Shown here: in pieces, positions 1 to 64,000 of the stretch
How the letters are laid out: each line of letters opens with the position of its first letter
Numbering within the stretch: the stretch's first letter is position 1
Assembly: GCA_002345745.1 (NCBI GenBank)
Contig: DDWQ01000003.1
Coordinates: 6,028-70,027, forward strand
Length of the DNA stretch: 64,000 nucleotides
Direction: 5' to 3'
Source of the DNA: Candidatus Moranbacteria bacterium UBA2282
Lineage (GTDB): Bacteria > Patescibacteriota > Minisyncoccia > Moranbacterales > UBA2206
Notes under the pieces: generated by a model
What the model was told of the DNA's origin: nothing
Database searches by the model: none
Seen by the model: only the letters and a program-made list of their open reading frames with translations
Translations under genes and position numbers: made by a program

Positions 1-156
1 ACATGCCTCATAATAAATTAATTTCAATGGACGCCTATCTTTCGTAGATTCAACTTGTCCTTTCTGGTGGAGCTCAAATCTTAATTTTAAATTTTTAGTA
101 TAACCAATATATCGTTTGTTATCTTTTTTACTTAATAACACGTAGACATAATACAT
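1..156 (-). CDS. GIY-YIG nuclease superfamily protein (YhbQ/UPF0213-like), N-terminal fragment; continues beyond the window start
   Basis: Minus-strand translation starting at the ATG at 154-156 reads MYYVYVLLSKKDNKRYIGYTKNLKLRFELHQKGQVESTKDRRPLKLIYYEAC..., matching the GIY-YIG motif pattern (YVYvL ... YIGyT.NL..R...H..G ... RRP..L.Y.E). The frame is open to the window edge. Confidence 0.45.
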   Translation of the reverse strand, partial: MYYVYVLLSKKDNKRYIGYTKNLKLRFELHQKGQVESTKDRRPLKLIYYEAC

Positions 157-246
157 ATTCGTAGAAAATTTAAAATTATTTAACGGGGTGAATTTACAGT
201 GTTATTATATCACTACCCTAATTATCGTCAAGCCCATTTTGTAAAA

Positions 247-279
247 AACAAAAACCCGCCTTTTCAGCGGGTTTTTAAG
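247..279 (-). terminator. Rho-independent terminator hairpin downstream of the PPIase gene; bidirectional in form
   Basis: aacccgc-cttttca-gcgggtt stem-loop at 253-273, with an A-run on one side and a T-run on the other. Confidence 0.5.
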
Positions 280-295
280 ATTAACCAAGATTTTT

Positions 296-1048
296 TTATT
301 TCTCCAAAAGTTCTATACCAGTGATCACCACATCTTCCACTGGACGGTCACCTGGGACAGTTTTTACGTTTTCAATCTTGAGAGCCACGTCCATGCCGGA
401 AACGACTTTTCCAAAAACAGTGTAGCTAGCTGGCAAGGGCGCTTCTGGGCTAGCGGTGACGATGAAAAATTGTGAACCATTTGTGTTTGGTCCGGCGTTA
501 GCCATCGCCAAAGTTCCTTGTGGATATTTTTCGGTGCCTTTCAATTCATCATTGAAGCGATAATCTGGTCCGCCCATTCCCCAATTAGCAACATTTGTTC
601 CTTTGGAGTTTGGATCGCCACCTTGAATCATGAAACCTTTGATCACACGGTGAAATTTCAGGTCATCATAGAAGCCAGCGCTAGCTAGTTTCAAGAAATT
701 ACCCACTGTGATTGGTGTGGCGACATTATTGAACTGGAAGGTGATGTCTCCCAGGCTGGTCTTCAAAACCGCTCCAGTATATTTTTTCACCAATGGTGAA
801 TTGTCCCCCAGTGTTTTTGCTACGTCTCCCATAGATTTATTTTCATTAAGTGTATTATTTAACCTTTCATTTTCCTGAGCTGTTGAGTTTTCAATGTTTT
901 GTTGCATATTATTTTTCAGATCGATCATATCAGCAGCGTTTCCAACTGGATCCGTAATTGGATTGGCAATCCCAGCTTTATTGTCGCTTGAACAGCCTGC
1001 TAACACCAGAATTCCTAACAATAATAATATTATTTTACTCTTTTGCAT
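296..1048 (-). CDS. ppiB: Peptidyl-prolyl cis-trans isomerase, cyclophilin type; lipoprotein (signal peptide with lipobox LAGC)
   Basis: Cyclophilin signature FHRVIKGFMIQGGDP with GSQFFI. N-terminal LLLLGILVLAGCSS is a lipoprotein signal. Confidence 0.9.
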   Translation of the reverse strand: MQKSKIILLLLGILVLAGCSSDNKAGIANPITDPVGNAADMIDLKNNMQQNIENSTAQENERLNNTLNENKSMGDVAKTLGDNSPLVKKYTGAVLKTSLGDITFQFNNVATPITVGNFLKLASAGFYDDLKFHRVIKGFMIQGGDPNSKGTNVANWGMGGPDYRFNDELKGTEKYPQGTLAMANAGPNTNGSQFFIVTASPEAPLPASYTVFGKVVSGMDVALKIENVKTVPGDRPVEDVVITGIELLEK

Positions 1049-1308
1049 AGTTTCTTGACCCGTTAAATTTTCATGTAATGAAACGATTTAACTGGGTTTG
1101 TTTTTAAATTTTTTATTTACTACTCCGTCTATTATATCGCAAGAATCAATATTACAAAAGGGTGGATACTTAGATGGATATTTAGATTGTGAGTTCAAAA
1201 GAAGAAAAATGATGCCTGAAAATTTCCAAAATTAGAAGTGTTCTTAAAGCTGAGCTTTTTGAGTGGCTGCAACTCTTAGGATATTCAAAGCCAGTGCAAT
1301 TCTGCCGA

Positions 1309-1362
1309 GCAAATTCAAATCTCTCTCTTGAATCTGCTGGGTGGAACTGTGTTGGTTTTTTT
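1309..1362. repeat. Direct repeat copy 1 (~45-50 bp; caaatt..ctcttgaatctgctgggtggaaCtgtgttggttttttt)
   Basis: Near-identical to 1989-2035 with one C/T difference in the core. No self-complementarity, so it is not a hairpin terminator. Confidence 0.6.
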
Positions 1363-1443
1363 ATTTAATTTATTTTTTAATTTTGACTACGTGAGTTATT
1401 TTTGGTTTTTTATGAAATATGCTATATTTTTAGTCACATAGCA

Positions 1444-1472
1444 TTGACATTTTTCCTCAGCTATGCTATAAT
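1444..1472 (+). promoter_or_regulatory. Consensus sigma70-type promoter (TTGACA-17 nt-TATAAT) with an overlapping 7-bp inverted repeat (atgctat..atagcat)
   Basis: ttgaca at 1444-1449 and tataat at 1467-1472 with an exact 17-nt spacer. The inverted repeat atgctat/atagcat at ~1430-1447 overlaps the -35. Downstream SD GGGAGG precedes the ATG at 1581. Confidence 0.5.
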
Positions 1473-1580
1473 GCTTAGTCAAGTTGAGAAAGCAAAAAAC
1501 AATTTGACACTGTTCTTAAAAAATATTTTCGCCTCAGCTCATTTCGAGCGAGGAAAAAAATAGCCTGGGAGGGCACGAAT

Positions 1581-1868
1581 ATGCAAAACATAGATGCCGA
1601 CAACACCAAACTTGTTGTTTACGACTACGGCACTGGGAAAATTATTCTCCACGGTGTAGATTATCCCTGCAATCATCACATGATTGTGGATTTACGGGAT
1701 ATTAAAGAGAGAAGATGTGGTGGATTAAAGGCTACCATTATAATCAAATGTTTTGAATGCAAAACGGAGGAGCAAAGAATTATGAATTTCCACCCAGATC
1801 TTGGGAGGAATATTCACCTCGGAGTAAAAAGAGTTATGAAAGACACTGGGGAAGATGTCATTTCCTAA
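1581..1868 (+). CDS. Small hypothetical protein (95 aa) with four Cys (possible zinc-ribbon-like C..C..CxxC), driven by a consensus promoter
   Basis: ORF with strong SD (gggaggg) 7 nt upstream; Cys at C30, C46, C57, C60. No recognisable family. Confidence 0.45.
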   Translation: MQNIDADNTKLVVYDYGTGKIILHGVDYPCNHHMIVDLRDIKERRCGGLKATIIIKCFECKTEEQRIMNFHPDLGRNIHLGVKRVMKDTGEDVIS

Positions 1869-1942
1869 CTCTTACGGGGATTCAACGGTCACGGAGAGCG
1901 CCTGGCAATCTTGCCGAAGCTCTCCACCTCAACTTAGATTTT

Positions 1943-1958
1943 ATTCGCCGCGGCGAAT
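1943..1958. repeat. Perfect 16-bp GC-rich palindrome attcgccgcggcgaat
   Basis: Exact reverse-complement symmetry. Lies just downstream of the small ORF. Confidence 0.5.
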
Positions 1959-1988
1959 GAAACTTGGGAGAGAGGTGAAAAATATAAT

Positions 1989-2035
1989 CCAAATTTTCTC
2001 TTGAATCTGCTGGGTGGAATTGTGTTGGTTTTTTT
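1989..2035. repeat. Direct repeat copy 2 (ctcttgaatctgctgggtggaaTtgtgttggttttttt)
   Basis: Matches 1309-1362. Confidence 0.6.
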
Positions 2036-2110
2036 GATGGAAGTAATAGAAATTCTCACTTCTATTGCAAATTATATAAACTACTCGTTATGTTCAGCAT
2101 TACTAGCAGT

Positions 2111-2572
2111 TCACGCTTCTAGAGTTATCCTCCTTTGATTCTCATCCAACCATTCAAACTTAATTCTGACCGCCTCCTTCGGCAGGATTTTTTTAATGCG
2201 TTCTGACCATTCTACTATAATAATATTTTTTGGATCTGCAATTATCTCTTCCCAACCAAGATTCAGCAAATCCTGAGCCTCAATACGATATGCGTCTATA
2301 TGGTAAACTTTTTTGATTTTATTTGAAATTTGAAATTTGTCTGCCGTGGCGGATGAAATTTTTGTCTCGTATTCCTTCATTATCAAAAAAGTTGGGCTTG
2401 TGTATGGGCCTTTTGCACCCAAACCTTGCAGTAATCCTTGGGTGAACGTAGTTTTGCCGGCACCCAATTCACCATCCAAGCACAAAACTTCCCCACCGCG
2501 AAGTTCCAGCGCTAACAATTCGCCCAGCTTTTGTGTTTCTTTATGATTATTCGTGATAAACTCTTTATTCAT
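2111..2572 (-). CDS. tsaE: tRNA threonylcarbamoyladenosine biosynthesis ATPase TsaE (YjeE)
   Basis: P-loop GELGAGKTTFTQGLLQGLG and ~150 aa size are typical of TsaE. Confidence 0.85.
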   Translation of the reverse strand: MNKEFITNNHKETQKLGELLALELRGGEVLCLDGELGAGKTTFTQGLLQGLGAKGPYTSPTFLIMKEYETKISSATADKFQISNKIKKVYHIDAYRIEAQDLLNLGWEEIIADPKNIIIVEWSERIKKILPKEAVRIKFEWLDENQRRITLEA

Positions 2573-2721
2573 AAGTTTTATGAGGATTATTCAAAGATAG
2601 GACTTATGCCATTACAACGCATAATCATCAAAAAGTCAAGGATTCAAGCCAAATATTTGACATACCTCCATTGCCTTGCTATCATATAAAACTAACTTAA
2701 CTAGTAGAAATTTTCATATAT

Positions 2722-3852
2722 ATGAGCCTCGAACCGCAAGAACAATTTAAGAATTTTGTAGAAAAATCTAAGGATGTTTTGATTTTGATTCCGGAAAATC
2801 CCAGTGGTGATGCAGTTGGCAGTGCTTGGGCACTCTATTTCTTTTTGAAGAAAAAAGAGATCAATGCCACAATCGCCTTTTCTAATCATCTTTCAGAAAA
2901 ATATGATTTTCTGCCCAAACCAGAAGGAATTCTGACAGAAATTTCCGGTGCTCGTGATTTTGTTCTATCTTTCAACACCGCCTACAACAAAATAACCAAT
3001 GTTCGCACTGAAAAACTTGATGATAAATTAAACATCTATCTAACACCAGAAAAAGGAGCTTTAAATCCACGAGACTTTTCTTTTATTCTGGCTAAATTTA
3101 AATATGATTTAATGATTGTTATCGACAGTCCTGATCTTGAAAGACTTGGAGCTATCTATGAAAAAAATCCGGATCTCTTTTTTGAAGTTCCAATTATTAA
3201 TATTGACCATCGTAGCAATAATGATAATTTTGGACAAATAAATTTAGTAGACATTACCGCTTCATCTTGCAGTGAAATTTTGAGCTCAGTGCTAGATCAT
3301 ATAAACTATAACTTGGTGGACAAAGATATTGCCGATTGTCTTTTAACTGGCATCATCAGTGCAACCGAAAGTTTTCAGAAGAAAAATACTACACCTAAAG
3401 CTCTTTTGGCAGCAGCCACTCTTATGGACAAAGGCGCTGACCAACAAACGATTATCCGCTGGCTCTACAAGACACAACCTTTGCATATTTTGAAATTATG
3501 GGGTCGTGCTATGGCTAATCTGAATTGGGACGAACATTCTAAGCTTATTTGGACAAATCTAAGTGTGGAAGATTTCGTACAAAGTCGTGCCAGTCAAGCT
3601 GATGTGTTGTTGATTCTCGAAAAATTGCAGGAAAACTATAGTGAAGGCAAGCTATTTATGGCTCTCTATAATGATACTCCGCTTTCAACCGTGGCTTTAA
3701 TAAAATCAGCTGACATTGCTCTATTGAAAAAAATTCAGCCACTTTTCAATAGCACTCTTAAACGAGATACGCTTGAAATTAAATCTGAAATTAAAAATCT
3801 CTTTGAAGCTGGCGAGCTAATTTCTAAAAAAATAAAAGAGGTCAACAATTAA
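2722..3852 (+). CDS. DHH-family phosphoesterase-like protein (NrnA-like; motifs partly degenerate)
   Basis: NIDHRSNNDNFG resembles the DHH motif region. Overall layout resembles NrnA/DHH-DHHA1 proteins, but the GGGH motif is not evident. Confidence 0.45.
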   Translation: MSLEPQEQFKNFVEKSKDVLILIPENPSGDAVGSAWALYFFLKKKEINATIAFSNHLSEKYDFLPKPEGILTEISGARDFVLSFNTAYNKITNVRTEKLDDKLNIYLTPEKGALNPRDFSFILAKFKYDLMIVIDSPDLERLGAIYEKNPDLFFEVPIINIDHRSNNDNFGQINLVDITASSCSEILSSVLDHINYNLVDKDIADCLLTGIISATESFQKKNTTPKALLAAATLMDKGADQQTIIRWLYKTQPLHILKLWGRAMANLNWDEHSKLIWTNLSVEDFVQSRASQADVLLILEKLQENYSEGKLFMALYNDTPLSTVALIKSADIALLKKIQPLFNSTLKRDTLEIKSEIKNLFEAGELISKKIKEVNN

Positions 3853-4003
3853 ATCTGGCCTTTAGATTCAGATGGTAATGCCAAAATGGATTTCAAGCCT
3901 AGTAAAGCAAAGAATTGAAAAATACGACTGCAAGTTGATTTCTGTTTGAGCCTATGATAACCTAACATTAGGTTTAAATATAAGTTAAATTATAAAAAAT
4001 ATT

Positions 4004-4603
4004 ATGAACAAGAAAAAAACCGTTATTGTCGTAATAGTTGCAATTATTATCCTTGCTATTGGATCGGGTATTTGGATATGGGAGAAAAATGAAATAAAAA
4101 AACAGGAACAAGTTAAAATTCAACAAATTAAACAGGAGGAAGATCAAATACAACAACAATTGGAACAACAGTCGATACAAATCAATACTCAGCAAGTTGT
4201 TGATTTAGGTGAGTGGAAAACATATCGAAGTGAGAAATATGGATTTGAGGTTAAGTATCCTGATGACTGGGAGTTAAAAATATTAAATACCGAATTTAAT
4301 AAAAGTGGCGATGATATGTTCTTTTTTGCGAAGGATGATAGAAACAGCTTCGCTGTTTTTCCTAAAGGTGGATTCGGTCATGGCATACAAGAACCAAAAA
4401 AAGTTACCCAGGATAATTTCAAGGGAAGAAATGCAAAAATGTTTTGGTATGATTATCCCTTTCCACCTTACACATATATCATTAGTGATCTTCCAAAAAA
4501 TTGGGGGGTTGAAAATGTTATTGAAATTAAAATTTCCAATAATGATCAGGGTTTAATATGTGATTTTCAGGTGATATATGATAGTTTTAATTTTATTGAT
4601 TAG
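4004..4603 (+). CDS. Membrane-anchored hypothetical protein (N-terminal TM, Q-rich coiled-coil segment)
   Basis: Hydrophobic N-terminus VIVVIVAIIILAIGSGIWIW followed by a Q/E-rich repeat. Confidence 0.45.
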   Translation: MNKKKTVIVVIVAIIILAIGSGIWIWEKNEIKKQEQVKIQQIKQEEDQIQQQLEQQSIQINTQQVVDLGEWKTYRSEKYGFEVKYPDDWELKILNTEFNKSGDDMFFFAKDDRNSFAVFPKGGFGHGIQEPKKVTQDNFKGRNAKMFWYDYPFPPYTYIISDLPKNWGVENVIEIKISNNDQGLICDFQVIYDSFNFID

Positions 4604-4718
4604 ATAGGACTGATAATCTGTAGTTTTTTAACAATTTTATAAAAAGGAGGGACACGAAAGGTATAGGTAATGTGGATGAAGTAAATGATAATAAACTTAT
4701 ACAGAGGGAGGATTTGGA

Positions 4719-5828
4719 ATGCTAAAAATAGTATTTGAGGCGCTTTTAGCGGTAGTTGTTATGCTTTCGTTAAGCTCGATGGCTTTCAGCTATACGGATG
4801 AAGAGCAGTATGTTTATGATAATCTCTATTTGCAATTGCCCTGGGAGCCAGCAAGGTATATCAAGCTAACGCAGGAGAATAGAGATACGCCAACCCATTC
4901 CGTTGGTGGTGTTGATGAATACGCATTGGATTTTGGTTTTATAGAAAGCACTCCCGTCACCGCAGCTGAATCAGGTGTTGTATATGTGTATAGGGTTGAC
5001 AATACCAATGCGTCTGCCTATGGTAATCATATAAAAATTGATCACGGACATTTTTATACTTTGTATGCTCATCTGTCTACAATAGAAGACGGCATCGATG
5101 GCTCTGAGGTTAAAAAGGGTGATGTAATTGGATTGTCTGGACACACTGGAGTAGGTTCTGGTTCTCATTTACACTTCGGTCTTTATTACGGATATGCCTA
5201 TAACGACGGGTACAGCTATTCTGTGCAGAGCAAGATTGTGTCTGCCAATGAAGGCACTGGTCCGTATCAAACCCTTCAAAGTTTGCAATTTAATAATGGG
5301 CAGTTCTATTTATCAGGCAATTTTAAATCTGGTCAGGAGGGGATAATAGTTTGTGAAAGTAATGGATGCTATGTGGACACAAGCTCTGGAGTTGGAGGAA
5401 ATGGAAGTCTCCCCGACTTCATCACCAAAAAAATCTGGTTCTCTAACTCATCAGGCAATCCAAAAACCGTGTTCAAACCAGGCGAAGCTATGCAAATTCA
5501 CATTGAGGTGAAAAATGTGGGAGCCGATACTCCCTCGGGCATTGATGTTGACTATTTTCGTTCAAATGGGCTTTACAAAGATTCAGATCCTAAAAATATT
5601 GGAACTGATTTTATTCACAAAGATGATCTCGAAGGAGGCGAGACGCACAATGAGTTAAAAAACACAACCGCACCAATAACTAAGGGCAGATACAATTTTG
5701 TGGCTTGTCCGGATCCTGATCATAATGTTGCCGAAGAACATGAAAACAATAACTGTTCCGACGAAGCTGTTTTCAAAGTTGATGATCTCAAATGGCTTAA
5801 TCCAATTATTAATTATATTTTAGATTGA
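4719..5828 (+). CDS. M23 family metallopeptidase (LytM domain) with a C-terminal CARDB-like beta domain; secreted
   Basis: HIKIDHG...YAHLS...GLSGHTGVGSGSHLHFGL is the M23 HxxxD/HxH signature. N-terminal signal peptide; SD agggagg upstream. Confidence 0.85.
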   Translation: MLKIVFEALLAVVVMLSLSSMAFSYTDEEQYVYDNLYLQLPWEPARYIKLTQENRDTPTHSVGGVDEYALDFGFIESTPVTAAESGVVYVYRVDNTNASAYGNHIKIDHGHFYTLYAHLSTIEDGIDGSEVKKGDVIGLSGHTGVGSGSHLHFGLYYGYAYNDGYSYSVQSKIVSANEGTGPYQTLQSLQFNNGQFYLSGNFKSGQEGIIVCESNGCYVDTSSGVGGNGSLPDFITKKIWFSNSSGNPKTVFKPGEAMQIHIEVKNVGADTPSGIDVDYFRSNGLYKDSDPKNIGTDFIHKDDLEGGETHNELKNTTAPITKGRYNFVACPDPDHNVAEEHENNNCSDEAVFKVDDLKWLNPIINYILD

Positions 5829-5838
5829 AGGGGGAGAT

Positions 5839-6198
5839 ATGAAAAAAGCATTGGTGATTTTTTCTATAATGATTTTTGCTGTTTTTTGTCAGACAATTAC
5901 AGCTGAGGCTACTGAATATGTAGTGTGGGATACAGTACTCTCAATATATGGGCAAAGTGAGCAAGAAAGTTCAGCACATCTGATTAGATCTTCTAAGGGA
6001 ATATATAATAATGGCATGCACCCATGGTGCGGTGATCGTGCCTATATTTTACTAACTGATAAGGCACTATATGCTACAGCCTTAGCATCTTCAATGGCTG
6101 AAAAGCATGTGAATTTCATCTATGAAGATGCGGCACCGTCAAAAACAGCTAGAGATCACATTACATTTGGCTGTAAGGTTATAAGTATTTTCTGGTAA
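5839..6198 (+). CDS. Small secreted hypothetical protein
   Basis: Signal peptide MKKALVIFSIMIFAVFCQTITAEA. Confidence 0.45.
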   Translation: MKKALVIFSIMIFAVFCQTITAEATEYVVWDTVLSIYGQSEQESSAHLIRSSKGIYNNGMHPWCGDRAYILLTDKALYATALASSMAEKHVNFIYEDAAPSKTARDHITFGCKVISIFW

Positions 6199-6372
6199 AA
6201 ACAATTTCTACGTGAAACATGAAAAAAGTTTACATTGGTTTAGTATTGATTTATGATTTCAAATTGGAATGAAAAAAATTATGTTCAATAGACAGTGGCT
6301 AAATTAGTGAAAATGCAGTAAAATAAATTTATAAAATAGATTTCTCTAATAGACCTATCCCAAAAAAATATT

Positions 6373-9300
6373 ATGATAAAAATACTTTCAAAAAAATCAT
6401 CCACCCATCAAGATAATGAAACAAAAAAAGATCTGGCTACAGAAAAAGTTCTGTCCAAATTGCGTCACCAATCTGAAGAGGAACAAACATCTGCTTTTGC
6501 GGCTATGATTGGAATAAATTATATTGACACTAATCTCATTCCGATTGATTCAGACAGCATTAAGTTAATACCCGAAGAAGATTCCAGAAAATTCAATCTA
6601 GCTGCAATTGCCAAAACTGGAAAAAAAGTTACTCTCATTGCTACTAATCCAACTACTCCCGAGACAATCGCCTATTTAGGAAATCTTCGCGAAACAAATG
6701 GTTGGGAATTAAATCTTTTTATCGTTTCCGAATACAATCTAGGAAGAGTTTGGGAGCGTTACAAAAAAATTGTATTTACCGACATTCTATCTCAACTTAG
6801 TGTAAACCTGACAGGAGAAGATTTAAAAAAATTTGATGAATACCTAAAAGACCTGACCACACTCAAACAAAGAATTAATGAATTGCCAACTACCCAAGTT
6901 CTTAATGTAATTATGGGAGGAGCTTACAAGTTAGGTGCTAGTGACATTCATATTGAACCACAAGAAAAAGATTTTCGTCTACGCTACCGCATTGATGGCA
7001 TCCTGCATGATGTAGCTTTTCTGCCTCTCAATATCTTCAAGTCCATTACTAATCGTGTAAAAATGATGTCTGATATGAAATTAAACTTACGCGATATTGC
7101 TCAAGATGGAACTTTTGAAGTAAATATTAGTGAAAAGAAAATTTCAATTCGTGCTTCTATTATTCCTGGCAACTATGGCGAGAGCATTGTAATGCGTCTG
7201 CTTGATCCAGAGTCTATTCAAGTCTCAGTTGAAAATTTAGGCTTGCGTGGACTTGCCTATGAAATAGTTCAAAAACAAATTACAGCTCCCAGTGGAATGG
7301 TGCTGACAACTGGACCAACTGGTTCTGGAAAAACAACTACGCTCTATGCTATTGTGCATAAGCTCAATAATCCTGAAACAAAAATAATCACTATTGAAGA
7401 CCCAATTGAATATGAATTGGTCGGCATTTCTCAAACGCAAGTTGAAAATTCTCGTGGTTACACTTTTGCTTCTGGCTTGCGTTCTATTGTCCGTCAAGAT
7501 CCAGATGTAATTCTAGTTGGTGAAATTCGTGATGAAGAAACAGTTGATATCGCTATTAATTCAGCCCTGACAGGACATCTTGTTCTTTCCACTATTCACA
7601 CCAACAGTGCTATTGCGACAGTTTCCAGAATGATTGAAATGGGAGTCAAACCAACTTTAATCGCTCCTGCGTCCAACGCATTTATCGGTCAACGACTTGT
7701 GCGTAAATTATGTGAATGCAAAGAAGAATATATACCCGCCAGAGAATCGTTGGAATCTTTAAAGAAAATTTTATCTATTATTTCTCCTAAAGCTAAATTA
7801 GATATACCCAAAGAGATTACAAAACTCTATCGACCCAAGGGTTGTCCAAAATGCAATAACCTTGGATATAAGGGTCGCATTGGAATTTTTGAGGTTTTTA
7901 TTATTAATGAAGAAATTGAAAAACTTATTGTTAACTTTGGTTCTGAAACAGAAATCACAATGGCGGCTTTGGAAAGTGGACTGATTACAATGTTGCAAGA
8001 TGGTATTTTGAAAGCACTAGAAGGCATTACATCTATTGAAGAGGTGCGACGCACAACAGGTGAAGGAGATTTTCTGCAAGATATTTATGAAAAATTAATG
8101 TCTTCCACACTTGGACGCGGAATACTAATTGATCCAGAAAATTATACTAAAGCGCTTACGAATATTAAAAATTTCCAACAATTGCAAGAAATAGTTTCCA
8201 GTGCAACAACCAAAGATATTAATAAGATTGTTTTTGCGGCGGCTTCAATCTTGCATACTGGTGACATTCATATTGAACCAGGACCAGCTGATGTAAAAAT
8301 TAGATTCCGTATCGACGGCATTCTGCAAACCATCCTTACTTTTCCTCTCAGTGAATATCCGAATATTTTAGGAGAAATAAAGATTCTCTCGGGAGTTAAG
8401 ACTGAAGTTCGCGAAGGAGTTATTGATAGTCGTTTCACTATTAAATTTGATGAGGAAATTCCTGACATCCAAGAAAAATCAGTAGATGTGCGTGTTTCAA
8501 TTATATTAGGCGGTTATGGCGAAACTGTTGTAATGCGACTTCTGAGTAAAGCCTCCCAAGAATTAGATATTAACAAACTTGGAATTAATGAACAAAATAA
8601 GAAAAAAATTCTAACTGAAATTTCCAAACCCAACGGAGTTTTTCTCAACACCGGTCCAACTGGTTCTGGCAAGACCACAACACTCTATTCTATTATTAAT
8701 ATTCTTAATAAACCTGAAGTAAAAATCATTACAGTTGAAGATCCGATTGAATATCAAATTGAAGGTATATTGCAAACGCCTACCAATGATAAGGAGGGAT
8801 ATACTTTTTCCACAGCTTTGCGAGCACTTTTGCGTCAAAATCCTGATATTATGATGATTGGTGAAATTCGTGATGATGAAACTGCACAAATTGCCGTGCA
8901 AGCTGCTTTGACTGGACATGTAGTGCTTTCCACTATTCATACTAATGACGCTGTTGGAGCCGTACAGCGTATGCTTAATATGGGTGTTTCGCCGTCAGAT
9001 ATCGCTTCCGCCGTTAATGCTTTTATGGCACAACGGCTCGTGCGAAAATTATGTGATTGCAAAGAAGAAATTTCTCCGACACTCGAAGAAAAAGAAAAAA
9101 TCGAAATAGTATTAAAAACCATTTCCTCTAAGGCTGGCGTAGAAGTTCCAGCTATTGGCAAAATTTATAAACCCAAAGGCTGTGAGAAATGCAATAATCT
9201 TGGTTATAAAGGCCGAACTACTATTAGCGAAATTTTTGTACTTGACCGCACAATCAAAGAATTAATTAATCATAGTGCCAGCACTACTGAGCTTTCTGAC

Positions 9301-9405
9301 AAAGCTGTGGAAAACGGTATGCTCACGATGGCACAAGATGGCATTCTGAAGGTTTTAAATGGCGAAACAACGATGGAAGAAGTTGCAAGAGTTACTGATA
9401 TTTAA
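6373..9405 (+). CDS. Tandem-duplicated GspE/PilB-type type IV pilus assembly ATPase (two complete ATPase modules in one 1010-aa polypeptide)
   Basis: N-terminal T2SSE_N-like domain. Module 1 has Walker A GPTGSGKTTTLYA, Asp box IITIEDPIEY, His box LVLSTIHTNSA and a C4 zinc finger (CECK...CPKC). Module 2 has GPTGSGKTTTLYS, IITVEDPIEY, VVLSTIHTNDA and CDCK...CEKC. Confidence 0.9.
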   Translation: MIKILSKKSSTHQDNETKKDLATEKVLSKLRHQSEEEQTSAFAAMIGINYIDTNLIPIDSDSIKLIPEEDSRKFNLAAIAKTGKKVTLIATNPTTPETIAYLGNLRETNGWELNLFIVSEYNLGRVWERYKKIVFTDILSQLSVNLTGEDLKKFDEYLKDLTTLKQRINELPTTQVLNVIMGGAYKLGASDIHIEPQEKDFRLRYRIDGILHDVAFLPLNIFKSITNRVKMMSDMKLNLRDIAQDGTFEVNISEKKISIRASIIPGNYGESIVMRLLDPESIQVSVENLGLRGLAYEIVQKQITAPSGMVLTTGPTGSGKTTTLYAIVHKLNNPETKIITIEDPIEYELVGISQTQVENSRGYTFASGLRSIVRQDPDVILVGEIRDEETVDIAINSALTGHLVLSTIHTNSAIATVSRMIEMGVKPTLIAPASNAFIGQRLVRKLCECKEEYIPARESLESLKKILSIISPKAKLDIPKEITKLYRPKGCPKCNNLGYKGRIGIFEVFIINEEIEKLIVNFGSETEITMAALESGLITMLQDGILKALEGITSIEEVRRTTGEGDFLQDIYEKLMSSTLGRGILIDPENYTKALTNIKNFQQLQEIVSSATTKDINKIVFAAASILHTGDIHIEPGPADVKIRFRIDGILQTILTFPLSEYPNILGEIKILSGVKTEVREGVIDSRFTIKFDEEIPDIQEKSVDVRVSIILGGYGETVVMRLLSKASQELDINKLGINEQNKKKILTEISKPNGVFLNTGPTGSGKTTTLYSIINILNKPEVKIITVEDPIEYQIEGILQTPTNDKEGYTFSTALRALLRQNPDIMMIGEIRDDETAQIAVQAALTGHVVLSTIHTNDAVGAVQRMLNMGVSPSDIASAVNAFMAQRLVRKLCDCKEEISPTLEEKEKIEIVLKTISSKAGVEVPAIGKIYKPKGCEKCNNLGYKGRTTISEIFVLDRTIKELINHSASTTELSDKAVENGMLTMAQDGILKVLNGETTMEEVARVTDI

Positions 9406-9470
9406 ATCAGAACCACATGATTAGCACCTGAACACGCATGATTTCACTGAAAAAAATCCACATAAAAAAA

Positions 9471-9495
9471 CAGACTTCAAAAGTCTGTTTTTTTA
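9471..9495. terminator. Bidirectional rho-independent terminator (cagactt-caa-aagtctg flanked by A-run and T-run)
   Basis: Perfect 7-bp stem at 9471-9487 with T8 downstream and A7 upstream. It would terminate pilB (+) and any minus-strand transcript arriving from the right. Confidence 0.7.
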
Positions 9496-9544
9496 TTCAT
9501 GTGTATTCAGAAAAATCAGTGAAAATCAGTGGTTCTGACAATAA

Positions 9545-9745
9545 TCTGCAGGCAAATCCCAAGAGTTAGACTCTCGGGGAAGGAACAGTATCGAGGTACG
9601 GTCCAGCTTCACCCCGCACCATTTTCAACAACATTTTGTGGTATAGATTTTAATTAAGAGCGAAGCGGCTTCGCCTTAAATTTCCTACACTACCACAGCT
9701 TGTTCCGAAAAATGGTGCGGGGCGGGACCAAACCGCCCATATCTG
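9545..9745 (-). ncRNA. Candidate structured ncRNA: GC-rich extended imperfect hairpin (6S-like or SRP-like?); strand uncertain
   Basis: GC-rich island in AT-rich intergenic DNA. Arm 9600-9646 (ggtccagcttcaccccgcaccattttcaacaacattttgtggtatag) pairs with arm 9688-9732 (ctacactaccacagcttgttccgaaaaatggtgcggggcgggacc) around an apical hairpin gcgaagc/gcttcgc. No ORF. The minus-strand reading contains AUACCACAAAAUGUUG, reminiscent of the E. coli 6S AUACCACAAGAAUGUGG segment. Only the minus orientation has a terminator (9471-9487). Confidence 0.35.
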
Positions 9746-9934
9746 GATAAAAAGTTCCCGAAATTGATGACAAAAGATAGAAGTCACCAATTGCCTACAG
9801 TTTACTGATAACCATATAAACGACATATTTCAGTCACTTTCATATGATTGGTTATCTTAGCACATCTTTCTTTTCTTGTCAAATGATGATATACTAGGTC
9901 TAAAGACCTTAAGTTTTAAATTTAAAATTGCTCA

Positions 9935-10984
9935 ATGTTAATAGATTCTTCTGAACAATTTGCCGCGATTGATTCCATAGTTGCACCAAAAGAAACTCCT
10001 GATGATCATAATCTGGATAACACTTTGCGTCCGCAAAATTTTACTGAATATATCGGACAGAGCAAAGTTAAAAAAAATTTGCATTTTCTAATTCAAGCAG
10101 CTAAAGAAAGAAAAGAGCCTATTGAACATATTTTGCTCTATGGTCCCGCCGGACTTGGCAAAACTACTTTGGCTAACATCATCGCTAAAGAAATGGGAGT
10201 TAATATTAAAACCACTTCTGGACCAGCCATTGAACGCGTCGGCGATTTTGGTTCCATTCTCACCAACCTACAAGATGGCGACATTCTTTTTATTGATGAA
10301 ATTCACCGTCTCAACAAATCAATCGAAGAAATTCTCTATCCCGCTATGGAAGATTTCAAGTTAGACATTATCATTGGCAAAGGACCATCGGCACGCACTA
10401 TTCAACTGGATTTGCCAAGATTCACCCTCATTGGTGCTACCACGAAACTTGGTTCACTTACTAATCCATTGCGTAATCGTTTTGGTGCAACCTATCGTTT
10501 GGAATTCTATGAAAAAGAAGATATTCAAAAAATAATTAGTCGCTCCAGCAAAATTCTCGGAGTGGACATTCATTCTACGGGACTGGAAAAAATTGCCAGC
10601 TGTGCTAGACAAACACCGCGTATTGCTAATCGTCTTTTGAAACGCGTACGTGATTTTTCTCAAATCAAAAATCATAAAATGGTAGATGGTGTTGTTGCCC
10701 AAGAAGCATTAGAGATGATCGACATTGATCCAATTGGGTTGGAACCTTCTGACCGACACATTCTGCGCACCATTATTGAAAAATTTAATGGCGGACCAGT
10801 TGGACTCGGCACAATTGCAGCGGCTACCAGTGAAGAAATAAAAACTATTGAGGATGTCTATGAACCATACTTACTACAAATCGGTTTTATGACCAGAACA
10901 CCACGCGGACGAATGATCACAGAACACGCCTACAAACATCTCGGGATTCCCTATTCCCATAAAACACCAGATGCTTTATTATAG
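9935..10984 (+). CDS. ruvB: Holliday junction branch-migration helicase RuvB
   Basis: [22 protein letters not shown] Walker A, AAA+ RuvB-like sequence throughout, ~349 aa. Confidence 0.9.
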
Positions 10985-11251
10985 AGATACAAATTGTTAA
11001 GCAAAAAAAATGATCAATCTGATATTGTTATCGCTCTATTCAATTATTATTCTTATTTATATAATAGTTTCTTTTTTTATTGTTTATCATCTAGTTAAAT
11101 ATTCTATCAATTCTGAACTAAAAATAATAATGCTTTTTTTCTTTGTTCTTGTGTCTGCCGGATTGCTTATTTCAAATTTAGCTTTATTCTTTTCTATTGA
11201 TTGGAATGCTATCATAGCGGAAATATTGCCCTAATTTGTTATGAATTAATT

Positions 11252-11851
11252 ATGAACATCAATCACAAGTTTCACTTTATGGGTCAAAAAGATGATGAAC
11301 TAGTCATTATGATTATTCGTCGACATTGGTTTAATATTTTGCAACAATTATTTCTAGTTTTTCTAATGATATTTTTTCTCTTTGGCAGCCTTATCTATTT
11401 ACCGACTCTCTTTCCGATTCTTAGCACTTCCTCCGCTCAATCACTGTTTATATTTCTAGAAAATTCTTTTGCTTTAGTTATTTGGATAATTTTTTTCCTA
11501 ATTTGGATCGACTACTATTTTGATGTGTGGATCATAACTACACACCGAGTTGTAAATATTAATCAAAAAGGGTTGTTTGTTCGGACTGTCAGTGAATTGG
11601 AATTTAATAAAATTCAAGATGTGACTACAGAAGTTATGGGGGTTATTGGAACTTTTCTAAATTTTGGCGATGTTTTTATTCAAACAGCTGGTGAAAAAGA
11701 ACGTTTCGTCTTTCGACAAGTGCCTAATCCCTATGCCATCAAAGACCTTATTATGAATTTAGAAGAAAAGGAAGAGCAGGTTGATGCCAGTAAAAAAGCT
11801 CATGATGAGGCTAGAGCGTTAAAAGATGTTTTGCAAAATAGACCACTTTAA
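11252..11851 (+). CDS. Membrane protein with bacterial PH-like (YdbS/YdbT-type) domain; start chosen at an internal Met
   Basis: Two TM helices followed by a soluble domain (VVNINQKGLFVRTVSELEFNKIQDV...GDVFIQTAGEKERFVFRQVPNPYAIKDLI) typical of bPH_2. The longer ORF start at 11201 overlaps a doubtful small ORF. Confidence 0.45.
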   Translation: MNINHKFHFMGQKDDELVIMIIRRHWFNILQQLFLVFLMIFFLFGSLIYLPTLFPILSTSSAQSLFIFLENSFALVIWIIFFLIWIDYYFDVWIITTHRVVNINQKGLFVRTVSELEFNKIQDVTTEVMGVIGTFLNFGDVFIQTAGEKERFVFRQVPNPYAIKDLIMNLEEKEEQVDASKKAHDEARALKDVLQNRPL

Positions 11852-13865
11852 TCGTGAGTTACAAACAAAAAATAAAGTTCGGGTGAAAAATAAAAATAAA
11901 TGTGGTTTGCTTTTATTTTTTCCCTGCCTCATTGCAGGGTTTTTTGTTTTTGCAAAAAATACAATTGCAGTAACAAATCATCTGCTCATAACTGAGGTGC
12001 AAATTGCCGATAAACTTTCTACAAATCATGATTTTATAGAAATATATAATCCTACAGATTCTATTATTAATCTTAAAGGCTATCGCTTAGTAAAAAGATC
12101 TGATAAAATTACTTCTCCAGAAACTAGCATAAAATCATGGGATTCGGATGCATTTATAAACCCAGAATCATACATACTCTGGGCTTTTAACTCCAGTGCT
12201 GATAATTTTGCAAATATGTTAAAAGCTGATTTTTGGACGGGTTCCATAATTTCTCCCAAAAATGGGATTGCTATTCGATTAGGCAAAGAAAATGAAGGCA
12301 CAATTATTGATAGTGTTGGTTGGGGTGCTGATTGTAAAAATATTTTTTGTGATAACCCATTTATAGATGTCATTGATGACACCCATACTATCAATAGAAA
12401 AATGGCAGATGGAGAATTTATTGATACAAATAATGATTCAGCTGATTTTGTATTGGGAATACCATCTCCTAAGAAAGAAACTGTTGAAATAGCTATGCCA
12501 GAACCAAAAATTTATTCTAACAATATAACACTCAATGAAATCCTACCTTACCCATCTAATGGTGACAATGAATTTATTGAGCTGTATAATCCAAGCACAG
12601 AAAACTCCGATCTATCAGCTTGGATTTTGCGAGATGGATCTAAGACTGGAAAATATATTTTTCCTGCAGACACCACAATCCTAGCTCAAGATTATTTAGT
12701 TGTTTATAAAAAAGATTTTAAATTTGCACTCAATAATTCCGGTCTTGAATCAGTCATGCTCTACAATCCGGAGGAAAAAATAATTTCTACTCTCACCTAC
12801 ACTAGCGCCAAAAAAGATATTTCTTATAATTTTGACGGCTCATCTTGGCGCTGGAGCAAGTTTCTAACACCTGGCGCCATAAATATTTTCAATAATCTAC
12901 CCACCAGCAAAACTGAGGTGCCCAAAAAAATCTACAAAAATACTTACGCGGATTTTTCGGCTGCAGGTGCTGACGAAGACAATGATAATCTGAAATATAC
13001 CTGGGATTTTGGTGATGGCCACAAAAGTTATCTGCCAGAAACGCACCATAAATATGAAAAAACTGGCAATTATGCCGTTACGCTGAAAATTTTTGACGGT
13101 AGTGAAGAAGATCTTAAAACTTTCGAAGTTGCAGTAGAAAATTTTCCTGCGCTAGATGTGAATATTATTGGTCTATCACCTAATCCAGCGGGCGCCGACA
13201 CTGATGTGGAATATATTCTCCTAAAAAATGCCACCAAGAAAAAAATCAATCTGAACGGCTGGAGCATTGCTACTGCCAGCAAAAAAGATTTCACAAACCA
13301 CCCAATTAATCTAGATCTAATCCTGAAACCGAAACAAGAATTCAAACTCACGCATCTTTATTCCAAATTCAGCCTCAACAACACTAGTGCCAAAATCGAA
13401 CTGCGCTACCCCAATGGCAAAGTCGCCTCCAAGACTTCTTACAAATCTCCCGTCAAATCAATTCCGGATGATGCGACTTATGAAAAAATTAAAGGTGGTT
13501 GGACTTGGAAATTTCCAATCATCAAATCTAAAAATCCCACAGCAGTAGCTTCCATAGAGCCTTCTATAGAGGCCTCTATCCAACAACCACCAGAAAAAAC
13601 CGCCGAGCAATTAGAACAAGAATTGGAAGCAGCAAAAAATCTAGGCAATTTTTCACCCACTCCAGAAATTGAAAATAAAAAACAAACCAAATTTTCTCTC
13701 TTAAATTTTGGTCTGCACATTACTACTGTGAAGGCTTTTTCCGAAACAGTCTCCATCTCTAATCATACGAAAACACAAGACTCCCCCATTTGCAAACATT
13801 GGCTTACACAATTGTGTGATAATTTGTTTTTCAAATTTAATTTTTGGTTGAATGGTGTTTTATAG
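11826..13865 (+). CDS. Secreted protein with three lamin-tail-domain (LTD) repeats and a PKD domain
   Basis: HDFIEIYNPTDSIINLKGYRL, NEFIELYNPSTENSDLSAWILRD and VEYILLKNATKKKINLNGWSIA are LTD signatures. YTWDFGDGHKS is the PKD WDFGDG motif. N-terminal hydrophobic anchor. Confidence 0.7.
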   Translation: MFCKIDHFNRELQTKNKVRVKNKNKCGLLLFFPCLIAGFFVFAKNTIAVTNHLLITEVQIADKLSTNHDFIEIYNPTDSIINLKGYRLVKRSDKITSPETSIKSWDSDAFINPESYILWAFNSSADNFANMLKADFWTGSIISPKNGIAIRLGKENEGTIIDSVGWGADCKNIFCDNPFIDVIDDTHTINRKMADGEFIDTNNDSADFVLGIPSPKKETVEIAMPEPKIYSNNITLNEILPYPSNGDNEFIELYNPSTENSDLSAWILRDGSKTGKYIFPADTTILAQDYLVVYKKDFKFALNNSGLESVMLYNPEEKIISTLTYTSAKKDISYNFDGSSWRWSKFLTPGAINIFNNLPTSKTEVPKKIYKNTYADFSAAGADEDNDNLKYTWDFGDGHKSYLPETHHKYEKTGNYAVTLKIFDGSEEDLKTFEVAVENFPALDVNIIGLSPNPAGADTDVEYILLKNATKKKINLNGWSIATASKKDFTNHPINLDLILKPKQEFKLTHLYSKFSLNNTSAKIELRYPNGKVASKTSYKSPVKSIPDDATYEKIKGGWTWKFPIIKSKNPTAVASIEPSIEASIQQPPEKTAEQLEQELEAAKNLGNFSPTPEIENKKQTKFSLLNFGLHITTVKAFSETVSISNHTKTQDSPICKHWLTQLCDNLFFKFNFWLNGVL

Positions 13866-14002
13866 ATGAGCTCTTTTTTATTTTTGATTAGTTCTTATTG
13901 TACACAAATGTACAGCTCTGCAAAATAAATCCAGACAAAAAATTCACTTCTACTATTGCAAAGAAATAAAATGTATGATATAATGGAAATACATTAACAA
14001 TA

Positions 14003-14590
14003 ATGTTAATCTTTATGTCTAATGTCACAAAAAGAATATTAAAACTAACTTCCTCCCCTAAAACCGTCTTTACAGTGGCTGATTTAGCTATTTTTTGGGA
14101 AACAGAAAATAAAAATGTTCTACGCGTGACTATTTCTAGAGCCAAAAGTGCTGGCTATTTACAATCTATACAAAGAGGCCTGTATGCTCTAACTAACGCC
14201 AATATTGACCTGTTTGAATTGGCTGGCAAGCTCAAAAAACATTCCTACATAAGTTTTGAGACTGTCCTAACTCAATCCGGGGTAATCTTTCAATGGCATA
14301 ATGAAATCATTTCAGCTAGTGACAATGGGTTTGAAACAGAAAATAGTTATGGAAAGTTTACCTATCGAAAATTGCCAGAAAGCGCTCTTTTAGACAATAT
14401 TGGAATCATCAATACTGAAAATTATTTTATTGCTTCAGCTGAAAGAGCACTGTGTGATAAGATATACAAAGATGGTTTAGTTTATTTTGACGATTTGAGC
14501 GGAGTAGATGGAAAGCTCGCAATGAAAATTTCCAAAATATATCATAACAAACGTCTAGAGAAAGACATTAAAAAATTATTTTCATTATGA
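14003..14590 (+). CDS. abiEi: AbiEi-family antitoxin / transcriptional regulator (type IV TA, abortive infection AbiE)
   Basis: ~195-aa protein immediately upstream of, and overlapping by 4 nt (ATGA) with, an AbiEii-family nucleotidyltransferase gene. The operon layout is classical AbiE. The N-terminal wHTH assignment is inferred. Confidence 0.55.
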   Translation: MLIFMSNVTKRILKLTSSPKTVFTVADLAIFWETENKNVLRVTISRAKSAGYLQSIQRGLYALTNANIDLFELAGKLKKHSYISFETVLTQSGVIFQWHNEIISASDNGFETENSYGKFTYRKLPESALLDNIGIINTENYFIASAERALCDKIYKDGLVYFDDLSGVDGKLAMKISKIYHNKRLEKDIKKLFSL

Positions 14591-15309
14591 TTATCAACAA
14601 ACAACAACATAAAAAAATGATGCTAGATATTTTATCAGACATATCTTCTGATCCAATTTTAGCTATCAATCTTGGCTTCAAAGGCGGAACTTGTGTCTAT
14701 TTTTTATACAGCTTAGACCGTTTTTCTGTTGACTTGGATTTTGACTTATTAGATATTGAAAAGAAGGAAGAAGCTCTCAACAGACTAGATCTCCTCTTGG
14801 TAAAATATGGGAAGGTGAGCACAGATGGAACTATGCGTCGAAAAGTTAAATATTCAGAGGAATCTGCCACTCTCAAGGTTGACGTTTCTGATCGGATTGA
14901 GATAAATGCTCTGAATACATACGAAGTAAAAGATATTGTATCTGGAGTGCCACTCAAAATACTATCCAAAAAAGATATTTTCGCTCACAAGTTAGTCGCT
15001 ATATCTAATCGCTATAACAATAAAACAACCAACAAAGTCATTACCAATCGGGATCTATATGATGTTAATTTCTTTTTTGACAATAAGTGGGCTTTCAATG
15101 AAAAAATTATTGAGTTGCGCGTAGGAAAGAAAGCTGTCGAATATTTAGCTGACTTGAAAAAACTTATTGAAGATAAAGTTGATGCCAAGAAAATTCTAGA
15201 TGGCATTGGAGCATTGGTTGACGACAAAAAAAGACTTTGGGTTCGCAGAAATCTGAAACAAGAGGTGCTAAAAAAACTATCCCTGCAAATAGAATCAATG
15301 CGAGAATAG
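14587..15309 (+). CDS. abiEii: AbiEii/AbiGii-family nucleotidyltransferase toxin (DUF1814)
   Basis: LGFKGGTCVYFLYSLDRFSVDLDFDL matches the AbiEii GG[TS]..-R.S.D[IL]DF nucleotidyltransferase motifs. Confidence 0.75.
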   Translation: MIINKQQHKKMMLDILSDISSDPILAINLGFKGGTCVYFLYSLDRFSVDLDFDLLDIEKKEEALNRLDLLLVKYGKVSTDGTMRRKVKYSEESATLKVDVSDRIEINALNTYEVKDIVSGVPLKILSKKDIFAHKLVAISNRYNNKTTNKVITNRDLYDVNFFFDNKWAFNEKIIELRVGKKAVEYLADLKKLIEDKVDAKKILDGIGALVDDKKRLWVRRNLKQEVLKKLSLQIESMRE

Positions 15310-15392
15310 AAATTTAAATTTATTTATAAATACTTTTCTTGCTCCTAAAATTACTTTAGAATAATTATTTCTAAAAAATTGTTATTATTGCC

Positions 15393-15429
15393 CATAAAAA
15401 AGAGCAGGTGGTAAATTCACACCTGCTCT
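15393..15429 (-). terminator. Rho-independent terminator (agagcaggtg/cacctgctct 10-bp stem) oriented for the minus-strand gene at 15467-15805
   Basis: Perfect 10-bp stem at 15401-15410/15420-15429 with a 9-nt loop. The T-run follows on the minus strand (A6 at 15395-15400 on plus). Confidence 0.6.
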
Positions 15430-15466
15430 GAAGTGAGGTTAATAAATTTGATTGTTACAATCTCAT

Positions 15467-15805
15467 TTAATTTTGTTTTTTCTTGTCCAAACAATCATCA
15501 CAGATGAAGCTACAATGCGATTTAATACACCATACCATAATTGCCAATGCAATCTGCGTCATCGGTGACTCATTTATATCTACTGGTTTTGAATCAGCAT
15601 CCGCAAGGCTTTCTATATCAATGCTCCCGATATATCCAATGCCATAAACAATTTTCTTGCAGTTATCACACTCATTTTTTACCCATGGGTAAGTTTCATT
15701 TTTTTGAACATACACAATGAAAACTTTCTCTCCGCTTTCATTAAAAATATCAAACATCTTATCATTAACTTTTTCAGCTCTTAAGTTTATTTTTGTTTCT
15801 GCCAT
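15467..15805 (-). CDS. Hypothetical Cys-containing protein (start at internal Met with strong SD)
   Basis: AAGGAG sits 6 nt upstream of the ATG encoding MAETKINLRAEKV. The longer ORF start at 15865 lacks an SD. Confidence 0.45.
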   Translation of the reverse strand: MAETKINLRAEKVNDKMFDIFNESGEKVFIVYVQKNETYPWVKNECDNCKKIVYGIGYIGSIDIESLADADSKPVDINESPMTQIALAIMVWCIKSHCSFICDDCLDKKKQN

Positions 15806-16090
15806 CGCATCTCCTTTTTCCCGATATTTGTTCATTGGCCTCGGATAATGGCAACTATATTGCATTAGAAAAGAACCAGCGTCTAATTTTAATCTATTTT
15901 AGCTTTCTTAATCTTATTATACACGCTAGTCTAACAAAATAAAAATGTCAATAAATTATATAAGATGCGCACCTAGAAGTAAATTTTTCTCCCATACTCC
16001 CACCGCAAAATAAGGCATAACAATCGGCTGAATATTACTCATAGAAAGATCTGGGACGCGCATTTTCTCACTCCAATCAACTCGCCACTA

Positions 16091-16128
16091 CCATACTTAA
16101 ATTATGGCAATTGCAATATATTAAGTAT
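16091..16128. repeat. ~38-bp palindromic element, copy A (atacTtaa-attatggcaattgcaatatat-ttaAgtat)
   Basis: 8-bp perfect inverted arms around a 21-bp core containing the palindrome gcaattgc. Repeated at 16812-16849. Confidence 0.6.
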
Positions 16129-16176
16129 GTTGTTAAAATGGAGATACTCTTTTTTTAATTATTTCATTATTCACAA

Positions 16177-16782
16177 ATGACGCCAGAAAATAGTTTGCAA
16201 AAAATTGTAGATGACTTTCGTTATTCCGACAGTGTGCCAGCCACCGCTGCTAAATTTATTCTGGCAGCATTGGCCGCTGGACCGGTTATTGTTTCTGCTG
16301 CAGCTTTTCCTGGTTTATTTTCAGAATTAAATCGTACCAGTAAGAAAAATAAATATTCGCGAGACCAATTTAAACGAGCTTATCAAAACTTAAAATATAA
16401 AAAGCTCATCCAAATTGTACAGGAGGATAATGAAAAATTTGAAGTACAGCTGACTAATAGTGGCATTGCGCGAGTTAAAACCTTTTATTTCAAAACACTA
16501 AAAATACAAAAACCAAAAAAATGGGACAAGAAATGGCGAATTTTTATTTTTGACATCCCCGCCAAACCAAAAGCATATCATCAAGCACGCGAAGCGTTAC
16601 GCAAGAAAATTAAAGATCTGGGATTTTATCAAATGCAAAAAAGTGTCTGGGTCTATCCCTATGAATGCGAGGATGAAATTCTTTTTGTGGCTGAACTATT
16701 TTATGTGCAAAAATATATTGAAATCCTCACCGTTGAAAAGCTGCTTCATGAAGAAAAAATTAAAAAAATTTTCAATTTATAA
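16177..16782 (+). CDS. Hypothetical regulator-like protein: winged-helix-like middle region plus C-terminal Cas2-like/PaaX_C-like domain
   Basis: C-terminus KKWRIFIFDIPAKPKAYHQAREALRKKIKDLGFYQMQKSVWVYPYE resembles the Cas2/PaaX C-terminal fold pattern (IF.FDIP...R..LR..L...G...Q.SV...P). Flanked by the palindromic repeats. The Cas2/PaaX fold call is a motif resemblance only, not a database or structure result. Confidence 0.45.
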   Translation: MTPENSLQKIVDDFRYSDSVPATAAKFILAALAAGPVIVSAAAFPGLFSELNRTSKKNKYSRDQFKRAYQNLKYKKLIQIVQEDNEKFEVQLTNSGIARVKTFYFKTLKIQKPKKWDKKWRIFIFDIPAKPKAYHQAREALRKKIKDLGFYQMQKSVWVYPYECEDEILFVAELFYVQKYIEILTVEKLLHEEKIKKIFNL

Positions 16783-16811
16783 ACTATAGCTAGTTTTTAT
16801 ACTTATTTTTT

Positions 16812-16849
16812 ATTTCCTACATACTCAAATTATGGCAATTGCAATATAT
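16812..16849. repeat. ~38-bp palindromic element, copy B (atacTCaa-attatggcaattgcaatatat-ttGAgtat)
   Basis: Same core as copy A. The arm changes t>c and a>g are compensatory and preserve the inverted repeat. Confidence 0.6.
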
Positions 16850-16884
16850 TGAGTACTCTGTGCGTATTTATAATTTTTAATTTA

Positions 16885-16920
16885 AAAAAGCCAGAACCGT
16901 AATAGGCTTTGGCTTTTTTT
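16885..16920. terminator. Bidirectional terminator hairpin (aaaaaagcca...tggcttttttt)
   Basis: aagcca/tggctt stem with an A-run on the left and a T-run on the right, between the convergent genes at 16177-16782 (+) and 17130-17378 (-). Confidence 0.5.
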
Positions 16921-17129
16921 AAATACTACACTTTCAAGAAAGTTAATACCTCCTTTTTAACAGAACTAGTTTAAAATCCGCATCTATACATCCACCCTCC
17001 TTTAGCCAAAAACGAGCACCATTGAAAGCTGTAACGGGATACAATCATCCACCCCTGCCGATCCTGTTATCAAAAAACTTTTTCTCTTCTTCGGTTTCGG
17101 GTTCGAAATGAAGATCCAAACAACCCTCT

Positions 17130-17378
17130 TTAAGGACACATGTCGTTTTCATCTTGAGCTACCTCCCTTCTGTGTTTTTTATATTCAACGACTACGCAAG
17201 AATCACGCTGTGGCATCATACCCCCACCCATAACCAATCCTTGATAATGCACTTGATTTTCAATCCACCAATCTACAATTTCCACATCACCCAATTCATC
17301 TTCGATTGCATTGCTCACATTCCTATCATCTGGCGCAAAATTTCGAATAACAATGCGATGTTGATGTATTTTTTTCAT
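17130..17378 (-). CDS. Small hypothetical protein (82 aa)
   Basis: ORF only; no recognisable motif. Confidence 0.3.
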   Translation of the reverse strand: MKKIHQHRIVIRNFAPDDRNVSNAIEDELGDVEIVDWWIENQVHYQGLVMGGGMMPQRDSCVVVEYKKHRREVAQDENDMCP

Positions 17379-17561
17379 AGCAATCTCCTTTTTTCATTGT
17401 TAAAGTTCTGGGTTAATATTAAGCGATCACGGTAATAGCTTAATGACAAAGTATATGCTAAAGAAAAATTATTGTCCTAATTTAGGTTATTTAATTGTAA
17501 TTGTTGACAATCTGTGGCTTATTTGATAGATTATATTTAGCGACCTTTTTGGCGTCATTTT

Positions 17562-18296
17562 ATGATAATTGAAGATTTAATGACAATTGGCTTGGACAAA
17601 AAAGAAGCACAACTTTATTTGTGCCTACTTGAACTTGGAGAAACTAATATAGCCCGTATCGTTAAAAAATCCGGTATCAAGCGTACTACCTGCTATGATG
17701 TGATTGAATCTCTCAAGGAAAAAGGTCTTATTTCCATCATCGTAAAAAAAGCTAAAATTTTCTATTTCGCTGAAGACCCCCGAAAATTGGAGCGCCAATT
17801 GGATGAAAAAAAACATCTTCTCTCCCACATCCTTCCTCAACTCCTGTCCGTCGCCAACCTGATTGATAAAAAGCCAACTATCCGCTATTTCGAAGGCGTT
17901 GAGGGCATCAAAGATGTTTATCGCGATACGCTGAATCATCCTAAACAAGAACTTTTAGCCTGGATTTCCGACGACGCGGTGGATTATTTTGACATCGATT
18001 GGCTGTGGAATTTTTATGTCACCAAAAGAGTAGAGAAAAAAATTTGGTCCAGGTCAATTGCGCCGGATGTTCCCTATCTGAAAAACGTAAAGACCTTTGA
18101 TCAAGAGCATCTGCGCCAAAGCAGACTAATCTCACCGAAAGAATTTCCTTTTCAGGTAGAAATAAACTTATATAGCAATGACAAGATAGGTATCATGTCT
18201 TTCCGCGAACAGTTTGGCTTGGTTATCGAAAGTAAAAAAATTTACACCACCCTCAAAAGCATCTTTGAGGCGCATTGGAAATCACTCAATAGTTAA
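17562..18296 (+). CDS. TrmB-family transcriptional regulator
   Basis: N-terminal HTH LGLDKKEAQLYLCLLELGETNIARIVKKSGIKRTTCYDVIESLKEKGLI is typical of TrmB. A TTGACA promoter-like hexamer lies at ~17505. Confidence 0.75.
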   Translation: MIIEDLMTIGLDKKEAQLYLCLLELGETNIARIVKKSGIKRTTCYDVIESLKEKGLISIIVKKAKIFYFAEDPRKLERQLDEKKHLLSHILPQLLSVANLIDKKPTIRYFEGVEGIKDVYRDTLNHPKQELLAWISDDAVDYFDIDWLWNFYVTKRVEKKIWSRSIAPDVPYLKNVKTFDQEHLRQSRLISPKEFPFQVEINLYSNDKIGIMSFREQFGLVIESKKIYTTLKSIFEAHWKSLNS

Positions 18297-18468
18297 AAAT
18301 TAAAAAATCGATCTTCGAGCTGCTCTGAGACAATCTGCCGGAAGTGAAAACAAAAGTTGAACTTACCGTCTCAAAATGCTAGACTTATACTATACTAATA
18401 TACTTAACACCTATCGTAGACATGAAACGCTAATAATGACGCGCGATTCACGCTCTACGCTCAACGAT

Positions 18469-19188
18469 ATGTCAGGACATAGCAAATGGTCAACCATTAA
18501 GCGCAAGAAAGGGATTAATGATACGAAACGAGGGCAGGTTTTTACCAAACATGCCACGATGATTACAATCACTGCTCGTGATGGTGGTGGCAATCCAGAA
18601 ATGAATTTTCAATTACGCTTGGCGATTGACCGTGCGCGTTTGGACAATATGCCCAAGGAAGGTATTGACCGAGCTATCAAGAAAGGCACTGGCGAACTCA
18701 AGGATGGTGCTGAAATCGTGGAAATTATCTATGAAGGCGTGGGACCGGGTGGCGTGATGATGCTAATCAAAACTGCTACGGACAATCGGAATCGCACCGT
18801 TGGTGAGGTTAAAAGCATTTTTACTAAGGCTGGATACAAACTCGGCGAAATGGGTAGTGCGATGTGGAATTTCAAAAAAGTCGGCAGTCTCAGTGTTGCC
18901 ACTCCGTCCGGTATGACGCAAGATGAACTTGAAGAAAAGGCTATTGATGCTGGTGCAGAAGATATGATTTATGTCGACAATATCCTAGCGGTTTATACTG
19001 CACCAGAAGAATTGAAAAGCGTCCAAGAAAGTCTAGAGAAAGCTGGTCTGAAAATTGAAGATGCCGGTTTTGACTATCTCCCCTTGCAAAAAGCAATTCT
19101 TTCCGCGGATGAGCAAGTTGCATATGATAACCTCTTGGAAACATTGGACGATCAAGCTGATGTGCAGGAAATTTTTGACAATTTATAA
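18469..19188 (+). CDS. yebC: YebC/PmpR-family DNA-binding transcriptional regulator
   Basis: MSGHSKWSTIKRKKGINDTKRGQVFTK is the hallmark YebC N-terminus. Start taken at that Met, not the upstream one in the ORF track. Confidence 0.9.
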   Translation: MSGHSKWSTIKRKKGINDTKRGQVFTKHATMITITARDGGGNPEMNFQLRLAIDRARLDNMPKEGIDRAIKKGTGELKDGAEIVEIIYEGVGPGGVMMLIKTATDNRNRTVGEVKSIFTKAGYKLGEMGSAMWNFKKVGSLSVATPSGMTQDELEEKAIDAGAEDMIYVDNILAVYTAPEELKSVQESLEKAGLKIEDAGFDYLPLQKAILSADEQVAYDNLLETLDDQADVQEIFDNL

Positions 19189-19196
19189 TTTTATAT

Positions 19197-19694
19197 ATGG
19201 TAAAAGTTCTTGGCATTGATCCCGGCACAGCCACGGTTGGTTGGGCTATAATTGAGGAAAAAAAAGGAATTTTGCGTCCCGTGGCTTTCGGACACATTGC
19301 AACTAGCAAGGAAAATTCGGAAGAAAATCGTTTAATGGAGATTTCAGCTGACATTTCTGCAATTATTAAGAAGCATCAACCAAGTGAAGCAGCTGTGGAA
19401 CAACTTTTCTTTTTCAAAAATAAAAAGACCATTATTCAAGTTGGCCAAGCTCGCGGGGCAATTATCTTGACACTAGAGCAAAAAGGTGTTAAGATATCCA
19501 GTTACACACCATTGCAAGTCAAGCAGTCTGTAACCGGTTATGGCAAAGCTGAAAAAAAACAAGTGCAACTGATGGTAAAAAACATTCTGAAACTCAAGGC
19601 CATTCCAAAACCAGATGACACTGCCGATGCGCTAGCTTTGGCCATTTGTCACATTAACAGTCGTAAAATTGCAGATTTAGTTTCTAATTTATAA
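19197..19694 (+). CDS. ruvC: Holliday junction resolvase RuvC
   Basis: VLGIDPGTATVGWAII RNase H-like N-terminus, ~165 aa, in the yebC-ruvC neighbourhood. Confidence 0.9.
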   Translation: MVKVLGIDPGTATVGWAIIEEKKGILRPVAFGHIATSKENSEENRLMEISADISAIIKKHQPSEAAVEQLFFFKNKKTIIQVGQARGAIILTLEQKGVKISSYTPLQVKQSVTGYGKAEKKQVQLMVKNILKLKAIPKPDDTADALALAICHINSRKIADLVSNL

Positions 19695-19709
19695 ATAATT
19701 ATCACTTCT

Positions 19710-20366
19710 ATGGAAACAGCTATCAGTCCAATAATTCGTTTTTTTATAACCGAGGGTGTCCCATTTCAAACTATAATTCTGCTTTTAATGTTGCCCGTTA
19801 TTGCGACTTTTATTGCTTTTTTGCGACAAGTCGTTGGAATTAAAGCTTTCGGTATTTATACTCCCCTCATTACAACCTTTGCTTTTCTAGCTACTAATGG
19901 CCTACGCTATGGCGTAGCTATTTTCTTGGTTGTTATCTTTGTTGGAATGCTAATGCGATTTATTCTAAAACCCTTTCGCCTGCTCTATCTTCCACGTGTA
20001 GCGATTATGCTTACCGTAGTTTCCCTAATTATTTTAACAATGCTTGTCTTTGGTGGAAACTTGCGCCGAACAGGGCTCGCTTCCGTTTCAATTTTTCCAA
20101 TTTTAATTATGATAACCCTAGTGGAAAAATTTGTAGCCACCCAAATTGAAAAAGGCAATAAAGCAGCTCTTGTTTTGGCGTTTGAAACTTTAATTATTTC
20201 TATTCTTGGTTTCTTCATTGCCAGCTGGGAAGGATTAATTGGATTGCTTATTGCTCATCCTTGGACAATTCTTCTCACACTTCCAATTAATATCATCATT
20301 GGAAAATGGACTGGCCTGCGAGTTAGCGAATATTTCCGTTTCCGCAGTATTATTAAAAAACTTTAG
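19710..20366 (+). CDS. Polytopic membrane protein (6-7 TM) associated with the ATP-grasp ligase system (7TM partner-like)
   Basis: 218 aa and almost entirely hydrophobic helices. Immediately upstream (3-bp gap) of the alpha-L-glutamate-ligase-like gene. Confidence 0.55.
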   Translation: METAISPIIRFFITEGVPFQTIILLLMLPVIATFIAFLRQVVGIKAFGIYTPLITTFAFLATNGLRYGVAIFLVVIFVGMLMRFILKPFRLLYLPRVAIMLTVVSLIILTMLVFGGNLRRTGLASVSIFPILIMITLVEKFVATQIEKGNKAALVLAFETLIISILGFFIASWEGLIGLLIAHPWTILLTLPINIIIGKWTGLRVSEYFRFRSIIKKL

Positions 20367-20369
20367 CGT

Positions 20370-21776
20370 ATGTTTGAATTTTTCAAAAACAGTCAAAAGC
20401 TTTTAGGAATGAACTCAAGAAATCTTGAATTCATTCGGCCTTTTAATCGTACGCGAGCCAAACGATTAGCTGATGATAAATTGCTTAGCAAAAGAATTCT
20501 CAAAAAAAATAATATTGCTGTGCCGAAATTAATTGCTACTATAAAGACTGTTGAAGAATTAGAAAATTTCGATTGGCAATCGCTGCCTTCTAGCTTTGCG
20601 CTGAAACCTAATCGTGGTTTTGGTGGTGAAGGTATTATCGTAGTTTATGGCAAAAAAAAGAATCACACTGATTATTGGATCAAAGCTGATCGCTCACTGA
20701 TAACAGTTGATGATTTGCGCAGTCATGTTCGCAATATTTTGGATGGCTCATTTTCACTTTCCGGCACGCCGGATGTTGCTTTTTTTGAAGAAAGGTTGCA
20801 ACTACTAAAATTATTTAAACCCTATGCCTATAAAGGCATCCCTGATATTCGTATTATTGTTTTCAATAAAGTTCCCGTGATGGCAATGTTGCGCTTGCCG
20901 ACTAAAGAATCTGGTGGTAAAGCTAATTTGCAACAAGGTGCTGTTGGAACTGGAATCGATATGGCAACTGGCGTCACAACCACAGCTATTCACGGAAAAA
21001 ATGGCTTTATTGAAAAAATTCCTGGCACGCAACTTTCCACTAGCGGTTTGCGCATTCCGCATTGGAAAAGTATGCTTCTTTTGGCTGCTAAAGCGCAAGA
21101 GGTTTCCAATTTAGGTTTTTTAGGCGTTGATATTGCCATCGATAGCAAGAATGGTCCAGAAATTTTGGAACTCAATGCTCGCCCAGGACTTTCTATTCAA
21201 ATTGCTAATCTAGCCGGACTAAAAGAAAGACTCAACCGAGTTCGCGGTATCAAAATCAAAACCATCGAGAAAGGCGTGCGTGTAGGAATGGATCTTTTCG
21301 GTGGAGAAATTGAGGAAGAGTTGGAAGAAATCTCTGGAAAGAAAATAATCGGTACTGTAGAAAAGGTGAAATTAATTGGAAAAAATGGAAAAGAAATTGA
21401 AGTTGAGGCTAGGATAGATACTGGTGCTGGAATATCTTCAATTGATAAAGCTCTAGCTGAAGAATTAGGCTTTGGCGAAGCAGTGAAACTTTGGGAAGAT
21501 TTTCATTTAGATAAAATATTAAGCACCAGCGAGATCGCAGAGTTGAGCAAAAATAAAACTTGGAAAGAACTAGAAAAACACCCAGACATAGTCGGTGTTG
21601 CCAAGACTTTTTCTGCCCATGGCGCAACTTATCGCATTGAGATAAAAGTTACGCTAATTTTAGACTCACTGCCGATTGTGTCCAAGCTATCAATCGCTAA
21701 TAGAACAGGATTGATCTACCCACTACTTGTTGGAAGAAGAGACTTAAGAAAATTTTTAATTGATGTAAATAAATGA
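20370..21776 (+). CDS. Alpha-L-glutamate ligase-like ATP-grasp enzyme (RimK-related) fused to a C-terminal retropepsin-like putative protease domain (RimB/Zn_protease family)
   Basis: The N-terminus LLGMNSRNLEFIRPFNRTRAKRLADDK and the ATP-grasp core (ALKPNRGFGGEGIIVV...GVDIAIDSKNGPEILELNARPGLS) were recalled from memory as TIGR02291-like alpha-L-glutamate-ligase; no search was run. The C-terminal ~150 aa carries ARIDTGAGISSID, which contains the retropepsin DTGA signature. Confidence 0.75.
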   Translation: MFEFFKNSQKLLGMNSRNLEFIRPFNRTRAKRLADDKLLSKRILKKNNIAVPKLIATIKTVEELENFDWQSLPSSFALKPNRGFGGEGIIVVYGKKKNHTDYWIKADRSLITVDDLRSHVRNILDGSFSLSGTPDVAFFEERLQLLKLFKPYAYKGIPDIRIIVFNKVPVMAMLRLPTKESGGKANLQQGAVGTGIDMATGVTTTAIHGKNGFIEKIPGTQLSTSGLRIPHWKSMLLLAAKAQEVSNLGFLGVDIAIDSKNGPEILELNARPGLSIQIANLAGLKERLNRVRGIKIKTIEKGVRVGMDLFGGEIEEELEEISGKKIIGTVEKVKLIGKNGKEIEVEARIDTGAGISSIDKALAEELGFGEAVKLWEDFHLDKILSTSEIAELSKNKTWKELEKHPDIVGVAKTFSAHGATYRIEIKVTLILDSLPIVSKLSIANRTGLIYPLLVGRRDLRKFLIDVNK

Positions 21777-21844
21777 TAAAAAATCACCCCTAACAACAAT
21801 CTTGTAGAGAGAGTTACTAAATAATTTATCTAAATAATATTCTT

Positions 21845-22822
21845 ATGCTTAAACTTTTATCTGAAATCAAACATGGTGGTTTTCATTCTCTTATCAAAAG
21901 GGCTGATGAACTCCATATTACTGTAAAAACCTTTACTGCTGAACCAAAATTATTAGAGCTTAAATACAAAGGCAAATCTGTTTTTATTCGCAAGGGGCAA
22001 ACTCCAGTACTGCGCAGAATGGGAAACTTTACTAGAAACAAGCAGTTTACTAAGTTTTTATTAAATACCATTGGCATTAAAACTCCCGTTGGCATTCTAG
22101 CCACATCATATCGCGAAGCACTGCCACTTATTAGAAAAGCGCAGTTATCTTATCCTTTAATTATTAAACCTCTGGATGGATCACTGGCACGGGGTGTTTC
22201 TTGGAATATTCAATCACTATCAGAACTAAAAACAGCTGTTTTATTCTTTGAAAAAACCAAAAGCTCAGAAAAATCAAAATTTTTAGTTGAAGAAATGTAT
22301 GTTGGTGATGAATTCCGAGTTCTAGTTTTTAACGATACAGTTGTTTCTTGTGTTAAAAAAGTTCCAGCTACTATTATTGGTGATGGTCAAACAACTATTC
22401 AGGAATTAGTGAAGACTTTCAATAAAACTCGAAACAAGGGTTTTGAAATAAAACTTGATGAAACCGCATTAGCGACAATAGCTCAAAATAAATTTACATT
22501 AAAATCTATTCTTCCTAAAGACTATGTTCTCAAGCTGCGTAATAATCTTAATATGTCTGATGGCGGAAGATCTATTGAGTGTACCAAACAAATGAGTGAC
22601 TATTTAAAAAAGGTTTGTATCAAAGCAACTGCTGCTGCTGGACTAACTTACAGCGGACTTGATTTGATGACAAACAATATAGGCACCAAAAAAAATGATT
22701 ATGTAATTTTAGAAATTAATCCCAATCCCTTCTATAATATGCATGAGAAACCATTGGTTGAAGGTAAGGGTGTGGATGTTTCCAAAAAAATATTACAACA
22801 TCTATTTCCTGGCCTAAAATAA
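21845..22822 (+). CDS. Second ATP-grasp ligase (RimK/cyanophycin-synthetase-like)
   Basis: FLVEEMYVGDEFRVLVFNDTVVSCV and SGLDLMTNNIGTKKNDYVILEINPNPF are ATP-grasp C-terminal motifs. Confidence 0.7.
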   Translation: MLKLLSEIKHGGFHSLIKRADELHITVKTFTAEPKLLELKYKGKSVFIRKGQTPVLRRMGNFTRNKQFTKFLLNTIGIKTPVGILATSYREALPLIRKAQLSYPLIIKPLDGSLARGVSWNIQSLSELKTAVLFFEKTKSSEKSKFLVEEMYVGDEFRVLVFNDTVVSCVKKVPATIIGDGQTTIQELVKTFNKTRNKGFEIKLDETALATIAQNKFTLKSILPKDYVLKLRNNLNMSDGGRSIECTKQMSDYLKKVCIKATAAAGLTYSGLDLMTNNIGTKKNDYVILEINPNPFYNMHEKPLVEGKGVDVSKKILQHLFPGLK

Positions 22823-22944
22823 TTCTATCCTTAATGAGTTGATAAAACCCAAAAAATCTTGTAAAATAGTAATTAACTTTGCGGATATTGCCGTAATAAA
22901 TTAAAAAGGCGTTGGTTAGCCTTAATAAGTATTAATTCTATTTT

Positions 22945-25467
22945 ATGAAAAATATATTTACTATTTTTAGAACTTTCAAACGCGCACCGTGGCCAATTCG
23001 TTGGAAAATGCTGGGTAAATTGGCATTATATGCACTTGCTGTTTTTACTTTGCTAGCAATTGGAACTTTTGCCTATTTCGCCAAAGATTTGCCAGATGCA
23101 AGTGGCATTAGCAAGCGAGCAGTGACAGAATCAACAAAAATTTATGATCGTACTGGCGACCATTTGCTCTATGACATTCACGGTGAAGAAAAAAGAACTA
23201 AAATTGAATTTGCCAGTATGCCAGACACGGTTAAGTTTGCAACAATCTCACTCGAAGACAAAAGCTTCTATTCTCATCCAGGCTTTGATGTTAAAGGTCT
23301 TCTTAATGCTGTTTTGTCTAATATTACACGCAGTGGCGGTGGTCGTGGCGGATCGACTATCACTCAACAATTTGTTAAAAATTCTATTCTAACTAGCGAA
23401 CGATCTCTTTCCCGAAAAATTAAAGAGTTAATTCTAGCCATTGAATTGGAATTTAAATTTTCTAAAGACGAAATCTTGGCAATGTACCTTAATGAAATTC
23501 CTTATGGCTCCAACGCCTATGGCGTGGAAGCGGCATCACAAACTTTTTTTGGTAAACACGCATCAGAATTAACATTGGACGAATCTGCACTACTTGCCTC
23601 CCTACCACAAGCTCCGTCATATTACTCACCCTATGGAAATAACACGGATGCTTTGCGTGGACGCCAAGTTTTTGCGCTAAATGAAATGGCTAAATTAGGT
23701 TATATAACCCAAGAGCAATCTGATGCCGCCAAAGAGGTGGATATTTTAGCTAAAATAAAACCCTCTTCTGAAAATATTACTGCTCCACATTTTGTGATGT
23801 ATGTCAAAGAATATTTAGAAAAAACTTATGGGCAAGCTCTATTGGAAAAAGGCGGGCTTAGGGTTTATACCACCCTCGATTGGGATAAGCAACAAATAGC
23901 GGAGCTTGCAGTCAAAGAAGGTGCTGTTTCTAATACAGCTAAATATAAAGCTGAGAATGCCTCCCTTGTTGCGATGGATCCACGCACAGGACAAATAATC
24001 GCTATGGTAGGTAGCAAAAATTATTTTGACAAATCCATTGATGGTCAAGTCAATGTTGCCATTCGTGATCGCCAACCAGGCTCATCATTCAAGCCCTTTG
24101 TCTATTTGACCGCCTTCCAAAAAGGCTATACACCCGAAACGCAATTATGGGATGTAGATATAAACTTCTCGACTGACGACGGCAAAACTTACAATCCAAA
24201 AAATTATGATGGCAAAAACCGCGGACCATTAGAAATGAAAAATGCCTTGGCAATGTCTCTTAATGTTCCTGCAGTGGAAACACTCTATTTAGCTGGCGTC
24301 AAAGATTCTATTACCACTGCTAAATCACTCGGTATTACTGGACTAAATAAACCCGATGATTATGGTCTTTCTTTGGTTTTGGGTGGTGGCGAAGTGACAC
24401 TTCTAGATCACACTAATGCTTATGGCACTCTAGCTACGGGTGGCATTCACCATGATAAAGTTGCTATTTTAAAAGTTCTTGATGCTGATGGTAAAAAATT
24501 AGAGGAATATAAAGAAGAATCTGGGCAAAGAGTAGTGGAAGAAAAATATGTTGCTATGCTTGATTCTGTTATCTCGGATAATTCTTTGCGTGCCCCCGTA
24601 TTTGGTACCAACAATCCATTTAATTTTACTGACCGACCTGTGGCTGCTAAAACTGGAACGACTAATGAATGGCGCGATGGTTGGGCAATGGGTTACACTC
24701 CATCAATTGTGACTGGGGTTTGGGCTGGTAATAATGACAATTCTATTATGACACCCGGTGCTGATGGAATTTTTGTAGCTGCCCCTATTTGGAGAAAATT
24801 TATGGATGGCGTTTTGAAAAATTATACTGTTGAACAATTTCCAAAATATGAAAAAGAAGATACCGGCAAGGCAGTTTTGGATGGCACACTTGATCCAATG
24901 GCAAAAATTGAAGTGTGCAAAATCAAAAAAGACAACTATTGCCTAGCTAGTGATGCTTGCCCGAAAGGTTATTCTGAAGAAAAAACTTTCTTTTCAGGTC
25001 ACAACATTCTGTGGTATGTTAACAAAGATGATCCACGCGGAGATTTTCCGAAACACCCAGAAGATGATCCACAATTTAAAAATTGGGAAAAAGCAGTGCA
25101 AAAATGGGCTGAAAATAGCAAGGATTTTTCCAAAAATGTCGCTCCAACCGAAGAATGTAAGGTTAGTGATTTTGCCAATATTGCTCCCGAAGTTAAAATC
25201 TCTGCCCCTGCTGATGGTGCTACTATATCCTCCAATTCCATTACCATTGAAGCCTCAGCGTCATCTGATTTCGGCATAGAAAAAATTTCTATCGCCGTTA
25301 ATGGCACAGAAATAGATTCCAAAAATGACGCGTCTATCAGTGCTAATTATTTAATCTCTTCTCCTGGTTCTGATTTAAAAATTACTGCCACAGCAATTAG
25401 TAAAAATGGTAGCTCCAAGGCGATATCTATTACCGTAAAGACTACCACACCAACACCAGAGCTATAA
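22945..25467 (+). CDS. Class A penicillin-binding protein (PBP1A-type glycosyltransferase + transpeptidase) with a C-terminal extension
   Basis: GT51 motif RGGSTITQQFVKN; transpeptidase SSFKP (SxxK) and KTGT motifs; N-terminal TM anchor. Confidence 0.9.
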   Translation: MKNIFTIFRTFKRAPWPIRWKMLGKLALYALAVFTLLAIGTFAYFAKDLPDASGISKRAVTESTKIYDRTGDHLLYDIHGEEKRTKIEFASMPDTVKFATISLEDKSFYSHPGFDVKGLLNAVLSNITRSGGGRGGSTITQQFVKNSILTSERSLSRKIKELILAIELEFKFSKDEILAMYLNEIPYGSNAYGVEAASQTFFGKHASELTLDESALLASLPQAPSYYSPYGNNTDALRGRQVFALNEMAKLGYITQEQSDAAKEVDILAKIKPSSENITAPHFVMYVKEYLEKTYGQALLEKGGLRVYTTLDWDKQQIAELAVKEGAVSNTAKYKAENASLVAMDPRTGQIIAMVGSKNYFDKSIDGQVNVAIRDRQPGSSFKPFVYLTAFQKGYTPETQLWDVDINFSTDDGKTYNPKNYDGKNRGPLEMKNALAMSLNVPAVETLYLAGVKDSITTAKSLGITGLNKPDDYGLSLVLGGGEVTLLDHTNAYGTLATGGIHHDKVAILKVLDADGKKLEEYKEESGQRVVEEKYVAMLDSVISDNSLRAPVFGTNNPFNFTDRPVAAKTGTTNEWRDGWAMGYTPSIVTGVWAGNNDNSIMTPGADGIFVAAPIWRKFMDGVLKNYTVEQFPKYEKEDTGKAVLDGTLDPMAKIEVCKIKKDNYCLASDACPKGYSEEKTFFSGHNILWYVNKDDPRGDFPKHPEDDPQFKNWEKAVQKWAENSKDFSKNVAPTEECKVSDFANIAPEVKISAPADGATISSNSITIEASASSDFGIEKISIAVNGTEIDSKNDASISANYLISSPGSDLKITATAISKNGSSKAISITVKTTTPTPEL

Positions 25468-25482
25468 ATTTCTACTAATAAT

Positions 25483-25515
25483 AAAAGCCGTTTCAAATTG
25501 CGAAGCGGTTTTTTT
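25483..25515. terminator. Bidirectional terminator between the convergent PBP gene and the DUF721 gene
   Basis: gccgtttc-aaattgc-gaagcggt hairpin (with G-U pairs) followed by T7. Confidence 0.5.
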
Positions 25516-25538
25516 ATTGCGATGTATTCACGCTCATT

Positions 25539-25820
25539 TTATTTAACCTTGATGCCGTCAATTGAACCTTCACCCAATTCTGCATTCAACTTGCGCACAA
25601 TGCGTGCCTTATTAGTCCAAAGCTCTGAAGCCCAAGTAGAGCTCTCTGATTTTATAAAGAGAACTTTATTTTTATAATAATCTGGAATGAGTTTCTCCGC
25701 ACCAACATTGCCAAATTCTTCTTTAATAACTTTTTTAAAAACATAAAAAATCGTCTGATCATCCAAAGTCCGTTTTTGAAAAATATTCTTTTTAGCTAAA
25801 TAATTTTTGAGTATTTTCAT
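25539..25820 (-). CDS. DUF721 (DciA-like) protein
   Basis: ~93 aa with SSTWASELWTNKARIVRKLNAELG, typical of DUF721 proteins found near dnaN/dnaA. Confidence 0.65.
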   Translation of the reverse strand: MKILKNYLAKKNIFQKRTLDDQTIFYVFKKVIKEEFGNVGAEKLIPDYYKNKVLFIKSESSTWASELWTNKARIVRKLNAELGEGSIDGIKVK

Positions 25821-25867
25821 AATTTTAACACAAACACTGCTTTAATTTGAGCTATTTTAACCACCTA

Positions 25868-26806
25868 TTATTTTTTCAAATAATTAAAAATACTGCGTGC
25901 AGCAATTGCACCTTCCGCTGCGGCCGTGATAACTTGGCGAAATTTATCAGAACCATTCGTAATGTCACCAGCCGCCCACACGCCAGAAATGGATGTGGCA
26001 CTATCGGCTTGAATTTTAATATAGTTTTTTTCGTCAATCTCTAATTGTAAATCTCTAGCAAAATCAACATTTGGATCGGAGCCAATTTCAATAAACACGC
26101 CGTCCACAGCAATTTCGTCGCTGTCTTTATATTTTTTATCCAGTACAACCTTTTCCACTTTGACCTGTCCAGAAATCTCCTTTAAATTAGTGTTATAAAC
26201 AACTTCGATCTTGGAATTTTTCTCAATTAATTTTTGCCAATATGGCTCACAACGCAACTGATCTTTACGATAAATTAAATAAACTTTTTCTGCGATATCA
26301 GCCAGATATACAGTGGCGCCAGCAGCACTATCGCTGCCACCGATTACTGCTATGGTTTTATTACGATAAAAAAAACCATCACAGGTTGCACAATGCGAAA
26401 CACCCTTGCCAAGAAATTCTTCTTCGCCTTTCACACTAAGTTTACGCCGTTTCGTGCCTGTCGCTAGAAGAATTGTTTTGGCTTCTAGAATGTTACCGTT
26501 GTCTAACTTCAGTTCGAATAGATTATTTTCTTTCGTGATAGTTTTCACGGTTGTTGGTATAATTTCGGTACCATATTTTTGTGCATGATGCCCCAGCTTC
26601 TGTGAAAAATCAAAACCCGTCGCATCTTCAATGCCGGGATAATTATCAATCAAGTGTGTTTCAGAAATTTGTCCACCAAGAAGACTGCCAACAATGATAT
26701 GTGCGACTCCATAACGGGAGGCATAGATTGAAGCAGTCAGACCAGCGGGACCAGCACCAACGATTACTAGATCATAGTTTTTTTCTGGTTCATTTTTATT
26801 TTCCAT
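25868..26806 (-). CDS. trxB: Thioredoxin-disulfide reductase
   Basis: FAD motif DLVIVGAGPAGLTASIYASRY and redox-active CATCDG. Start set at MENKNE, not the upstream Met. Confidence 0.9.
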   Translation of the reverse strand: MENKNEPEKNYDLVIVGAGPAGLTASIYASRYGVAHIIVGSLLGGQISETHLIDNYPGIEDATGFDFSQKLGHHAQKYGTEIIPTTVKTITKENNLFELKLDNGNILEAKTILLATGTKRRKLSVKGEEEFLGKGVSHCATCDGFFYRNKTIAVIGGSDSAAGATVYLADIAEKVYLIYRKDQLRCEPYWQKLIEKNSKIEVVYNTNLKEISGQVKVEKVVLDKKYKDSDEIAVDGVFIEIGSDPNVDFARDLQLEIDEKNYIKIQADSATSISGVWAAGDITNGSDKFRQVITAAAEGAIAARSIFNYLKK

Positions 26807-26947
26807 AATATTATAATTAAGGTCTATTTTAAAAAAATTTAATAACCAAAAACCAAGAAAGCAATAACCAAACAACTTACAAATCTCAAACTTTGAATTT
26901 TTGTTTATTGAATATTGCTTGGTTATTGTATCTTGTTTCTTGGTGTT

Positions 26948-27280
26948 TTACTGAATTTCTGCTTCTAATTCTGATTTAAAGGCATCTTTTGGACGGAAAC
27001 CGACAAAATCTTTGGCGACCTGTCCTTTTTTAAAAAGCTTCATATTGGGAATGCTTTGAATTTGATATTGCCCAGCAATAGCTTGATTGCTTGCATCTTC
27101 CACATCCAACTTAGCAATCACAACTTTACCAGCTAATTCTTCTGCCAATTCATCTAGAACTGGAGCCATCATTCGGCAGGGTCCACACCACGGTGCCCAA
27201 AAATCAACCAACACTGGCAACTCCGCTTGTAAAACTTCTTTTTCGAAATTTTCACTTGTTAGTACAATAACTTTACTCAT
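26948..27280 (-). CDS. trxA: Thioredoxin
   Basis: WAPWCGPCRMMAP active site, 110 aa. Confidence 0.9.
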   Translation of the reverse strand: MSKVIVLTSENFEKEVLQAELPVLVDFWAPWCGPCRMMAPVLDELAEELAGKVVIAKLDVEDASNQAIAGQYQIQSIPNMKLFKKGQVAKDFVGFRPKDAFKSELEAEIQ

Positions 27281-27322
27281 ATGATTAAAAATTTAATTTA
27301 ATTAACTTCTTACGCCACAGAT

Positions 27323-27604
27323 CTAATTTATTTTGAATAATGTCTGCAAAAATTTTTCGTCAATTTCTTGATGTGTTTTTCGTTTGCACAAAAATTCATC
27401 TTTCAAAAGTTCAATCCCCAGCACGGTCACCGCTTGCCGAATCGCCGATATTTGCTGGATAATATCTACACATTCTCTTTTTGATTCCAACATCCGGCGA
27501 ATACCCGCCACCTGCCCTTCAATCCGCGCAATTCTTTTTAAAACTTTTTCTCGCGTAACTTTCTTTGTTTCTGTTTTATTTTTTAGCTCTTTTTTCTTTT
27601 GCAT
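27323..27604 (-). CDS. CsoR/RcnR/CstR-family (DUF156) repressor, two-Cys type lacking the metal-site His
   Basis: RIARIEGQVAGIRRMLESKRECVDIIQQISAIRQAVTVLG matches the CsoR family helix pattern. Cys at the x and z positions, but the His (y) position is Asp. Confidence 0.8.
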   Translation of the reverse strand: MQKKKELKNKTETKKVTREKVLKRIARIEGQVAGIRRMLESKRECVDIIQQISAIRQAVTVLGIELLKDEFLCKRKTHQEIDEKFLQTLFKIN

Positions 27605-27618
27605 ATTTTTGAAATTTG

Positions 27619-27632
27619 TCCGCCGTGGCGGA
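27619..27632. repeat. Perfect 14-bp GC-rich palindrome tccgccgtggcgga in the 5' leader of the CsoR-family gene
   Basis: Exact dyad symmetry, 14 nt upstream of the start codon on the minus strand. Confidence 0.5.
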
Positions 27633-27650
27633 TAGATTTTGGAATTACAA

Positions 27651-27671
27651 GTATACTACCCCACAGTATAC
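27651..27671. promoter_or_regulatory. Candidate CsoR/RcnR-type operator (gtaTACT-accccac-AGTAtac; TACT-N7-AGTA with a C/G-tract spacer)
   Basis: 7-bp inverted arms around a C4/G4 tract. On the opposite strand it reads TACTgtGGGGtAGTA, close to the RcnR-type site TACT-G6-N-AGTA. Located ~50 bp upstream of the repressor start. Confidence 0.55.
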
Positions 27672-27732
27672 CGCAATCGCTCCCCACCTGTCAAGGCAAA
27701 TAAAAAAACAAAATTGATGTGTCTTTTTTAAC

Positions 27733-28188
27733 TTAAAAATTCTCACTATGTGCCCGTTCATAAAACCCGCGTAAAATTGTCCTTTCAATGATGTGTCCTT
27801 CCATCATTTTACGAATGGTTTTTTTATTTAATGCTGGATCAAGTGGTAACAAAATATCAAGCGCATATAATTTAAAAAGATAGACATGCGTTCCAATAGG
27901 CGGACATGGTGCAATATATTCTGACTTTCCCATTTGCGAACAACCTATAATTATTCCATCTGGTACACTATTTCTTTTAATAATTTGATTTTTAGGTTCA
28001 ATATTCCACACCAGCCAGTGAATAAAACTACCACCAGGAGCATCCGGATCATCAACAATCAATACTAAGCTTTTGGTGCTTTCCGGCACTTCAGAAATTT
28101 CCAACTCTGGTCTATCCCCATCCCCATCACAAGTAAAAGCCATTGGAATAGCCTGTCTATTTTCAAAATCAGAGCTTTGTAGTTTCAT
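27733..28188 (-). CDS. PEBP/YbhB-YbcL-family (Raf kinase inhibitor-like) protein
   Basis: LVLIVDDPDAPGGSFIHWLVWNI is the PEBP signature. Confidence 0.8.
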   Translation of the reverse strand: MKLQSSDFENRQAIPMAFTCDGDGDRPELEISEVPESTKSLVLIVDDPDAPGGSFIHWLVWNIEPKNQIIKRNSVPDGIIIGCSQMGKSEYIAPCPPIGTHVYLFKLYALDILLPLDPALNKKTIRKMMEGHIIERTILRGFYERAHSENF

Positions 28189-28225
28189 AAATTTTTATTT
28201 AATTTATTTCTCTATACAAATCTAC

Positions 28226-29380
28226 CTAGCTTTTAATCGGCATCACAATATAAGTATAATCTTCCACAATTTCACCACTTTTCTCATTTATTTCCTTAAT
28301 AGCTACCGGTGAAGATTCACTATTCATCAAAATAGCCACTTTTGAAGTGGTAATAGTATTTATTCCATCTAGTAGGTATTTTGAATTAAAAACTATTTCC
28401 TGAGATGCTCCTACAATATCCACAACGACTTCAGAAGAGTTTTCACCTGACTCTACACTCCTTGCCTCAATGAGGGTTTTTTTATTGTCTGCGTCGATTT
28501 TAAGCACAATTTCATTAGTTTTACCATTTGCAAAAATACTTGATATTTTAATTGCACCTTGAATTATATTTTTTTCACCAACTATATTTGTTTTAAATTC
28601 TGTTGGCATAATGTGCTTATACTCGGGATATTTTCCGTTAATTAAGCGAGAAACTATCTGTACGCCATCTAATTCAAAAAATATTTGACCATCTTCAATT
28701 GCAATTTTCACTTCCTGATCAATATCCCCTGCTATTATTCTCGCTAATTCCACAAAAGTGTTTGCTGGAATAATTAGCGTGTCTTTTTTGTTTATAAAAG
28801 CAACATATTCACTATTAATATTTTTATCCTCTAATTTTAATTTATCTTCTACTAGGCGAAAACTATCTGTTGAAGCAAATATAATTTCGTTTTCCTTTAA
28901 AATTAAATTTATTCCTGTTAATTCTTGACGAGTTTCATTAAAAGCTACACAAGTTATAACTTTCGCAATTATATTTTTTAATTTTAAGCTTGATATAGTT
29001 AAAATAAATTCTGTGCTTTTTTTAGGTAATAATGGGAAATCATCTGCAGGTAACCCTTTTATTATAGCTTTAGCTAAACCACTTTGAATTTTAAGATTTT
29101 GATCAACTACCTCTAGACTAATATTCTCGCCTTGTGGAAGATTATTCGTAAAATTACTAATTAGTTTTGCTGGTATTGTTATTTTCCCTTCTCTTTCTAT
29201 TTTAGCTCCGATTTGAACAGAAACACCTATCTCAAGATTAGTTGCTGAAAGTTTTAAACGACCTTTTTCTGTTTCAAATAAAATATTATTTAAAATAGGT
29301 AGGGTATTTTGTTTAGAAACCATTCTTTCAGAATTAAAGATAGCTTTTTTAAAATTTTCCTGAGTACAAATTAATTTCAT
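28226..29380 (-). CDS. dnaN: DNA polymerase III beta sliding clamp
   Basis: MKLICTQENFKKAIFNSERMVSKQNTLPILNNILFE N-terminus, 384 aa, directly downstream of dnaA. Confidence 0.9.
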   Translation of the reverse strand: MKLICTQENFKKAIFNSERMVSKQNTLPILNNILFETEKGRLKLSATNLEIGVSVQIGAKIEREGKITIPAKLISNFTNNLPQGENISLEVVDQNLKIQSGLAKAIIKGLPADDFPLLPKKSTEFILTISSLKLKNIIAKVITCVAFNETRQELTGINLILKENEIIFASTDSFRLVEDKLKLEDKNINSEYVAFINKKDTLIIPANTFVELARIIAGDIDQEVKIAIEDGQIFFELDGVQIVSRLINGKYPEYKHIMPTEFKTNIVGEKNIIQGAIKISSIFANGKTNEIVLKIDADNKKTLIEARSVESGENSSEVVVDIVGASQEIVFNSKYLLDGINTITTSKVAILMNSESSPVAIKEINEKSGEIVEDYTYIVMPIKS

Positions 29381-29439
29381 AGTAGTTTATGTAAATAGAT
29401 TATTTAAATATATATTAAGTTATTGTTTATTATATAGTA

Positions 29440-29654
29440 ATTAAAATTCTGTGGATATCTTCTTTTTTTGGCTGTATGTAAATAAATTATATGTGGATAA
29501 TTATGTGTTTAATATATAATCTCAAGCTTGGTTTTAGGTGGAACAATGTATAAAATATTATTATTTGTTTTATAAAACACAGGTTATTGGAAAATAAATA
29601 CAGGGTTGTTAGGTATGTTGTTCCTGTCTCAAATAACAACTTATACACAGATTA
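29440..29654. promoter_or_regulatory. Candidate oriC segment (dnaA-dnaN intergenic) with DnaA boxes
   Basis: tgtggataa at 29492-29500 is a perfect reverse complement of TTATCCACA. tgtggatat at 29450-29458 and ttatacaca at 29641-29649 each have one mismatch. The region is very AT-rich. Confidence 0.55.
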
Positions 29655-31028
29655 TTAGATAATCGCATACAAGCGTTCCTTGAGAGTATTTATTTCAGAA
29701 ATTAATTTTTCATTATATTCTAATTCTTTAGATATTTTGTCATAAGCATGAATTGCGGTAGTATGATCGCGTCCGCCTAATTTCTCACCTATGCCGGGGT
29801 ATGAATATTGTAGTTCGCTCCGCATAAGATACATTGCAATTTGTCTTGGTTTGGCAATTTCTTTTTTTCTATTTTTTATTATTAAATCATTTGGCTCAAT
29901 ATCATAAAAGGAAGAAACAGTATCTATAATATGTTTATGGGTGATATTTTTCTTTTTTCCACTAGCAATAAGCTCGGAAAGTAGGGATTTTACGTAAGGC
30001 AAGTCTAATTCCTTATTACTAAGCTGTGCTGAAACAAAAACACGATTAAGTGCCCCTTCAAGCTCGCGGATATTATGGGTAATGTTTTGAGCAATAAAGC
30101 TTAATGCCTCGATTGAAATAGAAATATTTTCATCAGACACTTTTTTATTTAAGATAGCCATTCTTGTTTCAAGATCAGCCTTAGAAACATCAGCAATCAT
30201 ACCTCCTTCAAATCTAGATCGCAAACGTTCCTCAAGTGTGGGAATAGCTTTAGGTGCGCGATCACTGCTAAGTACAATTTGTTTGTTTAATTGATAGAGA
30301 TAATTAAATATATGAAAAAATTCTTCTTGCGTTTTTTCTTTGCCAGAGAGAAATTGTACATCATCAATAATTAAAAGATCTATTTTTTGGTAATGTTCTT
30401 TAAATTCATTTATTTTTTGCGTGCGGATTGAGTCAATAAGTTCATTAGTAAAACGCTCAGAAGTAATATATTTTACTTTCTTATAGGGATTATGTTTAAG
30501 AATTTCATTGCCAATAGATTGTAATAAATGAGTCTTTCCTAAACCAACACCACCATAAATAAAAAGCGGATTATATATTCTTCCAAGACTTTGTGAGACT
30601 GCATAACAAGCAGCACGCGCCAATTCATTACTGCCACCAACAATAAAATTTTCAAAAGTATATTTTAGATTAAGGTTATTCTCTTGGCTTATATCATGGT
30701 TTTTTTCGGAAAAAGAGATCGGTGAACTTATTTTTTTAGGAGGGCGTATCGCATCTATATTATTTTTCTTTATGTTGCTATGACTAGTTTCTATAGCACA
30801 AGAAACCTCCTTAATATCGCTTTGAATATTTTTTAATGCACGCAAAATATAGACATTATATTTATTTTCAAGCCATTCTTTAGCAAAGCCATTAGGAACG
30901 CTAATGATAACACAGCCATTAGCACTGGAAAGGATAGAAGTATTTTTAAACCATGTAATAAAATTAGCTTTCGAAATTGAAAGTTCTATTTCCCCTAAAG
31001 CGGCTTGCCAGAGCTCTTCGTTGGTCAT
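29655..31028 (-). CDS. dnaA: Chromosomal replication initiator DnaA
   Basis: AAA+ Walker A GGVGLGKTHLLQSIGNE; C-terminal DNA-binding domain; 457 aa. Confidence 0.9.
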   Translation of the reverse strand: MTNEELWQAALGEIELSISKANFITWFKNTSILSSANGCVIISVPNGFAKEWLENKYNVYILRALKNIQSDIKEVSCAIETSHSNIKKNNIDAIRPPKKISSPISFSEKNHDISQENNLNLKYTFENFIVGGSNELARAACYAVSQSLGRIYNPLFIYGGVGLGKTHLLQSIGNEILKHNPYKKVKYITSERFTNELIDSIRTQKINEFKEHYQKIDLLIIDDVQFLSGKEKTQEEFFHIFNYLYQLNKQIVLSSDRAPKAIPTLEERLRSRFEGGMIADVSKADLETRMAILNKKVSDENISISIEALSFIAQNITHNIRELEGALNRVFVSAQLSNKELDLPYVKSLLSELIASGKKKNITHKHIIDTVSSFYDIEPNDLIIKNRKKEIAKPRQIAMYLMRSELQYSYPGIGEKLGGRDHTTAIHAYDKISKELEYNEKLISEINTLKERLYAII

Positions 31029-31302
31029 AAAAAGTGAAATTTAAAAATAAGACCCCTCTGTAGATTAGATTATATCACGCCGAAAAACAGATGTCTAAGT
31101 TAAATGTGTATAAAGGTGTTAATAAACTGTGTTTAATTTAAAGAATGAGTACTAATTAAGGTATATTACGAATTTATAAATAATGCAAGTCTTTATTTAA
31201 GGGAGCATTAAAATATCTTTGATGACAAGCCTTTCATTGACTTTAGTATAAATAATTGATAAACTTTTTAATAGAGACATAATTTATAAAGCACTTAATG
31301 TT

Positions 31303-31440
31303 ATGAGTCAAACATATCAACCATCAAGCAAGAGAAGAAACAATAGAAACGGATTTCGTAAAAGAAACGAAACAGCGACGGGACAAGCAATCCTAAAAAG
31401 ACGCAGAACTAAAGGAAGAAAACGACTTACAACAGCTTAA
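31303..31440 (+). CDS. rpmH: 50S ribosomal protein L34
   Basis: Not in the ORF track (45 aa). Translation MSQTYQPSSKRRNNRNGFRKRNETATGQAILKRRRTKGRKRLTTA matches the L34 pattern (TYQPS.KRR...GFR.R......G...L..RR.KGR..L). A TTGACT-17-TAAACT promoter lies upstream. Confidence 0.8.
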   Translation: MSQTYQPSSKRRNNRNGFRKRNETATGQAILKRRRTKGRKRLTTA

Positions 31441-31459
31441 TTAATTTTAACTTTCAACA

Positions 31460-31813
31460 ATGCTTCCTTTTAAAAATAGGCTAGTAAAGCGGAAAGAACA
31501 CGAACAAGTTCAAAAACTTGGTAATTTTACTTCTTCAAAAAATATAGCTATAAAGGCTATGAAGAATAATTCACAGGAAACGCGGATTGGTGTTATTGTT
31601 GGTCTTAAATATTCCAAGAAAGCCGTTGAAAGAAATCAAGTAAAAAGAGCATTGCGTGATATTGTTCAACCAGAATTGAAAAACATCGTAAGAGGCTATG
31701 ATATTGTGATTATGGCGAGAAAAAAAGAAGAAGAGAAAACGCGAAGCATTAATTTTAAAAAAAATATTCTAGAAGCACTAGAAAAAGGCCAGTTATTGAT
31801 AAATAAAAAATAA
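31460..31813 (+). CDS. rnpA: RNase P protein component
   Basis: 117-aa basic protein immediately after rpmH with N-terminus MLPFKNRLVKRKE (RnpA-like). Confidence 0.8.
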   Translation: MLPFKNRLVKRKEHEQVQKLGNFTSSKNIAIKAMKNNSQETRIGVIVGLKYSKKAVERNQVKRALRDIVQPELKNIVRGYDIVIMARKKEEEKTRSINFKKNILEALEKGQLLINKK

Positions 31814-31826
31814 ATAAAATAAACTA

Positions 31827-32588
31827 ATGGGAACACTGTTTCATATTACTATCTACCAACCAATATATAATTTGTTAGTTTTCGTTTACAATATTGTTCC
31901 TGATTTTGGCATAGCTATCATCATAATAACGATTTTTATAAAATTTTTATTAATACCCTTAAGTCGCAAGCAGATTGAATCCCAAAAGAAAATGCAGGAA
32001 CTGCAGCCGAAAATCAAGGAATTGCAGGCTAAATATAAAAATGACAAAGAAAAACAAAGTCGTGCAATGGTGGAATTGTATAAAGAGAGTAAATCCAATC
32101 CATTTTCCGGTTGTTTGCCGATGATTATTCAATTAATTTTTTTAATTGCCATCTATCGCGTGTTATTTAATATTTCCGAGGCTGGTTTAATAATTAACCC
32201 AATAGATTTATACAGCTTTATTCCAAATCCAGGTCAAATTAACAAGATGTTTCTAGGAATGGTGGATCTTTCATCTGCTTTGAATTTTTCCAGTCTAGCT
32301 CTAAGTAGTCTGCCACACATTATATTAGTGCTCTTAGCTGCTGGATCACAGTTTATTCAAACAAAAATGTTAATGGCGAAGCAAATAAATAATACAAACA
32401 AAAAAAATGAAGATGATTTTGCTCAAATAATGTCGAAACAAATGTTATTTTTAGGTCCAATTCTGACATTGTTTATCGGAATTAAATTTCCAGCCGGACT
32501 TGCTCTATATTGGCTTATTTCAACTGTATTTATGATTGTGCAACAAAAACAGATGGAAAAAGGGGAAACATTGGAAATTACAAAATAA
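31827..32588 (+). CDS. yidC: Membrane protein insertase YidC (short form)
   Basis: IAIIIITIFIKFLLIPLSRKQ...MQELQPKIKELQAKYK...NPFSGCLPMIIQ is the conserved YidC/Oxa1 core. Confidence 0.85.
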   Translation: MGTLFHITIYQPIYNLLVFVYNIVPDFGIAIIIITIFIKFLLIPLSRKQIESQKKMQELQPKIKELQAKYKNDKEKQSRAMVELYKESKSNPFSGCLPMIIQLIFLIAIYRVLFNISEAGLIINPIDLYSFIPNPGQINKMFLGMVDLSSALNFSSLALSSLPHIILVLLAAGSQFIQTKMLMAKQINNTNKKNEDDFAQIMSKQMLFLGPILTLFIGIKFPAGLALYWLISTVFMIVQQKQMEKGETLEITK

Positions 32589-32613
32589 AGATTATCAACT
32601 AAGGTTTAAATAT

Positions 32614-33108
32614 ATGGAACAGAAACAAGAAGACCTAGAGGAAATAGTAAAAGAAACTGTAAGCGAGTTGTTGGAAAAGCTTGGTTTTAAATGTGAAATT
32701 GAGGTTACGAGAGAAATTGAAGAAGAATCTAATGAAGCGAGAGAAGTTGTTGTGTGTAACATTAAAACAGAAGAATCAAATTTTCTAATCGGACAATATG
32801 GTGTTAATCTTCAATCATTGCAACACATCGCTAGAATGTTAGTGCGTAAAAAAACTGAAGATAGAGCCAATTTTATTTTAGATGTGAATTTTTATCGCAA
32901 AGAAAAAAATTCGTCCATAGTTTCCTTAGCTAAAAATATTGCACAGCAAGTAGTAACTGAAAAAAGAGCGATTATTCTTCGCCCAATGTCACCGTATGAG
33001 CGTAGATTGGTGCATATGGAACTTTCAAAAAATACAGACGTTATTACTGAAAGTATTGGTGAAGGTGAAGATCGTAAAGTTATAGTTAAGCCGGTAGAGG
33101 CAAATTAA
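32614..33108 (+). CDS. jag: Jag/KhpB-like RNA-binding protein (KH + R3H domains)
   Basis: C-terminal R3H motif YERRLVHMELSKNTDVITESIGEGEDRKVIVKP; position after yidC. Start set at MEQKQED. Confidence 0.8.
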   Translation: MEQKQEDLEEIVKETVSELLEKLGFKCEIEVTREIEEESNEAREVVVCNIKTEESNFLIGQYGVNLQSLQHIARMLVRKKTEDRANFILDVNFYRKEKNSSIVSLAKNIAQQVVTEKRAIILRPMSPYERRLVHMELSKNTDVITESIGEGEDRKVIVKPVEAN

Positions 33109-33121
33109 AAATTCCAAGCAT

Positions 33122-34546
33122 ATGGTTATTGCTAGAAAAATAGCCTATAATGTCGTTATAAGTAGTATTTCTAAAGTACTTTCGACAATCCTTGCCTTGG
33201 TTGCTATTGGTTTTATTACACGATATCTAGGCAAAGAAGGCTTTGGAAATTATGCCACTGTGTTGGCATTTTTGTCTTTTTTTGCAGCCATTTCTGATCT
33301 TGGATTATATTCTATTGTTACCCGAGAAATATCTCGCGCGGGAGCTGATGAAGAAAAGATACTCGGTAATATTTTTTCTATTCGATTGCTGGCAAGCTTA
33401 GCTATATTTTTATTTTCGCCGATTGTGATTTTCTTTTTTTCTTATCCAAAAGAAGTCAATGAAGGCATAATTATTGTAGCAGCTTCTTTGCTTTTTTCTT
33501 CTGGCTACCAAATTTTAAACGGTGTTTTTCAAAAGAATTTAGCTATGGATCGGGTAGCCATTGCGGAATTGGTTGGAAAAATTATTCAAGTTGCTATTGT
33601 AATTTTAGTTATTAATGCTAAATTAAGCTTTGCTTGGATAATTTCAGCATTACTGTTTAATATGATAACAAGTTTTAGTATTGTATTCTTTTTGGCTAAA
33701 AAATATGTGCGTATTCATTTGCGTTTTGATTTTGATTATTGGAAGATTTTTTTGAAAGAATCAATGCCAATGGGCATTGCCACGATTATAACTTTTACCT
33801 ATTTCAAAATGGACACAATTCTTCTTTCTGTGATGAAAAGCAGTTCTGACGTTGGAATTTATAACGTGGCGTATAAAGTATTGGAAAATATTACCTTTTT
33901 CCCAGCTATGATTGCTGGCTTAGTTATGCCTATTATGGCACATACCATCTTTACCAACCGGAATCGTTTTGAAGATATTTCCAATAAAACATTCAAGGTT
34001 TTTATTGTGCTAGTTGTGCCACTAATTGTAGAAACTTTGTTTTTAGCAGATGATGTTATAAGATTAATTGGCGGGGCGGGTTTTGTTGAATCTGGTCAGG
34101 TTTTACGAATTTTAGTTTTTGCGCTAGCTTTCATTTTCTTTGGACAGTTTTTTAACACATTGTTAATTGTGGGAAATATGCAGAAGCGATTAATGTGGAC
34201 GCTAAGCATTGCAGCTGTGACTAATATTGTATTAAATTTAATCTTCATTCCACAATTTTCTTATATAGCCGCGGCTTACACGTCATTAATTACAGAGTTT
34301 GCTGTAGTTTTACTTACTGCATATATGACTATAACAAAATTAAAATATACACCAAAAATAGAAAAATTACCTATGATTATTTTGGCAGGTATTCTGATGG
34401 CTGTGTTTTTGTACATATTTAATGGGTTTAACTTTTTTATGCTAGTTGTCTTAAGCTCAGCTTTGTATTTCGCACTTCTTTGGATTTTTAATGCCATTGA
34501 AACTGCTGAAATAACAAGCTTAATTAGCAAGAAAGAAGAACAATAG
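33122..34546 (+). CDS. Polysaccharide/oligosaccharide flippase (Wzx-like, MOP superfamily)
   Basis: 474 aa with ~12-14 TM helices; typical Wzx N-terminal region. Confidence 0.7.
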   Translation: MVIARKIAYNVVISSISKVLSTILALVAIGFITRYLGKEGFGNYATVLAFLSFFAAISDLGLYSIVTREISRAGADEEKILGNIFSIRLLASLAIFLFSPIVIFFFSYPKEVNEGIIIVAASLLFSSGYQILNGVFQKNLAMDRVAIAELVGKIIQVAIVILVINAKLSFAWIISALLFNMITSFSIVFFLAKKYVRIHLRFDFDYWKIFLKESMPMGIATIITFTYFKMDTILLSVMKSSSDVGIYNVAYKVLENITFFPAMIAGLVMPIMAHTIFTNRNRFEDISNKTFKVFIVLVVPLIVETLFLADDVIRLIGGAGFVESGQVLRILVFALAFIFFGQFFNTLLIVGNMQKRLMWTLSIAAVTNIVLNLIFIPQFSYIAAAYTSLITEFAVVLLTAYMTITKLKYTPKIEKLPMIILAGILMAVFLYIFNGFNFFMLVVLSSALYFALLWIFNAIETAEITSLISKKEEQ

Positions 34547-34565
34547 TAATAATAATCTAAGTAAT

Positions 34566-35426
34566 ATGCAAATATTTCCAAAAGTTTTTATTATAATTTT
34601 GAATTATAATGGCAAAGCTGTTATTAAAAACTGCTTAAAAAGTGTTTTTAAGATGACTTATCCAAATTTTGAAGTTGTTTTGGTTGATAATAACTCGACT
34701 GATGGGTCTTTGGAGCTAGCTAAGGCTAATTTTTCTAAGATAAATTTCATAAAAAATGAAGAAAATCTTGGATTTGGTACTGGAAATAATATTGGAATTC
34801 GTTTTGCTTTGGAGCGAATGGCCGAATTTGTTTTAGTATTAAACAATGACACTGAAGTAGATAAGGATTTTTTAACCAAGCTTATTGAGGTGGCACAAAT
34901 AGATGAAAAAATAGGACTTCTTAGTCCAGTCATTTTTAACGGACACACTAAACAAACTTGGTTCTCCGGTGGAAAGATTAATTGGCTAAAAATGCGAACA
35001 GAGCATATTAAATCTATTAAAACAGAAGATTATTATCCGTCTAGTTTCATAACTGGTTGCAGTATGTTGGTTCGTGCAACTGTTTTCAAAGAAATTGGCT
35101 TGTTTGATGAAGACTTTTTTCTCTATTGGGAGGATGCGGACTTCAGTCACAGAGCCAATAAAGCTGGCTTTAAGAATATGATTGTTACGGGTAGTTGGGT
35201 ATATCACTTTGAACAAAGTGAAAAATACCAAGCTAACAAAGTTTATTGGCTGGTTGTTTCGGGACTTATATTTTTTAAAAAAAATACTCCTTTTTGGTTA
35301 CGACCTTGGATTAAGATATATATAATAGGCAGAAAAACAAAAAACTGGTGGGATAATAGATTTAGAAAAAATGAAATTACAGGAATGGTAAAAAGGGCCT
35401 ATATTGATTTTAAGCGTGCTTATTAA
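34566..35426 (+). CDS. Family 2 glycosyltransferase
   Basis: VFIIILNYNGKAV...VVLVDNNSTDGS...LVLNNDTEV...YWEDADFSHRA are GT2 motifs. Confidence 0.8.
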   Translation: MQIFPKVFIIILNYNGKAVIKNCLKSVFKMTYPNFEVVLVDNNSTDGSLELAKANFSKINFIKNEENLGFGTGNNIGIRFALERMAEFVLVLNNDTEVDKDFLTKLIEVAQIDEKIGLLSPVIFNGHTKQTWFSGGKINWLKMRTEHIKSIKTEDYYPSSFITGCSMLVRATVFKEIGLFDEDFFLYWEDADFSHRANKAGFKNMIVTGSWVYHFEQSEKYQANKVYWLVVSGLIFFKKNTPFWLRPWIKIYIIGRKTKNWWDNRFRKNEITGMVKRAYIDFKRAY

Positions 35427-36212
35427 ATGCAAAATTCTAACAAACTCTCGGTTATAATTGTAAATTATGCGAGCAAGCACTATCTTATTGCTTGCATTGC
35501 TTCTATTTACGATAAAATCGGTTGTGACAATCTGGAAATTATAGTAGTTAACAATGATTGTCGAGAAGATTTGGGTTTTCTTAGCCAATATCAAAACTTA
35601 ACTGTTGTTAATTTGGCAAATAATGTTGGCTTTGGAACGGCTAATAATATCGGAGTAAAAAAAGCAACTGGAAAATATATTCTATTTCTTAATCCAGACA
35701 CAATTATTGACACTGCCAACATAAAAGCAGTGTTTGAAGAAATGGAACAAGATTGCCAACTTGGAATGGTAGGCGCTAAAGTATTAGATATAAATAAAAA
35801 CATTCAAAAATGGAGCTTTGGACAGGAAGAGGTCAATTTAAGAAGCTTAATAATGGCAAATCTGCCTATTTTTAAAAATAAGCAACCAATATTTGACAAC
35901 AAGAAAGAGCTCGCTTGGGTTAGTGGCGTAGCATTTATTATGTCAAAACAACTCTTTTTGCAAATAGACGGTTTTGATGAAAAAATCTTTTTGTATTATG
36001 AAGATGTTGATTTGTGCAAGCGAGTTAAAAAGCAAGGCAAAAAAATTAAGGTTTCTTCGGAAATAGTTATAACGCATTTTGGTAGTGGAAGTCATAATGA
36101 CAAAAATAAACAAAAAATGGACTATTTTTTGGCACAAGATTACTATTTTAAAAAACATTTTGGCTTGATTATATATGTTATAGTTAAAATATTAAGGAAA
36201 ATTTTTGCATAA
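35427..36212 (+). CDS. Family 2 glycosyltransferase
   Basis: LSVIIVNYAS...IIVVNNDC...LFLNPDTII...LYYEDVDLCKRV are GT2 motifs. Confidence 0.8.
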   Translation: MQNSNKLSVIIVNYASKHYLIACIASIYDKIGCDNLEIIVVNNDCREDLGFLSQYQNLTVVNLANNVGFGTANNIGVKKATGKYILFLNPDTIIDTANIKAVFEEMEQDCQLGMVGAKVLDINKNIQKWSFGQEEVNLRSLIMANLPIFKNKQPIFDNKKELAWVSGVAFIMSKQLFLQIDGFDEKIFLYYEDVDLCKRVKKQGKKIKVSSEIVITHFGSGSHNDKNKQKMDYFLAQDYYFKKHFGLIIYVIVKILRKIFA

Positions 36213-37500
36213 AAAAATAAATATACGCGTTATGTTTGATGTTTTTATTCTAATAGTTTTATATTTGCCGTTTCAGTTAGCATTAAATCCGGCAACGGGT
36301 GTTGATTTGGCCTCTATTCGCGTTTTAATTATTTTGTTGTTTGCTTTTTGGTTAGCACAAGGATTAAAAAGAAAAAATATTCAAATAAAGAATAATTTGC
36401 AAACCTGGCTAATCATATCATTTTTATTTTTAAATACTTTTTCTATTCTTGTCGCTAAAAACAGCGATTGGTCTATACGAAAATTGCTGTTTCTTTTTTC
36501 CATTTTTCCTATTTTTTTTGTGGCGAGCCAGCTAATTTCAACCAAAAATAGGGCATTGCGAGTTGTTAATGTTCTTGTTGGGAGTGCAACAGTGATTGCA
36601 GGAATTGGCATATTGCAATTTTTATTACAATTTCTGCTCGGTCTGGACGCCGTATATGATATTTGGGCTAATTTTGTAATTAGTCCATTTTTAGGGACTA
36701 GTTTGAGTGAGGCAGTCCTAAAAAATCCAAGTTGGCTGGTGAATATTTCTGGTCAAACATATTTGCGGGCAACGTCCCTTTTTCCAGACCCGCATATGCT
36801 GGCATTTTATTTAGGTCTTTCGTTGCCCCTTGCTGGGGGGTTGTGGTTTTCAGATAAAAGCCGAAAATGGCTAATAATAAGCAGTTTCAATCTTATTTTA
36901 ATAGCAGATCTCTTAACGTTTTCGCGAGGTGGTTATATGGGATTATTCGCCGGATTAATTTTTCTGGGATTATTTTTTTCTAAAAATATTTTCCAAAAGT
37001 ATAAAAAAATAGTTATACTTGTTTTTTGTCTCGGTGTAGCGTTTATAATTATTCCATCACCAATTTCACAGAGATTTTTTTCTAGTTTTAATGTGAAAGA
37101 AGGCTCTAATCAAGGTCGAATGGTGATGTGGGAAAAAGCTGTAGCGGTAGCACTCGCACATCCGCTAATGGGTGTTGGTATTGGCAATTTCCCCCTAGAG
37201 GTCAAAGCAACAGCAACTTATCGCGAGCCTATTTATGCACATAACACATATTTAGATATTGCAGTTGAAACTGGTTTGGTTAATATGCTTGTTTGGGTGG
37301 GTATTTTAGCAACAACTATGTGTGGTTTTTGGAAAAAGACTAAAAAAGACAATTTTTTTCTTGCCACTCTAGTTAGTTTAGTTATTTTTTCCACCCATTC
37401 CCTAGTTGAAACAGCCATCTATTCTCCTGTTGTGTTAACACTTTTTCTGATTATAATAAGTTTATATAATTTAAAAACAGAAAATGAAGAAATTTCTTAA
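36205..37500 (+). CDS. O-antigen ligase/polymerase-like (Wzy_C) polytopic membrane protein
   Basis: ~10-12 TM helices; an O-antigen-ligase-like loop region (AHNTYLDIAVETGLV). Confidence 0.6.
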   Translation: MHKKINIRVMFDVFILIVLYLPFQLALNPATGVDLASIRVLIILLFAFWLAQGLKRKNIQIKNNLQTWLIISFLFLNTFSILVAKNSDWSIRKLLFLFSIFPIFFVASQLISTKNRALRVVNVLVGSATVIAGIGILQFLLQFLLGLDAVYDIWANFVISPFLGTSLSEAVLKNPSWLVNISGQTYLRATSLFPDPHMLAFYLGLSLPLAGGLWFSDKSRKWLIISSFNLILIADLLTFSRGGYMGLFAGLIFLGLFFSKNIFQKYKKIVILVFCLGVAFIIIPSPISQRFFSSFNVKEGSNQGRMVMWEKAVAVALAHPLMGVGIGNFPLEVKATATYREPIYAHNTYLDIAVETGLVNMLVWVGILATTMCGFWKKTKKDNFFLATLVSLVIFSTHSLVETAIYSPVVLTLFLIIISLYNLKTENEEIS

Positions 37501-38656
37501 ATTAGAAAATTTTATTTATTTGACGATAGTTTCGCTACCGCTATATTTGATTCGCTTTTCTATTTTTGGTTTGCCAACTAATGTTTTTGAAATAATGGCA
37601 TTGGCGTCAATAATAATGTTTTTTATAAGCGCTAGGAGCCTAAAAAATGAGCTGAGAGCTTACTCCAAATATTTTATACCCATTGGACTGATAATCGGAG
37701 GACTGGTGCTCTCAATGCTGTTTAATGGTTCATATCGCACAGGGCTAGGTGTTATAAAAAGTTGGTTTATCATCCCATTGATATTTGCTTTTATTGCCAC
37801 AGTCAGCTTGCAAGAGGAAAAAAAGAAAACAATCTTTAGTGCTATATATATTTCAGCTTTTTTAGTCGCTTGCGTAGCGTTGGGTTATTTTTTGCTAGGC
37901 AAAATTACTTTTGACGGTCGCTTGCAAGCAATTTTTAATTCGCCAAATTACTTGGCTATGTATTTATCACCAGCCATTATAATTGGTTTGGTTAATTTTA
38001 AAAAAAATAAAAAAAGCTACACCTTTTCGTTACTTATTATCGCAAGCGTGCTATATCTTACTTTTTCGTATGCTGCATGGTTGGCAGCATTAATTTCATT
38101 GGGATTAATTTGGTTTTTGCAAAAAAGAATTGGTAAGAAGTCAAAAAATATAAGCTGGATTATTATAGGTATGATAATTGTGATATTTTGGCAACTTGGA
38201 ACAGTGAAGATGACAAATTTAATCCATTTGACCGAGCGATCATCTTTGGCATCGCGAATGATGATTTGGCGGTCAGCCGGCAAAATGATAATAGATAATC
38301 CAATAATAGGTATTGGTCCGGGTAATTTTCAAACTAAATATCTGGCATATCAAAAATATTTTCCACCATATTTAGAATGGGCTGTTCCCGAGCCACATAA
38401 TCTTCTACTAGCCTTTTGGTTGCAAACTGGAATAATAGGTTTAGTGGGTTTTATAACTTTAATGTTTATGTGGTTTAAGGCGCTGGCAAAAGAAATAAAT
38501 AATTTGTCAGAAAATACACTTATAGCGTTGGCTATTGTAGCAATGGTGCTTGTCCACGGTTTTTTGGATACAACATATTTCAAAAATGACCTAGCTGTTT
38601 TGTTTTGGTTAACCTTTTTAGCTTTGAAAAAGAATCGAAGCCGTAGCGAGTATTAA
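37484..38656 (+). CDS. Second O-antigen ligase/polymerase-like membrane protein
   Basis: Polytopic, with PHNLLLAFWLQTGIIGLV, an O-antigen-ligase-like motif. Confidence 0.6.
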   Translation: MKKFLKLENFIYLTIVSLPLYLIRFSIFGLPTNVFEIMALASIIMFFISARSLKNELRAYSKYFIPIGLIIGGLVLSMLFNGSYRTGLGVIKSWFIIPLIFAFIATVSLQEEKKKTIFSAIYISAFLVACVALGYFLLGKITFDGRLQAIFNSPNYLAMYLSPAIIIGLVNFKKNKKSYTFSLLIIASVLYLTFSYAAWLAALISLGLIWFLQKRIGKKSKNISWIIIGMIIVIFWQLGTVKMTNLIHLTERSSLASRMMIWRSAGKMIIDNPIIGIGPGNFQTKYLAYQKYFPPYLEWAVPEPHNLLLAFWLQTGIIGLVGFITLMFMWFKALAKEINNLSENTLIALAIVAMVLVHGFLDTTYFKNDLAVLFWLTFLALKKNRSRSEY

Positions 38657-38670
38657 ATTAAAAAATCTTC

Positions 38671-39819
38671 CTAGAGCGAAAGCTGATAGAGTTTTCCATC
38701 AATTCTGTTTACAAAAAACAAACTACTTTCATCCGGACTTAAAAATAATTCTGTTGCATCATAGGCTTGATCTATTTTGTCTAGGGTAATTATGCGAGTT
38801 TTTTCACCAGTAGTAACATCAACTTTCCAAAATGTATCACTGGTGTTGAATTTTGCATCATTATAATCATTGGGCATTGTTGCACCAGCAGGAATTGAAC
38901 TAGGTAGTGCATAATAAATAGTGGTGTTGTTTTTTGACCAAGCACATTTAGAAACCATTGTTGGAATGCCAAGCGTTTTATATTCTCCACCAACGCTGTT
39001 CATAACACTAAGTTGCAGTTTTGTTACATCTGTTGTTTCTATGCTGCTTTCAAGTAAAAAACTGCCATCAGAACTCCATAAATAGTCAGCTCCAAATTTA
39101 CCTTGAGTAATTGTTTTTATTTCTTCACCAAAAACTGGCACAGACGACATAGTCGCTTGTGTAAGGGAATCTGGCTTATTCCAAAAAGAAACCAAGCCCG
39201 TTTTTGGAATAATAGCAACACGAGCATCGCCATTAGGCAGGGTGATTATTTTTTTCCAATTAGAGCCATCCGGATCAGCGACATTAAGCGTTTGTTTATC
39301 TGTTGTTGACTTGGAATATTTATAAATAATTTTATTGTTGTTTTGCCAAATAAGATCAGCTATGCCATCTGCCAGTCCAACATTTTTGTTTTGCAGATAA
39401 TCATAAGAAGAAAATTTGGAGGATAAACTATCTTTTGGAAAACGGGAAACAACCTTGTTTGTGTCTGGCGACCAAATAATATCGGATAAATTTAGGAGTT
39501 CTGCCGAAGAAAGTGTTTTTTTGTTGTGGCTCAATATATCAACTTCAAAAGCATTGCCAGTTGCTTTTGCATAATATTTTATAGAATCACCAGTCGGAGA
39601 AATTATTGGTGCTAAAATAGGTTCATCTGTCAGTGCTGTAATCGTGGCATTTTTTGAAATTATTGGTTGCTCAGAAGGTTTTTCCGAGGTTGTTGTTGCT
39701 ATCTCTGAATCACTTGATGAAGGTGTTTGTTTGAAAGAAAGCAAATAAACCCCCCAAAGAAGCAGGATAACAATAAGTGCAATGGTGGAGGTGATAAAAA
39801 TTTTTTTAGGTAAGGACAT
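38671..39819 (-). CDS. Membrane-anchored extracytoplasmic protein, beta-propeller-like (TolB/PD40-like repeats?); last gene of the T4SS-like operon
   Basis: N-terminal TM IFITSTIALIVILLLWGVYLL; repeated WSPD/LSPD-type motifs. Assignment is weak. Confidence 0.4.
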   Translation of the reverse strand: MSLPKKIFITSTIALIVILLLWGVYLLSFKQTPSSSDSEIATTTSEKPSEQPIISKNATITALTDEPILAPIISPTGDSIKYYAKATGNAFEVDILSHNKKTLSSAELLNLSDIIWSPDTNKVVSRFPKDSLSSKFSSYDYLQNKNVGLADGIADLIWQNNNKIIYKYSKSTTDKQTLNVADPDGSNWKKIITLPNGDARVAIIPKTGLVSFWNKPDSLTQATMSSVPVFGEEIKTITQGKFGADYLWSSDGSFLLESSIETTDVTKLQLSVMNSVGGEYKTLGIPTMVSKCAWSKNNTTIYYALPSSIPAGATMPNDYNDAKFNTSDTFWKVDVTTGEKTRIITLDKIDQAYDATELFLSPDESSLFFVNRIDGKLYQLSL

Positions 39820-39840
39820 CTTTTATGGGCTGAATAATAA

Positions 39841-40536
39841 TTAAGTTTTTTTGATAAATTTTTTGTAAATAATCCAGAGAAGAGCAAAGAAGAACACTAT
39901 TATGATAATGATTATTATCACGGAATAAGATGATGTTGTGATTTGTGAGACAGGTTGTTGGACAGGTTGTGGAGTAGATTGTGTAAGTAAAATTTGTCCA
40001 GTAACAGGGTCTTTTATGACGCCACTATTTTTATTAAGCAGATCAGTCGTTTGCTGGCTGTATTCTGGTTTGCTGGTTGCGCAATCCCCTAGGCAATTTT
40101 GCGCCGTTTCACCTTTTTCGTATTCGCATATACCATTGCCATTGCAAACGGAAAATTTAGACAGATCAGTGTTCAGCAACTCTTTGTTGCCTAATTTTTC
40201 CAACACCTTAAGTTCGGTGGCCAAACTAAAATAAGGTATGTTTAGATTGAAAGCACCATCTTGTTTATTAAATTCGGTTGAAACAATCTTTTTTCCGTCT
40301 GCCTCATAAAGTTCCAATATAAATTCACCAGATGTTTTATTTTGTGCAAATTCAACGATGGAAATGTCTTTAGTGGTGTCATGAATAACATTTTCCGGAA
40401 CAGATTTATCAAAAGACAATGTGTTGGTTTTTGCAGCGTAGTAAAAGTATATCGTAAAAGCATCTGAAGCTTTGGATATTAATGGAGAGGCAAACAATGC
40501 AATTGTTATTGCAAAGAGGATGATTTTTTTCTTCAT
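39841..40536 (-). CDS. Secreted protein with N-terminal signal peptide and C-terminal TM anchor
   Basis: Signal MKKKIILFAITIALFASPLISKA; C-terminal hydrophobic IIIIIIIVFFFALLWIIY followed by KKFIKKT. Confidence 0.45.
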   Translation of the reverse strand: MKKKIILFAITIALFASPLISKASDAFTIYFYYAAKTNTLSFDKSVPENVIHDTTKDISIVEFAQNKTSGEFILELYEADGKKIVSTEFNKQDGAFNLNIPYFSLATELKVLEKLGNKELLNTDLSKFSVCNGNGICEYEKGETAQNCLGDCATSKPEYSQQTTDLLNKNSGVIKDPVTGQILLTQSTPQPVQQPVSQITTSSYSVIIIIIIIVFFFALLWIIYKKFIKKT

Positions 40537-40542
40537 ATTTTT

Positions 40543-41370
40543 TTATAAGCTAGCATAAGAATTTAAAACCCGAGTACAATAATTATCAGTGGTTTTAGCA
40601 CAATTATTAGGCTTGCCAGAATTATAACAAGACGCAACTTGTTGGATATCAGTCATTGGACAACGACTATTGTTGCTTTTGATGAGCCAAGCCGCACAAT
40701 TAGCATCTAGTTGTGGATCATTTTGAATTGCTAGACAGCTAGTCGTGGCATCGCCTGGGATGCCACAAGCTGTTCTTATCGCGGGCAAGGCTTGGGAATA
40801 TCCGCAGGAACCATAACCATCTGTCGATAAGCTTTTATTGCAACCTTCACCACCATCTATTATAGCCTTTAGAGTTTTTGGATCTACACCAGAAGAATTG
40901 TTATTAATCGCGTCATTCATACTACTACATTTAGAGTCTGTAACGGGTGCTCCAGTTGGGGTTGTGGGAGTTGTTATAGGAACTGGTTGAGTGGCAATAG
41001 TAGCAACAGTCCCGCTATCTAACCGAACTAAATTTGGGTTGATTTCATATAGCAACAAATAGGAAATCAATGCTAATATCAAACCAATAATAGCATCAGT
41101 AATAACTGCCTTAGATTTGTCGACGCTGGCAACGTTGGCAGCTGAAGAAATATACATATAACCGCCAATAGTGATCATCAGCAAAGCCGAAACTCCAACA
41201 CCCCAAATGCCAAATTTATAAACAGCAGCAATGTAATTGTAAAAATTACCATCCGTTGCAAAACCAGGAATTTGTTCCATCGGAGTATAACTAAAAGAAG
41301 CTGCCCAAGTTATTACGGGTAGGAACAAAAATAAAAAAATAGCGATGGTTAATATTTTTTTTGTATTCAT
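40543..41370 (-). CDS. TrbC/VirB2-like pilin-topology protein (signal peptide + two TM helices) with a Cys-rich C-terminal extracellular domain
   Basis: Signal peptide, then IWGVGVSALLMITIGGYMYI and AIIGLILALISYLLLYEI hydrophobic hairpin as in T4SS pilins. The C-terminal ~150 aa contain 14 Cys. Assigned from topology only. Confidence 0.4.
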   Translation of the reverse strand: MNTKKILTIAIFLFLFLPVITWAASFSYTPMEQIPGFATDGNFYNYIAAVYKFGIWGVGVSALLMITIGGYMYISSAANVASVDKSKAVITDAIIGLILALISYLLLYEINPNLVRLDSGTVATIATQPVPITTPTTPTGAPVTDSKCSSMNDAINNNSSGVDPKTLKAIIDGGEGCNKSLSTDGYGSCGYSQALPAIRTACGIPGDATTSCLAIQNDPQLDANCAAWLIKSNNSRCPMTDIQQVASCYNSGKPNNCAKTTDNYCTRVLNSYASL

Positions 41371-41408
41371 TTTGTACAGATTATTGATAATATAAGTATA
41401 GCACAGTT

Positions 41409-44168
41409 TTAAATTTGTTTTTGTTCGGGGAAAAGTGAAAACAAAGTGCGAACCAAGAAGAGAATCAATAACATTGTTAGTGCGATGCGGAAAAGAAAGT
41501 TAATGTAGCTTGGTATGGCAGAAAATAAACTAGCGAGAATTTTTTGTTGCGGATTTTTATTTTGACCCGTAATAATTGCTGTACCACTAAGATTATTCAC
41601 CATTTTAATTTCAATTGTTTGTGAAATAGATTTTTCATAAAAATTAGTTTGAGGAACTTTCCAAATAGTGAAGAGTGCTTTCTTAACTAAATTTGGTTGA
41701 GTGTAAAGTGCACTAAGAGTAATGTCATATTTTTCTCCTACAGGCTTATTGGCAGTGAATACAAGTGTGCCATTAGCTTCAATCGCAGTGATTCCAAGGG
41801 AAGCCATATTGTCGGTGGTTACTTGGATGCCATCAAAAATCCACGAGGCATTGTCTCCAGGAATGAGTGTATTGGAAGATGATTTTATTTTAACAACTTC
41901 GCCTGACAAAGCTTCAAATTTATCAAGGCTAAAATCTGGCCAGGCACTAGAAGTCATACCAGAAACTGGATTAGGATTAACATTGATTGGATCAATATAA
42001 TAGCCTAATAGAGTTGGCGCACAGGTATCTGTAGTGGTAGAGGTTATGAATATTGCTGGGTCAACTACACGAAATGTTTTAGATAAAATTATTTTCTCTC
42101 CCGTTGTTTTATTAAGAGCCTCTAATGATAATATATGTTGAGAATCTCTTCCTCCCAAGATTGGAATATAGGCGATGTTCTGTTTGGTTTCAGTAAGAGG
42201 TGCATTATCAAAAGACCATAAAAAATCATAACCAGATGGATTGGCAATATCAACCTTAACTCCAATTATCTCATTTTTTACGACTGGACAGATAGCAGAC
42301 TCTATTCCAACATTGCAACGCTCAGTAGCGTTATTTAAACCAAGAGTTAGACTGTCAGAAACGCTGGCCGAAAAAACCTTAATAGCACTCGATGATAACT
42401 GAATTGGAATAATGATAGTTCCGACACCCTCTTTTTTTCCTTCGATTGCTCGGAGGATAATTTTAGCATAAAAAGTTTTTTGGTTAGATTTTAATGCAGG
42501 AAGACTAGCTTTAAAATTCAAATTCATTTTAAGAGAATCAATACCGATGCCAGACAATTTTTTTAAACCAGTTTGGGATTCTAATTGTGCTAATGTCAAC
42601 ATTTTCCAATCCTTATCTTCGGCTGCAATATCCGAACTAAGATATATTTGCCAAGCATATTTCAAAAAAGACTTATTCTCCACCCCCATAATAGAAGACT
42701 GAACAATCAATTGATCGGCACTATCTGCAGATTCAGAATTCATTGGTGATTTGGGTTGATAAGACAAGGAAACTTCCATTTTTTCATCAGAGTTTCCTTC
42801 GCTAGGTTCGATGAAGCCGTCTAGAAGAGTGGTGTTGACGTCTTCGATAGTAATATTTGCTTCTGTTTCATCACTCATTCTTCCTACGAAGTCACCGCAT
42901 TCTCCACCTGCTATACAGACAGTGCAACTTTCAGAATGATCGCCACTAAGAAGAACAACTAGATGTGGAGGAAAAGCTTCATTATCAGAAAGAGGTTTCC
43001 AAAGAAAACTAGCTCCCCCTGCACCTTCCTCATAGCGAGTGGCTCCATCAGGAATGCTGTGGGATTCTACTGTGCCTGAGCAAGTCACATTAACCGTAAC
43101 AGGTCCTCCATAGGAACTACCAGGCTGGGAAAAACTATATACTAATCTATCATCCGTAGAACCACTATCCTCCTCCGATTTAATCTCTGGATTTCCACTA
43201 ATAGCCCATGTAATTTTATAGGAAGAGTCATCATAATTAGTTGATTCTACTGAAATTCCTTCCACTGCAACACCAATTTCGTCACCCGTTACATAATTCC
43301 AAGTAAGTGTGTTTCTTCCGAATCCAGCAACAGCGGCCTCATCCATCACCCCGCTATTGGTAGTGTCTTTTGAATTTGGGTTCGTGTGCCAAAATTCTTC
43401 TTCATTCAAATTAAATTTGCCGTCGCCAGTTTCTTCGTCAGGTGCGTTTGGAAATAAATGGTTTTCACATTTAATTTCAGTTTCATTGCCAGTTGCAACG
43501 TGGTGGACATAACAATGATTGGCTTTCCCTTTTTGGTCATCACCACCAAAAGAAGCCTCATACCCATCACCATCAGCAGGATCTTTCGCCACCTTGTATT
43601 GATTAGGCGCATTGCAATAATCAAGATTTGGTTGATCATCACAAATTGGAGCATCTTTTCCCATCGCTCTTTGCCAATCAAAATCACCACTAGCAACAAG
43701 ACGCATAGCTTCAATTTTATAATCCTCAATATCAACATTATCATCATTGTTTAAATCGCAACGAGAAACATAATCTGTATTATATCCATCATCACCTTTG
43801 TCGATAGTTTTGCAGTAACCACGTTTCAAATACCAACCGTAATAGAGAAGCGCGGGATCATTCATAAAATATGTAGCACTAGCTGAGGCAGTAATTTGCA
43901 TCCCTGGGACAGGACTGCTAGGTGTAAAGGTTAGTTTCACTTGGGGTGGGGTTTTTTTCTGACGAGCGACATTTACGTATTGAACAGTTTCTTTAAGTGC
44001 AGTTTGATCGACTCCGAAATAACTCATCATATCACTGAGTGCCTTTTCGGTAACGGCTGCCGATATCGGATCTAGACCTACCATTTCAGCATAAATAGCC
44101 GGTGCTCCCGAGGAAAAAATAATAGTCGAGATGAATAATAGTATAAGTGATTTTCGCAAAAAATTCAT
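41409..44168 (-). CDS. Large (919 aa) secreted surface protein with C-terminal TM anchor; T4SS-operon-encoded putative adhesin or surface component
   Basis: N-terminal signal peptide, Cys-rich segments, C-terminal TM INFLFRIALTMLLILFLVRTLF. Confidence 0.5.
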   Translation of the reverse strand: MNFLRKSLILLFISTIIFSSGAPAIYAEMVGLDPISAAVTEKALSDMMSYFGVDQTALKETVQYVNVARQKKTPPQVKLTFTPSSPVPGMQITASASATYFMNDPALLYYGWYLKRGYCKTIDKGDDGYNTDYVSRCDLNNDDNVDIEDYKIEAMRLVASGDFDWQRAMGKDAPICDDQPNLDYCNAPNQYKVAKDPADGDGYEASFGGDDQKGKANHCYVHHVATGNETEIKCENHLFPNAPDEETGDGKFNLNEEEFWHTNPNSKDTTNSGVMDEAAVAGFGRNTLTWNYVTGDEIGVAVEGISVESTNYDDSSYKITWAISGNPEIKSEEDSGSTDDRLVYSFSQPGSSYGGPVTVNVTCSGTVESHSIPDGATRYEEGAGGASFLWKPLSDNEAFPPHLVVLLSGDHSESCTVCIAGGECGDFVGRMSDETEANITIEDVNTTLLDGFIEPSEGNSDEKMEVSLSYQPKSPMNSESADSADQLIVQSSIMGVENKSFLKYAWQIYLSSDIAAEDKDWKMLTLAQLESQTGLKKLSGIGIDSLKMNLNFKASLPALKSNQKTFYAKIILRAIEGKKEGVGTIIIPIQLSSSAIKVFSASVSDSLTLGLNNATERCNVGIESAICPVVKNEIIGVKVDIANPSGYDFLWSFDNAPLTETKQNIAYIPILGGRDSQHILSLEALNKTTGEKIILSKTFRVVDPAIFITSTTTDTCAPTLLGYYIDPINVNPNPVSGMTSSAWPDFSLDKFEALSGEVVKIKSSSNTLIPGDNASWIFDGIQVTTDNMASLGITAIEANGTLVFTANKPVGEKYDITLSALYTQPNLVKKALFTIWKVPQTNFYEKSISQTIEIKMVNNLSGTAIITGQNKNPQQKILASLFSAIPSYINFLFRIALTMLLILFLVRTLFSLFPEQKQI

Positions 44169-44172
44169 AGAA

Positions 44173-44832
44173 TTACTTAAATAAATAAATTATATAGGTG
44201 TCTAGGATTATTAAAAAAAATAAACTCATTAAATAGGAATATAAAAAAGAGCGACTTTTGTAGGTGACGACTCCTCCCGTGAAGGATAATATTATAAGAG
44301 GAGCTAATTTCCAGGTTAGATCGTTGGTAAATAGCAGAAAAAAGGTAAAAATTAAAGCTTGTATAATAGCTACTGCAAAGCCAAATTTTTCAGAAAATAA
44401 AAATAAAATAAAACCTTTGAAAAAAAACTCTTGTATGAATAAAAGAATATTTACCAAAATAAGTTCATATAATAAAAATATGCCAAAATTTTGGGCTAGA
44501 TAGGCTGGAAGCAGATATTTGTTTTCAAAATCAAAAAAATGTATCAGAATAAAAATTATTAGTGCTGATACAAAAAACATTCCAATTGCCCAGATAATGC
44601 CAATTTTTGTGTTTTGCAGATTGAAACCAAAATTACGCAAATCTTTTTTCAGAATAAGTTTTATATATAGAATTGGCAGGAGAAAAAAGAAAAATAAATT
44701 AAGACTGAATTTTTGTGAAATGTCTTGGGTTGGAAAAAAAATAATCAGCAACAAACAAGCCAAAATGACAACGGAGCTGATTAGTTCTGTTTTCCAAGCG
44801 GAAATAAATTGTTTTGCTTTTTCTTGTGTCAT
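44173..44832 (-). CDS. Polytopic membrane protein (possible degenerate CPBP-like)
   Basis: Six or more TM helices. QEFFFKGF weakly resembles CPBP motif 1 (EExxxRG); other CPBP motifs are not found. Confidence 0.35.
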   Translation of the reverse strand: MTQEKAKQFISAWKTELISSVVILACLLLIIFFPTQDISQKFSLNLFFFFLLPILYIKLILKKDLRNFGFNLQNTKIGIIWAIGMFFVSALIIFILIHFFDFENKYLLPAYLAQNFGIFLLYELILVNILLFIQEFFFKGFILFLFSEKFGFAVAIIQALIFTFFLLFTNDLTWKLAPLIILSFTGGVVTYKSRSFLYSYLMSLFFLIILDTYIIYLFK

Positions 44833-44841
44833 TTTTTTGTA

Positions 44842-45426
44842 TTAAGCAGGTGTTGCATCTGCAATGCTTTGATTGATTGCTTGTGTTTGTGCATTTTTAA
44901 CAGCGACAGCTTCTTTTGCTTTTTCTGCATTTAATTTTCTTTCTTCCAAGGTCATTTTAAAAATAAAATAAACAGAAATAGCCTCTAGGGGCATTAGGTC
45001 TATGATAGGAATAATTTCTACGAGAGTCATTCCAGCTAAAAGCAAAAGTTTTCGCAATAGTGGACTAATTTTTATTTTAGCTTTTCCAGCTTTTGTTCGA
45101 GCTTCTTTAGTTTTGCTATAAGATCCAGTTAAAAATATGGTTATAATAATTACTGCGGAAGCCATCAAGGTAAAAATGAAAATTAGCACAGCGCCAATGC
45201 CACCAGCAGCAATTAAAGCTGTGTTGACAATATCTAGAATATCTTTGAGTAGGGCTGCCATAAAAGCGATAGCAAACAACCAATCCAGAAAAGGATTAAT
45301 CTGTGCCATAAGCGATACTGCACCTATGGTTGTCTTGGCACCTTTTTTAATCTGACTCACTGACTTTTTCAATGTGCCTGCACGGGAGGTTTTTAAATTG
45401 TTGGCATGATCTTGTTGATTAGCCAT
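44842..45426 (-). CDS. T4SS-associated membrane protein (3 TM)
   Basis: Hydrophobic segments; located immediately downstream of virB4. Confidence 0.4.
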   Translation of the reverse strand: MANQQDHANNLKTSRAGTLKKSVSQIKKGAKTTIGAVSLMAQINPFLDWLFAIAFMAALLKDILDIVNTALIAAGGIGAVLIFIFTLMASAVIIITIFLTGSYSKTKEARTKAGKAKIKISPLLRKLLLLAGMTLVEIIPIIDLMPLEAISVYFIFKMTLEERKLNAEKAKEAVAVKNAQTQAINQSIADATPA

Positions 45427-45461
45427 AATACGTATTAGACTTATTAAGTAACAAGTCTATT

Positions 45462-47300
45462 TTACATCTCATCTTCTTCAAAATCTTTTTTGGCTTGCTC
45501 TATTTCTAGCAGTTGTGAAGGGTCGGTCGTGATAATCTGGTCTTCACTATAGGAGGCAACGACTTTGATGGCGACGTGTTTGGTGCCAGCAAAGAAAATT
45601 CCCTCTCCCACATTACTTTCTAGTAACAAAAATTTTTCTTGGTCAGTCAGATAGAATGTATCAGTGATAACATCAATAGCGGCTGGAGATTGTTTGAGCA
45701 AAAGCTGAATTGATGAATTGGTTACAATCGGTTTGCCATAACGAGATGAAAGAAAATCATTAACATCTTGCGTGATGGTTGTAAGTCCAGTATAGTATTT
45801 TCTGCAACGTTTTGCAATTCCAAAAAGGAAAGAAGCAGCGTCATCAGACTTCATCATTACCCAAGCTTCATCTACTAAAACCATACGACGCTTAACATTG
45901 GTACGCATCTCATTCCAAATAAATTGTAAGATAATATACATTGCTACGGGTCGCAGGTCATCTTCCATATCGCGAATATTAAAAACGACTAGTTTATTGT
46001 CAACTTTAATATTGGTAGTGCTATTAAGAAAGCCGGCAAAAATTCCTTCAGTATATTTTTCTAGTCGTATAGCTAAATTTTCACCACCGTCCATATTACG
46101 CAAAACTTGATGCAAATCTGCCATCGTTGGATACGCTTCTTTGGTCAGGGAATTAAAATCAGTCTTTCCGTTAATATCGCGAATATCATATGTTTCATGC
46201 ACGGCTCGATCAAGAATAGAATCCTCTTCTGGTGTAATATTACCCAGCATCAAATGCAAAAGACCTAATAAACTCGCAATATTATTGCGTAGAATATCCT
46301 CTGGATCATCATCATCACCTACCATCGGAAGATCAAATGGGTTTAAATGATTTCTTGAGTTAAGGGATATTTTAATGAAAGACCCATCAACGGTATCACA
46401 GAGATGTTTATATTCATTCTCTGGATCAATAATAATAACATCTGTTCCAATCATAAGGGAGCGTAAAACTTCTAGTTTTACGGCATAGCTTTTTCCACTT
46501 CCTGATTTGGCAAAAACCACCATATTAGCATTTTCCATTTTGAAACGATCAAAAAGAATTAAGCTATTATTGTGCCTATTGATGCCATATAAAATACCTT
46601 CATCATTAGAGAGAGTCGAGGAAACAAAGGGAAATGTTGTTGAAAGTGGGGCAGAATTCATATTTGTGCCAACATTTAATTCATCGTTTGCGAGGGGAAT
46701 AGTTGAATTGAATCCTTGCTCGGTTTTAAAAATAGCTGGTTTGATATAAACCAATTGTGCTTCTAGAATTGATTCAATACTGCGGGTAGTTTTGTCTAGC
46801 TCAGACTCAGTTTGACCATAAACAGTTACATATAAACCAAAACGAAAGAACTTTTCTGTTCCTTGTTGTAATTTATCGCGAAGTTCATCGATATCTTGCA
46901 TAGCTGTTTCCAACGCTGGGTCGCGAATCAGTCCCTTTTCTTGCTCAATATGCAGTTGGGATTGAACTTGTGTAGCACTTTTTCGCAAAGTCTTGAGGAT
47001 GTCGTATGTTTCAATAGGGTGAATAAACATAGAAATATCAATAGACATATCGATATTTATGATTGGAGAAAACCAATTACTATTCAAATAACGCGGATAG
47101 GAAATAACAAAAATAGTTCGTGCCAGCGTTTCGCCAAGTTGAATTGATTTAGGTAGGATTTTTATGGCCGCCGGCGCTAAAAGATCTTGTAATTTAGCAA
47201 TACCTTCTTGATAGTTTTTTTCAGATTGCATAAAATCATCAAGTTGTTCTTGACTTTGTGGTTGTTGTCCAGTATTTTTTTTATGCAGAAAATCAAACAT
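45462..47300 (-). CDS. virB4: VirB4/TrbE/TcpF-family T4SS ATPase, C-terminal ATPase part
   Basis: Walker A VVFAKSGSGKSYAV, Walker B RMVLVDEAWVMM, and the CagE/TrbE/VirB4-like region upstream. Confidence 0.85.
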   Translation of the reverse strand: MFDFLHKKNTGQQPQSQEQLDDFMQSEKNYQEGIAKLQDLLAPAAIKILPKSIQLGETLARTIFVISYPRYLNSNWFSPIINIDMSIDISMFIHPIETYDILKTLRKSATQVQSQLHIEQEKGLIRDPALETAMQDIDELRDKLQQGTEKFFRFGLYVTVYGQTESELDKTTRSIESILEAQLVYIKPAIFKTEQGFNSTIPLANDELNVGTNMNSAPLSTTFPFVSSTLSNDEGILYGINRHNNSLILFDRFKMENANMVVFAKSGSGKSYAVKLEVLRSLMIGTDVIIIDPENEYKHLCDTVDGSFIKISLNSRNHLNPFDLPMVGDDDDPEDILRNNIASLLGLLHLMLGNITPEEDSILDRAVHETYDIRDINGKTDFNSLTKEAYPTMADLHQVLRNMDGGENLAIRLEKYTEGIFAGFLNSTTNIKVDNKLVVFNIRDMEDDLRPVAMYIILQFIWNEMRTNVKRRMVLVDEAWVMMKSDDAASFLFGIAKRCRKYYTGLTTITQDVNDFLSSRYGKPIVTNSSIQLLLKQSPAAIDVITDTFYLTDQEKFLLLESNVGEGIFFAGTKHVAIKVVASYSEDQIITTDPSQLLEIEQAKKDFEEDEM

Positions 47301-47986
47301 TATTTTAATTCTAGATTGTTAATATCTCCAATCGTAGTATCCATAAAAAGATTAGGATTGTAGGAATTGTAAATTAATTCAATAAGCTCTTGAGTTCCTA
47401 GCATCGTCATACGCGTGCCAATTCCAGATAGTGCGGCTTCAATGTGGTCAGCTCTTTGCAGTAGTTGGTTTTTGTAGGTTTCAAAATTTTCTCTTTTTTG
47501 CATAATATCTTTGCGGGCATTGTTTCTGCTAAAAAGATTACCCAAAAAGCTTTTTTCTGTATTCTCGACGGGGGCAAAAGGCACAATTATATAAAAACTT
47601 TTATCCATTATATTTGAGACGGAAACTAATTGACGGATGAAATTTTTATATTCAGCAGTTTGCAGACGCAGAAGTTCATTAGTTTGTTCTTTTTCCTTTT
47701 TTTCAACAAACTCCATATATTTATTAACATTCATTTTTCGCGAACTGATGAGGATTTGAATCGGAAAGTCGAGGGAGTTTAGAAAATTTTGATATTGGGC
47801 AATAATTGCTTCTTGCTCATCGCTAGATTTTAGATCAAAATTAATAGCTGATACGGCAAGGATGGCTCGCAATGAACCATTTTTAAGAACAATAACATCT
47901 TCTTCAATTTCGGCAATATCAAGAAACTGCTGAGTAGCAGAGGTCGTTGTTTGTTTGGTTATTTTACTTGAATTTAATGATTCCAT
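47300..47986 (-). CDS. VirB4 N-terminal domain encoded as a separate ORF (split virB4), translationally coupled (TAATG overlap)
   Basis: LKNGSLRAILAVSAINFDLKSSDEQEAIIAQYQNFLNSL resembles the N-terminus of Gram-positive VirB4 homologues (TcpF/PrgJ/Orf16: ..DG....L.V..INF.L.S..E...I). Its stop shares one nucleotide with the ATG of the ATPase ORF. Confidence 0.55.
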   Translation of the reverse strand: MESLNSSKITKQTTTSATQQFLDIAEIEEDVIVLKNGSLRAILAVSAINFDLKSSDEQEAIIAQYQNFLNSLDFPIQILISSRKMNVNKYMEFVEKKEKEQTNELLRLQTAEYKNFIRQLVSVSNIMDKSFYIIVPFAPVENTEKSFLGNLFSRNNARKDIMQKRENFETYKNQLLQRADHIEAALSGIGTRMTMLGTQELIELIYNSYNPNLFMDTTIGDINNLELK

Positions 47987-48387
47987 TATCTTTTATTTAT
48001 CTCTAATAGTTTTGATATTTCTTCAATTTTTTGGCTAGAAAGTTCTTTTTTGGAAATTGCTGGAACAGTTTTTTTAACAGAGGATTTAACAGTGCTTATC
48101 TGGTCAGGCAATCTTTTCCACATATATATCTTTGGCTTGGTGAAAAAAGAAATAGCGGAAAGGATAAACATTATTAGTGGTTGGCTATGCGGTCGATAGA
48201 AAGCCAGGGCACCGAAAAGTATCGATAGTATGATGGCGATGACAATAAAGGCGGAGGTATCTAGAAAGCTCCAACAGAAAAGAAGAATAACACCATCCAG
48301 AGCCAACCAACCTAATTGCTTTGCAGTTAGCGGACCGACAATTTTGTCTTCAATATCAATAAATTGTGGGACGTTGAATAGGGACAT
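47986..48387 (-). CDS. VirB3/PrgI/TcpE-like small two-TM membrane protein
   Basis: 133 aa with two TM helices, directly upstream of virB4 as in Gram-positive T4SS loci; N-terminus FNVPQFIDIEDKIVGPLTAKQLGWL. Confidence 0.5.
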   Translation of the reverse strand: MSLFNVPQFIDIEDKIVGPLTAKQLGWLALDGVILLFCWSFLDTSAFIVIAIILSILFGALAFYRPHSQPLIMFILSAISFFTKPKIYMWKRLPDQISTVKSSVKKTVPAISKKELSSQKIEEISKLLEINKR

Positions 48388-48466
48388 AATGAATTTTTAT
48401 TTGGTGTTTATATATGTTTCATTCATAAAGTCAGTGTAATCATTTTAATCAGGGATAATCAGTGGT

Positions 48467-49804
48467 TCAGATATCTTTCAAGTTTACCACATTTTTGCCA
48501 AAAGTTTTTTTGATTGGCATATTGGTGCTTATTTGTGGTCTATTAACGGCTGGGATAAATTTTTGGGGTTGTGTTTGTTCCTTGTTTGTTCTTTCATAGG
48601 ACAACTTTTGTGGTGATGAGAAACTTATTTTATTGGCGGACAATGGATACTGATGTAGAGACAGATCTGATTCTTCTATTTTCTCAAGATGAGCTCTCAA
48701 AGGTTCTTGAGAAGATTCCATAGATTGATTTCTATCGTTTGTAGAAACAATGCTTGTTTTTTGAATATCTTGATTTTCATTTTTGTTTGAAATCGCGGTT
48801 ATTTGTGTGTTAAAAACTATTTGTTGTGCATTTGTGTCAATATCAATTGGCAAATCTAGATCTAATGATTTTAAAATAATTGCCAATCGTTGCCTTTCTG
48901 TATTGGAAAGTCTTTTGGTGTTTTCACTATTGAATAAGTAGCTTCCACGATTCATTTCTGAATGAGCACCTTGCCCATATATTTGATGGTAGTCTGCGAG
49001 CCAGTTTTTTATAGATGGTCGGACTGGAGAGGAAGAATATTGTAATTTGAGAGGTTGAGATGTGATTAGCTGTTCTCCGAGTTTATCAAATTTATGTAGA
49101 CCTTCGGAAAGAAGGATTTGAATTGTTTTGTGAGTAGCAGGCTTCATTTCAGGTTGAATGGGTGATGTGCTTATATCTTTACTTGGTTCATTGACGTTGT
49201 AAATGGAGTTGTTTCCAATTTCTGATTGAATGAGTACTTTTCCAGCAGATGTTGGTGTGAATGCAAGCACGTTGTCATATGTATGCAATAAATCTTTAAC
49301 TTGATTTTTTTCATTAGAATTTAGTGTGGATGCTTGTGTATTGGTGGAAATAAATTCTATTGGAGCTGAGTCAGTTCGAGTTTTGGTTGGAAAAAGCTTT
49401 TCAAAATTAGTTATCCATTGACTGATAGATAGATTTCCAATTTTTTGTTGATTTTCCAAAATTGCTCGACGAAGTTTTTTACGTAAATTATCGCGTGGTA
49501 TTTCAGGGATAAGAAAGAGTTTTCCGGTAAGTTGATTTTCCATTGAAATTTGCATATGGAAAGATTCTAAATAGTGATTGCGTAAAATGTCAGCCACTTC
49601 TTCATCAGAAATTTGGGATAAGGCTACGATTTTGAGGTTTACAATAGCACTTTGTAGTTTTTTAAATAATTCTGGATTAGAATTTTTAATATCTTGAGAT
49701 TCAATGAATGTGCTTATTTCTTTTAGAGTTTTGCGTGCTTCAACATCATCAATGTGATTGATGGCAAAATGATAGTTAGCTGTGATTTCTTTGATATCTA
49801 ACAT
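48467..49804 (-). CDS. Hypothetical soluble protein (445 aa) of the T4SS-like operon
   Basis: ORF with operon context only; no recognised motif. Confidence 0.45.
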   Translation of the reverse strand: MLDIKEITANYHFAINHIDDVEARKTLKEISTFIESQDIKNSNPELFKKLQSAIVNLKIVALSQISDEEVADILRNHYLESFHMQISMENQLTGKLFLIPEIPRDNLRKKLRRAILENQQKIGNLSISQWITNFEKLFPTKTRTDSAPIEFISTNTQASTLNSNEKNQVKDLLHTYDNVLAFTPTSAGKVLIQSEIGNNSIYNVNEPSKDISTSPIQPEMKPATHKTIQILLSEGLHKFDKLGEQLITSQPLKLQYSSSPVRPSIKNWLADYHQIYGQGAHSEMNRGSYLFNSENTKRLSNTERQRLAIILKSLDLDLPIDIDTNAQQIVFNTQITAISNKNENQDIQKTSIVSTNDRNQSMESSQEPLRAHLEKIEESDLSLHQYPLSANKISFSSPQKLSYERTNKEQTQPQKFIPAVNRPQISTNMPIKKTFGKNVVNLKDI

Positions 49805-49817
49805 TTGAGTTTATATT

Positions 49818-52010
49818 TTAGGGAGTACCTCCTCCACCTGCAGGAGCACCACTTGCAGCAGTAGCCGTAGCTGCGGCAGCAATACCAGCAATACCACGAC
49901 GCTCCCTTAGTTTATTAATGAAGGCAGTTATATTAGCACTTTGTTCAGGCGTAACATCTGGTCCAGTAGCATATGTTTCCATGTTTGCTAAGTTTGCATC
50001 GCTGGCCAAGTTTTTTATGAAATCTGGTCTAACTCTACTTAGAACATCAACTTCTTGTTGAGAAACATTGCGTAATTGAGCCAGTCCGATCGCATGTAAT
50101 CCTCCAGCACGACTTCCATCCGTTAGATTGCCATTAGTATCTCGATTTGGAATTTCTGTAAGAAATGAATTCCAATGCCAGGTGTCAGCCTTGGTTTGAA
50201 CTTTAATATTGTTAGCCTTGCCAATTGCTGCTGCTGCTTGATCAGGATCTTCATTTTTTTGATATTTTTGTTTTTTAACATTCCAACTGGCCATAGCATA
50301 ATTGGCAAAATTTCCCTTGGAGTTTGCGATTTCACCCAGATCAGCCATTTGACGCAGTGCCTCTTGCTCATTCATGCCACCTTCCGTAAATTGTTTAAGT
50401 ATGTAATTTTTCATAGCAAAAGGATCGACATCTTGATTATTAAGCTTCATAAATTCATTTTGGTCATTATTATTAAACATAATGCGCAAAACGGCAGACA
50501 TTTTTTCAGTGTCTTTCGCTACTTTGGCTTTGGTAAATTCATCTACTAAAATTTCAGATTCACTAGCAAATTCAGATAATTCTTTTTGTTTTTTGAGCAC
50601 GTTAGTTTGAATAGCTGCTTGTTGGTTTCTAGTTTTATCTTTGCCAAGACTGAACGCTGAATTCCAGCGATCATGCCAGATGCCAGTTGATTCTTCCAGT
50701 GCTTTTCTTTCGGATTCTGCAGATTGTTTTTTCCAACCAGAGATAATTCCTCGAGGACGTAAACCCTTTGGTATAACATTTCTTTCAAAAGCCTTGAGTC
50801 CTGCAATGGCAGCATATTTTGCACCAGACTTCACACCACCACCCATCATTCTCGGCAACCAAGTACTAGCTTTTTGTGCAGCACCCATAACTGTGCTGGC
50901 GCCCTCAATCCCCATCTTCTGTGCAATGCCCATTCCCATCCACAAAATGACAATCGGGATAGCCATATTTGCCATAGAGGTTATGACACTGTCTTGCTGG
51001 GCGAGCTCAAATGATTCGCCGATAGCCGTCATTGTGAAAATAGCGATATGCAAAACAAAAACCATAATCGGTCCAAAAAAAGAATATTTGATTATATTAT
51101 CCCACCAGCCGAAATCTTTGCCGGCGATGTTACCAACGAAAGCTACGGGTGAAATTATAATCAAAATAGCTAGTGCAACGATTCTCACTAAAAATAGAAC
51201 AGCTAGAGCTAGAAATGTGACAGCTAGTAGAAAAGTAAAAAATATAGCGGCAAAAAGTTGCGGGTAGGAGGCATCAGTATTGGTTTGAAGAATATTTTTG
51301 ATGTCCCCTCCAGTAGTTATTCCAGTTAAAATGGAAGTTGGATCTGTAGCTGAATTTGGAAAAAATTGCGTAAGCATAGTGTACATCAAGGAGTTAGAAA
51401 TATCTACAATGAAGCGGGCGATGGGAAAACTAAAATTGACCAACAGCGCCATCAAAACAATTGTCAGAATTATTTTTTTCTCACCAAATTTGCCTCCAAT
51501 TTGAAAAATGATAGAAAAAGCGGAATAGAGCAGAAAGAGAATGAAAGCGATGTTGAGAAAATCACGCACTTCCATCCAGACTGTGTAGAGTGCTGGACTT
51601 GCCACAACATCTTGCAATTTTTTAGCATCAACAACAACGCCAAACAGTGCTGCTGATGCACCAAGCAACATACCATTGAATTTAAGAATGCCTACAAGAA
51701 GACAACTACCATTTGCAATGTCTCCTATACCGCATCCGAGAATAGTGCCTCCCTCAGTATTTACCTGCTGTGGAGTTTTGCCTGCCTTGCTAGGGTCAAT
51801 AGCTCGAACTTCTATTGCCTTTGTATTATCAATAGGACCAGCTGAAGACGGCAGGCTGGAAAGCCCTGTTGGATTAAATGTAGTTGGTTCTGCAGCATTT
51901 GCTGTGGGAGTGTTGGATATTTGCAGATTAATTAAACCACCAAAAACAATCATAAAAATGATAATGGCAGAAAAAAAACTAGCGACTTTTTTTTGAAATT
52001 TGTTTTTCAA
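49818..52010 (-). CDS. VirB6/TrbL-like polytopic membrane protein with a long hydrophilic C-terminal extension
   Basis: N-terminal signal/TM, central block of ~6-7 TM helices, C-terminal ~350 aa soluble region ending in an Ala/Gly-rich tail. Confidence 0.55.
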   Translation of the reverse strand: MKNKFQKKVASFFSAIIIFMIVFGGLINLQISNTPTANAAEPTTFNPTGLSSLPSSAGPIDNTKAIEVRAIDPSKAGKTPQQVNTEGGTILGCGIGDIANGSCLLVGILKFNGMLLGASAALFGVVVDAKKLQDVVASPALYTVWMEVRDFLNIAFILFLLYSAFSIIFQIGGKFGEKKIILTIVLMALLVNFSFPIARFIVDISNSLMYTMLTQFFPNSATDPTSILTGITTGGDIKNILQTNTDASYPQLFAAIFFTFLLAVTFLALAVLFLVRIVALAILIIISPVAFVGNIAGKDFGWWDNIIKYSFFGPIMVFVLHIAIFTMTAIGESFELAQQDSVITSMANMAIPIVILWMGMGIAQKMGIEGASTVMGAAQKASTWLPRMMGGGVKSGAKYAAIAGLKAFERNVIPKGLRPRGIISGWKKQSAESERKALEESTGIWHDRWNSAFSLGKDKTRNQQAAIQTNVLKKQKELSEFASESEILVDEFTKAKVAKDTEKMSAVLRIMFNNNDQNEFMKLNNQDVDPFAMKNYILKQFTEGGMNEQEALRQMADLGEIANSKGNFANYAMASWNVKKQKYQKNEDPDQAAAAIGKANNIKVQTKADTWHWNSFLTEIPNRDTNGNLTDGSRAGGLHAIGLAQLRNVSQQEVDVLSRVRPDFIKNLASDANLANMETYATGPDVTPEQSANITAFINKLRERRGIAGIAAAATATAASGAPAGGGGTP

Positions 52011-52034
52011 TTTTTTGACTATATTTTTAAAAAA

Positions 52035-53090
52035 TCAGTTTTTAAATAATGAACCGATGCCACTTTGGGAAGCTTGGGTGTTGAGTCCGGACATAGCTTT
52101 GTCTGTCGTATTTTGTGCAGAAGACTTTGCCTGTCCAATTCCATATTGAATAGTATTGGTAATCAATGATTGTACAGTCGCTGTTATTATTTCTCCGGGA
52201 TTTGTAGCTGTGGCTAGTGTTGTATACGCAGTATTTAAAGCATTAGAAACGGCATCTTTAGTAATAATCCCTGGTGTGACAACTTTATCACCCGCTTCAG
52301 CAAATCCGGAACCAGCTTGAGCCTTATTTTCTGCTTTTTTTGTTTCTTCTGTTAGGAGCCTATCATAAGTTCTTTGTGCATTGATGGCATAGTCCCATTG
52401 ATCATTTATACCAGAATAAGATAATTGCAAGTTTGCAAAATTATTACTAGCATCAGCAATATCTTCTCCATTGTAAGTAATTGTGGGTTCTTTTCTTTCG
52501 CTAGTGAGAGCTTTGCCCATTTCTTGAAGTTCAAATGCATTGGTTGCTGCTGACCTATAGACATCAAGGTCAGAAGCTGCTTGGGCAAAATAAGAAAACT
52601 TGCCATAGCTAGGATTATTCATTGCTAGACCATAATTGAAAGACCCTTTGCCAAAACCTTCATAGTTGTCTGCAAGGAGACTGGCGGAAGCCGCGGAGAT
52701 ATAACCTGAAGCAGAACCTCTTCCCTGACTGATTGTTTGGCTTAGATAATCATTCATCAAAATATTAGCAGATTCTTTTGGTTGGTTTACTAAAAAATCT
52801 TGCCAATTTACGATAAATTTAGCAGATTGAGAGGAAGATCCACCGACAATATCCCCCAATGCACTATTAATTGCTTTGATTGCTGCTGTCTTTAAGCCAC
52901 CTCTAATCATTCCCTGCAGGGAAGCTGTCAGTTGCTCTTCGAGAGTTTTATAAATTTGTGCTGGAAATTCCCCCCACAAAGCCTGTGCTTTTGGAGCGTT
53001 GATTGGAGTAATAGTTAAAGAAAAAAGCAAAAACAAAGCAAGAATAATTGTTTTTGATTTGGAATAATTAAGTTTTTTTAAAAAATTCAT
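52035..53090 (-). CDS. Secreted hypothetical protein (signal peptide) of the T4SS-like operon
   Basis: Signal peptide IILALFLLFSLTITPINAPKAQA. Confidence 0.45.
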   Translation of the reverse strand: MNFLKKLNYSKSKTIILALFLLFSLTITPINAPKAQALWGEFPAQIYKTLEEQLTASLQGMIRGGLKTAAIKAINSALGDIVGGSSSQSAKFIVNWQDFLVNQPKESANILMNDYLSQTISQGRGSASGYISAASASLLADNYEGFGKGSFNYGLAMNNPSYGKFSYFAQAASDLDVYRSAATNAFELQEMGKALTSERKEPTITYNGEDIADASNNFANLQLSYSGINDQWDYAINAQRTYDRLLTEETKKAENKAQAGSGFAEAGDKVVTPGIITKDAVSNALNTAYTTLATATNPGEIITATVQSLITNTIQYGIGQAKSSAQNTTDKAMSGLNTQASQSGIGSLFKN

Positions 53091-53091
53091 T

Positions 53092-54126
53092 TTATTGAGA
53101 TAATTTTTGAACTAGGTCGTCGCTTGGCAGATCCATCCCATAGGAACTCAGTTTGTTTTGCAGAGAATCATCAAAGGTCAAGTCATAGGAATCAATTTTT
53201 GCTGTCATATCATCTGAAAATGCAGAAGCATAGCTCATAAAGCCTAATACTTTAGAAAAATTAGCAATACTTGTGAGTGGGTCTGTCGGATTGGGTGCAA
53301 AAAGAGTGTTGAGATTTTGTGCATATTCAGTTATTTGCAATGCTTCAATATGCAAATCAGCCAAATCTTCTGGCACGGGGATGCTTTTCATCTGTTCTAT
53401 AATTTTTTGGTCAGTAGCAAGAATGTCTGCGATGGCTTTCGGATCTTGCGATGTAATGGCTGTTGTAAAACTCTGAGTAATGGAATTAGAAAGCGTTGAA
53501 ATGTCAGAAGTTGAGGTGACGGGAGTTGGTGAGTTGCTAGACAGCACATAGGAAACTCCCACAATATAATCAGTGAGATCATCTTTTTTTGCTGCTGTGA
53601 TTTGCTCGTCATTTAAACCTTTAAAATCGTCTTGTTTAATGATGATGTCATCTTTCGTGACTACTGGCATTTCATCTGAAGAAACTTGAGTATTGAGGGA
53701 ATCATCGACTAGTGAATTGACTTGTTCTAGGGTAACATCTTTGTTGGCAGGATCACTGCTACTGAGCATAGTCGCTATTTTTTGGGTAACATTAATAGTA
53801 AGGTTTTCTTGTGCAGAATCTACAGGTGTTTCTGTAGTTGCATTTGCAATGGTCGGAATTATTTTATCACCAGGTGACGGTTTGGTGGGATCATAGCCAG
53901 ATTGAACTTCAGCTCCATCGGAATAACCATCGCCATCACTATCTGCTTTTTGTGGATCAGTACCATAGGTTGTTTCTTCCGCATCAGAAAGACCATCTTG
54001 GTCGTTATCAAGAAAAATGTTTTTAGTTGTTGTCGCTTGTTCTTGTGCCGTTGCAAAAAAAGAAAAGCTTGCAATAACTAGCGCAAATAAAACTATTAAA
54101 GATAATTGAATTTTTTTTATTTTCAT
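53092..54126 (-). CDS. Secreted protein with thrombospondin-type-3-like Ca-binding Asp-rich repeats; first gene of the operon
   Basis: Signal peptide MKIKKIQLSLIVLFALVIASFSFFATA, then DNDQDGLSDAEETTYGTDPQKADSDGDGYSDGAEVQSGYDP (DxDxDG repeats). Confidence 0.5.
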   Translation of the reverse strand: MKIKKIQLSLIVLFALVIASFSFFATAQEQATTTKNIFLDNDQDGLSDAEETTYGTDPQKADSDGDGYSDGAEVQSGYDPTKPSPGDKIIPTIANATTETPVDSAQENLTINVTQKIATMLSSSDPANKDVTLEQVNSLVDDSLNTQVSSDEMPVVTKDDIIIKQDDFKGLNDEQITAAKKDDLTDYIVGVSYVLSSNSPTPVTSTSDISTLSNSITQSFTTAITSQDPKAIADILATDQKIIEQMKSIPVPEDLADLHIEALQITEYAQNLNTLFAPNPTDPLTSIANFSKVLGFMSYASAFSDDMTAKIDSYDLTFDDSLQNKLSSYGMDLPSDDLVQKLSQ

Positions 54127-54319
54127 TTCGTATACGAAAAACGCATTAGGACAACACACATTCAAATAGTCGTAAGAGATTATTATTAACTCAGTACACT
54201 AAAATTATACCATAAAAAAACAAGTTTGATAAAGGTCTGTTGGCTGTGTATAACTTTTTGAGTTATTTTATTGCAAAACATTAGTTGCTAAAAAGTAGTA
54301 AGACTGATAAATTAGAAAT

Positions 54320-55963
54320 ATGAATAGATTTAAAAAAGCAGTAACAGGGTTGAATAAAGTTATAGAAAGTGTGTTTGCTCTAAAGATTGGAACGACTACA
54401 CTGGCTTTGAATTTTCTCGGAATTATTATTTTGCGTGTTTTTGAAGAACGGTTTCTAGCATCCACTGATAATGCTGTCTATGGGGCTATTGCAGGATTTT
54501 TATATAACTTTTTCTTCTTTATTGTTTTATATTTATTAATTTGGCTTTTGCTGACTTGGATTCTCAAGATGAAGCCAATGCAATTAACTGGCGTTCTCCT
54601 GTGGTCATTCTGGCTAGTTCTGTTGCCACCTATCTTGGATATGATAAAAACTGGCGGTAGCGTTTATTGGAGTTTCTATACATTAGACAGTCTCGTGGGT
54701 TTGTGGCAGGAATTTATTACTTTTTTTGGGCACTTGCCATCAGGCATTGTCTATTTTGGAACCAAAATTGTTTTTGTGCTGACAATCTTTCTAGTTGGCG
54801 GATTGGTTTTTTTGAAAACAAAAAACTTCTTTAAAACTATTTTCAGTGCATTTTTTGCGTATGTTTTAATGTTTGTTTTGGGAACACTGCCATCCTGGCT
54901 CACAATGATTTATTATTTTTTTCAAGGTTCTAAAAAAATAACGGAAGTCAATGCAATTAACATTGTGCAATTATTTGGTTCTATGCATCCAATTTTTGGA
55001 ATTGAAAATGATAATATGAAATATACTTTCGTAAACAATCTAAATGGCGTATATTTTCTATTACTTTTATTTTTTCTTGGTATCATTTTCTTTTTGGAAA
55101 GTCGAGAAAAATTATGGGCAACCATAAAAAATGCGCGCTTGCCTCAAATAGCCTACCACACAGGACTTTTGTTAGTAGGTATGGGTCTCGGCAGTTTTAT
55201 TTATCCGCAAAATTGGCATTTGAATGTGTTCTCTAGTATTTCATTTCTCGTAATTTTGAGTAGTGTTCTATTATCCTGGAAAGCTTCAGTCATCGTCAAT
55301 GATTTGAATGATTATAAAATTGATAAAATAACCAATAATTGGAGGCCATTACAAAAAAATATTTTCACACAAAAAGAATATATTAATTTAGGTATAATTT
55401 TATTTTGCTTGGCACTACTCGGTGGCTTGGTTGTCGGTTTAAAATTCGCAATGTTTTTGATTGTCTATCAAACATTAGCGTGGTTTTATTCAGCTCGACC
55501 ATATAGACTGAAAAAATTTCCCATCATTGCTACTTTTTTTAGTGCATTAGCCTCAATCACTGTAATATTTATTGGCTATAGCCTATTTTCTGGAGATGAG
55601 AATATTAAATTATTTCCGTGGAGAATAATTATTATGATGCTTATGACACTAACATTATCCTTGCCAATTAAGGATTTCAAAGATATTGCGGGAGATAGGG
55701 CTGACGGCGTTTGGACTATTCCGGCATTATTTGGGATGGAAATGGGCAAGCTGATTGTTGGTTCCGGCATTTTTATTTCTTTTATGTCGAGTGTGTTTTT
55801 CTTGAATGAGCACAAACTTTTCTGGTGGGCATTGCTTTTTGGTGGCATCAGTTTTCTAGCTATGACAAGCAAAAAAACAAAACCATATCAAATGATATGG
55901 TCAGTTTTTGGTGCGGTGCTTGTCTATGCTGTGATTTTGATAAAAATAGTTTTTCTAAAATAA
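54320..55963 (+). CDS. UbiA-family prenyltransferase fused to an N-terminal ~290-aa polytopic membrane domain
   Basis: The C-terminal half carries both UbiA Asp-rich motifs: NDLNDYKIDKITN (NDxxDxxxD) and KDFKDIAGDRADGVWTIPALFG (DxxxD/GDR..G). Confidence 0.65.
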   Translation: MNRFKKAVTGLNKVIESVFALKIGTTTLALNFLGIIILRVFEERFLASTDNAVYGAIAGFLYNFFFFIVLYLLIWLLLTWILKMKPMQLTGVLLWSFWLVLLPPILDMIKTGGSVYWSFYTLDSLVGLWQEFITFFGHLPSGIVYFGTKIVFVLTIFLVGGLVFLKTKNFFKTIFSAFFAYVLMFVLGTLPSWLTMIYYFFQGSKKITEVNAINIVQLFGSMHPIFGIENDNMKYTFVNNLNGVYFLLLLFFLGIIFFLESREKLWATIKNARLPQIAYHTGLLLVGMGLGSFIYPQNWHLNVFSSISFLVILSSVLLSWKASVIVNDLNDYKIDKITNNWRPLQKNIFTQKEYINLGIILFCLALLGGLVVGLKFAMFLIVYQTLAWFYSARPYRLKKFPIIATFFSALASITVIFIGYSLFSGDENIKLFPWRIIIMMLMTLTLSLPIKDFKDIAGDRADGVWTIPALFGMEMGKLIVGSGIFISFMSSVFFLNEHKLFWWALLFGGISFLAMTSKKTKPYQMIWSVFGAVLVYAVILIKIVFLK

Positions 55964-56066
55964 TGCCGAATAAATTTGAGACGTGTTACATCGCCAAGGC
56001 TTCACCTCAGCGGGGCTAATTTCCAGTAGAGGTGAATACTTTGACAGGAAAATGGTATCGTTTGAA

Positions 56067-56894
56067 TTAACTTAGTATAAGCTCGCTAACCTTTTTCCAA
56101 TCAACAATAGTCAGTTCTTGTGCACGTACGTTTTCATGAAGTGAAAGCGTTTTTAATTTTTCGCAAATATCTTTTTTGTCTAATTGTAGGCTATTTCCGA
56201 GGTTATTAGGAAGAGTTTTTCTTTTAGCGGAAAAGCCAGCTTTGACAACGCGAAAGAATTTTTTGTCAGTTATTTTATTGAATTTACGAATAGGCGTTAT
56301 TTTTATAATAGCGCTGTCCACTTTTGGTATGGGGAAAAAAGAATCCTTGCTAACTTCAAACAAAATTTTTACTTCGGCATAATATTGAATTGCAACAGAA
56401 AGAAGGCTCATTTGACCTGCAGTAGCTACAATTCTTTTTGCTACTTCTTTTTGCACCATCAAGATAATTTCTTTTGGTTGAATGACTTGTTCAAGAAATA
56501 GTCGGATGATGGGAGAAGTTATGTAATATGGAATGTTAGCGACTAGTTTGTAATTTAGAATCGGTGCCGAAATGGGGACACTGGGTGTCCCTTTGGACAC
56601 CCAGTGTCCAAGTAACTCGGGTAAATTTATGTTTAAAATATCAGCGTGAACAATTTCCACGTTAGCTGTGTTTTTGAATTTTTCATTAAGCACGGGAATC
56701 AATCTATCATCAAGTTCAATCGCGATGACTTTTTTGGTATGTTTAGCCAATTGTTCTGTGAGCACGCCTTCTCCGGGACCAATCTCAATCACAAAATCTT
56801 CTGAATTCAATTCAGCTACTGTAATAATTTTTTGCAAAACTTGCTCATCGCGGAGAAAATTTTGACCCAATGATTTTTTTGGCTTATTTTCCAT
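56067..56894 (-). CDS. rsmA: 16S rRNA (adenine1518/1519-N6)-dimethyltransferase
   Basis: KKSLGQNFLRDEQVLQKII and IEIGPGEGVLTEQL SAM-binding motifs. Confidence 0.9.
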   Translation of the reverse strand: MENKPKKSLGQNFLRDEQVLQKIITVAELNSEDFVIEIGPGEGVLTEQLAKHTKKVIAIELDDRLIPVLNEKFKNTANVEIVHADILNINLPELLGHWVSKGTPSVPISAPILNYKLVANIPYYITSPIIRLFLEQVIQPKEIILMVQKEVAKRIVATAGQMSLLSVAIQYYAEVKILFEVSKDSFFPIPKVDSAIIKITPIRKFNKITDKKFFRVVKAGFSAKRKTLPNNLGNSLQLDKKDICEKLKTLSLHENVRAQELTIVDWKKVSELILS

Positions 56895-57701
56895 TTAATT
56901 TAATATAGCCTCAACTTTAACGCCAATTACTCCGGCACCAAGCGAAGCAATGCTAGTGAAGGCAACTTTATCAAGATCAATTATGCGTCCTTTGCCTTGG
57001 GGTCCATAGTCATTAATTTGTACGACTACTGACTTACCATTCTCTAGATTAGTTACTCTAGCATAAGAACCCCTAGGAAGGGAAGTGCTAGCAGCAAACA
57101 TACCGCCCTTGAAGGCATACCAAGTCCCTTGGCCAGTACTGGCTTTGCCGAGCTTCATATATGTTCCTTGAATGACAATTTCTGTCACAGGATCACTAAC
57201 GATATTTTTTTCCAGGGGTATGCGTGAAATTTCCTGGCCATTTTTGTAAGTTATACTATATTTTATTTCTTTTTTTCCAAGCTCGCCTTTTTGTTCAACT
57301 TTTTTTTCATGCCAACCAAGTTTGGCATCTTCTTTGGTAATTGTTTTGAATGCAATATCTTCGGTAATAATTTTTTCTTCAATATTTATGCGCGTAACAA
57401 TAATTTTTTCATTGGAATGAGGTTGCCAATTAATAGGTGGTGAAACTTTGTCTAGTCTGCCTAAGAGTATTTTATTTTCATTAAGTATGCCACCAATTGT
57501 TTTTTCAGCGGAATAATTTTCGATAATTTGATCGTCAGCATTTAATTGAAATTTGATAGCACGATCAATAGTAATCAGTATTCCAGGATATAGTGTTGTT
57601 TCTTTAGGCGGAATAATTAAATCATATTCATTGAGAATAATATTTTTTTCTTGTAATAAATTTGCAATAGTAGTTGCCTCGGTTTTTATTTCAAAAATCA
57701 A
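56895..57701 (-). CDS. RlpA-like double-psi beta-barrel (DPBB/3D-like) protein with an N-terminal G5-like region
   Basis: C-terminus GKASTGQGTWYAF...LPRGSYARVTNLENGKSVVVQINDYGPQG..RIIDLD matches the RlpA DPBB pattern. Confidence 0.65.
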   Translation of the reverse strand: MIFEIKTEATTIANLLQEKNIILNEYDLIIPPKETTLYPGILITIDRAIKFQLNADDQIIENYSAEKTIGGILNENKILLGRLDKVSPPINWQPHSNEKIIVTRINIEEKIITEDIAFKTITKEDAKLGWHEKKVEQKGELGKKEIKYSITYKNGQEISRIPLEKNIVSDPVTEIVIQGTYMKLGKASTGQGTWYAFKGGMFAASTSLPRGSYARVTNLENGKSVVVQINDYGPQGKGRIIDLDKVAFTSIASLGAGVIGVKVEAILN

Positions 57702-57862
57702 GCCGTTGTCGTTGAGAGTTATTATTTTTTCTGAGTTAAAATTTAATATTCTGGATGGATTATGAAAAAAAGTAAAAAGACCATAACCTATTAGTGCTAT
57801 GCAGATAAAAAAACTGAATTTTATAATTTTTAATTTTATAATTTTGTAAATAAATTGCGATA

Positions 57863-59389
57863 CTAATCTGCCTTAAAGCGATATTGAATAGCTTCGGCAA
57901 TGTGTGTTGGTTGTATTTCAGAAACCCCAGCCAAATCTGCAATAGTTCTGGCAACTTTAATAATACGATAATAAGCACGAGCACTCAAGTGCAATGAATT
58001 AACCGCACTTTTCATAAGAGCAGTGCAAGCGGGATTGATCTGACAAAATTTTTTCATTTCTTGTCCATTCATTTCGCTATTGGTGATAATTGCAGAGGCA
58101 TAAAAACGTTCGGCTTGGATAATGCGGGCTTTTTCTACACGCTCTCGGATTGATTGGGAGTTTTCAGCTAGAGAATCTTCGGCAAGTTTTTCAAATTTTA
58201 TACGTGGAACTTCCACATGCAAATCTATGCGATCTAAAATTGGTCCAGAAATCTTTCTTTGATAGCGTATAATTTGAGCTGGATTGCAGGAGCAAGCCTT
58301 TTCTGGATCAGTAGCGTTGCCACAAGGGCAAGGGTTCATCGCTGCCACAAGAGTGAAACGCGCAGGGAATTCTAGTGTGCCTTGCGCTCGGGACACTGTG
58401 ATAATGCCATCTTCGAGTGGTTGACGTAAATTTTCTAAAACTGCTCGAGAAAACTCAGGAAATTCATCGAGAAATAGCACGCCACGGTGCGACAAACTAA
58501 TTTCTCCCGGCTTCGGATAGGTTCCACCCCCTACAAGGGAAACAGCACTAGCACTGTGATGTGGAGAACGAAATTGGCGAGTTGTCATAAGGGCAGTTTC
58601 TTTGGGTAATTTTCCAGAAACAGAAAATATTTTAGTAATTTCAAGTGCTTCCGGAATAGTTAGGCGTGGCAAGATAGAAGGCATTGTTTTCGCTAGTAAA
58701 CTTTTGCCTGAACCAGGGGGTCCATTTAGAATGACATTGTGTCCACCAGCCGCTGCAATTTCCAAAGCACGCTTAGCATGTTCTTGTCCTTTAACAAAAG
58801 CCATTTCACAAGCATATTCTTCTTGCACAAACAAATCAGCTAGATTTATGGGAGGAAATAGAGCAATTTTTTGTTGACCAGTGAGGTGTGCGATAAGTGA
58901 AAGAAGATTAGCAACTGGATAAATATTTAAGCCTGCAATAACTGATGCTTCAGCAGCATTTTCTTGAGGAACAAAAATATCTTGAATACCCATCTTTGTA
59001 GCTAGAATTGCCATTGGTAAAACCCCTTTAACAGGTCTGACTGTTCCGTCTAGTGCCAGTTCACCTAAAAATATTTTATTTGTGTAATCAAATTTTATCT
59101 GCCGAGTAGTTAAAAGAAAACCTAGTGCAATCGGCAAATCATAAACAGGACCTTCTTTTTTAAGGTCAGCTGGGGCAAGATTGACCGTAATTCGTCCGCA
59201 TTGATGTGGTGGTTTGAATTTACTATTGCGAATAGCAGCCGCAACTCGATCCCGAGCTTCTTTGACGGCTGCATCAGGCAAACCAACAATATTAAATTGA
59301 TGCAGTCCCGCTGAGACGGCATCAACTTCAATTTCAATTAATTCACTTTTCAGTCCAATGGTAGCGGCGGATAATATTTTTGAAGACAA
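57863..59389 (-). CDS. comM: YifB/ComM-family Mg-chelatase-like AAA+ ATPase
   Basis: N-terminal Lon-like domain MSSKILSAATIGLKSELIEIEVD; Walker A LNGPPGSGKSLLA; 508 aa. Confidence 0.9.
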   Translation of the reverse strand: MSSKILSAATIGLKSELIEIEVDAVSAGLHQFNIVGLPDAAVKEARDRVAAAIRNSKFKPPHQCGRITVNLAPADLKKEGPVYDLPIALGFLLTTRQIKFDYTNKIFLGELALDGTVRPVKGVLPMAILATKMGIQDIFVPQENAAEASVIAGLNIYPVANLLSLIAHLTGQQKIALFPPINLADLFVQEEYACEMAFVKGQEHAKRALEIAAAGGHNVILNGPPGSGKSLLAKTMPSILPRLTIPEALEITKIFSVSGKLPKETALMTTRQFRSPHHSASAVSLVGGGTYPKPGEISLSHRGVLFLDEFPEFSRAVLENLRQPLEDGIITVSRAQGTLEFPARFTLVAAMNPCPCGNATDPEKACSCNPAQIIRYQRKISGPILDRIDLHVEVPRIKFEKLAEDSLAENSQSIRERVEKARIIQAERFYASAIITNSEMNGQEMKKFCQINPACTALMKSAVNSLHLSARAYYRIIKVARTIADLAGVSEIQPTHIAEAIQYRFKAD

Positions 59390-59407
59390 CGTGTTGGAAA
59401 TTAAAAA

Positions 59408-59905
59408 TTATAAAATTTGTTTATGTTTATAAATTGACACTACTGTTATTATAACACCAATTGAAATAAAAACATCAGCCAGATTAAATATTGGTCCAAT
59501 AGGTTGATTAATAAAGTCAATAACGCAACCAAATTGCAGTCGGTCGATGACATTTGAAAGTGCTCCAGAAAGAATTAATAAAATTCCAAAATCCAAATTC
59601 CAAGGTACAAACACCTTGCCTACCGGCAGGCAGGAATTCCAACTCTCAAAATCCAAAATCCAAAATCGCTTTGCGGCTTGAATATTTGAATTTGTAATTT
59701 GTTTGTTGTTTGTTTTTTGGTGCTTGTTTTTTAGGATAATATAAATAATTGTAGTGGTTATCATGAGCCACAAAGCCCAAAAAACAATTGGGTTTATGTG
59801 CAATCCAAAAGATATACCCTCATTGCAAATATAAAATCCGCCCTCGTGGCGGACTAAATATTTACTCAGTTGATCAATAAAAATAAGCAGTAATAGCAAA
59901 AACAT
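59408..59905 (-). CDS. lspA: Lipoprotein signal peptidase II
   Basis: NEGISFGL, SNVIDR and NLADVFISIGVI conserved LspA boxes. Confidence 0.8.
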   Translation of the reverse strand: MFLLLLLIFIDQLSKYLVRHEGGFYICNEGISFGLHINPIVFWALWLMITTTIIYIILKNKHQKTNNKQITNSNIQAAKRFWILDFESWNSCLPVGKVFVPWNLDFGILLILSGALSNVIDRLQFGCVIDFINQPIGPIFNLADVFISIGVIITVVSIYKHKQIL

Positions 59906-60262
59906 TTATTTGCAGGTTATACAGGTTTGTGCAGATGGATTAGCTTGTAATCTTTCAATAGCAATTTCTTTTTTGCAATTATCGCAAATGCCATAAGTTC
60001 CTTCTTCCATTTTAGCTAGTGCAACAATAATTGCTTGTAATTTTTTTTCTAGAGCAATTTCCACTGGTAAATTATCAGTGTATTCTTCGACTTCAGTGGT
60101 GTTGTCCTCTCGATCATTACCAACTTCAGTAAAAGTGGCTTCATAGTCACCAGTCTCTGCATCAACGGGTTTAGCAATTCTATTAAGACTGCTTTCTAGC
60201 TCAGTTTTTTCAACTAAAAGTGCTTGTTTAAGTTCAGCTAGTGTTTTTAAATCAATGACCAT
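59906..60262 (-). CDS. DksA/TraR-family C4 zinc-finger protein
   Basis: C-terminal CDNCKKEIAIERLQANPSAQTCITC; coiled-coil N-terminus; 118 aa. Confidence 0.75.
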   Translation of the reverse strand: MVIDLKTLAELKQALLVEKTELESSLNRIAKPVDAETGDYEATFTEVGNDREDNTTEVEEYTDNLPVEIALEKKLQAIIVALAKMEEGTYGICDNCKKEIAIERLQANPSAQTCITCK

Positions 60263-60333
60263 AATGTTAAAATTACGAATTATTTGTTCATTTATTAAGC
60301 TAATTTAATTATATCAATTTAGCTGCAAAATGT

Positions 60334-60717
60334 CTACAAGCTTTTAATATGCTTTATTTTGGCTATGCGGGTAGTATAATCTAGCCAAACAGAAACAGCA
60401 TCAAAGCGGTAGCTGGAATCAACTAAATGGTGTTTTCGCAAATAAAATGTTGCTATTTTGTTTAGTTTGCGGAGCTTTTGGTGAGTTATGTTTTCTTCGG
60501 GCAAAGTATCTTTGTATTTGCTATACTCGCGCGTCTTGACTTCAATAAAAACAATTTCATTTTGCACGCTGTCTTTGGCAACGATATCTATCTCACCCAG
60601 TCTGCGTCCCGAATTATTCTTAAAATTCATATCCAAAATTTCATAATTTTTGCTTCTGAGAAAATTAGCTACAACTTGCTCGCCTGTTTGCCCAGTTGTA
60701 ATGTTGTCATTTGCCAT
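60334..60717 (-). CDS. yraN: YraN-family (UPF0102) endonuclease
   Basis: VANFLRSKNYEILDMNFKNNSGRRLGEIDIVAKD...IVFIEVKTR is the YraN pattern. Confidence 0.8.
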   Translation of the reverse strand: MANDNITTGQTGEQVVANFLRSKNYEILDMNFKNNSGRRLGEIDIVAKDSVQNEIVFIEVKTREYSKYKDTLPEENITHQKLRKLNKIATFYLRKHHLVDSSYRFDAVSVWLDYTTRIAKIKHIKSL

Positions 60718-60758
60718 AAAAATTTGTCCTATACGTCTAATTAGTCCAAGTATAGCAT

Positions 60759-60788
60759 TTTAAAAACAAAAAAACACCATAACGGTGT
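60759..60788 (-). terminator. Minus-strand-oriented rho-independent terminator (acacc-ataac-ggtgt, then U-run on the minus strand)
   Basis: Hairpin at 60774-60788 with A14 immediately to its left on plus (= U-run on minus). Lies upstream of the yraN start, implying a separate minus-strand transcript ends here. Confidence 0.5.
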
Positions 60789-61583
60789 ATGTATGTGACA
60801 ATATGATATAGAAACCTAGGGTGTTGACTATGTGGCCCAATATAATAATATATGGCTATTTGACAACACCCTAAGGTGTTCGTCAATATGTACGCGTTAG
60901 CTTTTTTTGAACCTTTTGGTTCCGGGTGAGGAAACCATATTGCCACATAAAGAGCTGGCGTGTAATTGTTATTACTTTACATATTGTTTTTTTATATTCT
61001 TCTGTAGAATACTTTTTCTCTCTCAACCATTCTCTGGCGTATTGCCTTTTGGTTGCGGCCAGTAACTACCTAGAAGAGCATTTAACATAATTGCTACTCG
61101 AGGTAGTTACCAACCTTTGTAAAGAACATTTTTTACTTTTTATTTTTATTTTTAGTAAAATTTTTTTATTTTTATTTTTTAGGGTCCTTCGATCAGAATT
61201 CGAAGGCGGTTTTAATGCGTTGATTAAAACACTTGAACAGTAGAGAGGTTTCAATCGCAAATAGGGGGAAATTGCGATTGAAACTCCTCTACCGTAGCTA
61301 TTCCTAGACTAGGTGTATTTCGTATTTAATTGTTAAGCAACAAGTCTATTATATTTATTATAGCAAGAAATTTAGCTTCGGTCAATATTATGGCTTAGTA
61401 TTACAACAATAGTGCCTATTGATGCGATAAAAAATAGTTGTGTATAAATTTTATTAAAAAACAAGTTATTTACTAAAAATAGAAAGTAATTTTCTTTTTC
61501 ACAATTGGCTTAATTGCAGGTAAAAATACTTAGTATTCACCAGGTTATCCACAGATTGTTAGCGGTCAATGTGTAATGCTATA

Positions 61584-62621
61584 TTAATCTGGAAGTTGAG
61601 AAGCGGAGGATAAGAGAACTTTATCTATGATGGAATACATAGTGCGTTGTGTTGTCCCAATTAGTAATTGATCACCAATTAACGCATAATCTATGGATAA
61701 TTCTTCAGGAGAAATAATGTTCTGGTATCTAATTGTAGTTTCTTTGTACAGGGTGTCTGTGAAAGCAGATGTTAGAAATTCACGATCAGCATTGAACAAA
61801 AGTATGCCTTTCAGGTTATTAGATAGAAATGGTTCTTCGGACAAAAGAGCGTTTCGCAAAGCAAGATCGTTTGCTATAGCAATAGATAATCCAAAATGCA
61901 TAGTGCCAGCATCATTAAAAATAAATAAGCTAAAAGGACCTGCTAAATTAGAAAGCACATCTTCAGACAAAGTAATTCCTATTTTTTGTGAAAATGTTGT
62001 AAAAGTAATCGGATTATTTTGTAAATCTGTAATAATAAATTCAACTGGCACAGTTAAGGCAGAAACTCTTATTTTTTCTGCGTAATTATTGAGAAGTTCT
62101 TGCAGTTGAGTTTTGTTTAGGTTATCAATATCTAGGGATAGATAATTAGAGTTTTCAGTAGAAAACAATAGTTCTGATGATATTAGTTCTGGGGATGGAT
62201 CTGTAATTGCTACTTCTGATTGACGAGTGATATTAAAATAATAAACACCAGCGCCTGCAATTAGTATTATTGTAATGATGGCGATAAAAGTAGTTGCAAA
62301 AGAATTGGTTTTTTTGACAGGTTCTTCTTTTAAAATAAAAGATGCTTTTTGTACAGGTGGTAAAGTATTTAATAATTTTGGTGTTAGGAAAGGGCTATTT
62401 TTTTGTGCCTCGTTAAATGAAATAGTAGCCGTGGTATCAGTTAGTTTAATTGGTGGTTGTTTAGGAACGCTAGAGTGTTCTTGCTCTTTAAGATCCTTTG
62501 CCATTGTATGAATTATGGCAGTATTAATTTTTAAATCTTTTTCCCGATTGAAATTTTGTGGGTCTGTTGGGTCTTCAATATTAATAATATTTTGATTTTT
62601 GAACATTGTTTTGTTTTTCAT
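61584..62621 (-). CDS. Hypothetical single-pass membrane protein (cytoplasmic N-terminus, TM, large extracytoplasmic domain)
   Basis: TM FATTFIAIITIILIAGAGVYYF at ~aa 107-128; no recognised domain. Confidence 0.45.
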   Translation of the reverse strand: MKNKTMFKNQNIINIEDPTDPQNFNREKDLKINTAIIHTMAKDLKEQEHSSVPKQPPIKLTDTTATISFNEAQKNSPFLTPKLLNTLPPVQKASFILKEEPVKKTNSFATTFIAIITIILIAGAGVYYFNITRQSEVAITDPSPELISSELLFSTENSNYLSLDIDNLNKTQLQELLNNYAEKIRVSALTVPVEFIITDLQNNPITFTTFSQKIGITLSEDVLSNLAGPFSLFIFNDAGTMHFGLSIAIANDLALRNALLSEEPFLSNNLKGILLFNADREFLTSAFTDTLYKETTIRYQNIISPEELSIDYALIGDQLLIGTTQRTMYSIIDKVLLSSASQLPD

Positions 62622-62641
62622 CCGATCACTCGGAGTTAATT

Positions 62642-62675
62642 TTAAAAATAAAAATAAAGACAGATTTAACTGTCT
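62642..62675 (-). terminator. Rho-independent terminator for pnp (agacag-atttaa-ctgtct)
   Basis: 6-bp stem at 62658-62675, with an A-run on plus to its left (= U-run on minus). Confidence 0.55.
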
Positions 62676-62703
62676 CTATTTTACAACAAAATTTTATTTT
62701 TGG

Positions 62704-64000
62704 CTACTCGACTTTTTTCATTGCTGCTTTCATTGAAAGGTTGATGCGTCCTTGTGCGTCAATCTCTTTGACTTTGACTGGCACAATGTCTCCTACTGCC
62801 ACAACATCTTCCACTTTTTCAACGCGTGCATCGGCTAGTTCTGAAATATGAATCAGCCCTTCTTGTCCTGGTAAAATTTCTGCAAAGGCACCGAAGGTCA
62901 TAATTTTAATAATTTTAGCTTGGAAGATTTCTCCAGCTTTGACTTCGTGAGTGAGATTGTCAATCCATTCCTGTGCTTTTTTCGCAGCCAATGCATCAGG
63001 CGAAGTGATGAAAACTGAACCATCATCTTCAATGTCGATTTGTACACCTGTTTCGTCAATAATAGCGTTGATAATCTTGCCACCTGTTCCGATGACATTT
63101 CTGATTTTTTCTGGATTGATATGCATAATGATAATTCGTGGCGCATATTGACTCATTTCTACGCGTGGAGTTGGAATAGTTGCGACGATTTTTTCCATAA
63201 TCTCCAAGCGATTAATTTTCGATTGAGCAAGCACGGCTTCAAGCATTTCTAATGTCACCCCTTGCACTTTCACATCCATTTGCAATGCGGTAATCCCCTG
63301 CGTAGTTCCGGCGGCTTTGAAATCCATATCGCCATAATGATCTTCCATACCCTGGATATCAGTCAACACTTTGAACTTTCCGTCTGTTCCGACAATAATT
63401 CCCATCGCAATTCCAGAAACTGGGCGAATGATCGGCACACCAGCGTCCATCAAGGACAAAGTGGAACCGCAAGTGGAAGCCATTGAAGATGAGCCATTAG
63501 ATTCTAGCACTTCAGAAACTAGCAAAATAGTATACGGAAAAATTTCTTTAGCTGGCAACACTGGAATTAATGCTTTTTCAGCGAGTGCGCCATGACCAAC
63601 TTCTCTTCGCCCGGGACCTCGCATTGGACGCACTTCTCCCACTGAATATGGTGGAAAATTGTAATGATGGATATATCTTTTCTTCATATCCACTTCCATC
63701 GTATCAATAACTTGTTCATCTCCCGGTGAACCTAATGTTGTTACAGTCAAAGCTTGTGTTTCACCACGAGTGAAAAGTCCGGTGCCATGCGTTCGTGGCA
63801 AAATTCCAACTTGGCAATCGATTTGTCGCAATTGATCTAATTTTCGTCCATCTGGGCGTTGTTCTTTGTCGAGGATGTTTTGGTGCACGATTTCATCAGA
63901 GGTTTCTTCGAAAACTTGTTCCGCAATTTCTTTTAGTTTATCAACATTTTCCGTAAAGTTTTCTGAAATATAGGCGTTAACCTTTTCTTTGATAAGTTTA
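62704..64000 (-). CDS. pnp: Polynucleotide phosphorylase (PNPase), C-terminal ~430 aa (second RNase PH domain + KH + S1); gene continues past the window end
   Basis: RPDGR...GSPGDEQ..., KH GKVIGKGG-like ([11 protein letters not shown]), and the S1 domain ([20 protein letters not shown]). The reading frame stays open upstream of the tracked start to position 64000. Confidence 0.9.

Follow-up and report, generated by a model that had tools for sequence, protein, structure and literature searches.

The 64-kb window (the whole stretch of 64,000 nucleotides that was analysed) contains a short transcription unit on the minus strand. A promoter, a palindrome and a leader precede the gene of a small CsoR-family protein, called the regulator hereafter, which is followed by the genes of thioredoxin (trxA) and thioredoxin reductase (trxB). 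The features are listed below in the direction of transcription, with what identifies each of them.

27689..27694, minus strand: TTGACA, the -35 element of the promoter (best promoter match, orthologous promoters)
27665..27670, minus strand: TATACT, the -10 element, doubling as left arm of the putative operator (promoter match, orthologous promoters)
27651..27671, no strand assigned: putative operator GTATACT-GTGGGGT-AGTATAC, a 21-bp palindrome (unique, conserved, type-1 definition)
27612..27639, minus strand: GC-rich leader hairpin with the core TCCGCC-AC-GGCGGA at 27619-27632 (repeat copy)
27323..27604, minus strand: regulator, a CsoR-family repressor by its classification, 93 aa (PF02583 match, predicted fold, invariant residues)
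26948..27280, minus strand: trxA, thioredoxin, 110 aa, with the motif WCGPC (PF00085, TIGR01068)
26846..26944, minus strand: long AT-rich hairpin in the trxA-trxB spacer, then UUUUU...UUUUUUU (folding)
25868..26806, minus strand: trxB, thioredoxin reductase, 312 aa, with the motif CATC (TIGR01292, Pyr_redox_2)

A preliminary description of this DNA had proposed a 93-aa regulator of the CsoR/RcnR family, and the family HMM bears this out: PF02583 matches residues 18-71 with 69.4 bits, for a cut-off of 22.8. The AlphaFold2 model (mean pLDDT 81.6) consists of three helices, at residues 2-40, 45-76 and 83-89, and the top 19 matches of a fold search of the PDB are all CsoR-family structures. The best match in both sequence and fold is 4M1P, with an E value of 3.6e-12 (1.1e-16 with a profile). 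The RcnR and FrmR models score 44.3 and 43.2 bits, for cut-offs of 138 and 133, respectively, and the protein carries the motif RIAR, i.e., the RxxR of CsoR and not the RASK of RcnR.

Relatives of the regulator were sought in a metagenome scan run with a 12-sequence alignment. The 146 relatives are 42-82% identical to the window protein; the nearest named ones come from Moranbacteria (77% identity), and the members of the family belong to Moranbacteria, Wolfebacteria and unclassified Parcubacteria. A locus labelled Bdellovibrionales (L002) is read as a misbinned Moranbacteria contig, not as a wider host range. Arg27 and Gln51 are invariant in all 146 relatives and, in our own alignment, correspond to Arg57 and Gln81 of Streptomyces lividans CsoR, for which no ITC binding profile was obtained once they were replaced by alanine (PMC3902906). 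We infer that Arg27 and Gln51 are the putative DNA-contact residues.

Promoter, operator and transcription unit

The arrangement TTGACA-18-TATACT is the best promoter match between 25400 and 28300 (11 of 12 positions), and TTGACA is present at the matching spacing in 12 out of 12 orthologous promoters. The palindrome at 27651-27671 overlaps the -10 hexamer and its near edge lies 46 nt upstream of the ATG of the regulator, close to the 50 bp or so first reported. It fits the pattern TAC-N9-GTA, the TACT and AGTA arms being 7 bp apart with one G4 tract between them. In the 64-kb window, ATACT-N7-AGTAT occurs exactly once, while 0.0008 occurrences of the full 7+7 palindrome are expected from the base composition, and no other TAC-N9-GTA site contains a G/C tract. 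Among 12 distinct orthologous promoters, conservation reaches at least 90% in a single block, TATACT-N3-GGGGAGTAT. At the level of the sequence, the proposal that the regulator acts on its own promoter, at the palindrome overlapping the -10, is supported.

An equivalent TAC-N9-GTA box is found upstream of nearly all family members. In sister clades, the TACT/AGTA palindrome is replaced by the usual CsoR box TACCCC-N-GGGGTA, which is close to the streptomycete consensus ATATACCCCTNAGGGGTATAT. The operator had been called RcnR-type. Its type-1 architecture holds, since the palindrome agrees with how type-1 sites are defined in the literature (PMC3902906), but the RcnR label needs revising, given the TACCCC...GGGGTA boxes of the sister clades and the RxxR motif of the protein. 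As far as can be read from these promoters, the operator is a variant, specific to this clade, of the TAC-N9-GTA box that is usual for CsoR, with a type-1 shape made from a type-2 box.

The leader contains what was taken for an exact 14-bp GC palindrome. It is really a 6+2+6 arrangement, TCCGCC-GT-GGCGGA (27619-27632), and one copy of a repeat. It lies in a hairpin whose arms of 13 nt are 85% complementary and 2 nt apart, and which lacks a trailing U run on the transcribed strand. A 22-nt pattern containing the GC core matches again at 2333-2354 (0.00 matches expected by chance), and this second copy is inside a TsaE-like ORF. A similar GC hairpin occurs in one other orthologous leader (L016), and elsewhere at unrelated places in other loci. 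A role as second operator or attenuator was rejected, considering the 6+2+6 structure, the absence from 10 of the 12 orthologous leaders and the dispersed repeat copy. The GC hairpin is probably a copy of a dispersed repeat that lies outside the switch.

Downstream of the regulator, trxA starts 42 nt past the stop codon; the product scores 115.8 bits against PF00085 and 119.7 bits against TIGR01068 (cut-off 96.8). Folding reveals no hairpin in this spacer (z 0.03), in line with the earlier remark that no terminator separates the two genes, and the regulator and trxA are predicted to be co-transcribed through this terminator-free spacer. The trxB product scores 340.4 bits against TIGR01292, slightly below the cut-off of 343.45, and 164.6 bits against Pyr_redox_2. 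A 335-aa trxB ORF starting from TTG 26875 was discarded as an over-extension of the 312-aa gene.

The hairpin of the trxA-trxB spacer has a folding energy of -38 kcal/mol (z -4.57), and none of 200 shuffled sequences is as stable. According to the folding model it resembles a terminator or an attenuator. Most of the long trxA-trxB spacers checked in relatives also contain a strong hairpin, of unrelated sequence. No Rfam family was found for it between 25400 and 28300, apart from a chance miRNA match (E 0.44). It was also considered as a repeat, with an unclear outcome: a search with its 14-nt arm gave six loose matches versus 1.3 expected, three of them inside the hairpin itself and the other three with two mismatches each. 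A separate trxB promoter was rejected, as the only matches are AT-rich and overlap the trxB start codon, and the following ATG lies in another reading frame. In this genome, trxB may be uncoupled from the operon promoter by the hairpin. The trxA-trxB operon initially placed behind the regulator is therefore right as to the co-directional order of the genes but not uninterrupted, since the terminator-like hairpin splits trxA from trxB. That these genes make up the only visible thiol-reductase system is true within the window, where a motif scan was carried out.

Putative sensing site and conserved gene context

Two cysteines, at the x and z positions, and an Asp in place of the metal-ligand His were initially reported in the regulator. 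Sequence and profile alignments place Cys45 at X, but a one-residue deletion precedes the second cysteine and Cys73 aligns at Z-1. The spacing between the two is 28 residues, compared to 29 in the canonical out-group CsoR and CstR proteins that were recovered. The loss of the His is real, but the residue in the Y column is Glu70, not Asp69. Cys45 and Cys73 are invariant across the 146 relatives, with their spacing fixed at 28. In the Y column, 145 of these sequences have Asp or Glu and none has His, and 102 of them have no His at all. On the family alignment of the 146 relatives, the full Cys-His-Cys metal triad is absent from the regulator, in accordance with its first description as a CsoR-family protein without this triad, and no His occupies W, Y or Z, which belong to the ligand sets of RcnR and InrS.

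The sensing site had been likened to those of CstR and FrmR. The likeness to CstR holds for the presence of two cysteines without His. With Glu70 at Y and the second cysteine displaced by one position, however, the regulator is not a plain CstR-type x-C-x-C protein. Its residue 2 is Gln (Pro2 occurs in only 11 of 146 relatives) and it begins with a tail that is long, variable and rich in Lys; a FrmR-like mechanism is unsupported because Pro2 is missing.

The gene context of the regulator is conserved far beyond this genome, which strengthens the link to the thioredoxin system suggested at first. A trxA and/or TrxR-type gene lies co-directionally downstream in 44 of 46 distinct loci with a Cys spacing of 28, often only 8-60 nt away, compared to none of the seven canonical out-group loci. 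The pairing persists where the flanking genes differ, in one locus from Wolfebacteria and one from unclassified Parcubacteria, and in close relatives (L017-L019) trxB comes directly after the regulator, at 21-48 nt. Out-group loci of canonical C-H-C proteins (L007, L008 and L010) have CopA-type ATPase motifs alongside, and others, of CstR-type C-N-C proteins (L080-L093, at 39-40% identity), have rhodanese-like motifs. Some out-group loci thus show these motifs instead of thioredoxin genes, which indicates that the context method discriminates.

Near the members themselves, the motif scan found no P-type ATPase (CopA-type) or HMA motif on the same strand, the lone DKTGT match being on the opposite strand (L049), and no adjoining rhodanese-like motif except for isolated regex matches in L063 and L065. 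Some loci add a glutamate dehydrogenase, a short-chain dehydrogenase or a transporter to the unit, and the regulon therefore appears wider than thioredoxin alone. One may speculate that the glutamate dehydrogenase supplies reducing power.

A proposed thiol switch and its alternatives

The regulator is probably an undescribed thiol-redox switch of Parcubacteria, within the candidate phyla radiation. The best explanation, to which we give reasonable credence, is a switch that responds to thiol oxidation and controls its own operon: a Cys45-Cys73' crosslink would free the DNA, and thioredoxin would probably reset the sensor. The regulator would bind the palindrome over the -10 and the start site, and so shut off the regulator-trxA(-trxB) transcript. 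Cys45, which opens helix 2, would supply one of the sensing thiols, and Cys73 of the neighbouring subunit, close to the end of the same helix, the other. Oxidation, whether by disulfide stress, by peroxide or by some other oxidant of thiols, would crosslink them between subunits, the tetramer, a dimer of dimers in the CsoR/RcnR superfamily, would leave the DNA, and thioredoxin and its reductase would be made. Reduced thioredoxin would most likely re-reduce the sensor and bring repression back. A sensor reset by its own thioredoxin would be a homeostat, in which the supply of thioredoxin is matched to demand. The hairpin past trxA would probably keep the output of trxB below that of trxA. In this scheme, we infer repression, the tetramer and its crosslinking, which oxidant acts, and the reset by thioredoxin. 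The conserved gene context fits general oxidants, persulfides or electrophiles alike, and does not separate them.

The signal could also be a persulfide or another reactive sulfur species, as for CstR, with sulfane sulfur forming di-, tri- or tetrasulfide bridges between the cysteines; protein persulfides would then be cleared by the thioredoxin system once induced. We regard this as unlikely. Many of the metagenome records that contain members are from groundwater or sediment, judging from the record names, and sulfide is expected and was assumed in such habitats. Two conserved cysteines without His are also reminiscent of the x-C-x-C clusters of persulfide sensors (PMC8643695), and thioredoxin-like proteins of Staphylococcus aureus are reported to reduce protein persulfides (PMC6196236). 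On the contrary, a rhodanese-like motif adjoins the CstR-type out-group genes but, save for L063 and L065, none of the members, and the site differs in the spacing of the cysteines (28 instead of 29) and in the residue at Y (acidic instead of Asn).

The regulator could also sense a soft, thiophilic metal or a metalloid. Cu(I), Cd or As(III), for example, could be held by the two thiolates, perhaps with the help of the carboxylate. Most CsoR/RcnR-family proteins are metal sensors, and two-thiolate Cu(I) sites are known in other regulators. In two loci (L006 and L067) an SBF/ACR3-like transporter is inserted between the regulator and trxA, but this type of transporter scores only 69.5 bits against the ACR3 model, for a cut-off of 282.8. 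The His ligand is missing from all 146 sequences, most of which are devoid of any His, no member has the same-strand CopA-type motif seen in the out-group, and the conserved partner genes encode redox enzymes, all of which make metal sensing very improbable.

It is even harder to believe that the regulator responds to no signal, and simply steadies the operon by negative feedback with cysteines that are structural. An operator on the regulator's own promoter would alone yield homeostatic feedback, and the small genomes of the candidate phyla radiation may manage without signal sensing. However, both cysteines are invariant in sequences as little as 42% identical, at the signal-sensing positions of characterised relatives, and there would be no explanation for a gene that pairs exclusively with those of thiol-redox enzymes. 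Least credible of all is a FrmR-like sensor of electrophiles or aldehydes, in which alkylation of Cys45 or a methylene bridge would free the DNA: the X cysteine is conserved and JGI names the protein "FrmR family", but FrmR is a P-C-H-x protein whereas the regulator has Gln2 and a variable tail, its score against the FrmR model is far under the cut-off, and no aldehyde dehydrogenase is among the downstream ORFs classified.

A broader reading, which we offer tentatively and hold to be somewhat doubtful, joins these elements: no redox regulator of Parcubacteria would have been described before this protein, and with it the CsoR family would gain a branch with a new function, a thioredoxin homeostat with a co-switched operator. 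The homeostat would use a C-x27-C dithiol with an acidic Y residue, forming an inter-subunit disulfide that its own thioredoxin would reduce directly. In the clade of the window, protein and operator would have switched together, a CsoR box with two tracts giving way to an RcnR-like box with one, and the residues responsible would be positions 43, 50 and 57 of helix 2. The operator co-switch, if true, is a natural experiment in how the CsoR family reads DNA; the clade-specific change of operator, with co-varying helix-2 residues, designates concrete mutants for studying DNA recognition by CsoR proteins.

Candidate-phyla-radiation bacteria have tiny genomes with few regulators; we know of no cultured genetics in these organisms, and to our knowledge their gene control is almost unknown. 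Literature searches on the control of trxA/trxB by the CsoR family (including PF02583 with thioredoxin) and on redox regulators of the candidate phyla radiation gave nothing relevant, in a corpus made up mostly of journals without subscription. The locus offers a short promoter-operator-sensor-output module, common to Parcubacteria lineages, that is testable in vitro with three small proteins. The CsoR field gains a regulon, the thioredoxin system, often with glutamate dehydrogenase. The shifted cysteine and acidic Y residue constitute a variant of the sensing site, which bears on what sets this scaffold to respond to metals, persulfides or oxidants.

Comparison with known regulators

CstR is the best mechanistic model for the regulator, by analogy. 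It is a persulfide-sensing repressor of S. aureus, Enterococcus faecalis and Streptococcus pneumoniae, and its structures (PDB 7MQ1-7MQ3) have the same fold; both proteins have conserved cysteines at the start and near the end of helix 2 and lack a His ligand, and the regulator is 28-38% identical to S. pneumoniae CstR over the columns aligned in the fold search. CstR forms inter-protomer dithiol crosslinks with H2O2, GSSG and persulfides, and the residue at the Y position tunes the reaction (PMC8643695). The sulfurs of its dithiol are 7-8.6 A apart. The two differ in the cysteine spacing (29 in CstR, 28 here) and in Y (Asn in CstR, Asp/Glu here). CstR targets rhodanese, CoA-persulfide reductase and sulfide-oxidation genes, whereas the neighbours of the regulator are trxA and trxB, with glutamate dehydrogenase and others in some loci.

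The best sequence and fold matches are the Cu(I) sensors CsoR of Mycobacterium tuberculosis, S. lividans and Geobacillus thermodenitrificans (2HH7, 4ADZ and 4M1P), which share the RxxR and Gln DNA-contact residues with the regulator. Of their x-C-H-C set (Cys36, His61 and Cys65 in M. tuberculosis), the regulator keeps the X cysteine but has Glu70 at Y and Cys73 at Z-1. Neither copA nor copZ, the neighbours expected of a CsoR gene, is near the regulator. The operator of E. coli RcnR, a Ni/Co sensor (TACT-G6-N-AGTA), resembles the palindrome in its type-1 arms 7 bp apart with one G tract, but it is tandem with G6 whereas the palindrome is single with G4; RcnR has the ligands H-C-H-H and RASK, and the regulator has RIAR and no His at W, Y or Z. 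Similarly, FrmR (P-C-H-x: Pro2, Cys35, His60) differs by the Gln2 and missing His of the regulator, and the Ni sensor InrS (H-C-H-C) by the lack of His at W or Y.

The proposed logic has precedents in unrelated families. In the RsrA-SigR (Streptomyces), Spx (Bacillus) and OxyR (E. coli) systems, a thiol switch turns on the thioredoxin system and is afterwards reduced by it. The loops are alike but the modes of action are not: RsrA is an anti-sigma factor, Spx binds RNA polymerase and OxyR is a LysR-type activator, whereas the regulator would be an operator-bound repressor.

The regulator and its operon

The regulator precedes a thioredoxin gene and a thioredoxin reductase gene on the reverse strand:

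Genes around the regulator
29655-31028 (-): dnaA
28226-29380 (-): dnaN
27733-28188 (-): YbhB/PEBP-family gene
27323-27604 (-): regulator (PF02583, 69.4 bits for a cut-off of 22.8)
26948-27280 (-): trxA (WCGPC; passes the thioredoxin equivalog model)
25868-26806 (-): trxB (CATC; TIGR01292, 340.4 bits vs 343.45)
25539-25820 (-): DciA-like gene

A motif scan of the 64 kb revealed no further thioredoxin, glutaredoxin or thioredoxin reductase (TrxR) signature. The regulator and trxA are separated by 42 nt that are unstructured (z 0.03) and lack any terminator or promoter match. An AT-rich hairpin of 99 nt, with U runs after it, lies within the trxA-trxB spacer (26846-26944, -38 kcal/mol, z -4.57). 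Where the spacer is long enough in the relatives checked, it also folds strongly in most of them (z -2 to -6.8 in 10 of 13), with unrelated sequences. The hairpin resembles a conserved element for termination, attenuation or processing, and would set how much TrxA is made relative to TrxB. A credible promoter for trxB alone was not found, and trxB directly follows the regulator in near relatives (L017-L019), which places trxB within the regulon of the family.

With dnaA-dnaN about 2 kb away and the DciA-like gene next in line (25539-31028 for the whole region), the operon probably adjoins the replication origin. One of the collected loci (L001) shares the order dnaA, dnaN, PEBP-family gene, regulator, trxA; two others (L003, L006) retain dnaA, dnaN and the regulator, and L004 retains the PEBP-family gene and the regulator. 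No Shine-Dalgarno sequence is recognisable at the regulator, trxA or trxB (27605-27620, 27281-27295 and 26807-26820, respectively), and the three start codons all lie within AT-rich, unstructured sequence, which may be a genome-wide trait.

Putative sensing residues and fold

The AlphaFold2 model (pLDDT 81.6) predicts a CsoR protomer of three helices, of which helix 2 has Cys45 at its start and Cys73 near its end, and the best 19 matches of a PDB fold search are all CsoR-family structures. The regulator scores far below the curated cut-offs of the RicR, RcnR and FrmR models. Cys45 and Cys73 are its only cysteines. Pairwise and profile alignments with the solved CsoR, InrS and FrmR structures and a canonical relative put Cys45 at X, one of the ligand positions X, Y and Z (Cys-His-Cys in Cu(I) sensors). 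The preliminary description, with two cysteines and no histidine ligand, was right in this respect, but the Y histidine aligns with Glu70, not Asp69, and a one-residue gap separates Y from the second cysteine (Cys-Cys spacing of 28, vs 29 in canonical proteins). This register shift, as read from the alignments, is new with respect to that description. The Cys-His-Cys triad, whose presence would have spoken against it, is absent.

In an alignment of 146 sequences, Cys45, Cys73, Arg27, Gly30, Gln31, Met38, Gln51, Glu65 and Phe90 are invariant. The Y column contains Asp (126), Glu (19) or Gln (1) and never His, an amino acid wholly absent from 102 of these proteins; metal sensing is a less likely function for such a site. 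FrmR-like chemistry is also less likely; neither His nor Pro is conserved in the variable, Lys-rich N-terminal tail. The regulator is a clear member of the superfamily whose residues fully match the defining ligand set of no characterised subfamily.

Promoter, operator and leader

The top sigma-70-type match between 25400 and 28300 is TTGACA-18-TATACT (27694-27665, 11 of 12 positions). Its -10 hexamer, TATACT, is the left arm of a 21-bp palindrome, GTATACT-GTGGGGT-AGTATAC (27651-27671), whose chance expectation is 0.0008 per 64 kb. ATACT-N7-AGTAT occurs exactly only once in the window, and this is the only TAC-N9-GTA site there with a G/C tract. Type-1 sites have AT-rich inverted repeats 6-9 bp apart that enclose one G/C tract of 3-8 bp, and the general CsoR motif is TAC-X9-GTA (PMC3902906). 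The putative operator is type 1 by this definition and also matches the general motif. The protein bound to it would mask the -10 hexamer and the start site, the classic repression geometry.

Across the window's clade (12 distinct orthologous promoters, regulators at least 65% identical), the sole block at least 90% conserved is TATACT-N3-GGGGAGTAT, with TTGACA upstream at matching spacing. All the remaining clades have a two-tract TACCCC-N3-5-GGGGTA, the ordinary CsoR type-2 box. The "RcnR-type" architecture first proposed is therefore a derived state within the family. Residue 50 is Gln in 12/12 type-1 loci vs Thr, Ala, His or Val in 40/40 type-2 loci; residues 43 (Arg vs mostly Lys) and 57 (Gln vs Glu) split in the same way. 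The three positions are seven-residue steps on helix 2, beside the invariant Gln51. This apparent covariation reflects a single evolutionary event; it is a lead, not statistical proof.

The leader also carries TCCGCC-GT-GGCGGA (27619-27632), first reported as an exact 14-bp GC palindrome and actually 6+2+6, with arms that extend to 13 nt. It is part of a GC-rich palindromic mini-repeat, TTTGAAATTTGTCYGCCGTGGCGGAT, found in the same orientation at 27612-27639 and 2327-2354; a 22-nt pattern containing the palindrome recurs at 2333-2354 (0.00 matches expected by chance). The second copy is in frame in a TsaE/YjeE-like ORF (2111-2572(-)), where it codes for ...KISSATADKFQISN... A related TCCGCC-loop-GGCGGA hairpin is present at 59837-59853. 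Other loci have similar hairpins at unrelated positions, and one orthologous leader (L016) has one too. A role as a conserved part of the switch was rejected, given the dispersed copies and the single other orthologous leader. Compared with L002, the window leader looks as though it had gained a 10-14 bp GC segment, and the repeat is perhaps a small palindromic element that is mobile.

Downstream genes in relatives and the proposed signal

Metagenome bins of Candidatus Moranbacteria or Moraniibacteriota supplied the nearest proteins (64-82% identity). The loci gathered number 6 from species-representative genomes, 80 from metagenomes and 7 from exact look-ups. The cysteines are 28 apart in all complete regulators at least 46% identical to the window protein, three of which have a third, N-terminal Cys; the exact look-ups concur. 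After removal of duplicates, and with at least 1.5 kb of downstream sequence required, the 3 kb downstream of the regulator include a co-directional trxA and/or TrxR-type gene in 44 of 46 loci, often after a gap of only 8-60 nt.

Arrangements observed
regulator-trxA-trxB
regulator-trxB
regulator, glutamate dehydrogenase, AhpF-C-terminal/TrxR-like flavoprotein
regulator, short-chain dehydrogenase, AhpF-C-terminal/TrxR-like flavoprotein
regulator, SBF-family transporter, trxA

The flavoprotein of the sister clades (L013, L020, L025, L028, L029, L034, L051, L056-L059, L061, L064, L066, L068) differs from an ordinary TrxB, with only 32-37% identity to the window TrxB and a higher score for the AhpF C-terminal half (311 bits vs 266 for the TrxR model). 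It usually has no adjoining thioredoxin gene. In 19 of the 46 loci, a co-directional glutamate dehydrogenase forms one unit with the regulator and thioredoxin genes (listed for L002-L004, L006, L025, L028, L029, L034, L045, L056, L061, L064, L066-L069, L095); no such motif was found within the 64-kb window. The linked enzyme (ELFV_dehydrog; below the GdhA model cut-off at 503 bits) might, we speculate, supply or regenerate NAD(P)H for the reductase. The SBF-family membrane transporter (about 351-354 aa; L006 4258-5313, L067 3008-4072) matches ACR3 weakly (69.5 bits, cut-off 282.8). At L054 (3139-4459), which stops about 1.4 kb past the regulator, an ECF-type sigma factor (Sigma70_r2 + r4) and a 247-aa ORF resembling a membrane protein follow, without thioredoxin genes. 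L002 (CAZMNQ010000015.1) is probably a misbinned contig; its bin is "uncultured Bdellovibrionales", and its regulator-trxA-trxB-gdh unit is 73-80% identical to the window proteins.

Remoter members (at least 94 bits, vs about 80 for the next matches, ordinary CsoRs) come from Wolfebacteria and unclassified Parcubacteria, with a one-Cys match from Pacebacteria. The four distant members looked up all share the spacing of 28 and a TACCCC...GGGGTA box, and thioredoxin genes follow in each case, amid unrelated flanking genes. In the controls from the same data set, trx genes are missing from all 7 distinct out-group loci: canonical C-H-C proteins adjoin CopA-type ATPase motifs (L007, L008, L010) and C-N-C proteins adjoin rhodanese-like motifs (L080-L093). 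No regulator of trxA/trxB from the CsoR family, and no redox regulator from the CPR, turned up in the literature searched. The main text of a family-wide network study leaves thioredoxin unmentioned and several large clusters uncharacterised (PMC8643695).

The anatomy shows a predicted autoregulated repressor on a thioredoxin operon, for which we infer the signal. Both cysteines are invariant, the proteins lack the His, and their partner genes encode thiol-reducing enzymes, often together with the dehydrogenase. A thiol-oxidation switch is the most economical reading, and it would be reset by its own output, the thioredoxin system. Signal-free autoregulation, by a repressor that senses nothing, is less likely. 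For the thiol-oxidation switch, general oxidants are a somewhat likelier signal than persulfides, given the lack of sulfur-detoxification neighbours, as judged by a rhodanese-like motif that gave isolated hits at L063 and L065 only. In CstR, H2O2, GSSG and persulfides crosslink the equivalent pair of cysteines between protomers, over 7-8.6 Å, and the Y-position side chain wedged between the two tunes the reaction (PMC8643695).

Follow-up and report, generated by a model that had tools for sequence, protein, structure and literature searches.

Does the long run of minus-strand genes at 38671-54165 of the 64,000-nucleotide stretch of DNA that we analysed (the window) encode a conjugation machine, or a type IV secretion system (T4SS) kept in the chromosome for another use? 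The initial annotation had described a 15-gene operon with gaps of 0-40 bp between its genes. Considering open reading frames of at least 60 aa, we observed that the co-directional run is real and that the operon comprises 13 genes, here o1 to o13, rather than 15. Its intergenic gaps measure -1, -1, 1, 4, 6, 9, 13, 21, 24, 35, 38 and 79 bp, and none has room for another gene; apart from the 79-bp gap at the o4/o5 junction they agree with the range claimed. The gene after o13 is convergent. The most likely start of o1 is the ATG at 54126, giving the 344-aa protein of the JGI and ENA gene calls, and the TTG at 54165 merely marks the longest possible reading frame. Upstream of o1, the 154 bp that separate it from the divergent neighbouring gene do not contain more promoter-like sites than shuffled sequences; the top-scoring minus-strand site there (54204..54232; TTATCA-17-TATAAT with a TG extension) is suggestive as a promoter by position alone. 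All features described below are likewise on the minus strand. Eight of the 13 products could be assigned to a family or domain type, and the view that most components have no recognisable family was therefore overstated; no assignment was obtained for o2, o4, o8, o12 or the N-terminal domain of o10.

The 612-aa product of o7 (45462..47300) is the core of a VirB4 ATPase of the CD1110 family, which is of MPF-FATA type. It passes the NCBIfam model for that family, NF045971 (2.1e-111; 373.5 bits, cut-off 325), with an alignment that spans model positions 173-734 of 752, and it matches the Pfam TraG P-loop (1.1e-33) and AAA_10; its best solved relative is a Thermoanaerobacter VirB4 (PDB 4ag5, 3.8e-59). 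The Walker A (KSGxGKS) and Walker B (DE) motifs are invariant, in agreement with the intact ATPase described initially. The adjoining o6 (47300..47986) encodes a TrsD-like protein of 228 aa that appears to be the equivalent of a detached VirB4 N-terminal domain. Its NCBIfam matches to VirB4 models are confined to their N-terminal parts (NF045975 positions 92-233, 1.2e-9; NF045971 positions 2-119, 1e-6; TIGR00929 positions 6-175, 5e-6), and it also matches TrsD itself (NF041427, 2.3e-7; 30.9 bits, cut-off 200), the curated cut-offs exceeding every one of its scores. TrsD has been described as a remote homologue of the VirB4 N-terminus, and the MPF-FATA subclass as including a VirB3-like TrsC profile, TrsD and the VirB4 ATPase (PMC12102498). 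The division of virB4 into the overlapping reading frames o6 and o7 is absent from the initial annotation; it is found in all 46 full-length loci, and o6 orthologues occur in 79 loci. In the window o6 overlaps both of its neighbours, by 1 nt each. The other neighbour, o5 (47986..48387), encodes the expected PrgI/VirB3-like protein of 133 aa with two transmembrane (TM) segments in a TM scan (Pfam PrgI, 3.2e-10; 40.9 bits, cut-off 27), and a PrgI of this type adjoins virB4 in 46 of 46 full-length loci. Because the VirB4 passes the CD1110 model, has 4ag5 as its nearest structure and is adjoined by PrgI and TrsD-like proteins, the assignment of the secretion core to the Gram-positive (MPF-FATA) type, as had been proposed, is supported.

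Remote T4SS homology was also found for the VirB6-like and pilin-like proteins, in both cases by way of relatives. The 730-aa product of o3 (49818..52010) has about 6-7 TM segments followed by a hydrophilic C-terminal extension of about 370 aa, as the initial annotation had noted. In our own search it gave no direct Pfam match, and its database record carries a weak match to TrbL_3 (PF19590); its full-length relatives match the family profile at E <1e-140, and relatives pass Pfam PF04610 TrbL/VirB6 (P0099 with 35.4 bits and P0092 with 32.0, cut-off 25.9), which supports o3 as an extended member of the VirB6/TrbL family. The pilin part of the 275-aa o11 product (40543..41370), with a signal peptide and two TM segments, lies below direct Pfam detection in the window; PF18895 (T4SS_pilin) matches 19 of the 23 members of its orthologue family, supporting a VirB2-like pilin. 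This pilin appears to be fused to an SLT-like domain: SLT matches eight of the 23 family members and SLT_3 two, the family profile finds MltC (9e-6) and Slt70 (4e-4) in the PDB, and the C-terminal domain of the window protein is linked to SLT-positive orthologues by phmmer (1e-7) and jackhmmer. Where the orthologues have the catalytic E-S, the window protein has G-E, suggesting a divergent domain of the SLT lytic-transglycosylase type whose catalytic glutamate is displaced and which may be inactive.

The TM scan revealed an N-terminal signal or anchor segment in six operon proteins, in line with the claim of at least six secreted or anchored products. The first of the operon's proteins (o1, 344 aa, 53092..54126) has a signal-like segment, the previously noted Ca-binding TSP3 repeats (Pfam TSP3_bac, 5.2e-12) and a C-terminal domain without an assignment; TSP3_bac matches 14 members of a mixed scan that contained 15 o1-family sequences. 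The 919-aa protein already noted is o10 (41409..44168), a surface protein anchored by a C-terminal TM segment, whose signal peptide is followed by a conserved N-terminal domain (approximately residues 60-330) and a chain of about six Ig-like beta-sandwich domains. The last gene, o13 (38671..39819), encodes a TolB/PD40-like beta-propeller of 382 aa with an N-terminal membrane anchor; to it we attribute the beta-propeller matches (DUF5050 in four members, PD40 in three, eIF2A in one) of a mixed scan containing 23 o13-family sequences, and its PDB match to TolB is weak (E 0.12). The o9 product (219 aa, 44173..44832), with about seven TM segments, is probably a polytopic intramembrane protease-family protein of the CPBP/Rce1-like type. 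It has no direct Pfam match in the window; in a mixed scan of the o8, o9 and o2 families, PF02517 matched 14 members, the best at 5e-8, and we attribute these matches to o9 from its topology and FFFKGF-type motif. Three further proteins are conserved in position. The secreted, mostly helical o2 (351 aa, 52035..53090), with a signal-like segment, no match in Pfam, NCBIfam or PDB and a failed AF2 model (pLDDT 36), is about 30% identical across the roughly 28 loci in which it keeps its place; o4 (445 aa, 48467..49804), presumably cytoplasmic and soluble, with no TM segment and no match in the same three databases, carries a central domain of about 100 aa that is conserved, and in related loci its gene invariably separates virB6 from prgI; and the membrane protein o8 (194 aa, 44842..45426), with 3-4 TM segments, a basic cytoplasmic N-terminus and no family match in Pfam, NCBIfam or a further search, follows virB4 in two locus types. 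Compared with the pilin family by hhalign, o8 reached a probability of 2%. The small surface protein o12 (231 aa, 39841..40536), with a signal peptide and a C-terminal TM anchor, occupies a variable slot: its orthologue is present in just one of 80 loci, and elsewhere the slot is empty or holds extra reading frames with pilin topology. No VirB8-like component was found among the operon parts.

The derivation of the CD1110-family VirB4, PrgI, TrsD-like protein, VirB6 and SLT domain from Gram-positive conjugation systems raises the possibility that the operon is an ordinary integrative conjugative element (ICE), or the remnant of one, moving DNA between cells, and there is a tyrosine recombinase about 18 kb away. 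However, that recombinase, the only one in the region examined, is Xer-like and is cut off from the operon by the core genes rsmA, comM, lspA, pnp, rpsO and uvrD. The region comprised about 79 kb of the 131.6-kb source contig, that is, the window with 8.6 kb to its right and 6.4 kb to its left, where the contig ends; among window reading frames of at least 100 aa and in both flanks we found no coupling protein (VirD4 type), relaxase or element-type integrase, so that the absence of these genes noted earlier also holds just outside the window, and there is no tRNA in these 79 kb. The GC content of the operon matches that of the remainder of the window. The operon is flanked by rsmA and comM, as had been stated, and is 7.6 kb away from the origin region, where dnaA and dnaN lie at 7.6-10 kb. 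The nearest relatives all belong to Candidatus Moranbacteria; the best 80 relatives of VirB4, at 68-90% identity, are Moranbacteria or Patescibacteria MAGs together with some records whose only label is 'bacterium' or Bdellovibrionales. About 28 of the 46 full-length loci, from different species-level genomes, share the order G5-rsmA-ubiA-o1...o11-[slot]-o13-wzy together with its rsmA and O-antigen-ligase flanks, and therefore the arrangement is no chance run; two further locus arrangements retain prgI-trsD-virB4. Across loci the median identity of VirB4 (78%) exceeds that of comM (66-67%) and rsmA (57%). That the locus has stayed syntenic with core genes across species speaks for vertical retention in the chromosome and against an ICE. 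Relaxases are also rare phylum-wide (109 in 3,035 genomes; PMC12102498), and we regard the ICE reading as largely refuted and highly improbable.

Two other alternatives concern what the machine does. It could be an uptake machine for DNA or other nucleic acids like H. pylori ComB or archaeal Ced, feeding a cell that cannot make nucleotides. As in ComB, there is no nearby coupling protein; comM, whose product is a helicase for recombination after uptake, is linked to virB4 in two locus arrangements; there is weak NCBIfam similarity to CedB and CedD; a perspective article in PNAS has proposed T4SS as a route of nucleotide acquisition (PMC11665869); and a preprint on OT8 reports host RNA acquisition and tube-like structures (bioRxiv 10.64898/2026.06.21.733656). 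Yet the CedB score (49.7 bits, cut-off 700) reflects only the common ATPase fold, the comM linkage may merely mirror a conserved origin-proximal neighbourhood, and none of the operon products was recognised as a DNA-binding or nuclease component. We consider uptake somewhat doubtful as a separate explanation; as a sub-hypothesis on the direction of transport, it is compatible with the chromosomal T4SS that we favour. Alternatively, VirB4 might only build a VirB2-like filament, which together with surface adhesins would form a pilus or adhesion organelle that keeps the cell attached to its host and translocates no substrate. The many surface proteins (the Ig-repeat stalk, the TSP3 protein, the beta-propeller and the pilin) fit this idea, as does the lack of a coupling protein and of a recognisable substrate or effector gene, whereas the extended VirB6 channel subunit is retained and conserved, and the attachment and motility of Saccharibacteria have been ascribed to type IV pili, their T4SS being separately essential (PMC10633639, PMC12857230). 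An organelle for adhesion only thus seems unlikely.

From the parts list, the core-gene synteny and the lack of relaxase and coupling protein in about 79 kb, we conclude that the locus is very probably what the initial annotation had argued for, a chromosomal, non-conjugative T4SS: more precisely, a vertically inherited T4SS of the Patescibacteria type in Candidatus Moranbacteria (Parcubacteria/Paceibacteria). Its origin is best explained by descent from monoderm MPF-FATA conjugation machinery that is no longer conjugative. In the mechanism that we propose, o7 and its detached N-terminal domain o6 would dock on o5 and o3 to form a membrane translocon, and VirB4 would power the extraction of the o11 pilin and its polymerisation into a tube or pilus outside the cell. 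Passage through peptidoglycan, whether of the cell's own wall or that of a host, could be eased by the SLT-like domain of o11; the CPBP-family protein o9 may process the pilin fusion; and o10, o1, o13, o2 and o12 would be lineage-specific wall-spanning or host-binding accessories. Its function would be to exchange macromolecules with a host cell on contact. If this is indeed the system, the import of material from the host, for instance nucleic acids, is slightly favoured, though still rather less likely than not; the export of effector proteins comes close behind, adhesion or a pilus alone is unlikely, and conjugation of DNA is very improbable.

Several better-known systems share parts of this architecture. 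In pGO1/pSK41 of Staphylococcus the order trsC-trsD-trsE presumably matches o5-o6-o7, and the TrsD match of o6, despite its score far below the cut-off, is a further likeness. Being a conjugative plasmid, pGO1 must by definition have a relaxase, an oriT and a coupling protein. The Firmicutes ICEs of the CTn2/CD1110-family and Tn916-like kinds resemble the operon in the CD1110 VirB4 equivalog model that o7 passes, in the nearest structure 4ag5 and in the presence of a VirB6-like protein and a cell-wall hydrolase; their VirB4, however, is one polypeptide of about 750 aa, whereas in this operon model positions 1 to about 170 come from a separate gene. A relaxase, an integrase and a coupling protein of the TcpA/FtsK-like or VirD4 kind are part of these ICEs, which are not known to have pilins. 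Bordetella Ptl, Brucella VirB and H. pylori ComB are diderm MPF-T systems with a VirB7/9/10 outer-membrane core, of which no component was found in the Moranbacteria operon. They share with it the lack of a locus-encoded coupling protein, a chromosomal location and a non-conjugative role (PMC12857230), but their ancestry is MPF-T rather than MPF-FATA. In contrast to the Moranbacteria operon, pGO1 is without a VirB6 homologue and MPF-FATA systems are without VirB2-type pilins (PMC12102498).

The closest counterparts are the T4SS already published from the ultra-small Patescibacteria (CPR), and the novelty implied by the initial annotation does not stand, the same conclusion being in print (PMC10633639, PMC12102498, PMC12857230). 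Wang et al. 2023 found the T4SS of the Saccharibacterium Southlakia epibionticum, which has pilins and neither coupling protein nor relaxase, to be essential (PMC10633639), and a cultured relative is reported to have tubular structures reaching its host and to acquire host RNA (bioRxiv 10.64898/2026.06.21.733656). In their survey of 3,035 Patescibacteria genomes, Quinonero-Coronel et al. 2025 described, phylum-wide, TrsD, PrgI, VirB6 and VirB2-like pilins without relaxase, close to dnaA and ksgA, with VirD4-like genes often present far from virB4 (PMC12102498); a coupling protein could likewise have its gene outside the 79 kb examined here. The suggested likeness to the host-interaction T4SS of Saccharibacteria holds for the type of system, while the organism is a Moranbacterium (Parcubacteria). 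The operon is a new Moranbacteria example of the system described in 2023-2025, not a new kind of system. Like these T4SS, it places a TrsD homologue and PrgI/VirB3 beside a VirB4 that derives from MPF-FATA systems, and includes VirB6 and a VirB2-like pilin (PF18895) in the same cluster. It also has the linkage of a VirB1-like hydrolase to virB4 that has been reported in Paceibacteria, lacks a relaxase and a nearby coupling protein, and occupies a chromosomal site near dnaA, dnaN, rnpA and ksgA. A term search of one survey (PMC12102498) returned no mention of CPBP/CAAX or a pilin fusion and no term matching 'Moran'. The extra genes, including the pilin-SLT fusion, are lineage-specific accessory genes: the Moranbacteria locus has one SLT-fused pilin gene instead of an array of 2-11, and its conserved members include the CPBP-family protease, the 919-aa Ig-repeat protein, the TSP3 protein and the anchored beta-propeller, whereas in the saccharibacterial locus SEML1_0006-0019 virB4 is followed by peptidase and lysozyme genes (PMC10633639).

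An unbroken minus-strand run of 13 open reading frames of at least 60 aa, numbered o1 to o13 in the order of transcription, occupies positions 38671-54165 of the window. The initial annotation counted 15 genes here; the junctions between the reading frames measure -1, -1, 1, 4, 6, 9, 13, 21, 24, 35, 38 and 79 bp, and so leave room for no additional gene. The neighbours of the operon, both on the plus strand, are a UbiA-family gene in divergent orientation (54320-55963) and, at the other end, a convergent O-antigen-ligase gene (37484-38656). The start of o1 is most likely the ATG at 54126, and independent gene calls agree with this start, giving a first gene of 344 aa. The 154-bp intergenic region upstream of the operon contains a promoter-like sequence on the minus strand, TTATCA-17-TGgTATAAT (54232-54204); promoter-like sites in this region are no more frequent than in shuffled sequences.

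The central ATPase, o7 (612 aa), is a VirB4 protein: it matches the Pfam TraG P-loop domain (1e-33), and its best curated model is the monoderm (CD1110-family) VirB4, NCBIfam NF045971, which it passes at 373.5 bits (cut-off 325). Searched against the PDB, the o7 family profile matches Thermoanaerobacter VirB4 (4ag5) at 4e-59 and R388 TrwK at just 8e-4, and the Walker A Lys/Ser and Walker B Asp-Glu residues are invariant among 29 orthologues. The match of o7 spans positions 173-734 of the 752 in the CD1110 model, leaving the N-terminus missing. The preceding gene, o6 (228 aa), overlaps o7 by one base and matches VirB4 models solely at their N-terminal parts (NF045975 92-233, 1e-9; NF045971 2-119, 1e-6; TIGR00929 6-175, 5e-6), in addition to the TrsD model NF041427 (2.3e-7), all of these matches being below the curated cut-offs. 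Since o6 and o7 cover complementary parts of VirB4 in the NCBIfam coordinates, VirB4 is split over two reading frames, with o6 supplying the N-terminus that o7 lacks. Orthologues of o6 are present in 79 loci, and o6 adjoins virB4 in 46 of the 46 full-length related loci; a split conserved to this extent is not a sequencing frameshift. Because hhalign finds no similarity between o6 and o7, we rejected a paralogous relationship of o6 to the N-terminus of o7. The arrangement resembles the staphylococcal TrsD/TrsE pair. Immediately upstream of both, o5 is a PrgI/VirB3 protein, with two transmembrane segments and a match to Pfam PrgI of 40.9 bits (cut-off 27); the two genes downstream of it are those for the TrsD-like protein and then VirB4. 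A CedB/CedD-type identity for the ATPase, as in the archaeal Ced system for DNA import, was also rejected: the family models are not passed (NF041017 CedB, 49.7 bits where 700 are required; NF053655 CedD, 24.1 where 600 are required), and these scores are best read as reflecting the shared ATPase fold alone.

A transmembrane scan of o3 (730 aa) gives approximately 6-7 transmembrane segments followed by a hydrophilic tail of about 370 aa. The window copy has no direct hmmscan match in Pfam, with a weak TrbL_3 match on record; its full-length relatives (family profile E <1e-140) pass PF04610 TrbL/VirB6 with 26.8-35.4 bits (cut-off 25.9). At the level of the family, o3 is therefore assigned as a VirB6/TrbL channel subunit, and it fits what the 2025 FEMS review (PMC12857230) calls an 'extended VirB6'. 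No VirB8-like protein was recognised among the operon genes by sequence matches to Pfam, NCBIfam or the PDB. For o2, considered as a VirB5- or VirB8-like protein, a word-index search returned 9 homologues, and its AF2 model (pLDDT 36) is too low in confidence to use.

The pilin component is o11 (275 aa), which has a signal peptide, two transmembrane helices and the conserved motif GG.MY.TSAGN...K.K...DA. We observed that 19 of the 23 members of its family match PF18895 T4SS_pilin (best 1.7e-18), that 8 of the 23 match SLT and 2 of the 23 SLT_3, and that the family profile matches the structures of MltC, Slt70 and EmtA in the PDB. The window copy itself falls under the Pfam threshold for the pilin domain and does not pass Pfam SLT; it retains the pilin topology and the motif common to its family, and its C-terminal domain finds SLT-positive orthologues in a first phmmer round (1e-7) and 17 members by jackhmmer. 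From the matches of the orthologues and these links to the window domain, we conclude that o11 is a fusion of a VirB2-like pilin with a domain resembling a VirB1-like lytic transglycosylase. Orthologues that pass Pfam SLT contain the catalytic E-S, G(L/I)MQ and YN(G/S)G motifs; the SLT-like domain of the window copy (residues ~165-260) has G-E in place of the catalytic E-S and GYSQ in place of GLMQ, keeps YNSG, and is without the Cys-rich C-terminal tail of the orthologues. Given these changes, the SLT-like domain in the window may be inactive or an altered hydrolase. A term search of the 2025 survey of Patescibacteria genomes found no mention of a pilin fusion; for Paceibacteria specifically, it describes a linkage between virB4 and VirB1 homologues (PMC12102498). 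About 1.2-3.2 kb to the left of the window start, in the left flank L083 (11948-13954), lies a gene whose 668-aa product combines an SLT domain with faint FG-GAP repeats; this protein could be a candidate peptidoglycan cutter for the secretion system if the SLT-like domain of o11 is inactive. The pilin gene of a second group of Moranbacteria loci stands upstream of prgI and encodes two tandem pilin domains behind a Cys-rich N-terminal extension, with no SLT domain (related loci L052:7652-8584, L053:7678-8571, L056:7683-8687, L059:7959-8708, L048:52-1080 and L070:4077-5027).

For o1, o9, o10 and o13, family attributions come from pooled-alignment scans counted per Pfam family, and the proteins were assigned by topology and domain type. 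The o1 protein contains bacterial TSP3 repeats (Pfam), the o9 family matches Rce1-like/CPBP intramembrane proteases (14 members), and o13 is a membrane-anchored beta-propeller with matches to DUF5050, PD40 and eIF2A. The AF2 model of o10 (919 aa) is confident (pLDDT 87) and predicts a signal peptide, a conserved domain of ~270 aa, approximately six beta-sandwich domains and a C-terminal transmembrane helix. An exhaustive HMMER search for o10 returned 556 representatives among 1.84 billion proteins, the best 150 of which are 645-1301 aa long; the named matches of a word-index search are 'hypothetical proteins' from Moranbacteria, Parcubacteria or Patescibacteria, and the family appears to be lineage-restricted. 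Direct Pfam and NCBIfam scans of the window copies of o2, o3, o4 and o8-o13 yielded nothing credible, apart from a few stray, weak and irrelevant matches, and gave no family assignment for o2, o4, o8 or o12; PDB profile searches with o2, o3, o4, o6, o8, o10 and o13 gave nothing significant. One stray PF18895 match occurred in a mixed scan that included the o8 family, and o8 as a second pilin was rejected for want of support (hhalign probability 2%).

A scan for VirB4 relatives, restricted to one genome per species, identified 332, the best 80 of which are 68-90% identical to the window protein and belong to metagenome-assembled genomes of Candidatus Moranbacteria, Parcubacteria or Patescibacteria, together with records labelled just 'bacterium' or Bdellovibrionales. 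These nearest relatives and the CD1110 model match are in keeping with membership of the Patescibacteria VirB4 clade. About 28 of the 46 loci with full flanks share the gene order of the window: G5-rsmA-ubiA(-)-o1-o2-o3-o4-o5-o6-o7-o8-o9-o10-o11-[variable slot]-o13-wzy(-), the slot of o12 being empty in other loci or occupied by extra reading frames of pilin topology. A second group has the order pilin-o5-o6-o7-o8-comM-G5-rsmA, and a third keeps o3-o4-o5-o6-o7-...-o9-o10. The median identity of VirB4 (78%) is above that of rsmA (57%) and comM (66-67%); VirB4 and rsmA identities are uncorrelated (r = -0.08) over a range too narrow to inform vertical inheritance, and for this reason we relied on synteny in its place. 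The comM-G5-rsmA genes are linked to virB4 in two arrangements among the related loci L047-L068: in loci of the window type they stand upstream of the operon, and in the second type they follow immediately on o8. This linkage could be functional or could mark a conserved origin-proximal neighbourhood.

The surroundings of the operon are those of a chromosome. Pfam scans of all window reading frames of at least 100 aa detected no type IV coupling protein, relaxase or integrase, and the remaining genes are housekeeping in character (e.g. ruvABC, PBP1, trxAB, dnaN, dnaA, rnpA, yidC, polysaccharide genes, lspA and pnp). The next 8.6 kb to the right encode PNPase, a HepT/MNT pair, rpsO, uvrD, a LysM-CHAP protein and a tyrosine recombinase, and the 6.4 kb to the left, up to the contig end, an SLT/FG-GAP protein and polA. 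The initial annotation had noted that a VirD4, relaxase or integrase gene just outside the window would make this an ordinary integrative conjugative element; neither a relaxase nor a coupling protein (VirD4 or TcpA) is present in the ~79 kb that the window and both flanks make up of the 131.6-kb source contig, nor is an element-type integrase. In Patescibacteria a VirD4-like gene often stands at a distance from virB4 (PMC12102498). The sole recombinase (317 aa, Phage_int_SAM_1 and Phage_integrase; right flank L082:1-614, ~72.0-72.6 kb in window coordinates) has XerC-like, XerD and XerA proteins as its best solved relatives, and is probably of the chromosome-dimer resolvase type rather than an element integrase. 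It lies 18 kb from the operon, with core genes in between. Rfam and tRNA scans of the window were both empty, and the GC content of the operon is uniform with that of the rest of the window. The absence of a tRNA, the distant Xer-like recombinase, the cross-species synteny of the locus with its flanks and the uniform GC content argue against an integrative conjugative element or plasmid; an integrase at the border, integration at an att site and variable presence, which would mark a conjugative element, were not found. Near the operon are dnaA and dnaN (28226-31028), and on its flank rsmA/ksgA (56067-56894). Between 28226 and 33108 the order is dnaN and dnaA on the minus strand, then rnpA, yidC and jag on the plus strand, and the 430-bp intergenic stretch at 31029-31459 is likely the replication origin, 7.6 kb from the operon end.

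The locus is thus a chromosomal, vertically maintained type IV secretion system (T4SS) of monoderm (MPF-FATA) ancestry, without a conjugation module within the ~79 kb examined. The parts list, the synteny and the absent conjugation module bear out the initial annotation in reading it as chromosomal and non-conjugative; the novelty which that annotation implied does not hold, as the system had already been published. Wang et al. 2023 (PMC10633639) described an essential T4SS cluster in a Saccharibacterium, with pilins and without a recognisable coupling protein or relaxase. Quinonero-Coronel et al. 2025 (PMC12102498) surveyed 3,035 Patescibacteria genomes and found that the Patescibacteria VirB4 clade is nested in MPF-FATA, that TrsD is the commonest virB4 partner, together with PrgI, VirB6 and VirB2-like pilins, that relaxases are nearly absent, and that virB4 in Paceibacteria is close to dnaA, dnaN, rnpA and ksgA. 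The FEMS review (PMC12857230) counts the system as a separate, newly joined member of the T4SS superfamily, and as the first T4SS that has proved indispensable to its own bearer. The present locus shares with this clade a TrsD homologue, a VirB2-like pilin, the lack of a linked relaxase and a chromosomal position near dnaA, dnaN and ksgA. As a Parcubacteria example it is clean and fully syntenic, and its parts are defined. Its modest additions are the complementary VirB4 halves o6 and o7, the pilin-SLT fusion, the linked CPBP protease and three or four surface proteins confined to the Moranbacteria lineage. These accessory families are concrete candidates for those wall-spanning and host-contact components of the T4SS that are still missing, and structural or genetic studies could draw on them when a tractable Parcubacteria co-culture is to hand.

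As to mechanism, PrgI and VirB6 would be the docking site for VirB4 and its TrsD-like N-domain, which would drive the extraction of pilin and the assembly of the tube. Passage through the wall and maturation of the pilin would fall to the SLT-like domain and perhaps also to the CPBP protease. Whether such a T4SS delivers or exports effectors or takes up host material is debated (PMC11665869), and this locus does not open the question in a new way. Import of host material seems to us slightly more likely than export of effectors, neither being better than even. The surface proteins would have wall-spanning or host-binding functions; adhesion alone seems rather unlikely as the role of the whole apparatus. 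Conjugation is highly improbable.

A more specific form of the import reading draws its support from two features only, the fused domains and the conservation of gene linkage. The pilin-SLT fusion would be processed by a dedicated CPBP protease, o9, and the tube, as it grows, would thereby bear or set free a head that cuts peptidoglycan and opens the host wall; in place of the missing VirB8/PrgL-type wall-spanning parts there would be the 919-aa Ig-repeat protein, the TSP3 protein and the anchored beta-propeller; and the cytoplasmic o4 would substitute for the coupling protein as a substrate gate, the whole machine being an import conduit for host nucleic acids. That the Moranbacteria locus is a distinct variant of the Patescibacteria T4SS with these three features jointly, and imports host nucleic acids, we regard as doubtful.

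The reading frame at the right window edge (62704-64000, minus strand) encodes the C-terminal portion of PNPase, 703 aa in full (L082:7807-9918); according to a recent preprint, an RNA-feeding lifestyle in the Patescibacteria phylum is connected with PNPase and VirB4. Elsewhere in the window, a 1010-aa protein (6373-9405, plus strand) has a tandem of two complete T2SSE (PilB/GspE-like) ATPase domains (Pfam 2.6e-227, over two stretches), and has the look of two secretion or pilus ATPases fused into one. An AbiEi-like antitoxin (weak match) and AbiEii nucleotidyltransferase toxin pair (14003-15309, plus strand) is followed downstream by an unassigned 132-aa reading frame (15467-15865) and a protein with a PaaX/Cas2-like domain (16177-16782). 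Finally, a 7TM_transglut membrane protein, an ATPgrasp_ST protein with a Zn_protease domain and a RimK-like gene follow one another at 19710-22822 (plus strand), in what looks like a small peptide-ligase cassette.

Follow-up and report, generated by a model that had tools for sequence, protein, structure and literature searches.

On balance, a 275-residue protein of Candidatus Moranbacteria bacterium UBA2282 is probably a T4SS-associated peptidoglycan glycosidase (muramidase or lytic transglycosylase), in which a VirB2-like hairpin carries a functional equivalent of VirB1. Judged from sequence, the enzymatic identity is argued for by homologues that match hydrolase families, by profile matches to MltC and the i-type lysozyme 2dqa, by Foldseek and by invariant motifs. 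The connection to a T4SS is drawn from an operon of VirB6-like, PrgI, TraC-like and VirB4 genes, which has the same order at three related loci (L003, L014 and L016). The window, meaning the whole stretch of DNA that was analysed, is 64,000 nucleotides long. The gene and its parts lie in it as follows:

40543..41370, minus strand: whole open reading frame, 275 aa (ORF list and translation)
41299..41370, minus strand: signal peptide, residues 1-24, MNTKKILTIAIFLFLFLPVITWA followed by A (hydropathy, conserved small-x-small site)
41026..41298, minus strand: T4SS_pilin-like module, residues 25-115 (AlphaFold2 helices, PF18895 homologues, short pilins)
40930..41025, minus strand: Thr/Pro-rich flexible linker, residues 116-147 (pLDDT, alignment)
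40546..40929, minus strand: Cys-rich lysozyme-like or divergent SLT domain, residues 148-275, with 10 Cys (AlphaFold2, Foldseek, profiles)
40846..40848, minus strand: codon of Glu175, the putative catalytic acid/base, in an invariant GGEG motif (40837-40857 translate as DGGEGCN)

The open reading frame fills 40543-41370 exactly, from ATG to stop, and encodes in order the signal peptide, the pilin-like hairpin, the linker and the lysozyme-like domain. It lies on the minus strand; the original prediction named no strand. It is taken to be a real gene because 105 homologues (E <= 1e-3) keep its domain boundaries and an identical protein is present on 7 public contigs. Promoter and terminator scans remained at chance level. 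Pfam and NCBIfam scans with the 275-residue protein itself gave no Pfam match above threshold and nothing useful, and its assignment therefore runs through homologues and profiles. Hydropathy delimits hydrophobic stretches at residues 1-29, ~47-68 and ~86-115, and AlphaFold2 models two long helices (43-75 and 80-110) with a short Lys-containing loop between them, which bears out the signal peptide and TM hairpin proposed originally. Cleavage of the signal peptide is plausible between TWA and AS, after residue 24: in the homologue alignment the small-x-small site is kept just before the mature N-terminus, SFxYxPMExIPG, which is itself conserved.

A signal peptide followed by two hydrophobic helices with a short polar loop is the layout of PF18895 (T4SS_pilin), whose proteins are predicted pilins. 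The module comprises the conserved YxPMExIPG segment, helix 43-75, the loop SSAANVASVDKSKA, helix 80-110 and a terminal INPNLV, and modelled alone it reaches a pLDDT of 79.5. PF18895 is matched by 88 of the 105 homologues (E <= 1e-3), and its gathering score of 26.6 bits is exceeded by P0058 (34.3 bits), P0072 (32.3) and P0096 (31.3). The 275-residue protein gives no match to the model even at E <= 10; by sequence, its membership of PF18895 holds through transitive homology and not via the model itself. Free-standing pilins of 90-133 residues also match the module. The short pilins P0144-P0148 are 35-70% identical across 96-99% of it (P0144, 70% identity at 97% coverage), and the PF18895-annotated pilins of an array at locus L015 match the 275-residue ORF at E 3e-6 to 1e-4. 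The idea of a pilin-like stem is upheld by this topology, by these homologues and short pilins, and by the T4SS operon described below. Of the further claim of a VirB2/TrbC-like N-terminus, the topology stands, whereas homology was not detected. When the module alignment was compared by hhalign with 8 VirB2/TrbC proteins from alphaproteobacterial plasmids, the probability was 7.4% over 34 columns, in helix 1 only, and the module is therefore not filed under canonical VirB2 (VirB2/TrbC, Pfam PF04956). No PDB pilin was matched by the family profiles, and Foldseek with the N-terminal model returned generic helical hairpins (E > 1) and no pilins, such hairpins being too simple to discriminate. HMMs and the array pilins located no other pilin-family ORF, and no second copy of either domain, in the 64-kb window.

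The last 128 residues hold 10 cysteines (148, 177, 189, 202, 212, 225, 237, 248, 257 and 265) and residues 1-147 none; the earlier count of 14 was an overcount, the motif list that accompanied it also containing 10. Against a background of 0.61% Cys, taken from 39 long ORFs of the window, the probability of at least 10 cysteines in 128 residues is 8.7e-9, and the Cys density of this domain is the highest in the window. Orthologues lose these cysteines pairwise, which points to an extracytoplasmic, disulfide-bonded head, as had been suggested. AlphaFold2 models the domain with a pLDDT above 94. Among the 50 Foldseek matches listed for it, the top 49 are lysozyme-superfamily enzymes, including lytic transglycosylases, i-type and other lysozymes, destabilase, a GH23 chitinase and phage endolysins, with RpfC and DslA as weak partial matches within this set. 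The best are Slt, phiKZ gp144, MltF, i-type lysozyme and destabilase. E-values are weak (0.04-0.3) and probabilities about 1, and the match to 4pj2_C has 27% identity and a TM of 0.59 normalised to the lysozyme. A family profile run against the PDB matches MltC (1.7e-6), EmtA (3e-5), Slt70 (4.5e-5) and also the T3SS lytic transglycosylase EtgA. The sole PDB match of a profile of the Cys-rich clade is the i-type lysozyme 2dqa (E 3.5e-4), with 6 Cys in register in an alignment that stops short of the catalytic Glu. Pfam SLT (PF01464) reaches 13.4 bits with the C-terminal domain alone (E 0.057, 95/131 residues), below threshold; the gathering score is 21.3 bits, which the clade member P0028 passes with 22.5, and P0017 matches too. 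Pfam Destabilase (PF05497) does not match the domain at E <= 10.

Glu175 is invariant in 25/25 clade members and in the AlphaFold2 model directly follows helix 164-174, at its C-terminal end. Six residues (G174, E175, G190, Q193, Y249 and G252) are invariant in the Cys-rich clade. The two cleft motifs are GYSQ (G190-Y-S-Q193; G 59/61, Q 59/61) and CYNSG (C248-Y249-N-S-G252; Y 61/61, N 56/61, G 55/61). From Glu175 to the Gly of GxxQ there are 15 residues, as in MltC and EmtA; this register is obtained only by ungapped spacing, gapped MAFFT and HMMER alignments placing Glu175 one residue past the canonical catalytic Glu. Family 1 lytic transglycosylases (Slt70, MltC, EmtA/MltE, EtgA) share with the head their fold, the Glu at a helix end, this spacing to G-x-x-Q and (A/C)-Y-N-x-G, whereas the head has E-G instead of E-S, GYSQ instead of GLMQ, and five disulfides. 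With the i-type lysozymes (Tapes japonica 2DQA, Meretrix lusoria 4PJ2, leech destabilase 8BBU) it has SCGY(F/S)Q and the six cysteines in common; in contrast to them it is bacterial and fused to a membrane hairpin, and it is uncertain whether the head has a counterpart of their second catalytic Asp. Asp184 is kept in 20/25 clade members, and this partial conservation leaves true lysozyme chemistry possible beside that of a lytic transglycosylase. By sequence and model, the head is a divergent lysozyme-like/SLT domain of predicted lysozyme-like fold, which appears to resemble the i-type lysozyme family without membership of that family being concluded.

The surrounding cluster is composed as follows:

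38671..39819, minus strand: last gene of the cluster, 382 aa, N-terminal TM, conserved (hydropathy, orthologues)
39841..40536, minus strand: conserved partner gene, 231 aa (adjacency in 9/9 loci)
41409..44168, minus strand: upstream surface protein of 919 aa, signal peptide and C-terminal TM, 13 Cys (hydropathy, conserved position)
44173..45426, minus strand: two small membrane proteins, 219 aa (polytopic) and 194 aa (two TM) (hydropathy, synteny)
45462..47300, minus strand: VirB4-type T4SS ATPase, 612 aa (Pfam P-loop_TraG, 1.1e-33)
47300..48387, minus strand: TraC-like protein (228 aa, PF26593) and PrgI/VirB3-like protein (133 aa) (Pfam)
49818..52010, minus strand: VirB6-like polytopic membrane protein, 730 aa (PF19590 TrbL_3, six hydrophobic segments)

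The VirB4-type ATPase also matches AAA_10, TraC_F_IV and CagE_TrbE_VirB, and the 133-residue protein matches PrgI at 3.2e-10. The TraC-like call comes from precomputed Pfam, and the TrbL_3 match is weak for the 730-residue protein and unmarked in its L016 orthologue. Three genes separate the fusion gene from that of VirB4 within one co-directional cluster. Gene order is identical in L003, L014 and L016, where a pilin-hydrolase fusion occupies the matching place and the 219- and 194-residue membrane proteins are syntenic. The 919-residue protein has no Pfam match, and its place is taken by proteins of 846-1073 residues in L003, L004, L014 and L016. In four lineages the fusion keeps its slot, flanked by this protein and by the end of the VirB4 operon; orthologues of the 382-residue gene are found in L003, L004, L005 and L016. 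The operon is identified from these sequences as a conserved monoderm-type T4SS near dnaA, and T4SS clusters adjacent to dnaA are the norm in Patescibacteria (PMC12102498). The locus is chromosomal, with dnaA/dnaN and cell-envelope genes nearby. Wall enzymes encoded in the vicinity are an M23 peptidase, a G5-DPBB protein and a PBP; the gene of the class A PBP (22945-25467) indicates that the organism makes its own wall.

In the reading we favour, the precursor would be exported by Sec and lose its signal peptide after TWA24. The two hydrophobic helices would enter the membrane as a hairpin whose Lys-containing loop faces the cytoplasm and whose two termini lie outside, an orientation suggested by the positive-inside rule and the disulfide-rich C-domain, and the Thr/Pro linker of ~30 residues would hold the 128-residue lysozyme-like domain outside the membrane. 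Five disulfides would stabilise this domain, their pairing being supported by the correlated loss of cysteines, and Glu175 with the GYSQ and CYNSG motifs would, by homology, cleave the glycan strands of peptidoglycan. The pilin-like hairpin may position the enzyme at the T4SS platform (VirB6-like, VirB3-like, VirB4) of the same operon, which would limit wall cutting to the passage site of the apparatus or pilus. In the weakest step of this scheme, the downstream secreted partner probably controls or neutralises the Cys-rich head.

The VirB1 types (Agrobacterium VirB1, PrgK of pCF10, TraG of pIP501, CwlT of ICEBs1, TcpG of pCW3) are comparable in that a lysozyme-like/SLT glycosidase is encoded in a T4SS operon, membrane-tethered and extracytoplasmic, and in that relatives of the present fusion encode NlpC/P60 domains at the same locus. 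However, VirB1 types are anchored by a single TM or a lipobox and not by a cleavable signal peptide with a pilin-like hairpin, and monoderm VirB1-like proteins (PrgK/TraG/CwlT) combine SLT with CHAP or NlpC-P60 where here there is one glycosidase domain. The head is also unusually Cys-rich, and a dedicated partner gene follows the fusion. To our knowledge, classical VirB1 enzymes do not require a partner or immunity protein; a strict partner and exchangeable heads would rather suit an effector system, which counts against a VirB1 equivalent. On MPF_T plasmids virB1 directly adjoins virB2, and a simple virB1-virB2 read-through fusion was rejected, the order pilin-then-enzyme being the reverse of the gene order. 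The Patescibacterial PF18895 pilins have in common with the present protein the signal peptide, the two hydrophobic helices, the short loop, the location in or near virB4 clusters and the occurrence in arrays, but those described are about 90-200 residues long and free of an enzymatic domain, whereas here a linker and a 128-residue glycosidase follow. No mention of pilin-hydrolase fusions was found in the literature. In Southlakia epibionticum a VirB2-like pilin array is essential (PMC10633639, PMC12102498), as are, by Tn-seq, hydrolases encoded downstream of virB4 (PMC12102498). According to the largest survey, most Patescibacterial genomes with VirB2-like pilins have no detectable VirB1 (PMC12102498); a hydrolase domain carried within a nominal 'pilin' would account for the apparent lack.

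Modules 77-95% identical to the N-terminus of the 275-residue protein bear at least four unrelated heads, and further heads (SLT, SLT_3, NlpC/P60, C39-like) occur at lower module identity. By Pfam, homologues of the same architecture carry SLT (18), SLT_3 (12), NlpC/P60 (5) and C39_2 (1). A search for similar fused pilins, as the original prediction had advised, thus yielded 105 homologues and pilin-hydrolase fusions in other loci. The Cys-rich lysozyme head forms a pilin fusion in 48 of 52 clusters; the remaining four are fragments, and no other context was found. This distribution comes from an exhaustive representative search, which was needed because word-indexed searches returned 2 proteins for the isolated C-domain and 5 for the isolated N-domain. 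L004 contains a lysozyme fusion and an NlpC/P60 fusion within one locus, two activities that monoderm VirB1-like enzymes unite on one polypeptide (PMC12102498); the 64-kb window holds no NlpC/P60 fusion. In L015, a lysozyme fusion and a second long fusion precede an array of six short PF18895 pilins. The head of P0021/P0046 shows, by eye, an LAS/M15-type metallopeptidase-like motif (SHxNGYKxD...HWD), and neither Pfam nor the PDB supports a metallopeptidase.

The partner gene begins 6 nt past the stop codon of the fusion gene. Its product has a signal peptide, a beta-rich domain with a CNGNGxCE..GE..C..DC motif and a C-terminal TM. Homologues lie directly downstream of the Cys-rich-lysozyme fusion at 9/9 independent loci and at 0/4 loci whose fusions carry other heads. 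Pfam and the PDB give no assignment for it. An Ig-like hint to Hoc is non-significant (E 0.71), and a match to SUR7 was rejected as spurious, driven by the two hydrophobic ends.

These relatives also fit a second, possible but rather doubtful, account, in which the protein is a genuine subunit of a pilus, minor or sole, that polymerises by way of the VirB2-like hairpin and carries its lysozyme head on the pilus exterior or tip, where it digests host peptidoglycan at contact. The heads would be exchangeable weapons and the partner an immunity protein or inhibitor that guards the producer. On this tentative footing, the VirB2-like pilin would be a modular carrier of interchangeable peptidoglycan-degrading heads, the T4SS would build an enzyme-bearing pilus or contact organelle by which the host wall is opened, and the downstream product would be an immunity protein or inhibitor that restrains the Cys-rich head. 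The heads named for such a carrier are i-type-like lysozyme, SLT, SLT_3, NlpC/P60, C39-like and His/Asp-motif domains. Near-identical modules with unrelated heads argue for this account, as do the fusions and short pilins of L015, which look like a major-plus-minor pilin set, and a partner that is tied to one head type in the manner of effector-immunity pairs. It is also counted in its favour that F-type pilins expose both termini at the pilus surface and that F-pilin tolerates peptides fused to its C-terminus. Peptidoglycan-hydrolase effectors with adjacent immunity genes are known from the Xanthomonas T4SS (X-Tfe/X-Tfi) and from T6SS (Tse/Tsi). Like these systems, the present family joins a constant N-terminal delivery module to variable wall-degrading heads, with a small secreted protein downstream of one head type; unlike them, its constant module is a pilin-like hairpin and not an XVIPCD-type signal, its partner is a candidate immunity protein only, and its canonical SLT heads have no partner. 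Epibiotic growth of Patescibacteria requires the T4SS and the pilin arrays (PMC10633639, PMC11665869), but the literature on the PF18895 family and these T4SS reports no demonstrated pilus. Moreover, a window with no other pilin would leave bulky fusions alone, or pilins encoded elsewhere, a 14-kDa head on each subunit may be sterically costly, and the partner has no recognisable inhibitor fold.

It is unlikely that the protein is a releasable pro-enzyme, in which the hairpin would serve as an export or targeting module and cleavage after INPxLV would give a short pilin and a free lysozyme near the T4SS. The module boundary suits such a cut: free-standing relatives of 124-133 residues stop a few residues past INPDLV, the sense in which the earlier statement that canonical VirB2 pilins end there is true, and I110, N111, P112 and L114 are nearly invariant in the homologue alignment. 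The linker beyond is disordered (pLDDT below 50 at residues 121-129 in AlphaFold2) and differs strongly between homologues in length and sequence. Gram-negative systems offer established analogies in the C-terminal trimming of the TrbC propilin and the release of VirB1*. However, the operon yielded no candidate protease; its 219-residue polytopic protein has, by eye, a CPBP-like EFFFKG motif and no downstream His, and INPxLV may merely be a helix-capping or packing element.

It is more improbable still that the protein is a housekeeping autolysin of growth or division, held by a two-helix anchor and placed beside T4SS genes by chance. The chromosomal position near dnaA/dnaN, envelope genes and the wall enzymes would agree with this, but the slot conserved in four lineages, an anchor specifically homologous to T4SS_pilin proteins found in arrays, and the usual adjacency of T4SS to dnaA in the phylum (PMC12102498) argue against it. 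The tip adhesin originally envisaged, a non-enzymatic disulfide-knotted head on a pilin, is the least credible and was rejected: the head would indeed be extracytoplasmic, Cys-rich and flexibly stalked, and an inactive lysozyme fold could still bind glycan, but neither the catalytic Glu nor the two cleft motifs vary within the clade, the sister heads are all hydrolases, and sequence and fold agree in placing the head in the lysozyme-like/SLT enzyme superfamily. Such homology to enzymes is one of the outcomes that the original prediction had itself named as refuting it.

Patescibacteria may make up a quarter of bacterial diversity. They share a conserved, origin-adjacent T4SS that is essential for growth on the host, and its role has been termed 'completely unknown' (PMC11665869). 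If the lysozyme head does arm a pilus, the protein would rank as the first pilin of conjugative type to incorporate an enzyme, and a new effector-immunity logic would come with it. The motif and Cys framework shared with i-type lysozymes bears on the evolution of the lysozyme superfamily. As a tethered VirB1 equivalent, the protein shows one place where a VirB1 hydrolase can hide, namely among proteins annotated 'pilin' or 'hypothetical', and the fusion suggests a route by which the Patescibacterial T4SS passes through the cell wall. The swappable heads, the Cys-rich lysozyme found only in fusions and the strict partner provide testable handles on how these ultra-small bacteria cross their own wall or that of the host.

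The ORF at 40543-41370 runs from ATG to stop on the minus strand and encodes 275 aa; plus-strand translation of the same interval gives stops throughout. By hydropathy, the protein starts with a signal-like segment (residues 1-29, ending ...ITWA/AS), followed by two more hydrophobic segments (~47-68 and 86-115) and then a Thr/Pro-rich stretch (TQPVPITTPTTPTGAPVT). Residues 1-147 contain no Cys and the last 128 contain 10 (148, 177, 189, 202, 212, 225, 237, 248, 257, 265); the 14 of the original prediction were a miscount, its own motif list likewise holding ten. Because Cys makes up 0.61% of residues in 39 long window ORFs, taken as background, 10 in 128 residues has P ~9e-9, and this C-terminal part is the highest-density Cys stretch in the 64 kb.

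A Pfam scan of the protein itself yields no match. A database search returned 105 homologues, from Candidatus Moranbacteria or Paceibacteria where named, and 88 of them match PF18895 (T4SS_pilin) at E <= 1e-3, several above the gathering score. Free-standing proteins of 124-166 aa share 35-70% identity over 96-99% of the N-terminal module, and P0144-P0146 (124 and 133 aa) stop a few residues past a conserved INPxLV motif, the point where the linker of the window protein starts. The target is also the sole window match of six short PF18895 pilins from an array in a related contig (L015), five of which match it at E 3e-6 to 5e-4, and an N-terminal HMM built for this analysis finds no second copy of the module in the window. 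In the AlphaFold2 model, two helices (43-75 and 80-110, pLDDT about 80-93) form a hairpin. Comparison with eight annotated VirB2/TrbC proteins from alphaproteobacterial plasmids gives an hhalign probability of 7.4%, the 34 aligned columns being in register on helix 1, and Foldseek with the hairpin model returns generic hairpins only. Because the homologues match PF18895 but the VirB2/TrbC link is not demonstrable, the module is classed by transitive homology as a member of the predicted Patescibacterial T4SS-pilin family, VirB2-like in architecture only. NCBI names one fusion (P0020) "pilin" and another (P0035) "transglycosylase SLT domain-containing protein".

Homologues with the same N-terminus bear Pfam SLT, SLT_3 (lysozyme-like), NlpC/P60 or Peptidase_C39_2 domains. 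The window sequence GGEGCNKSLSTDGYGSCGYSQALP...SCYNSGKPNNC aligns with QESGCNPN...GACGMMQILP...ASYNAGSG of SLT-type relatives, and P0016, P0017 and P0028 are intermediates between the window head and canonical SLT in the alignment. A 36-member family profile matches MltC (1.7e-6), EmtA/MltE (3e-5) and Slt70 (4.5e-5), as well as the T3SS lytic transglycosylase EtgA and an i-type lysozyme. The sole match of a profile of the 25 Cys-rich members is the invertebrate-type lysozyme of Tapes japonica (2DQA, 3.5e-4), which shares with this clade the SCGY(S/F)Q motif and six cysteines in register. Against the Pfam SLT cut-off of 21.3 bits, the isolated window head scores 13.4, below threshold, and the P0028 head 22.5. 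The AlphaFold2 model of the head (pLDDT 94-98) agrees: among the 50 Foldseek PDB matches listed, the best 49 are all lysozyme-superfamily enzymes. They include Slt, phiKZ gp144, MltF, Cj0843, phage endolysins, leech destabilase, a GH23 chitinase, the i-type lysozyme of Meretrix at 27% identity and, with weak and partial matches, RpfC and DslA. The first 39 matches have probabilities of 0.9-1.0; E-values are weak (0.04-0.5) because the query was the full-length model. The proposal that the head is a tip adhesin is thus unsupported, since sequence profiles and Foldseek both relate it to SLT/lysozyme enzymes.

Invariant residues within the Cys-rich clade are G174, E175, C189, G190, Q193, C202, C212, D222, C225, Y249, G252 and Y264. 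Glu175 directly follows helix 164-174 of the model. Because MAFFT and HMMER align Cys177 and place the gap further on, this Glu falls opposite the Ser of the canonical E-S in their alignments. Counted without gaps, Glu and the Gly of G-x-x-Q are 15 residues apart in the window protein, just as in MltC (IESSFNPYAVSRSDALGLMQ) and EmtA; Glu175 is therefore taken as the putative catalytic residue, with the caveat of a one-residue shift in the gapped alignments. Asp184 occurs in 20 of the 25 members, and the predicted chemistry may be either lytic transglycosylation or true hydrolysis.

Cysteines disappear from the head together: C148 and C177 in P0018, and the four C-terminal ones in P0024. Neither the extra Cys that immediately precedes C148 nor the C-terminal Cys present in most orthologues occurs in the window protein, P0005 or P0007. 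Such loss in pairs or sets is the signature expected of disulfide pairs and fits a predicted extracytoplasmic head, which is consistent with a hairpin whose Lys-rich loop points toward the cytoplasm. Together with the PF18895 homology and the hairpin, it makes the earlier description, an extracellular head rich in disulfides on a pilin stem, essentially right.

The target is separated by 38 nt from a 919-aa ORF that precedes it and by 6 nt from a 231-aa ORF that follows, in a co-directional run from ~52010 down to 38671; consensus promoter and terminator scans performed at chance level and speak neither for nor against.

T4SS cluster in transcription order, all on the minus strand
VirB6-like protein, 730 aa, weak TrbL_3 match
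Soluble protein, 445 aa
PrgI/VirB3-like protein, 133 aa
TraC-like protein, 228 aa
VirB4, 612 aa, P-loop_TraG 1e-33
194-aa protein, two TM segments
44173-44832, polytopic protein, 219 aa
41409-44168, surface protein, 919 aa, signal peptide, C-terminal TM, 13 Cys
40543-41370, target
39841-40536, 231-aa partner, signal peptide and C-terminal TM
382-aa protein, N-terminal TM

Wzy_C, a glycosyltransferase, yidC, rnpA, rpmH and dnaA/dnaN follow the cluster, with ksgA on the other side. This T4SS arrangement has been reported to be typical of Patescibacteria (PMC12102498); the ORFs scanned include no coupling protein or relaxase. The organism makes peptidoglycan, as a class A PBP is encoded at 22945-25467. 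Three other lineages (L003, L014, L016) keep this gene order, and in each a pilin-hydrolase fusion occupies the place of the target, its head being a canonical SLT in L003 and L016 and a Cys-rich lysozyme in L014. The 919-aa protein has no Pfam match, is kept directly upstream of the fusion in every syntenic locus (846-1073 aa) and is a candidate T4SS surface component or adhesin. The 219-aa protein is also conserved; its QEFFFKGF resembles motif 1 of CPBP intramembrane proteases, with no His motifs after it.

Elsewhere in the window, a 1010-aa protein (6373-9405, plus strand) has two distinct regions that match the T2SSE model (PilB/GspE-type ATPase; E 2.6e-227) and resembles a secretion or type IV pilus ATPase duplicated in tandem within one chain. 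Further envelope or surface proteins encoded nearby are one with bacterial TSP3 repeats (53092-54165, minus), immediately upstream of the T4SS genes, an LTD+PKD surface protein (11826-13865, plus), an M23 peptidase with CARDB (4719-5828, plus) and a G5-DPBB (RlpA/YabE-like) protein (56895-57701, minus).

Modules 77-95% identical to that of the window carry differing heads: a Cys-rich lysozyme (window, P0002), a canonical SLT (P0035), a head with the motif SHxNGYKxD...HWD (P0021, P0046) or one with WRITE...SCHTNGTCAD (P0033). A close relative (L005) has a canonical SLT gene and then P0021 where the window has the 231-aa gene; L004 bears lysozyme and NlpC/P60 fusions two genes apart, and L017 adjacent fusions, one with a C39-like peptidase head. 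The ORF just upstream of the latter combines a pilin-like N-terminus with an M15-like motif, by eye. The heads of P0021, P0046, P0033, P0098, P0047, P0054 and L017 8943-9998, all on near-identical modules, have no Pfam or PDB match; by eye, several show His/Asp motifs (SHxNGYKxD...HWD; SCPHTSGMALD...EPWHFE; GSHAxDF...GNHxH) recalling LAS/M15- or M23-type metallopeptidases. In L015 (contig MUNK22-1 scaffold_7, 10001-15349), two long fusions head a pilin array in the order lysozyme fusion, partner, 379-aa fusion with a SHxNGYKVD...HWD head and six short PF18895 pilins (90-204 aa); no virB4 lies within 10 kb.

An exhaustive phmmer search of 1.84 billion cluster representatives recovered the Cys-rich head in only 52 clusters, 48 with a pilin-like module upstream and four evident fragments; within phmmer reach, it exists solely as a pilin fusion. 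Two records with typical Patescibacterial T4SS/pilin-fusion loci, L004/L021 (CAZXKY010000002.1) and P0062, are labelled "uncultured Bdellovibrionales" and "Candidatus Fimivivens sp.", probably through binning or labelling errors.

The partner gene accompanies this head. Homologues (E 1e-42 to 1e-49) lie directly downstream of Cys-rich-lysozyme fusions in L004, L014 and L015, and a six-frame search finds none in L003, L005, L016 and L017, which have other heads (0/4).

Partner coordinates
39841-40536, minus strand, window
10863-11588, L004
8399-9007, L014
11038-11625, L015

Scanning the genome collection with the partner alignment gave six full-length homologues (L018-L023, one being the L004 contig again), each with a pilin plus Cys-rich-lysozyme ORF that ends at the matched partner region or up to ~80 nt upstream of it, on the same strand, so that the association holds in 9/9 independent loci. 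The partner has a signal peptide and a C-terminus that is hydrophobic or amphipathic, as well as a beta-rich region and an invariant CN(G/S)NGxCE...E...C..DC motif; Pfam and PDB searches give no assignment. Hypothetically, it could be an inhibitor/immunity protein or an adaptor. The short motif CNGNG(I/K)CE alone occurs in unrelated MAGs (L024-L029: archaea, a gammaproteobacterium, Owenweeksia, Vogelbacteria) and may be a small, widespread disulfide module.

Patescibacterial T4SS, VirB2-like pilins, pilin arrays and nearby hydrolases have been described (PMC12102498, PMC10633639, PMC12857230, PMC11665869, bioRxiv 10.1101/258137); we found no mention of a fusion between pilin and hydrolase, of the Cys-rich head or of the partner gene in the open-access literature, which is absence of evidence. 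The reading we lean towards, by a modest margin of belief, is that the target would be a T4SS-dedicated peptidoglycan glycosidase tethered by its pilin-like hairpin. A distinctly less probable one is that a host would be attacked by wall-degrading enzymes that the pilin displays or delivers, with an immunity-like partner; the exchangeable heads, the target-type fusion in the L015 array and the head-specific partner gene fit this equally well or better. As a tethered glycosidase, the target would supply the VirB1 function of a monoderm-type T4SS on a VirB2-like scaffold. In a large survey, most Patescibacterial genomes with VirB2-like pilins had no recognisable VirB1 (PMC12102498), and a VirB1 carried on a pilin-like scaffold would explain its apparent absence.
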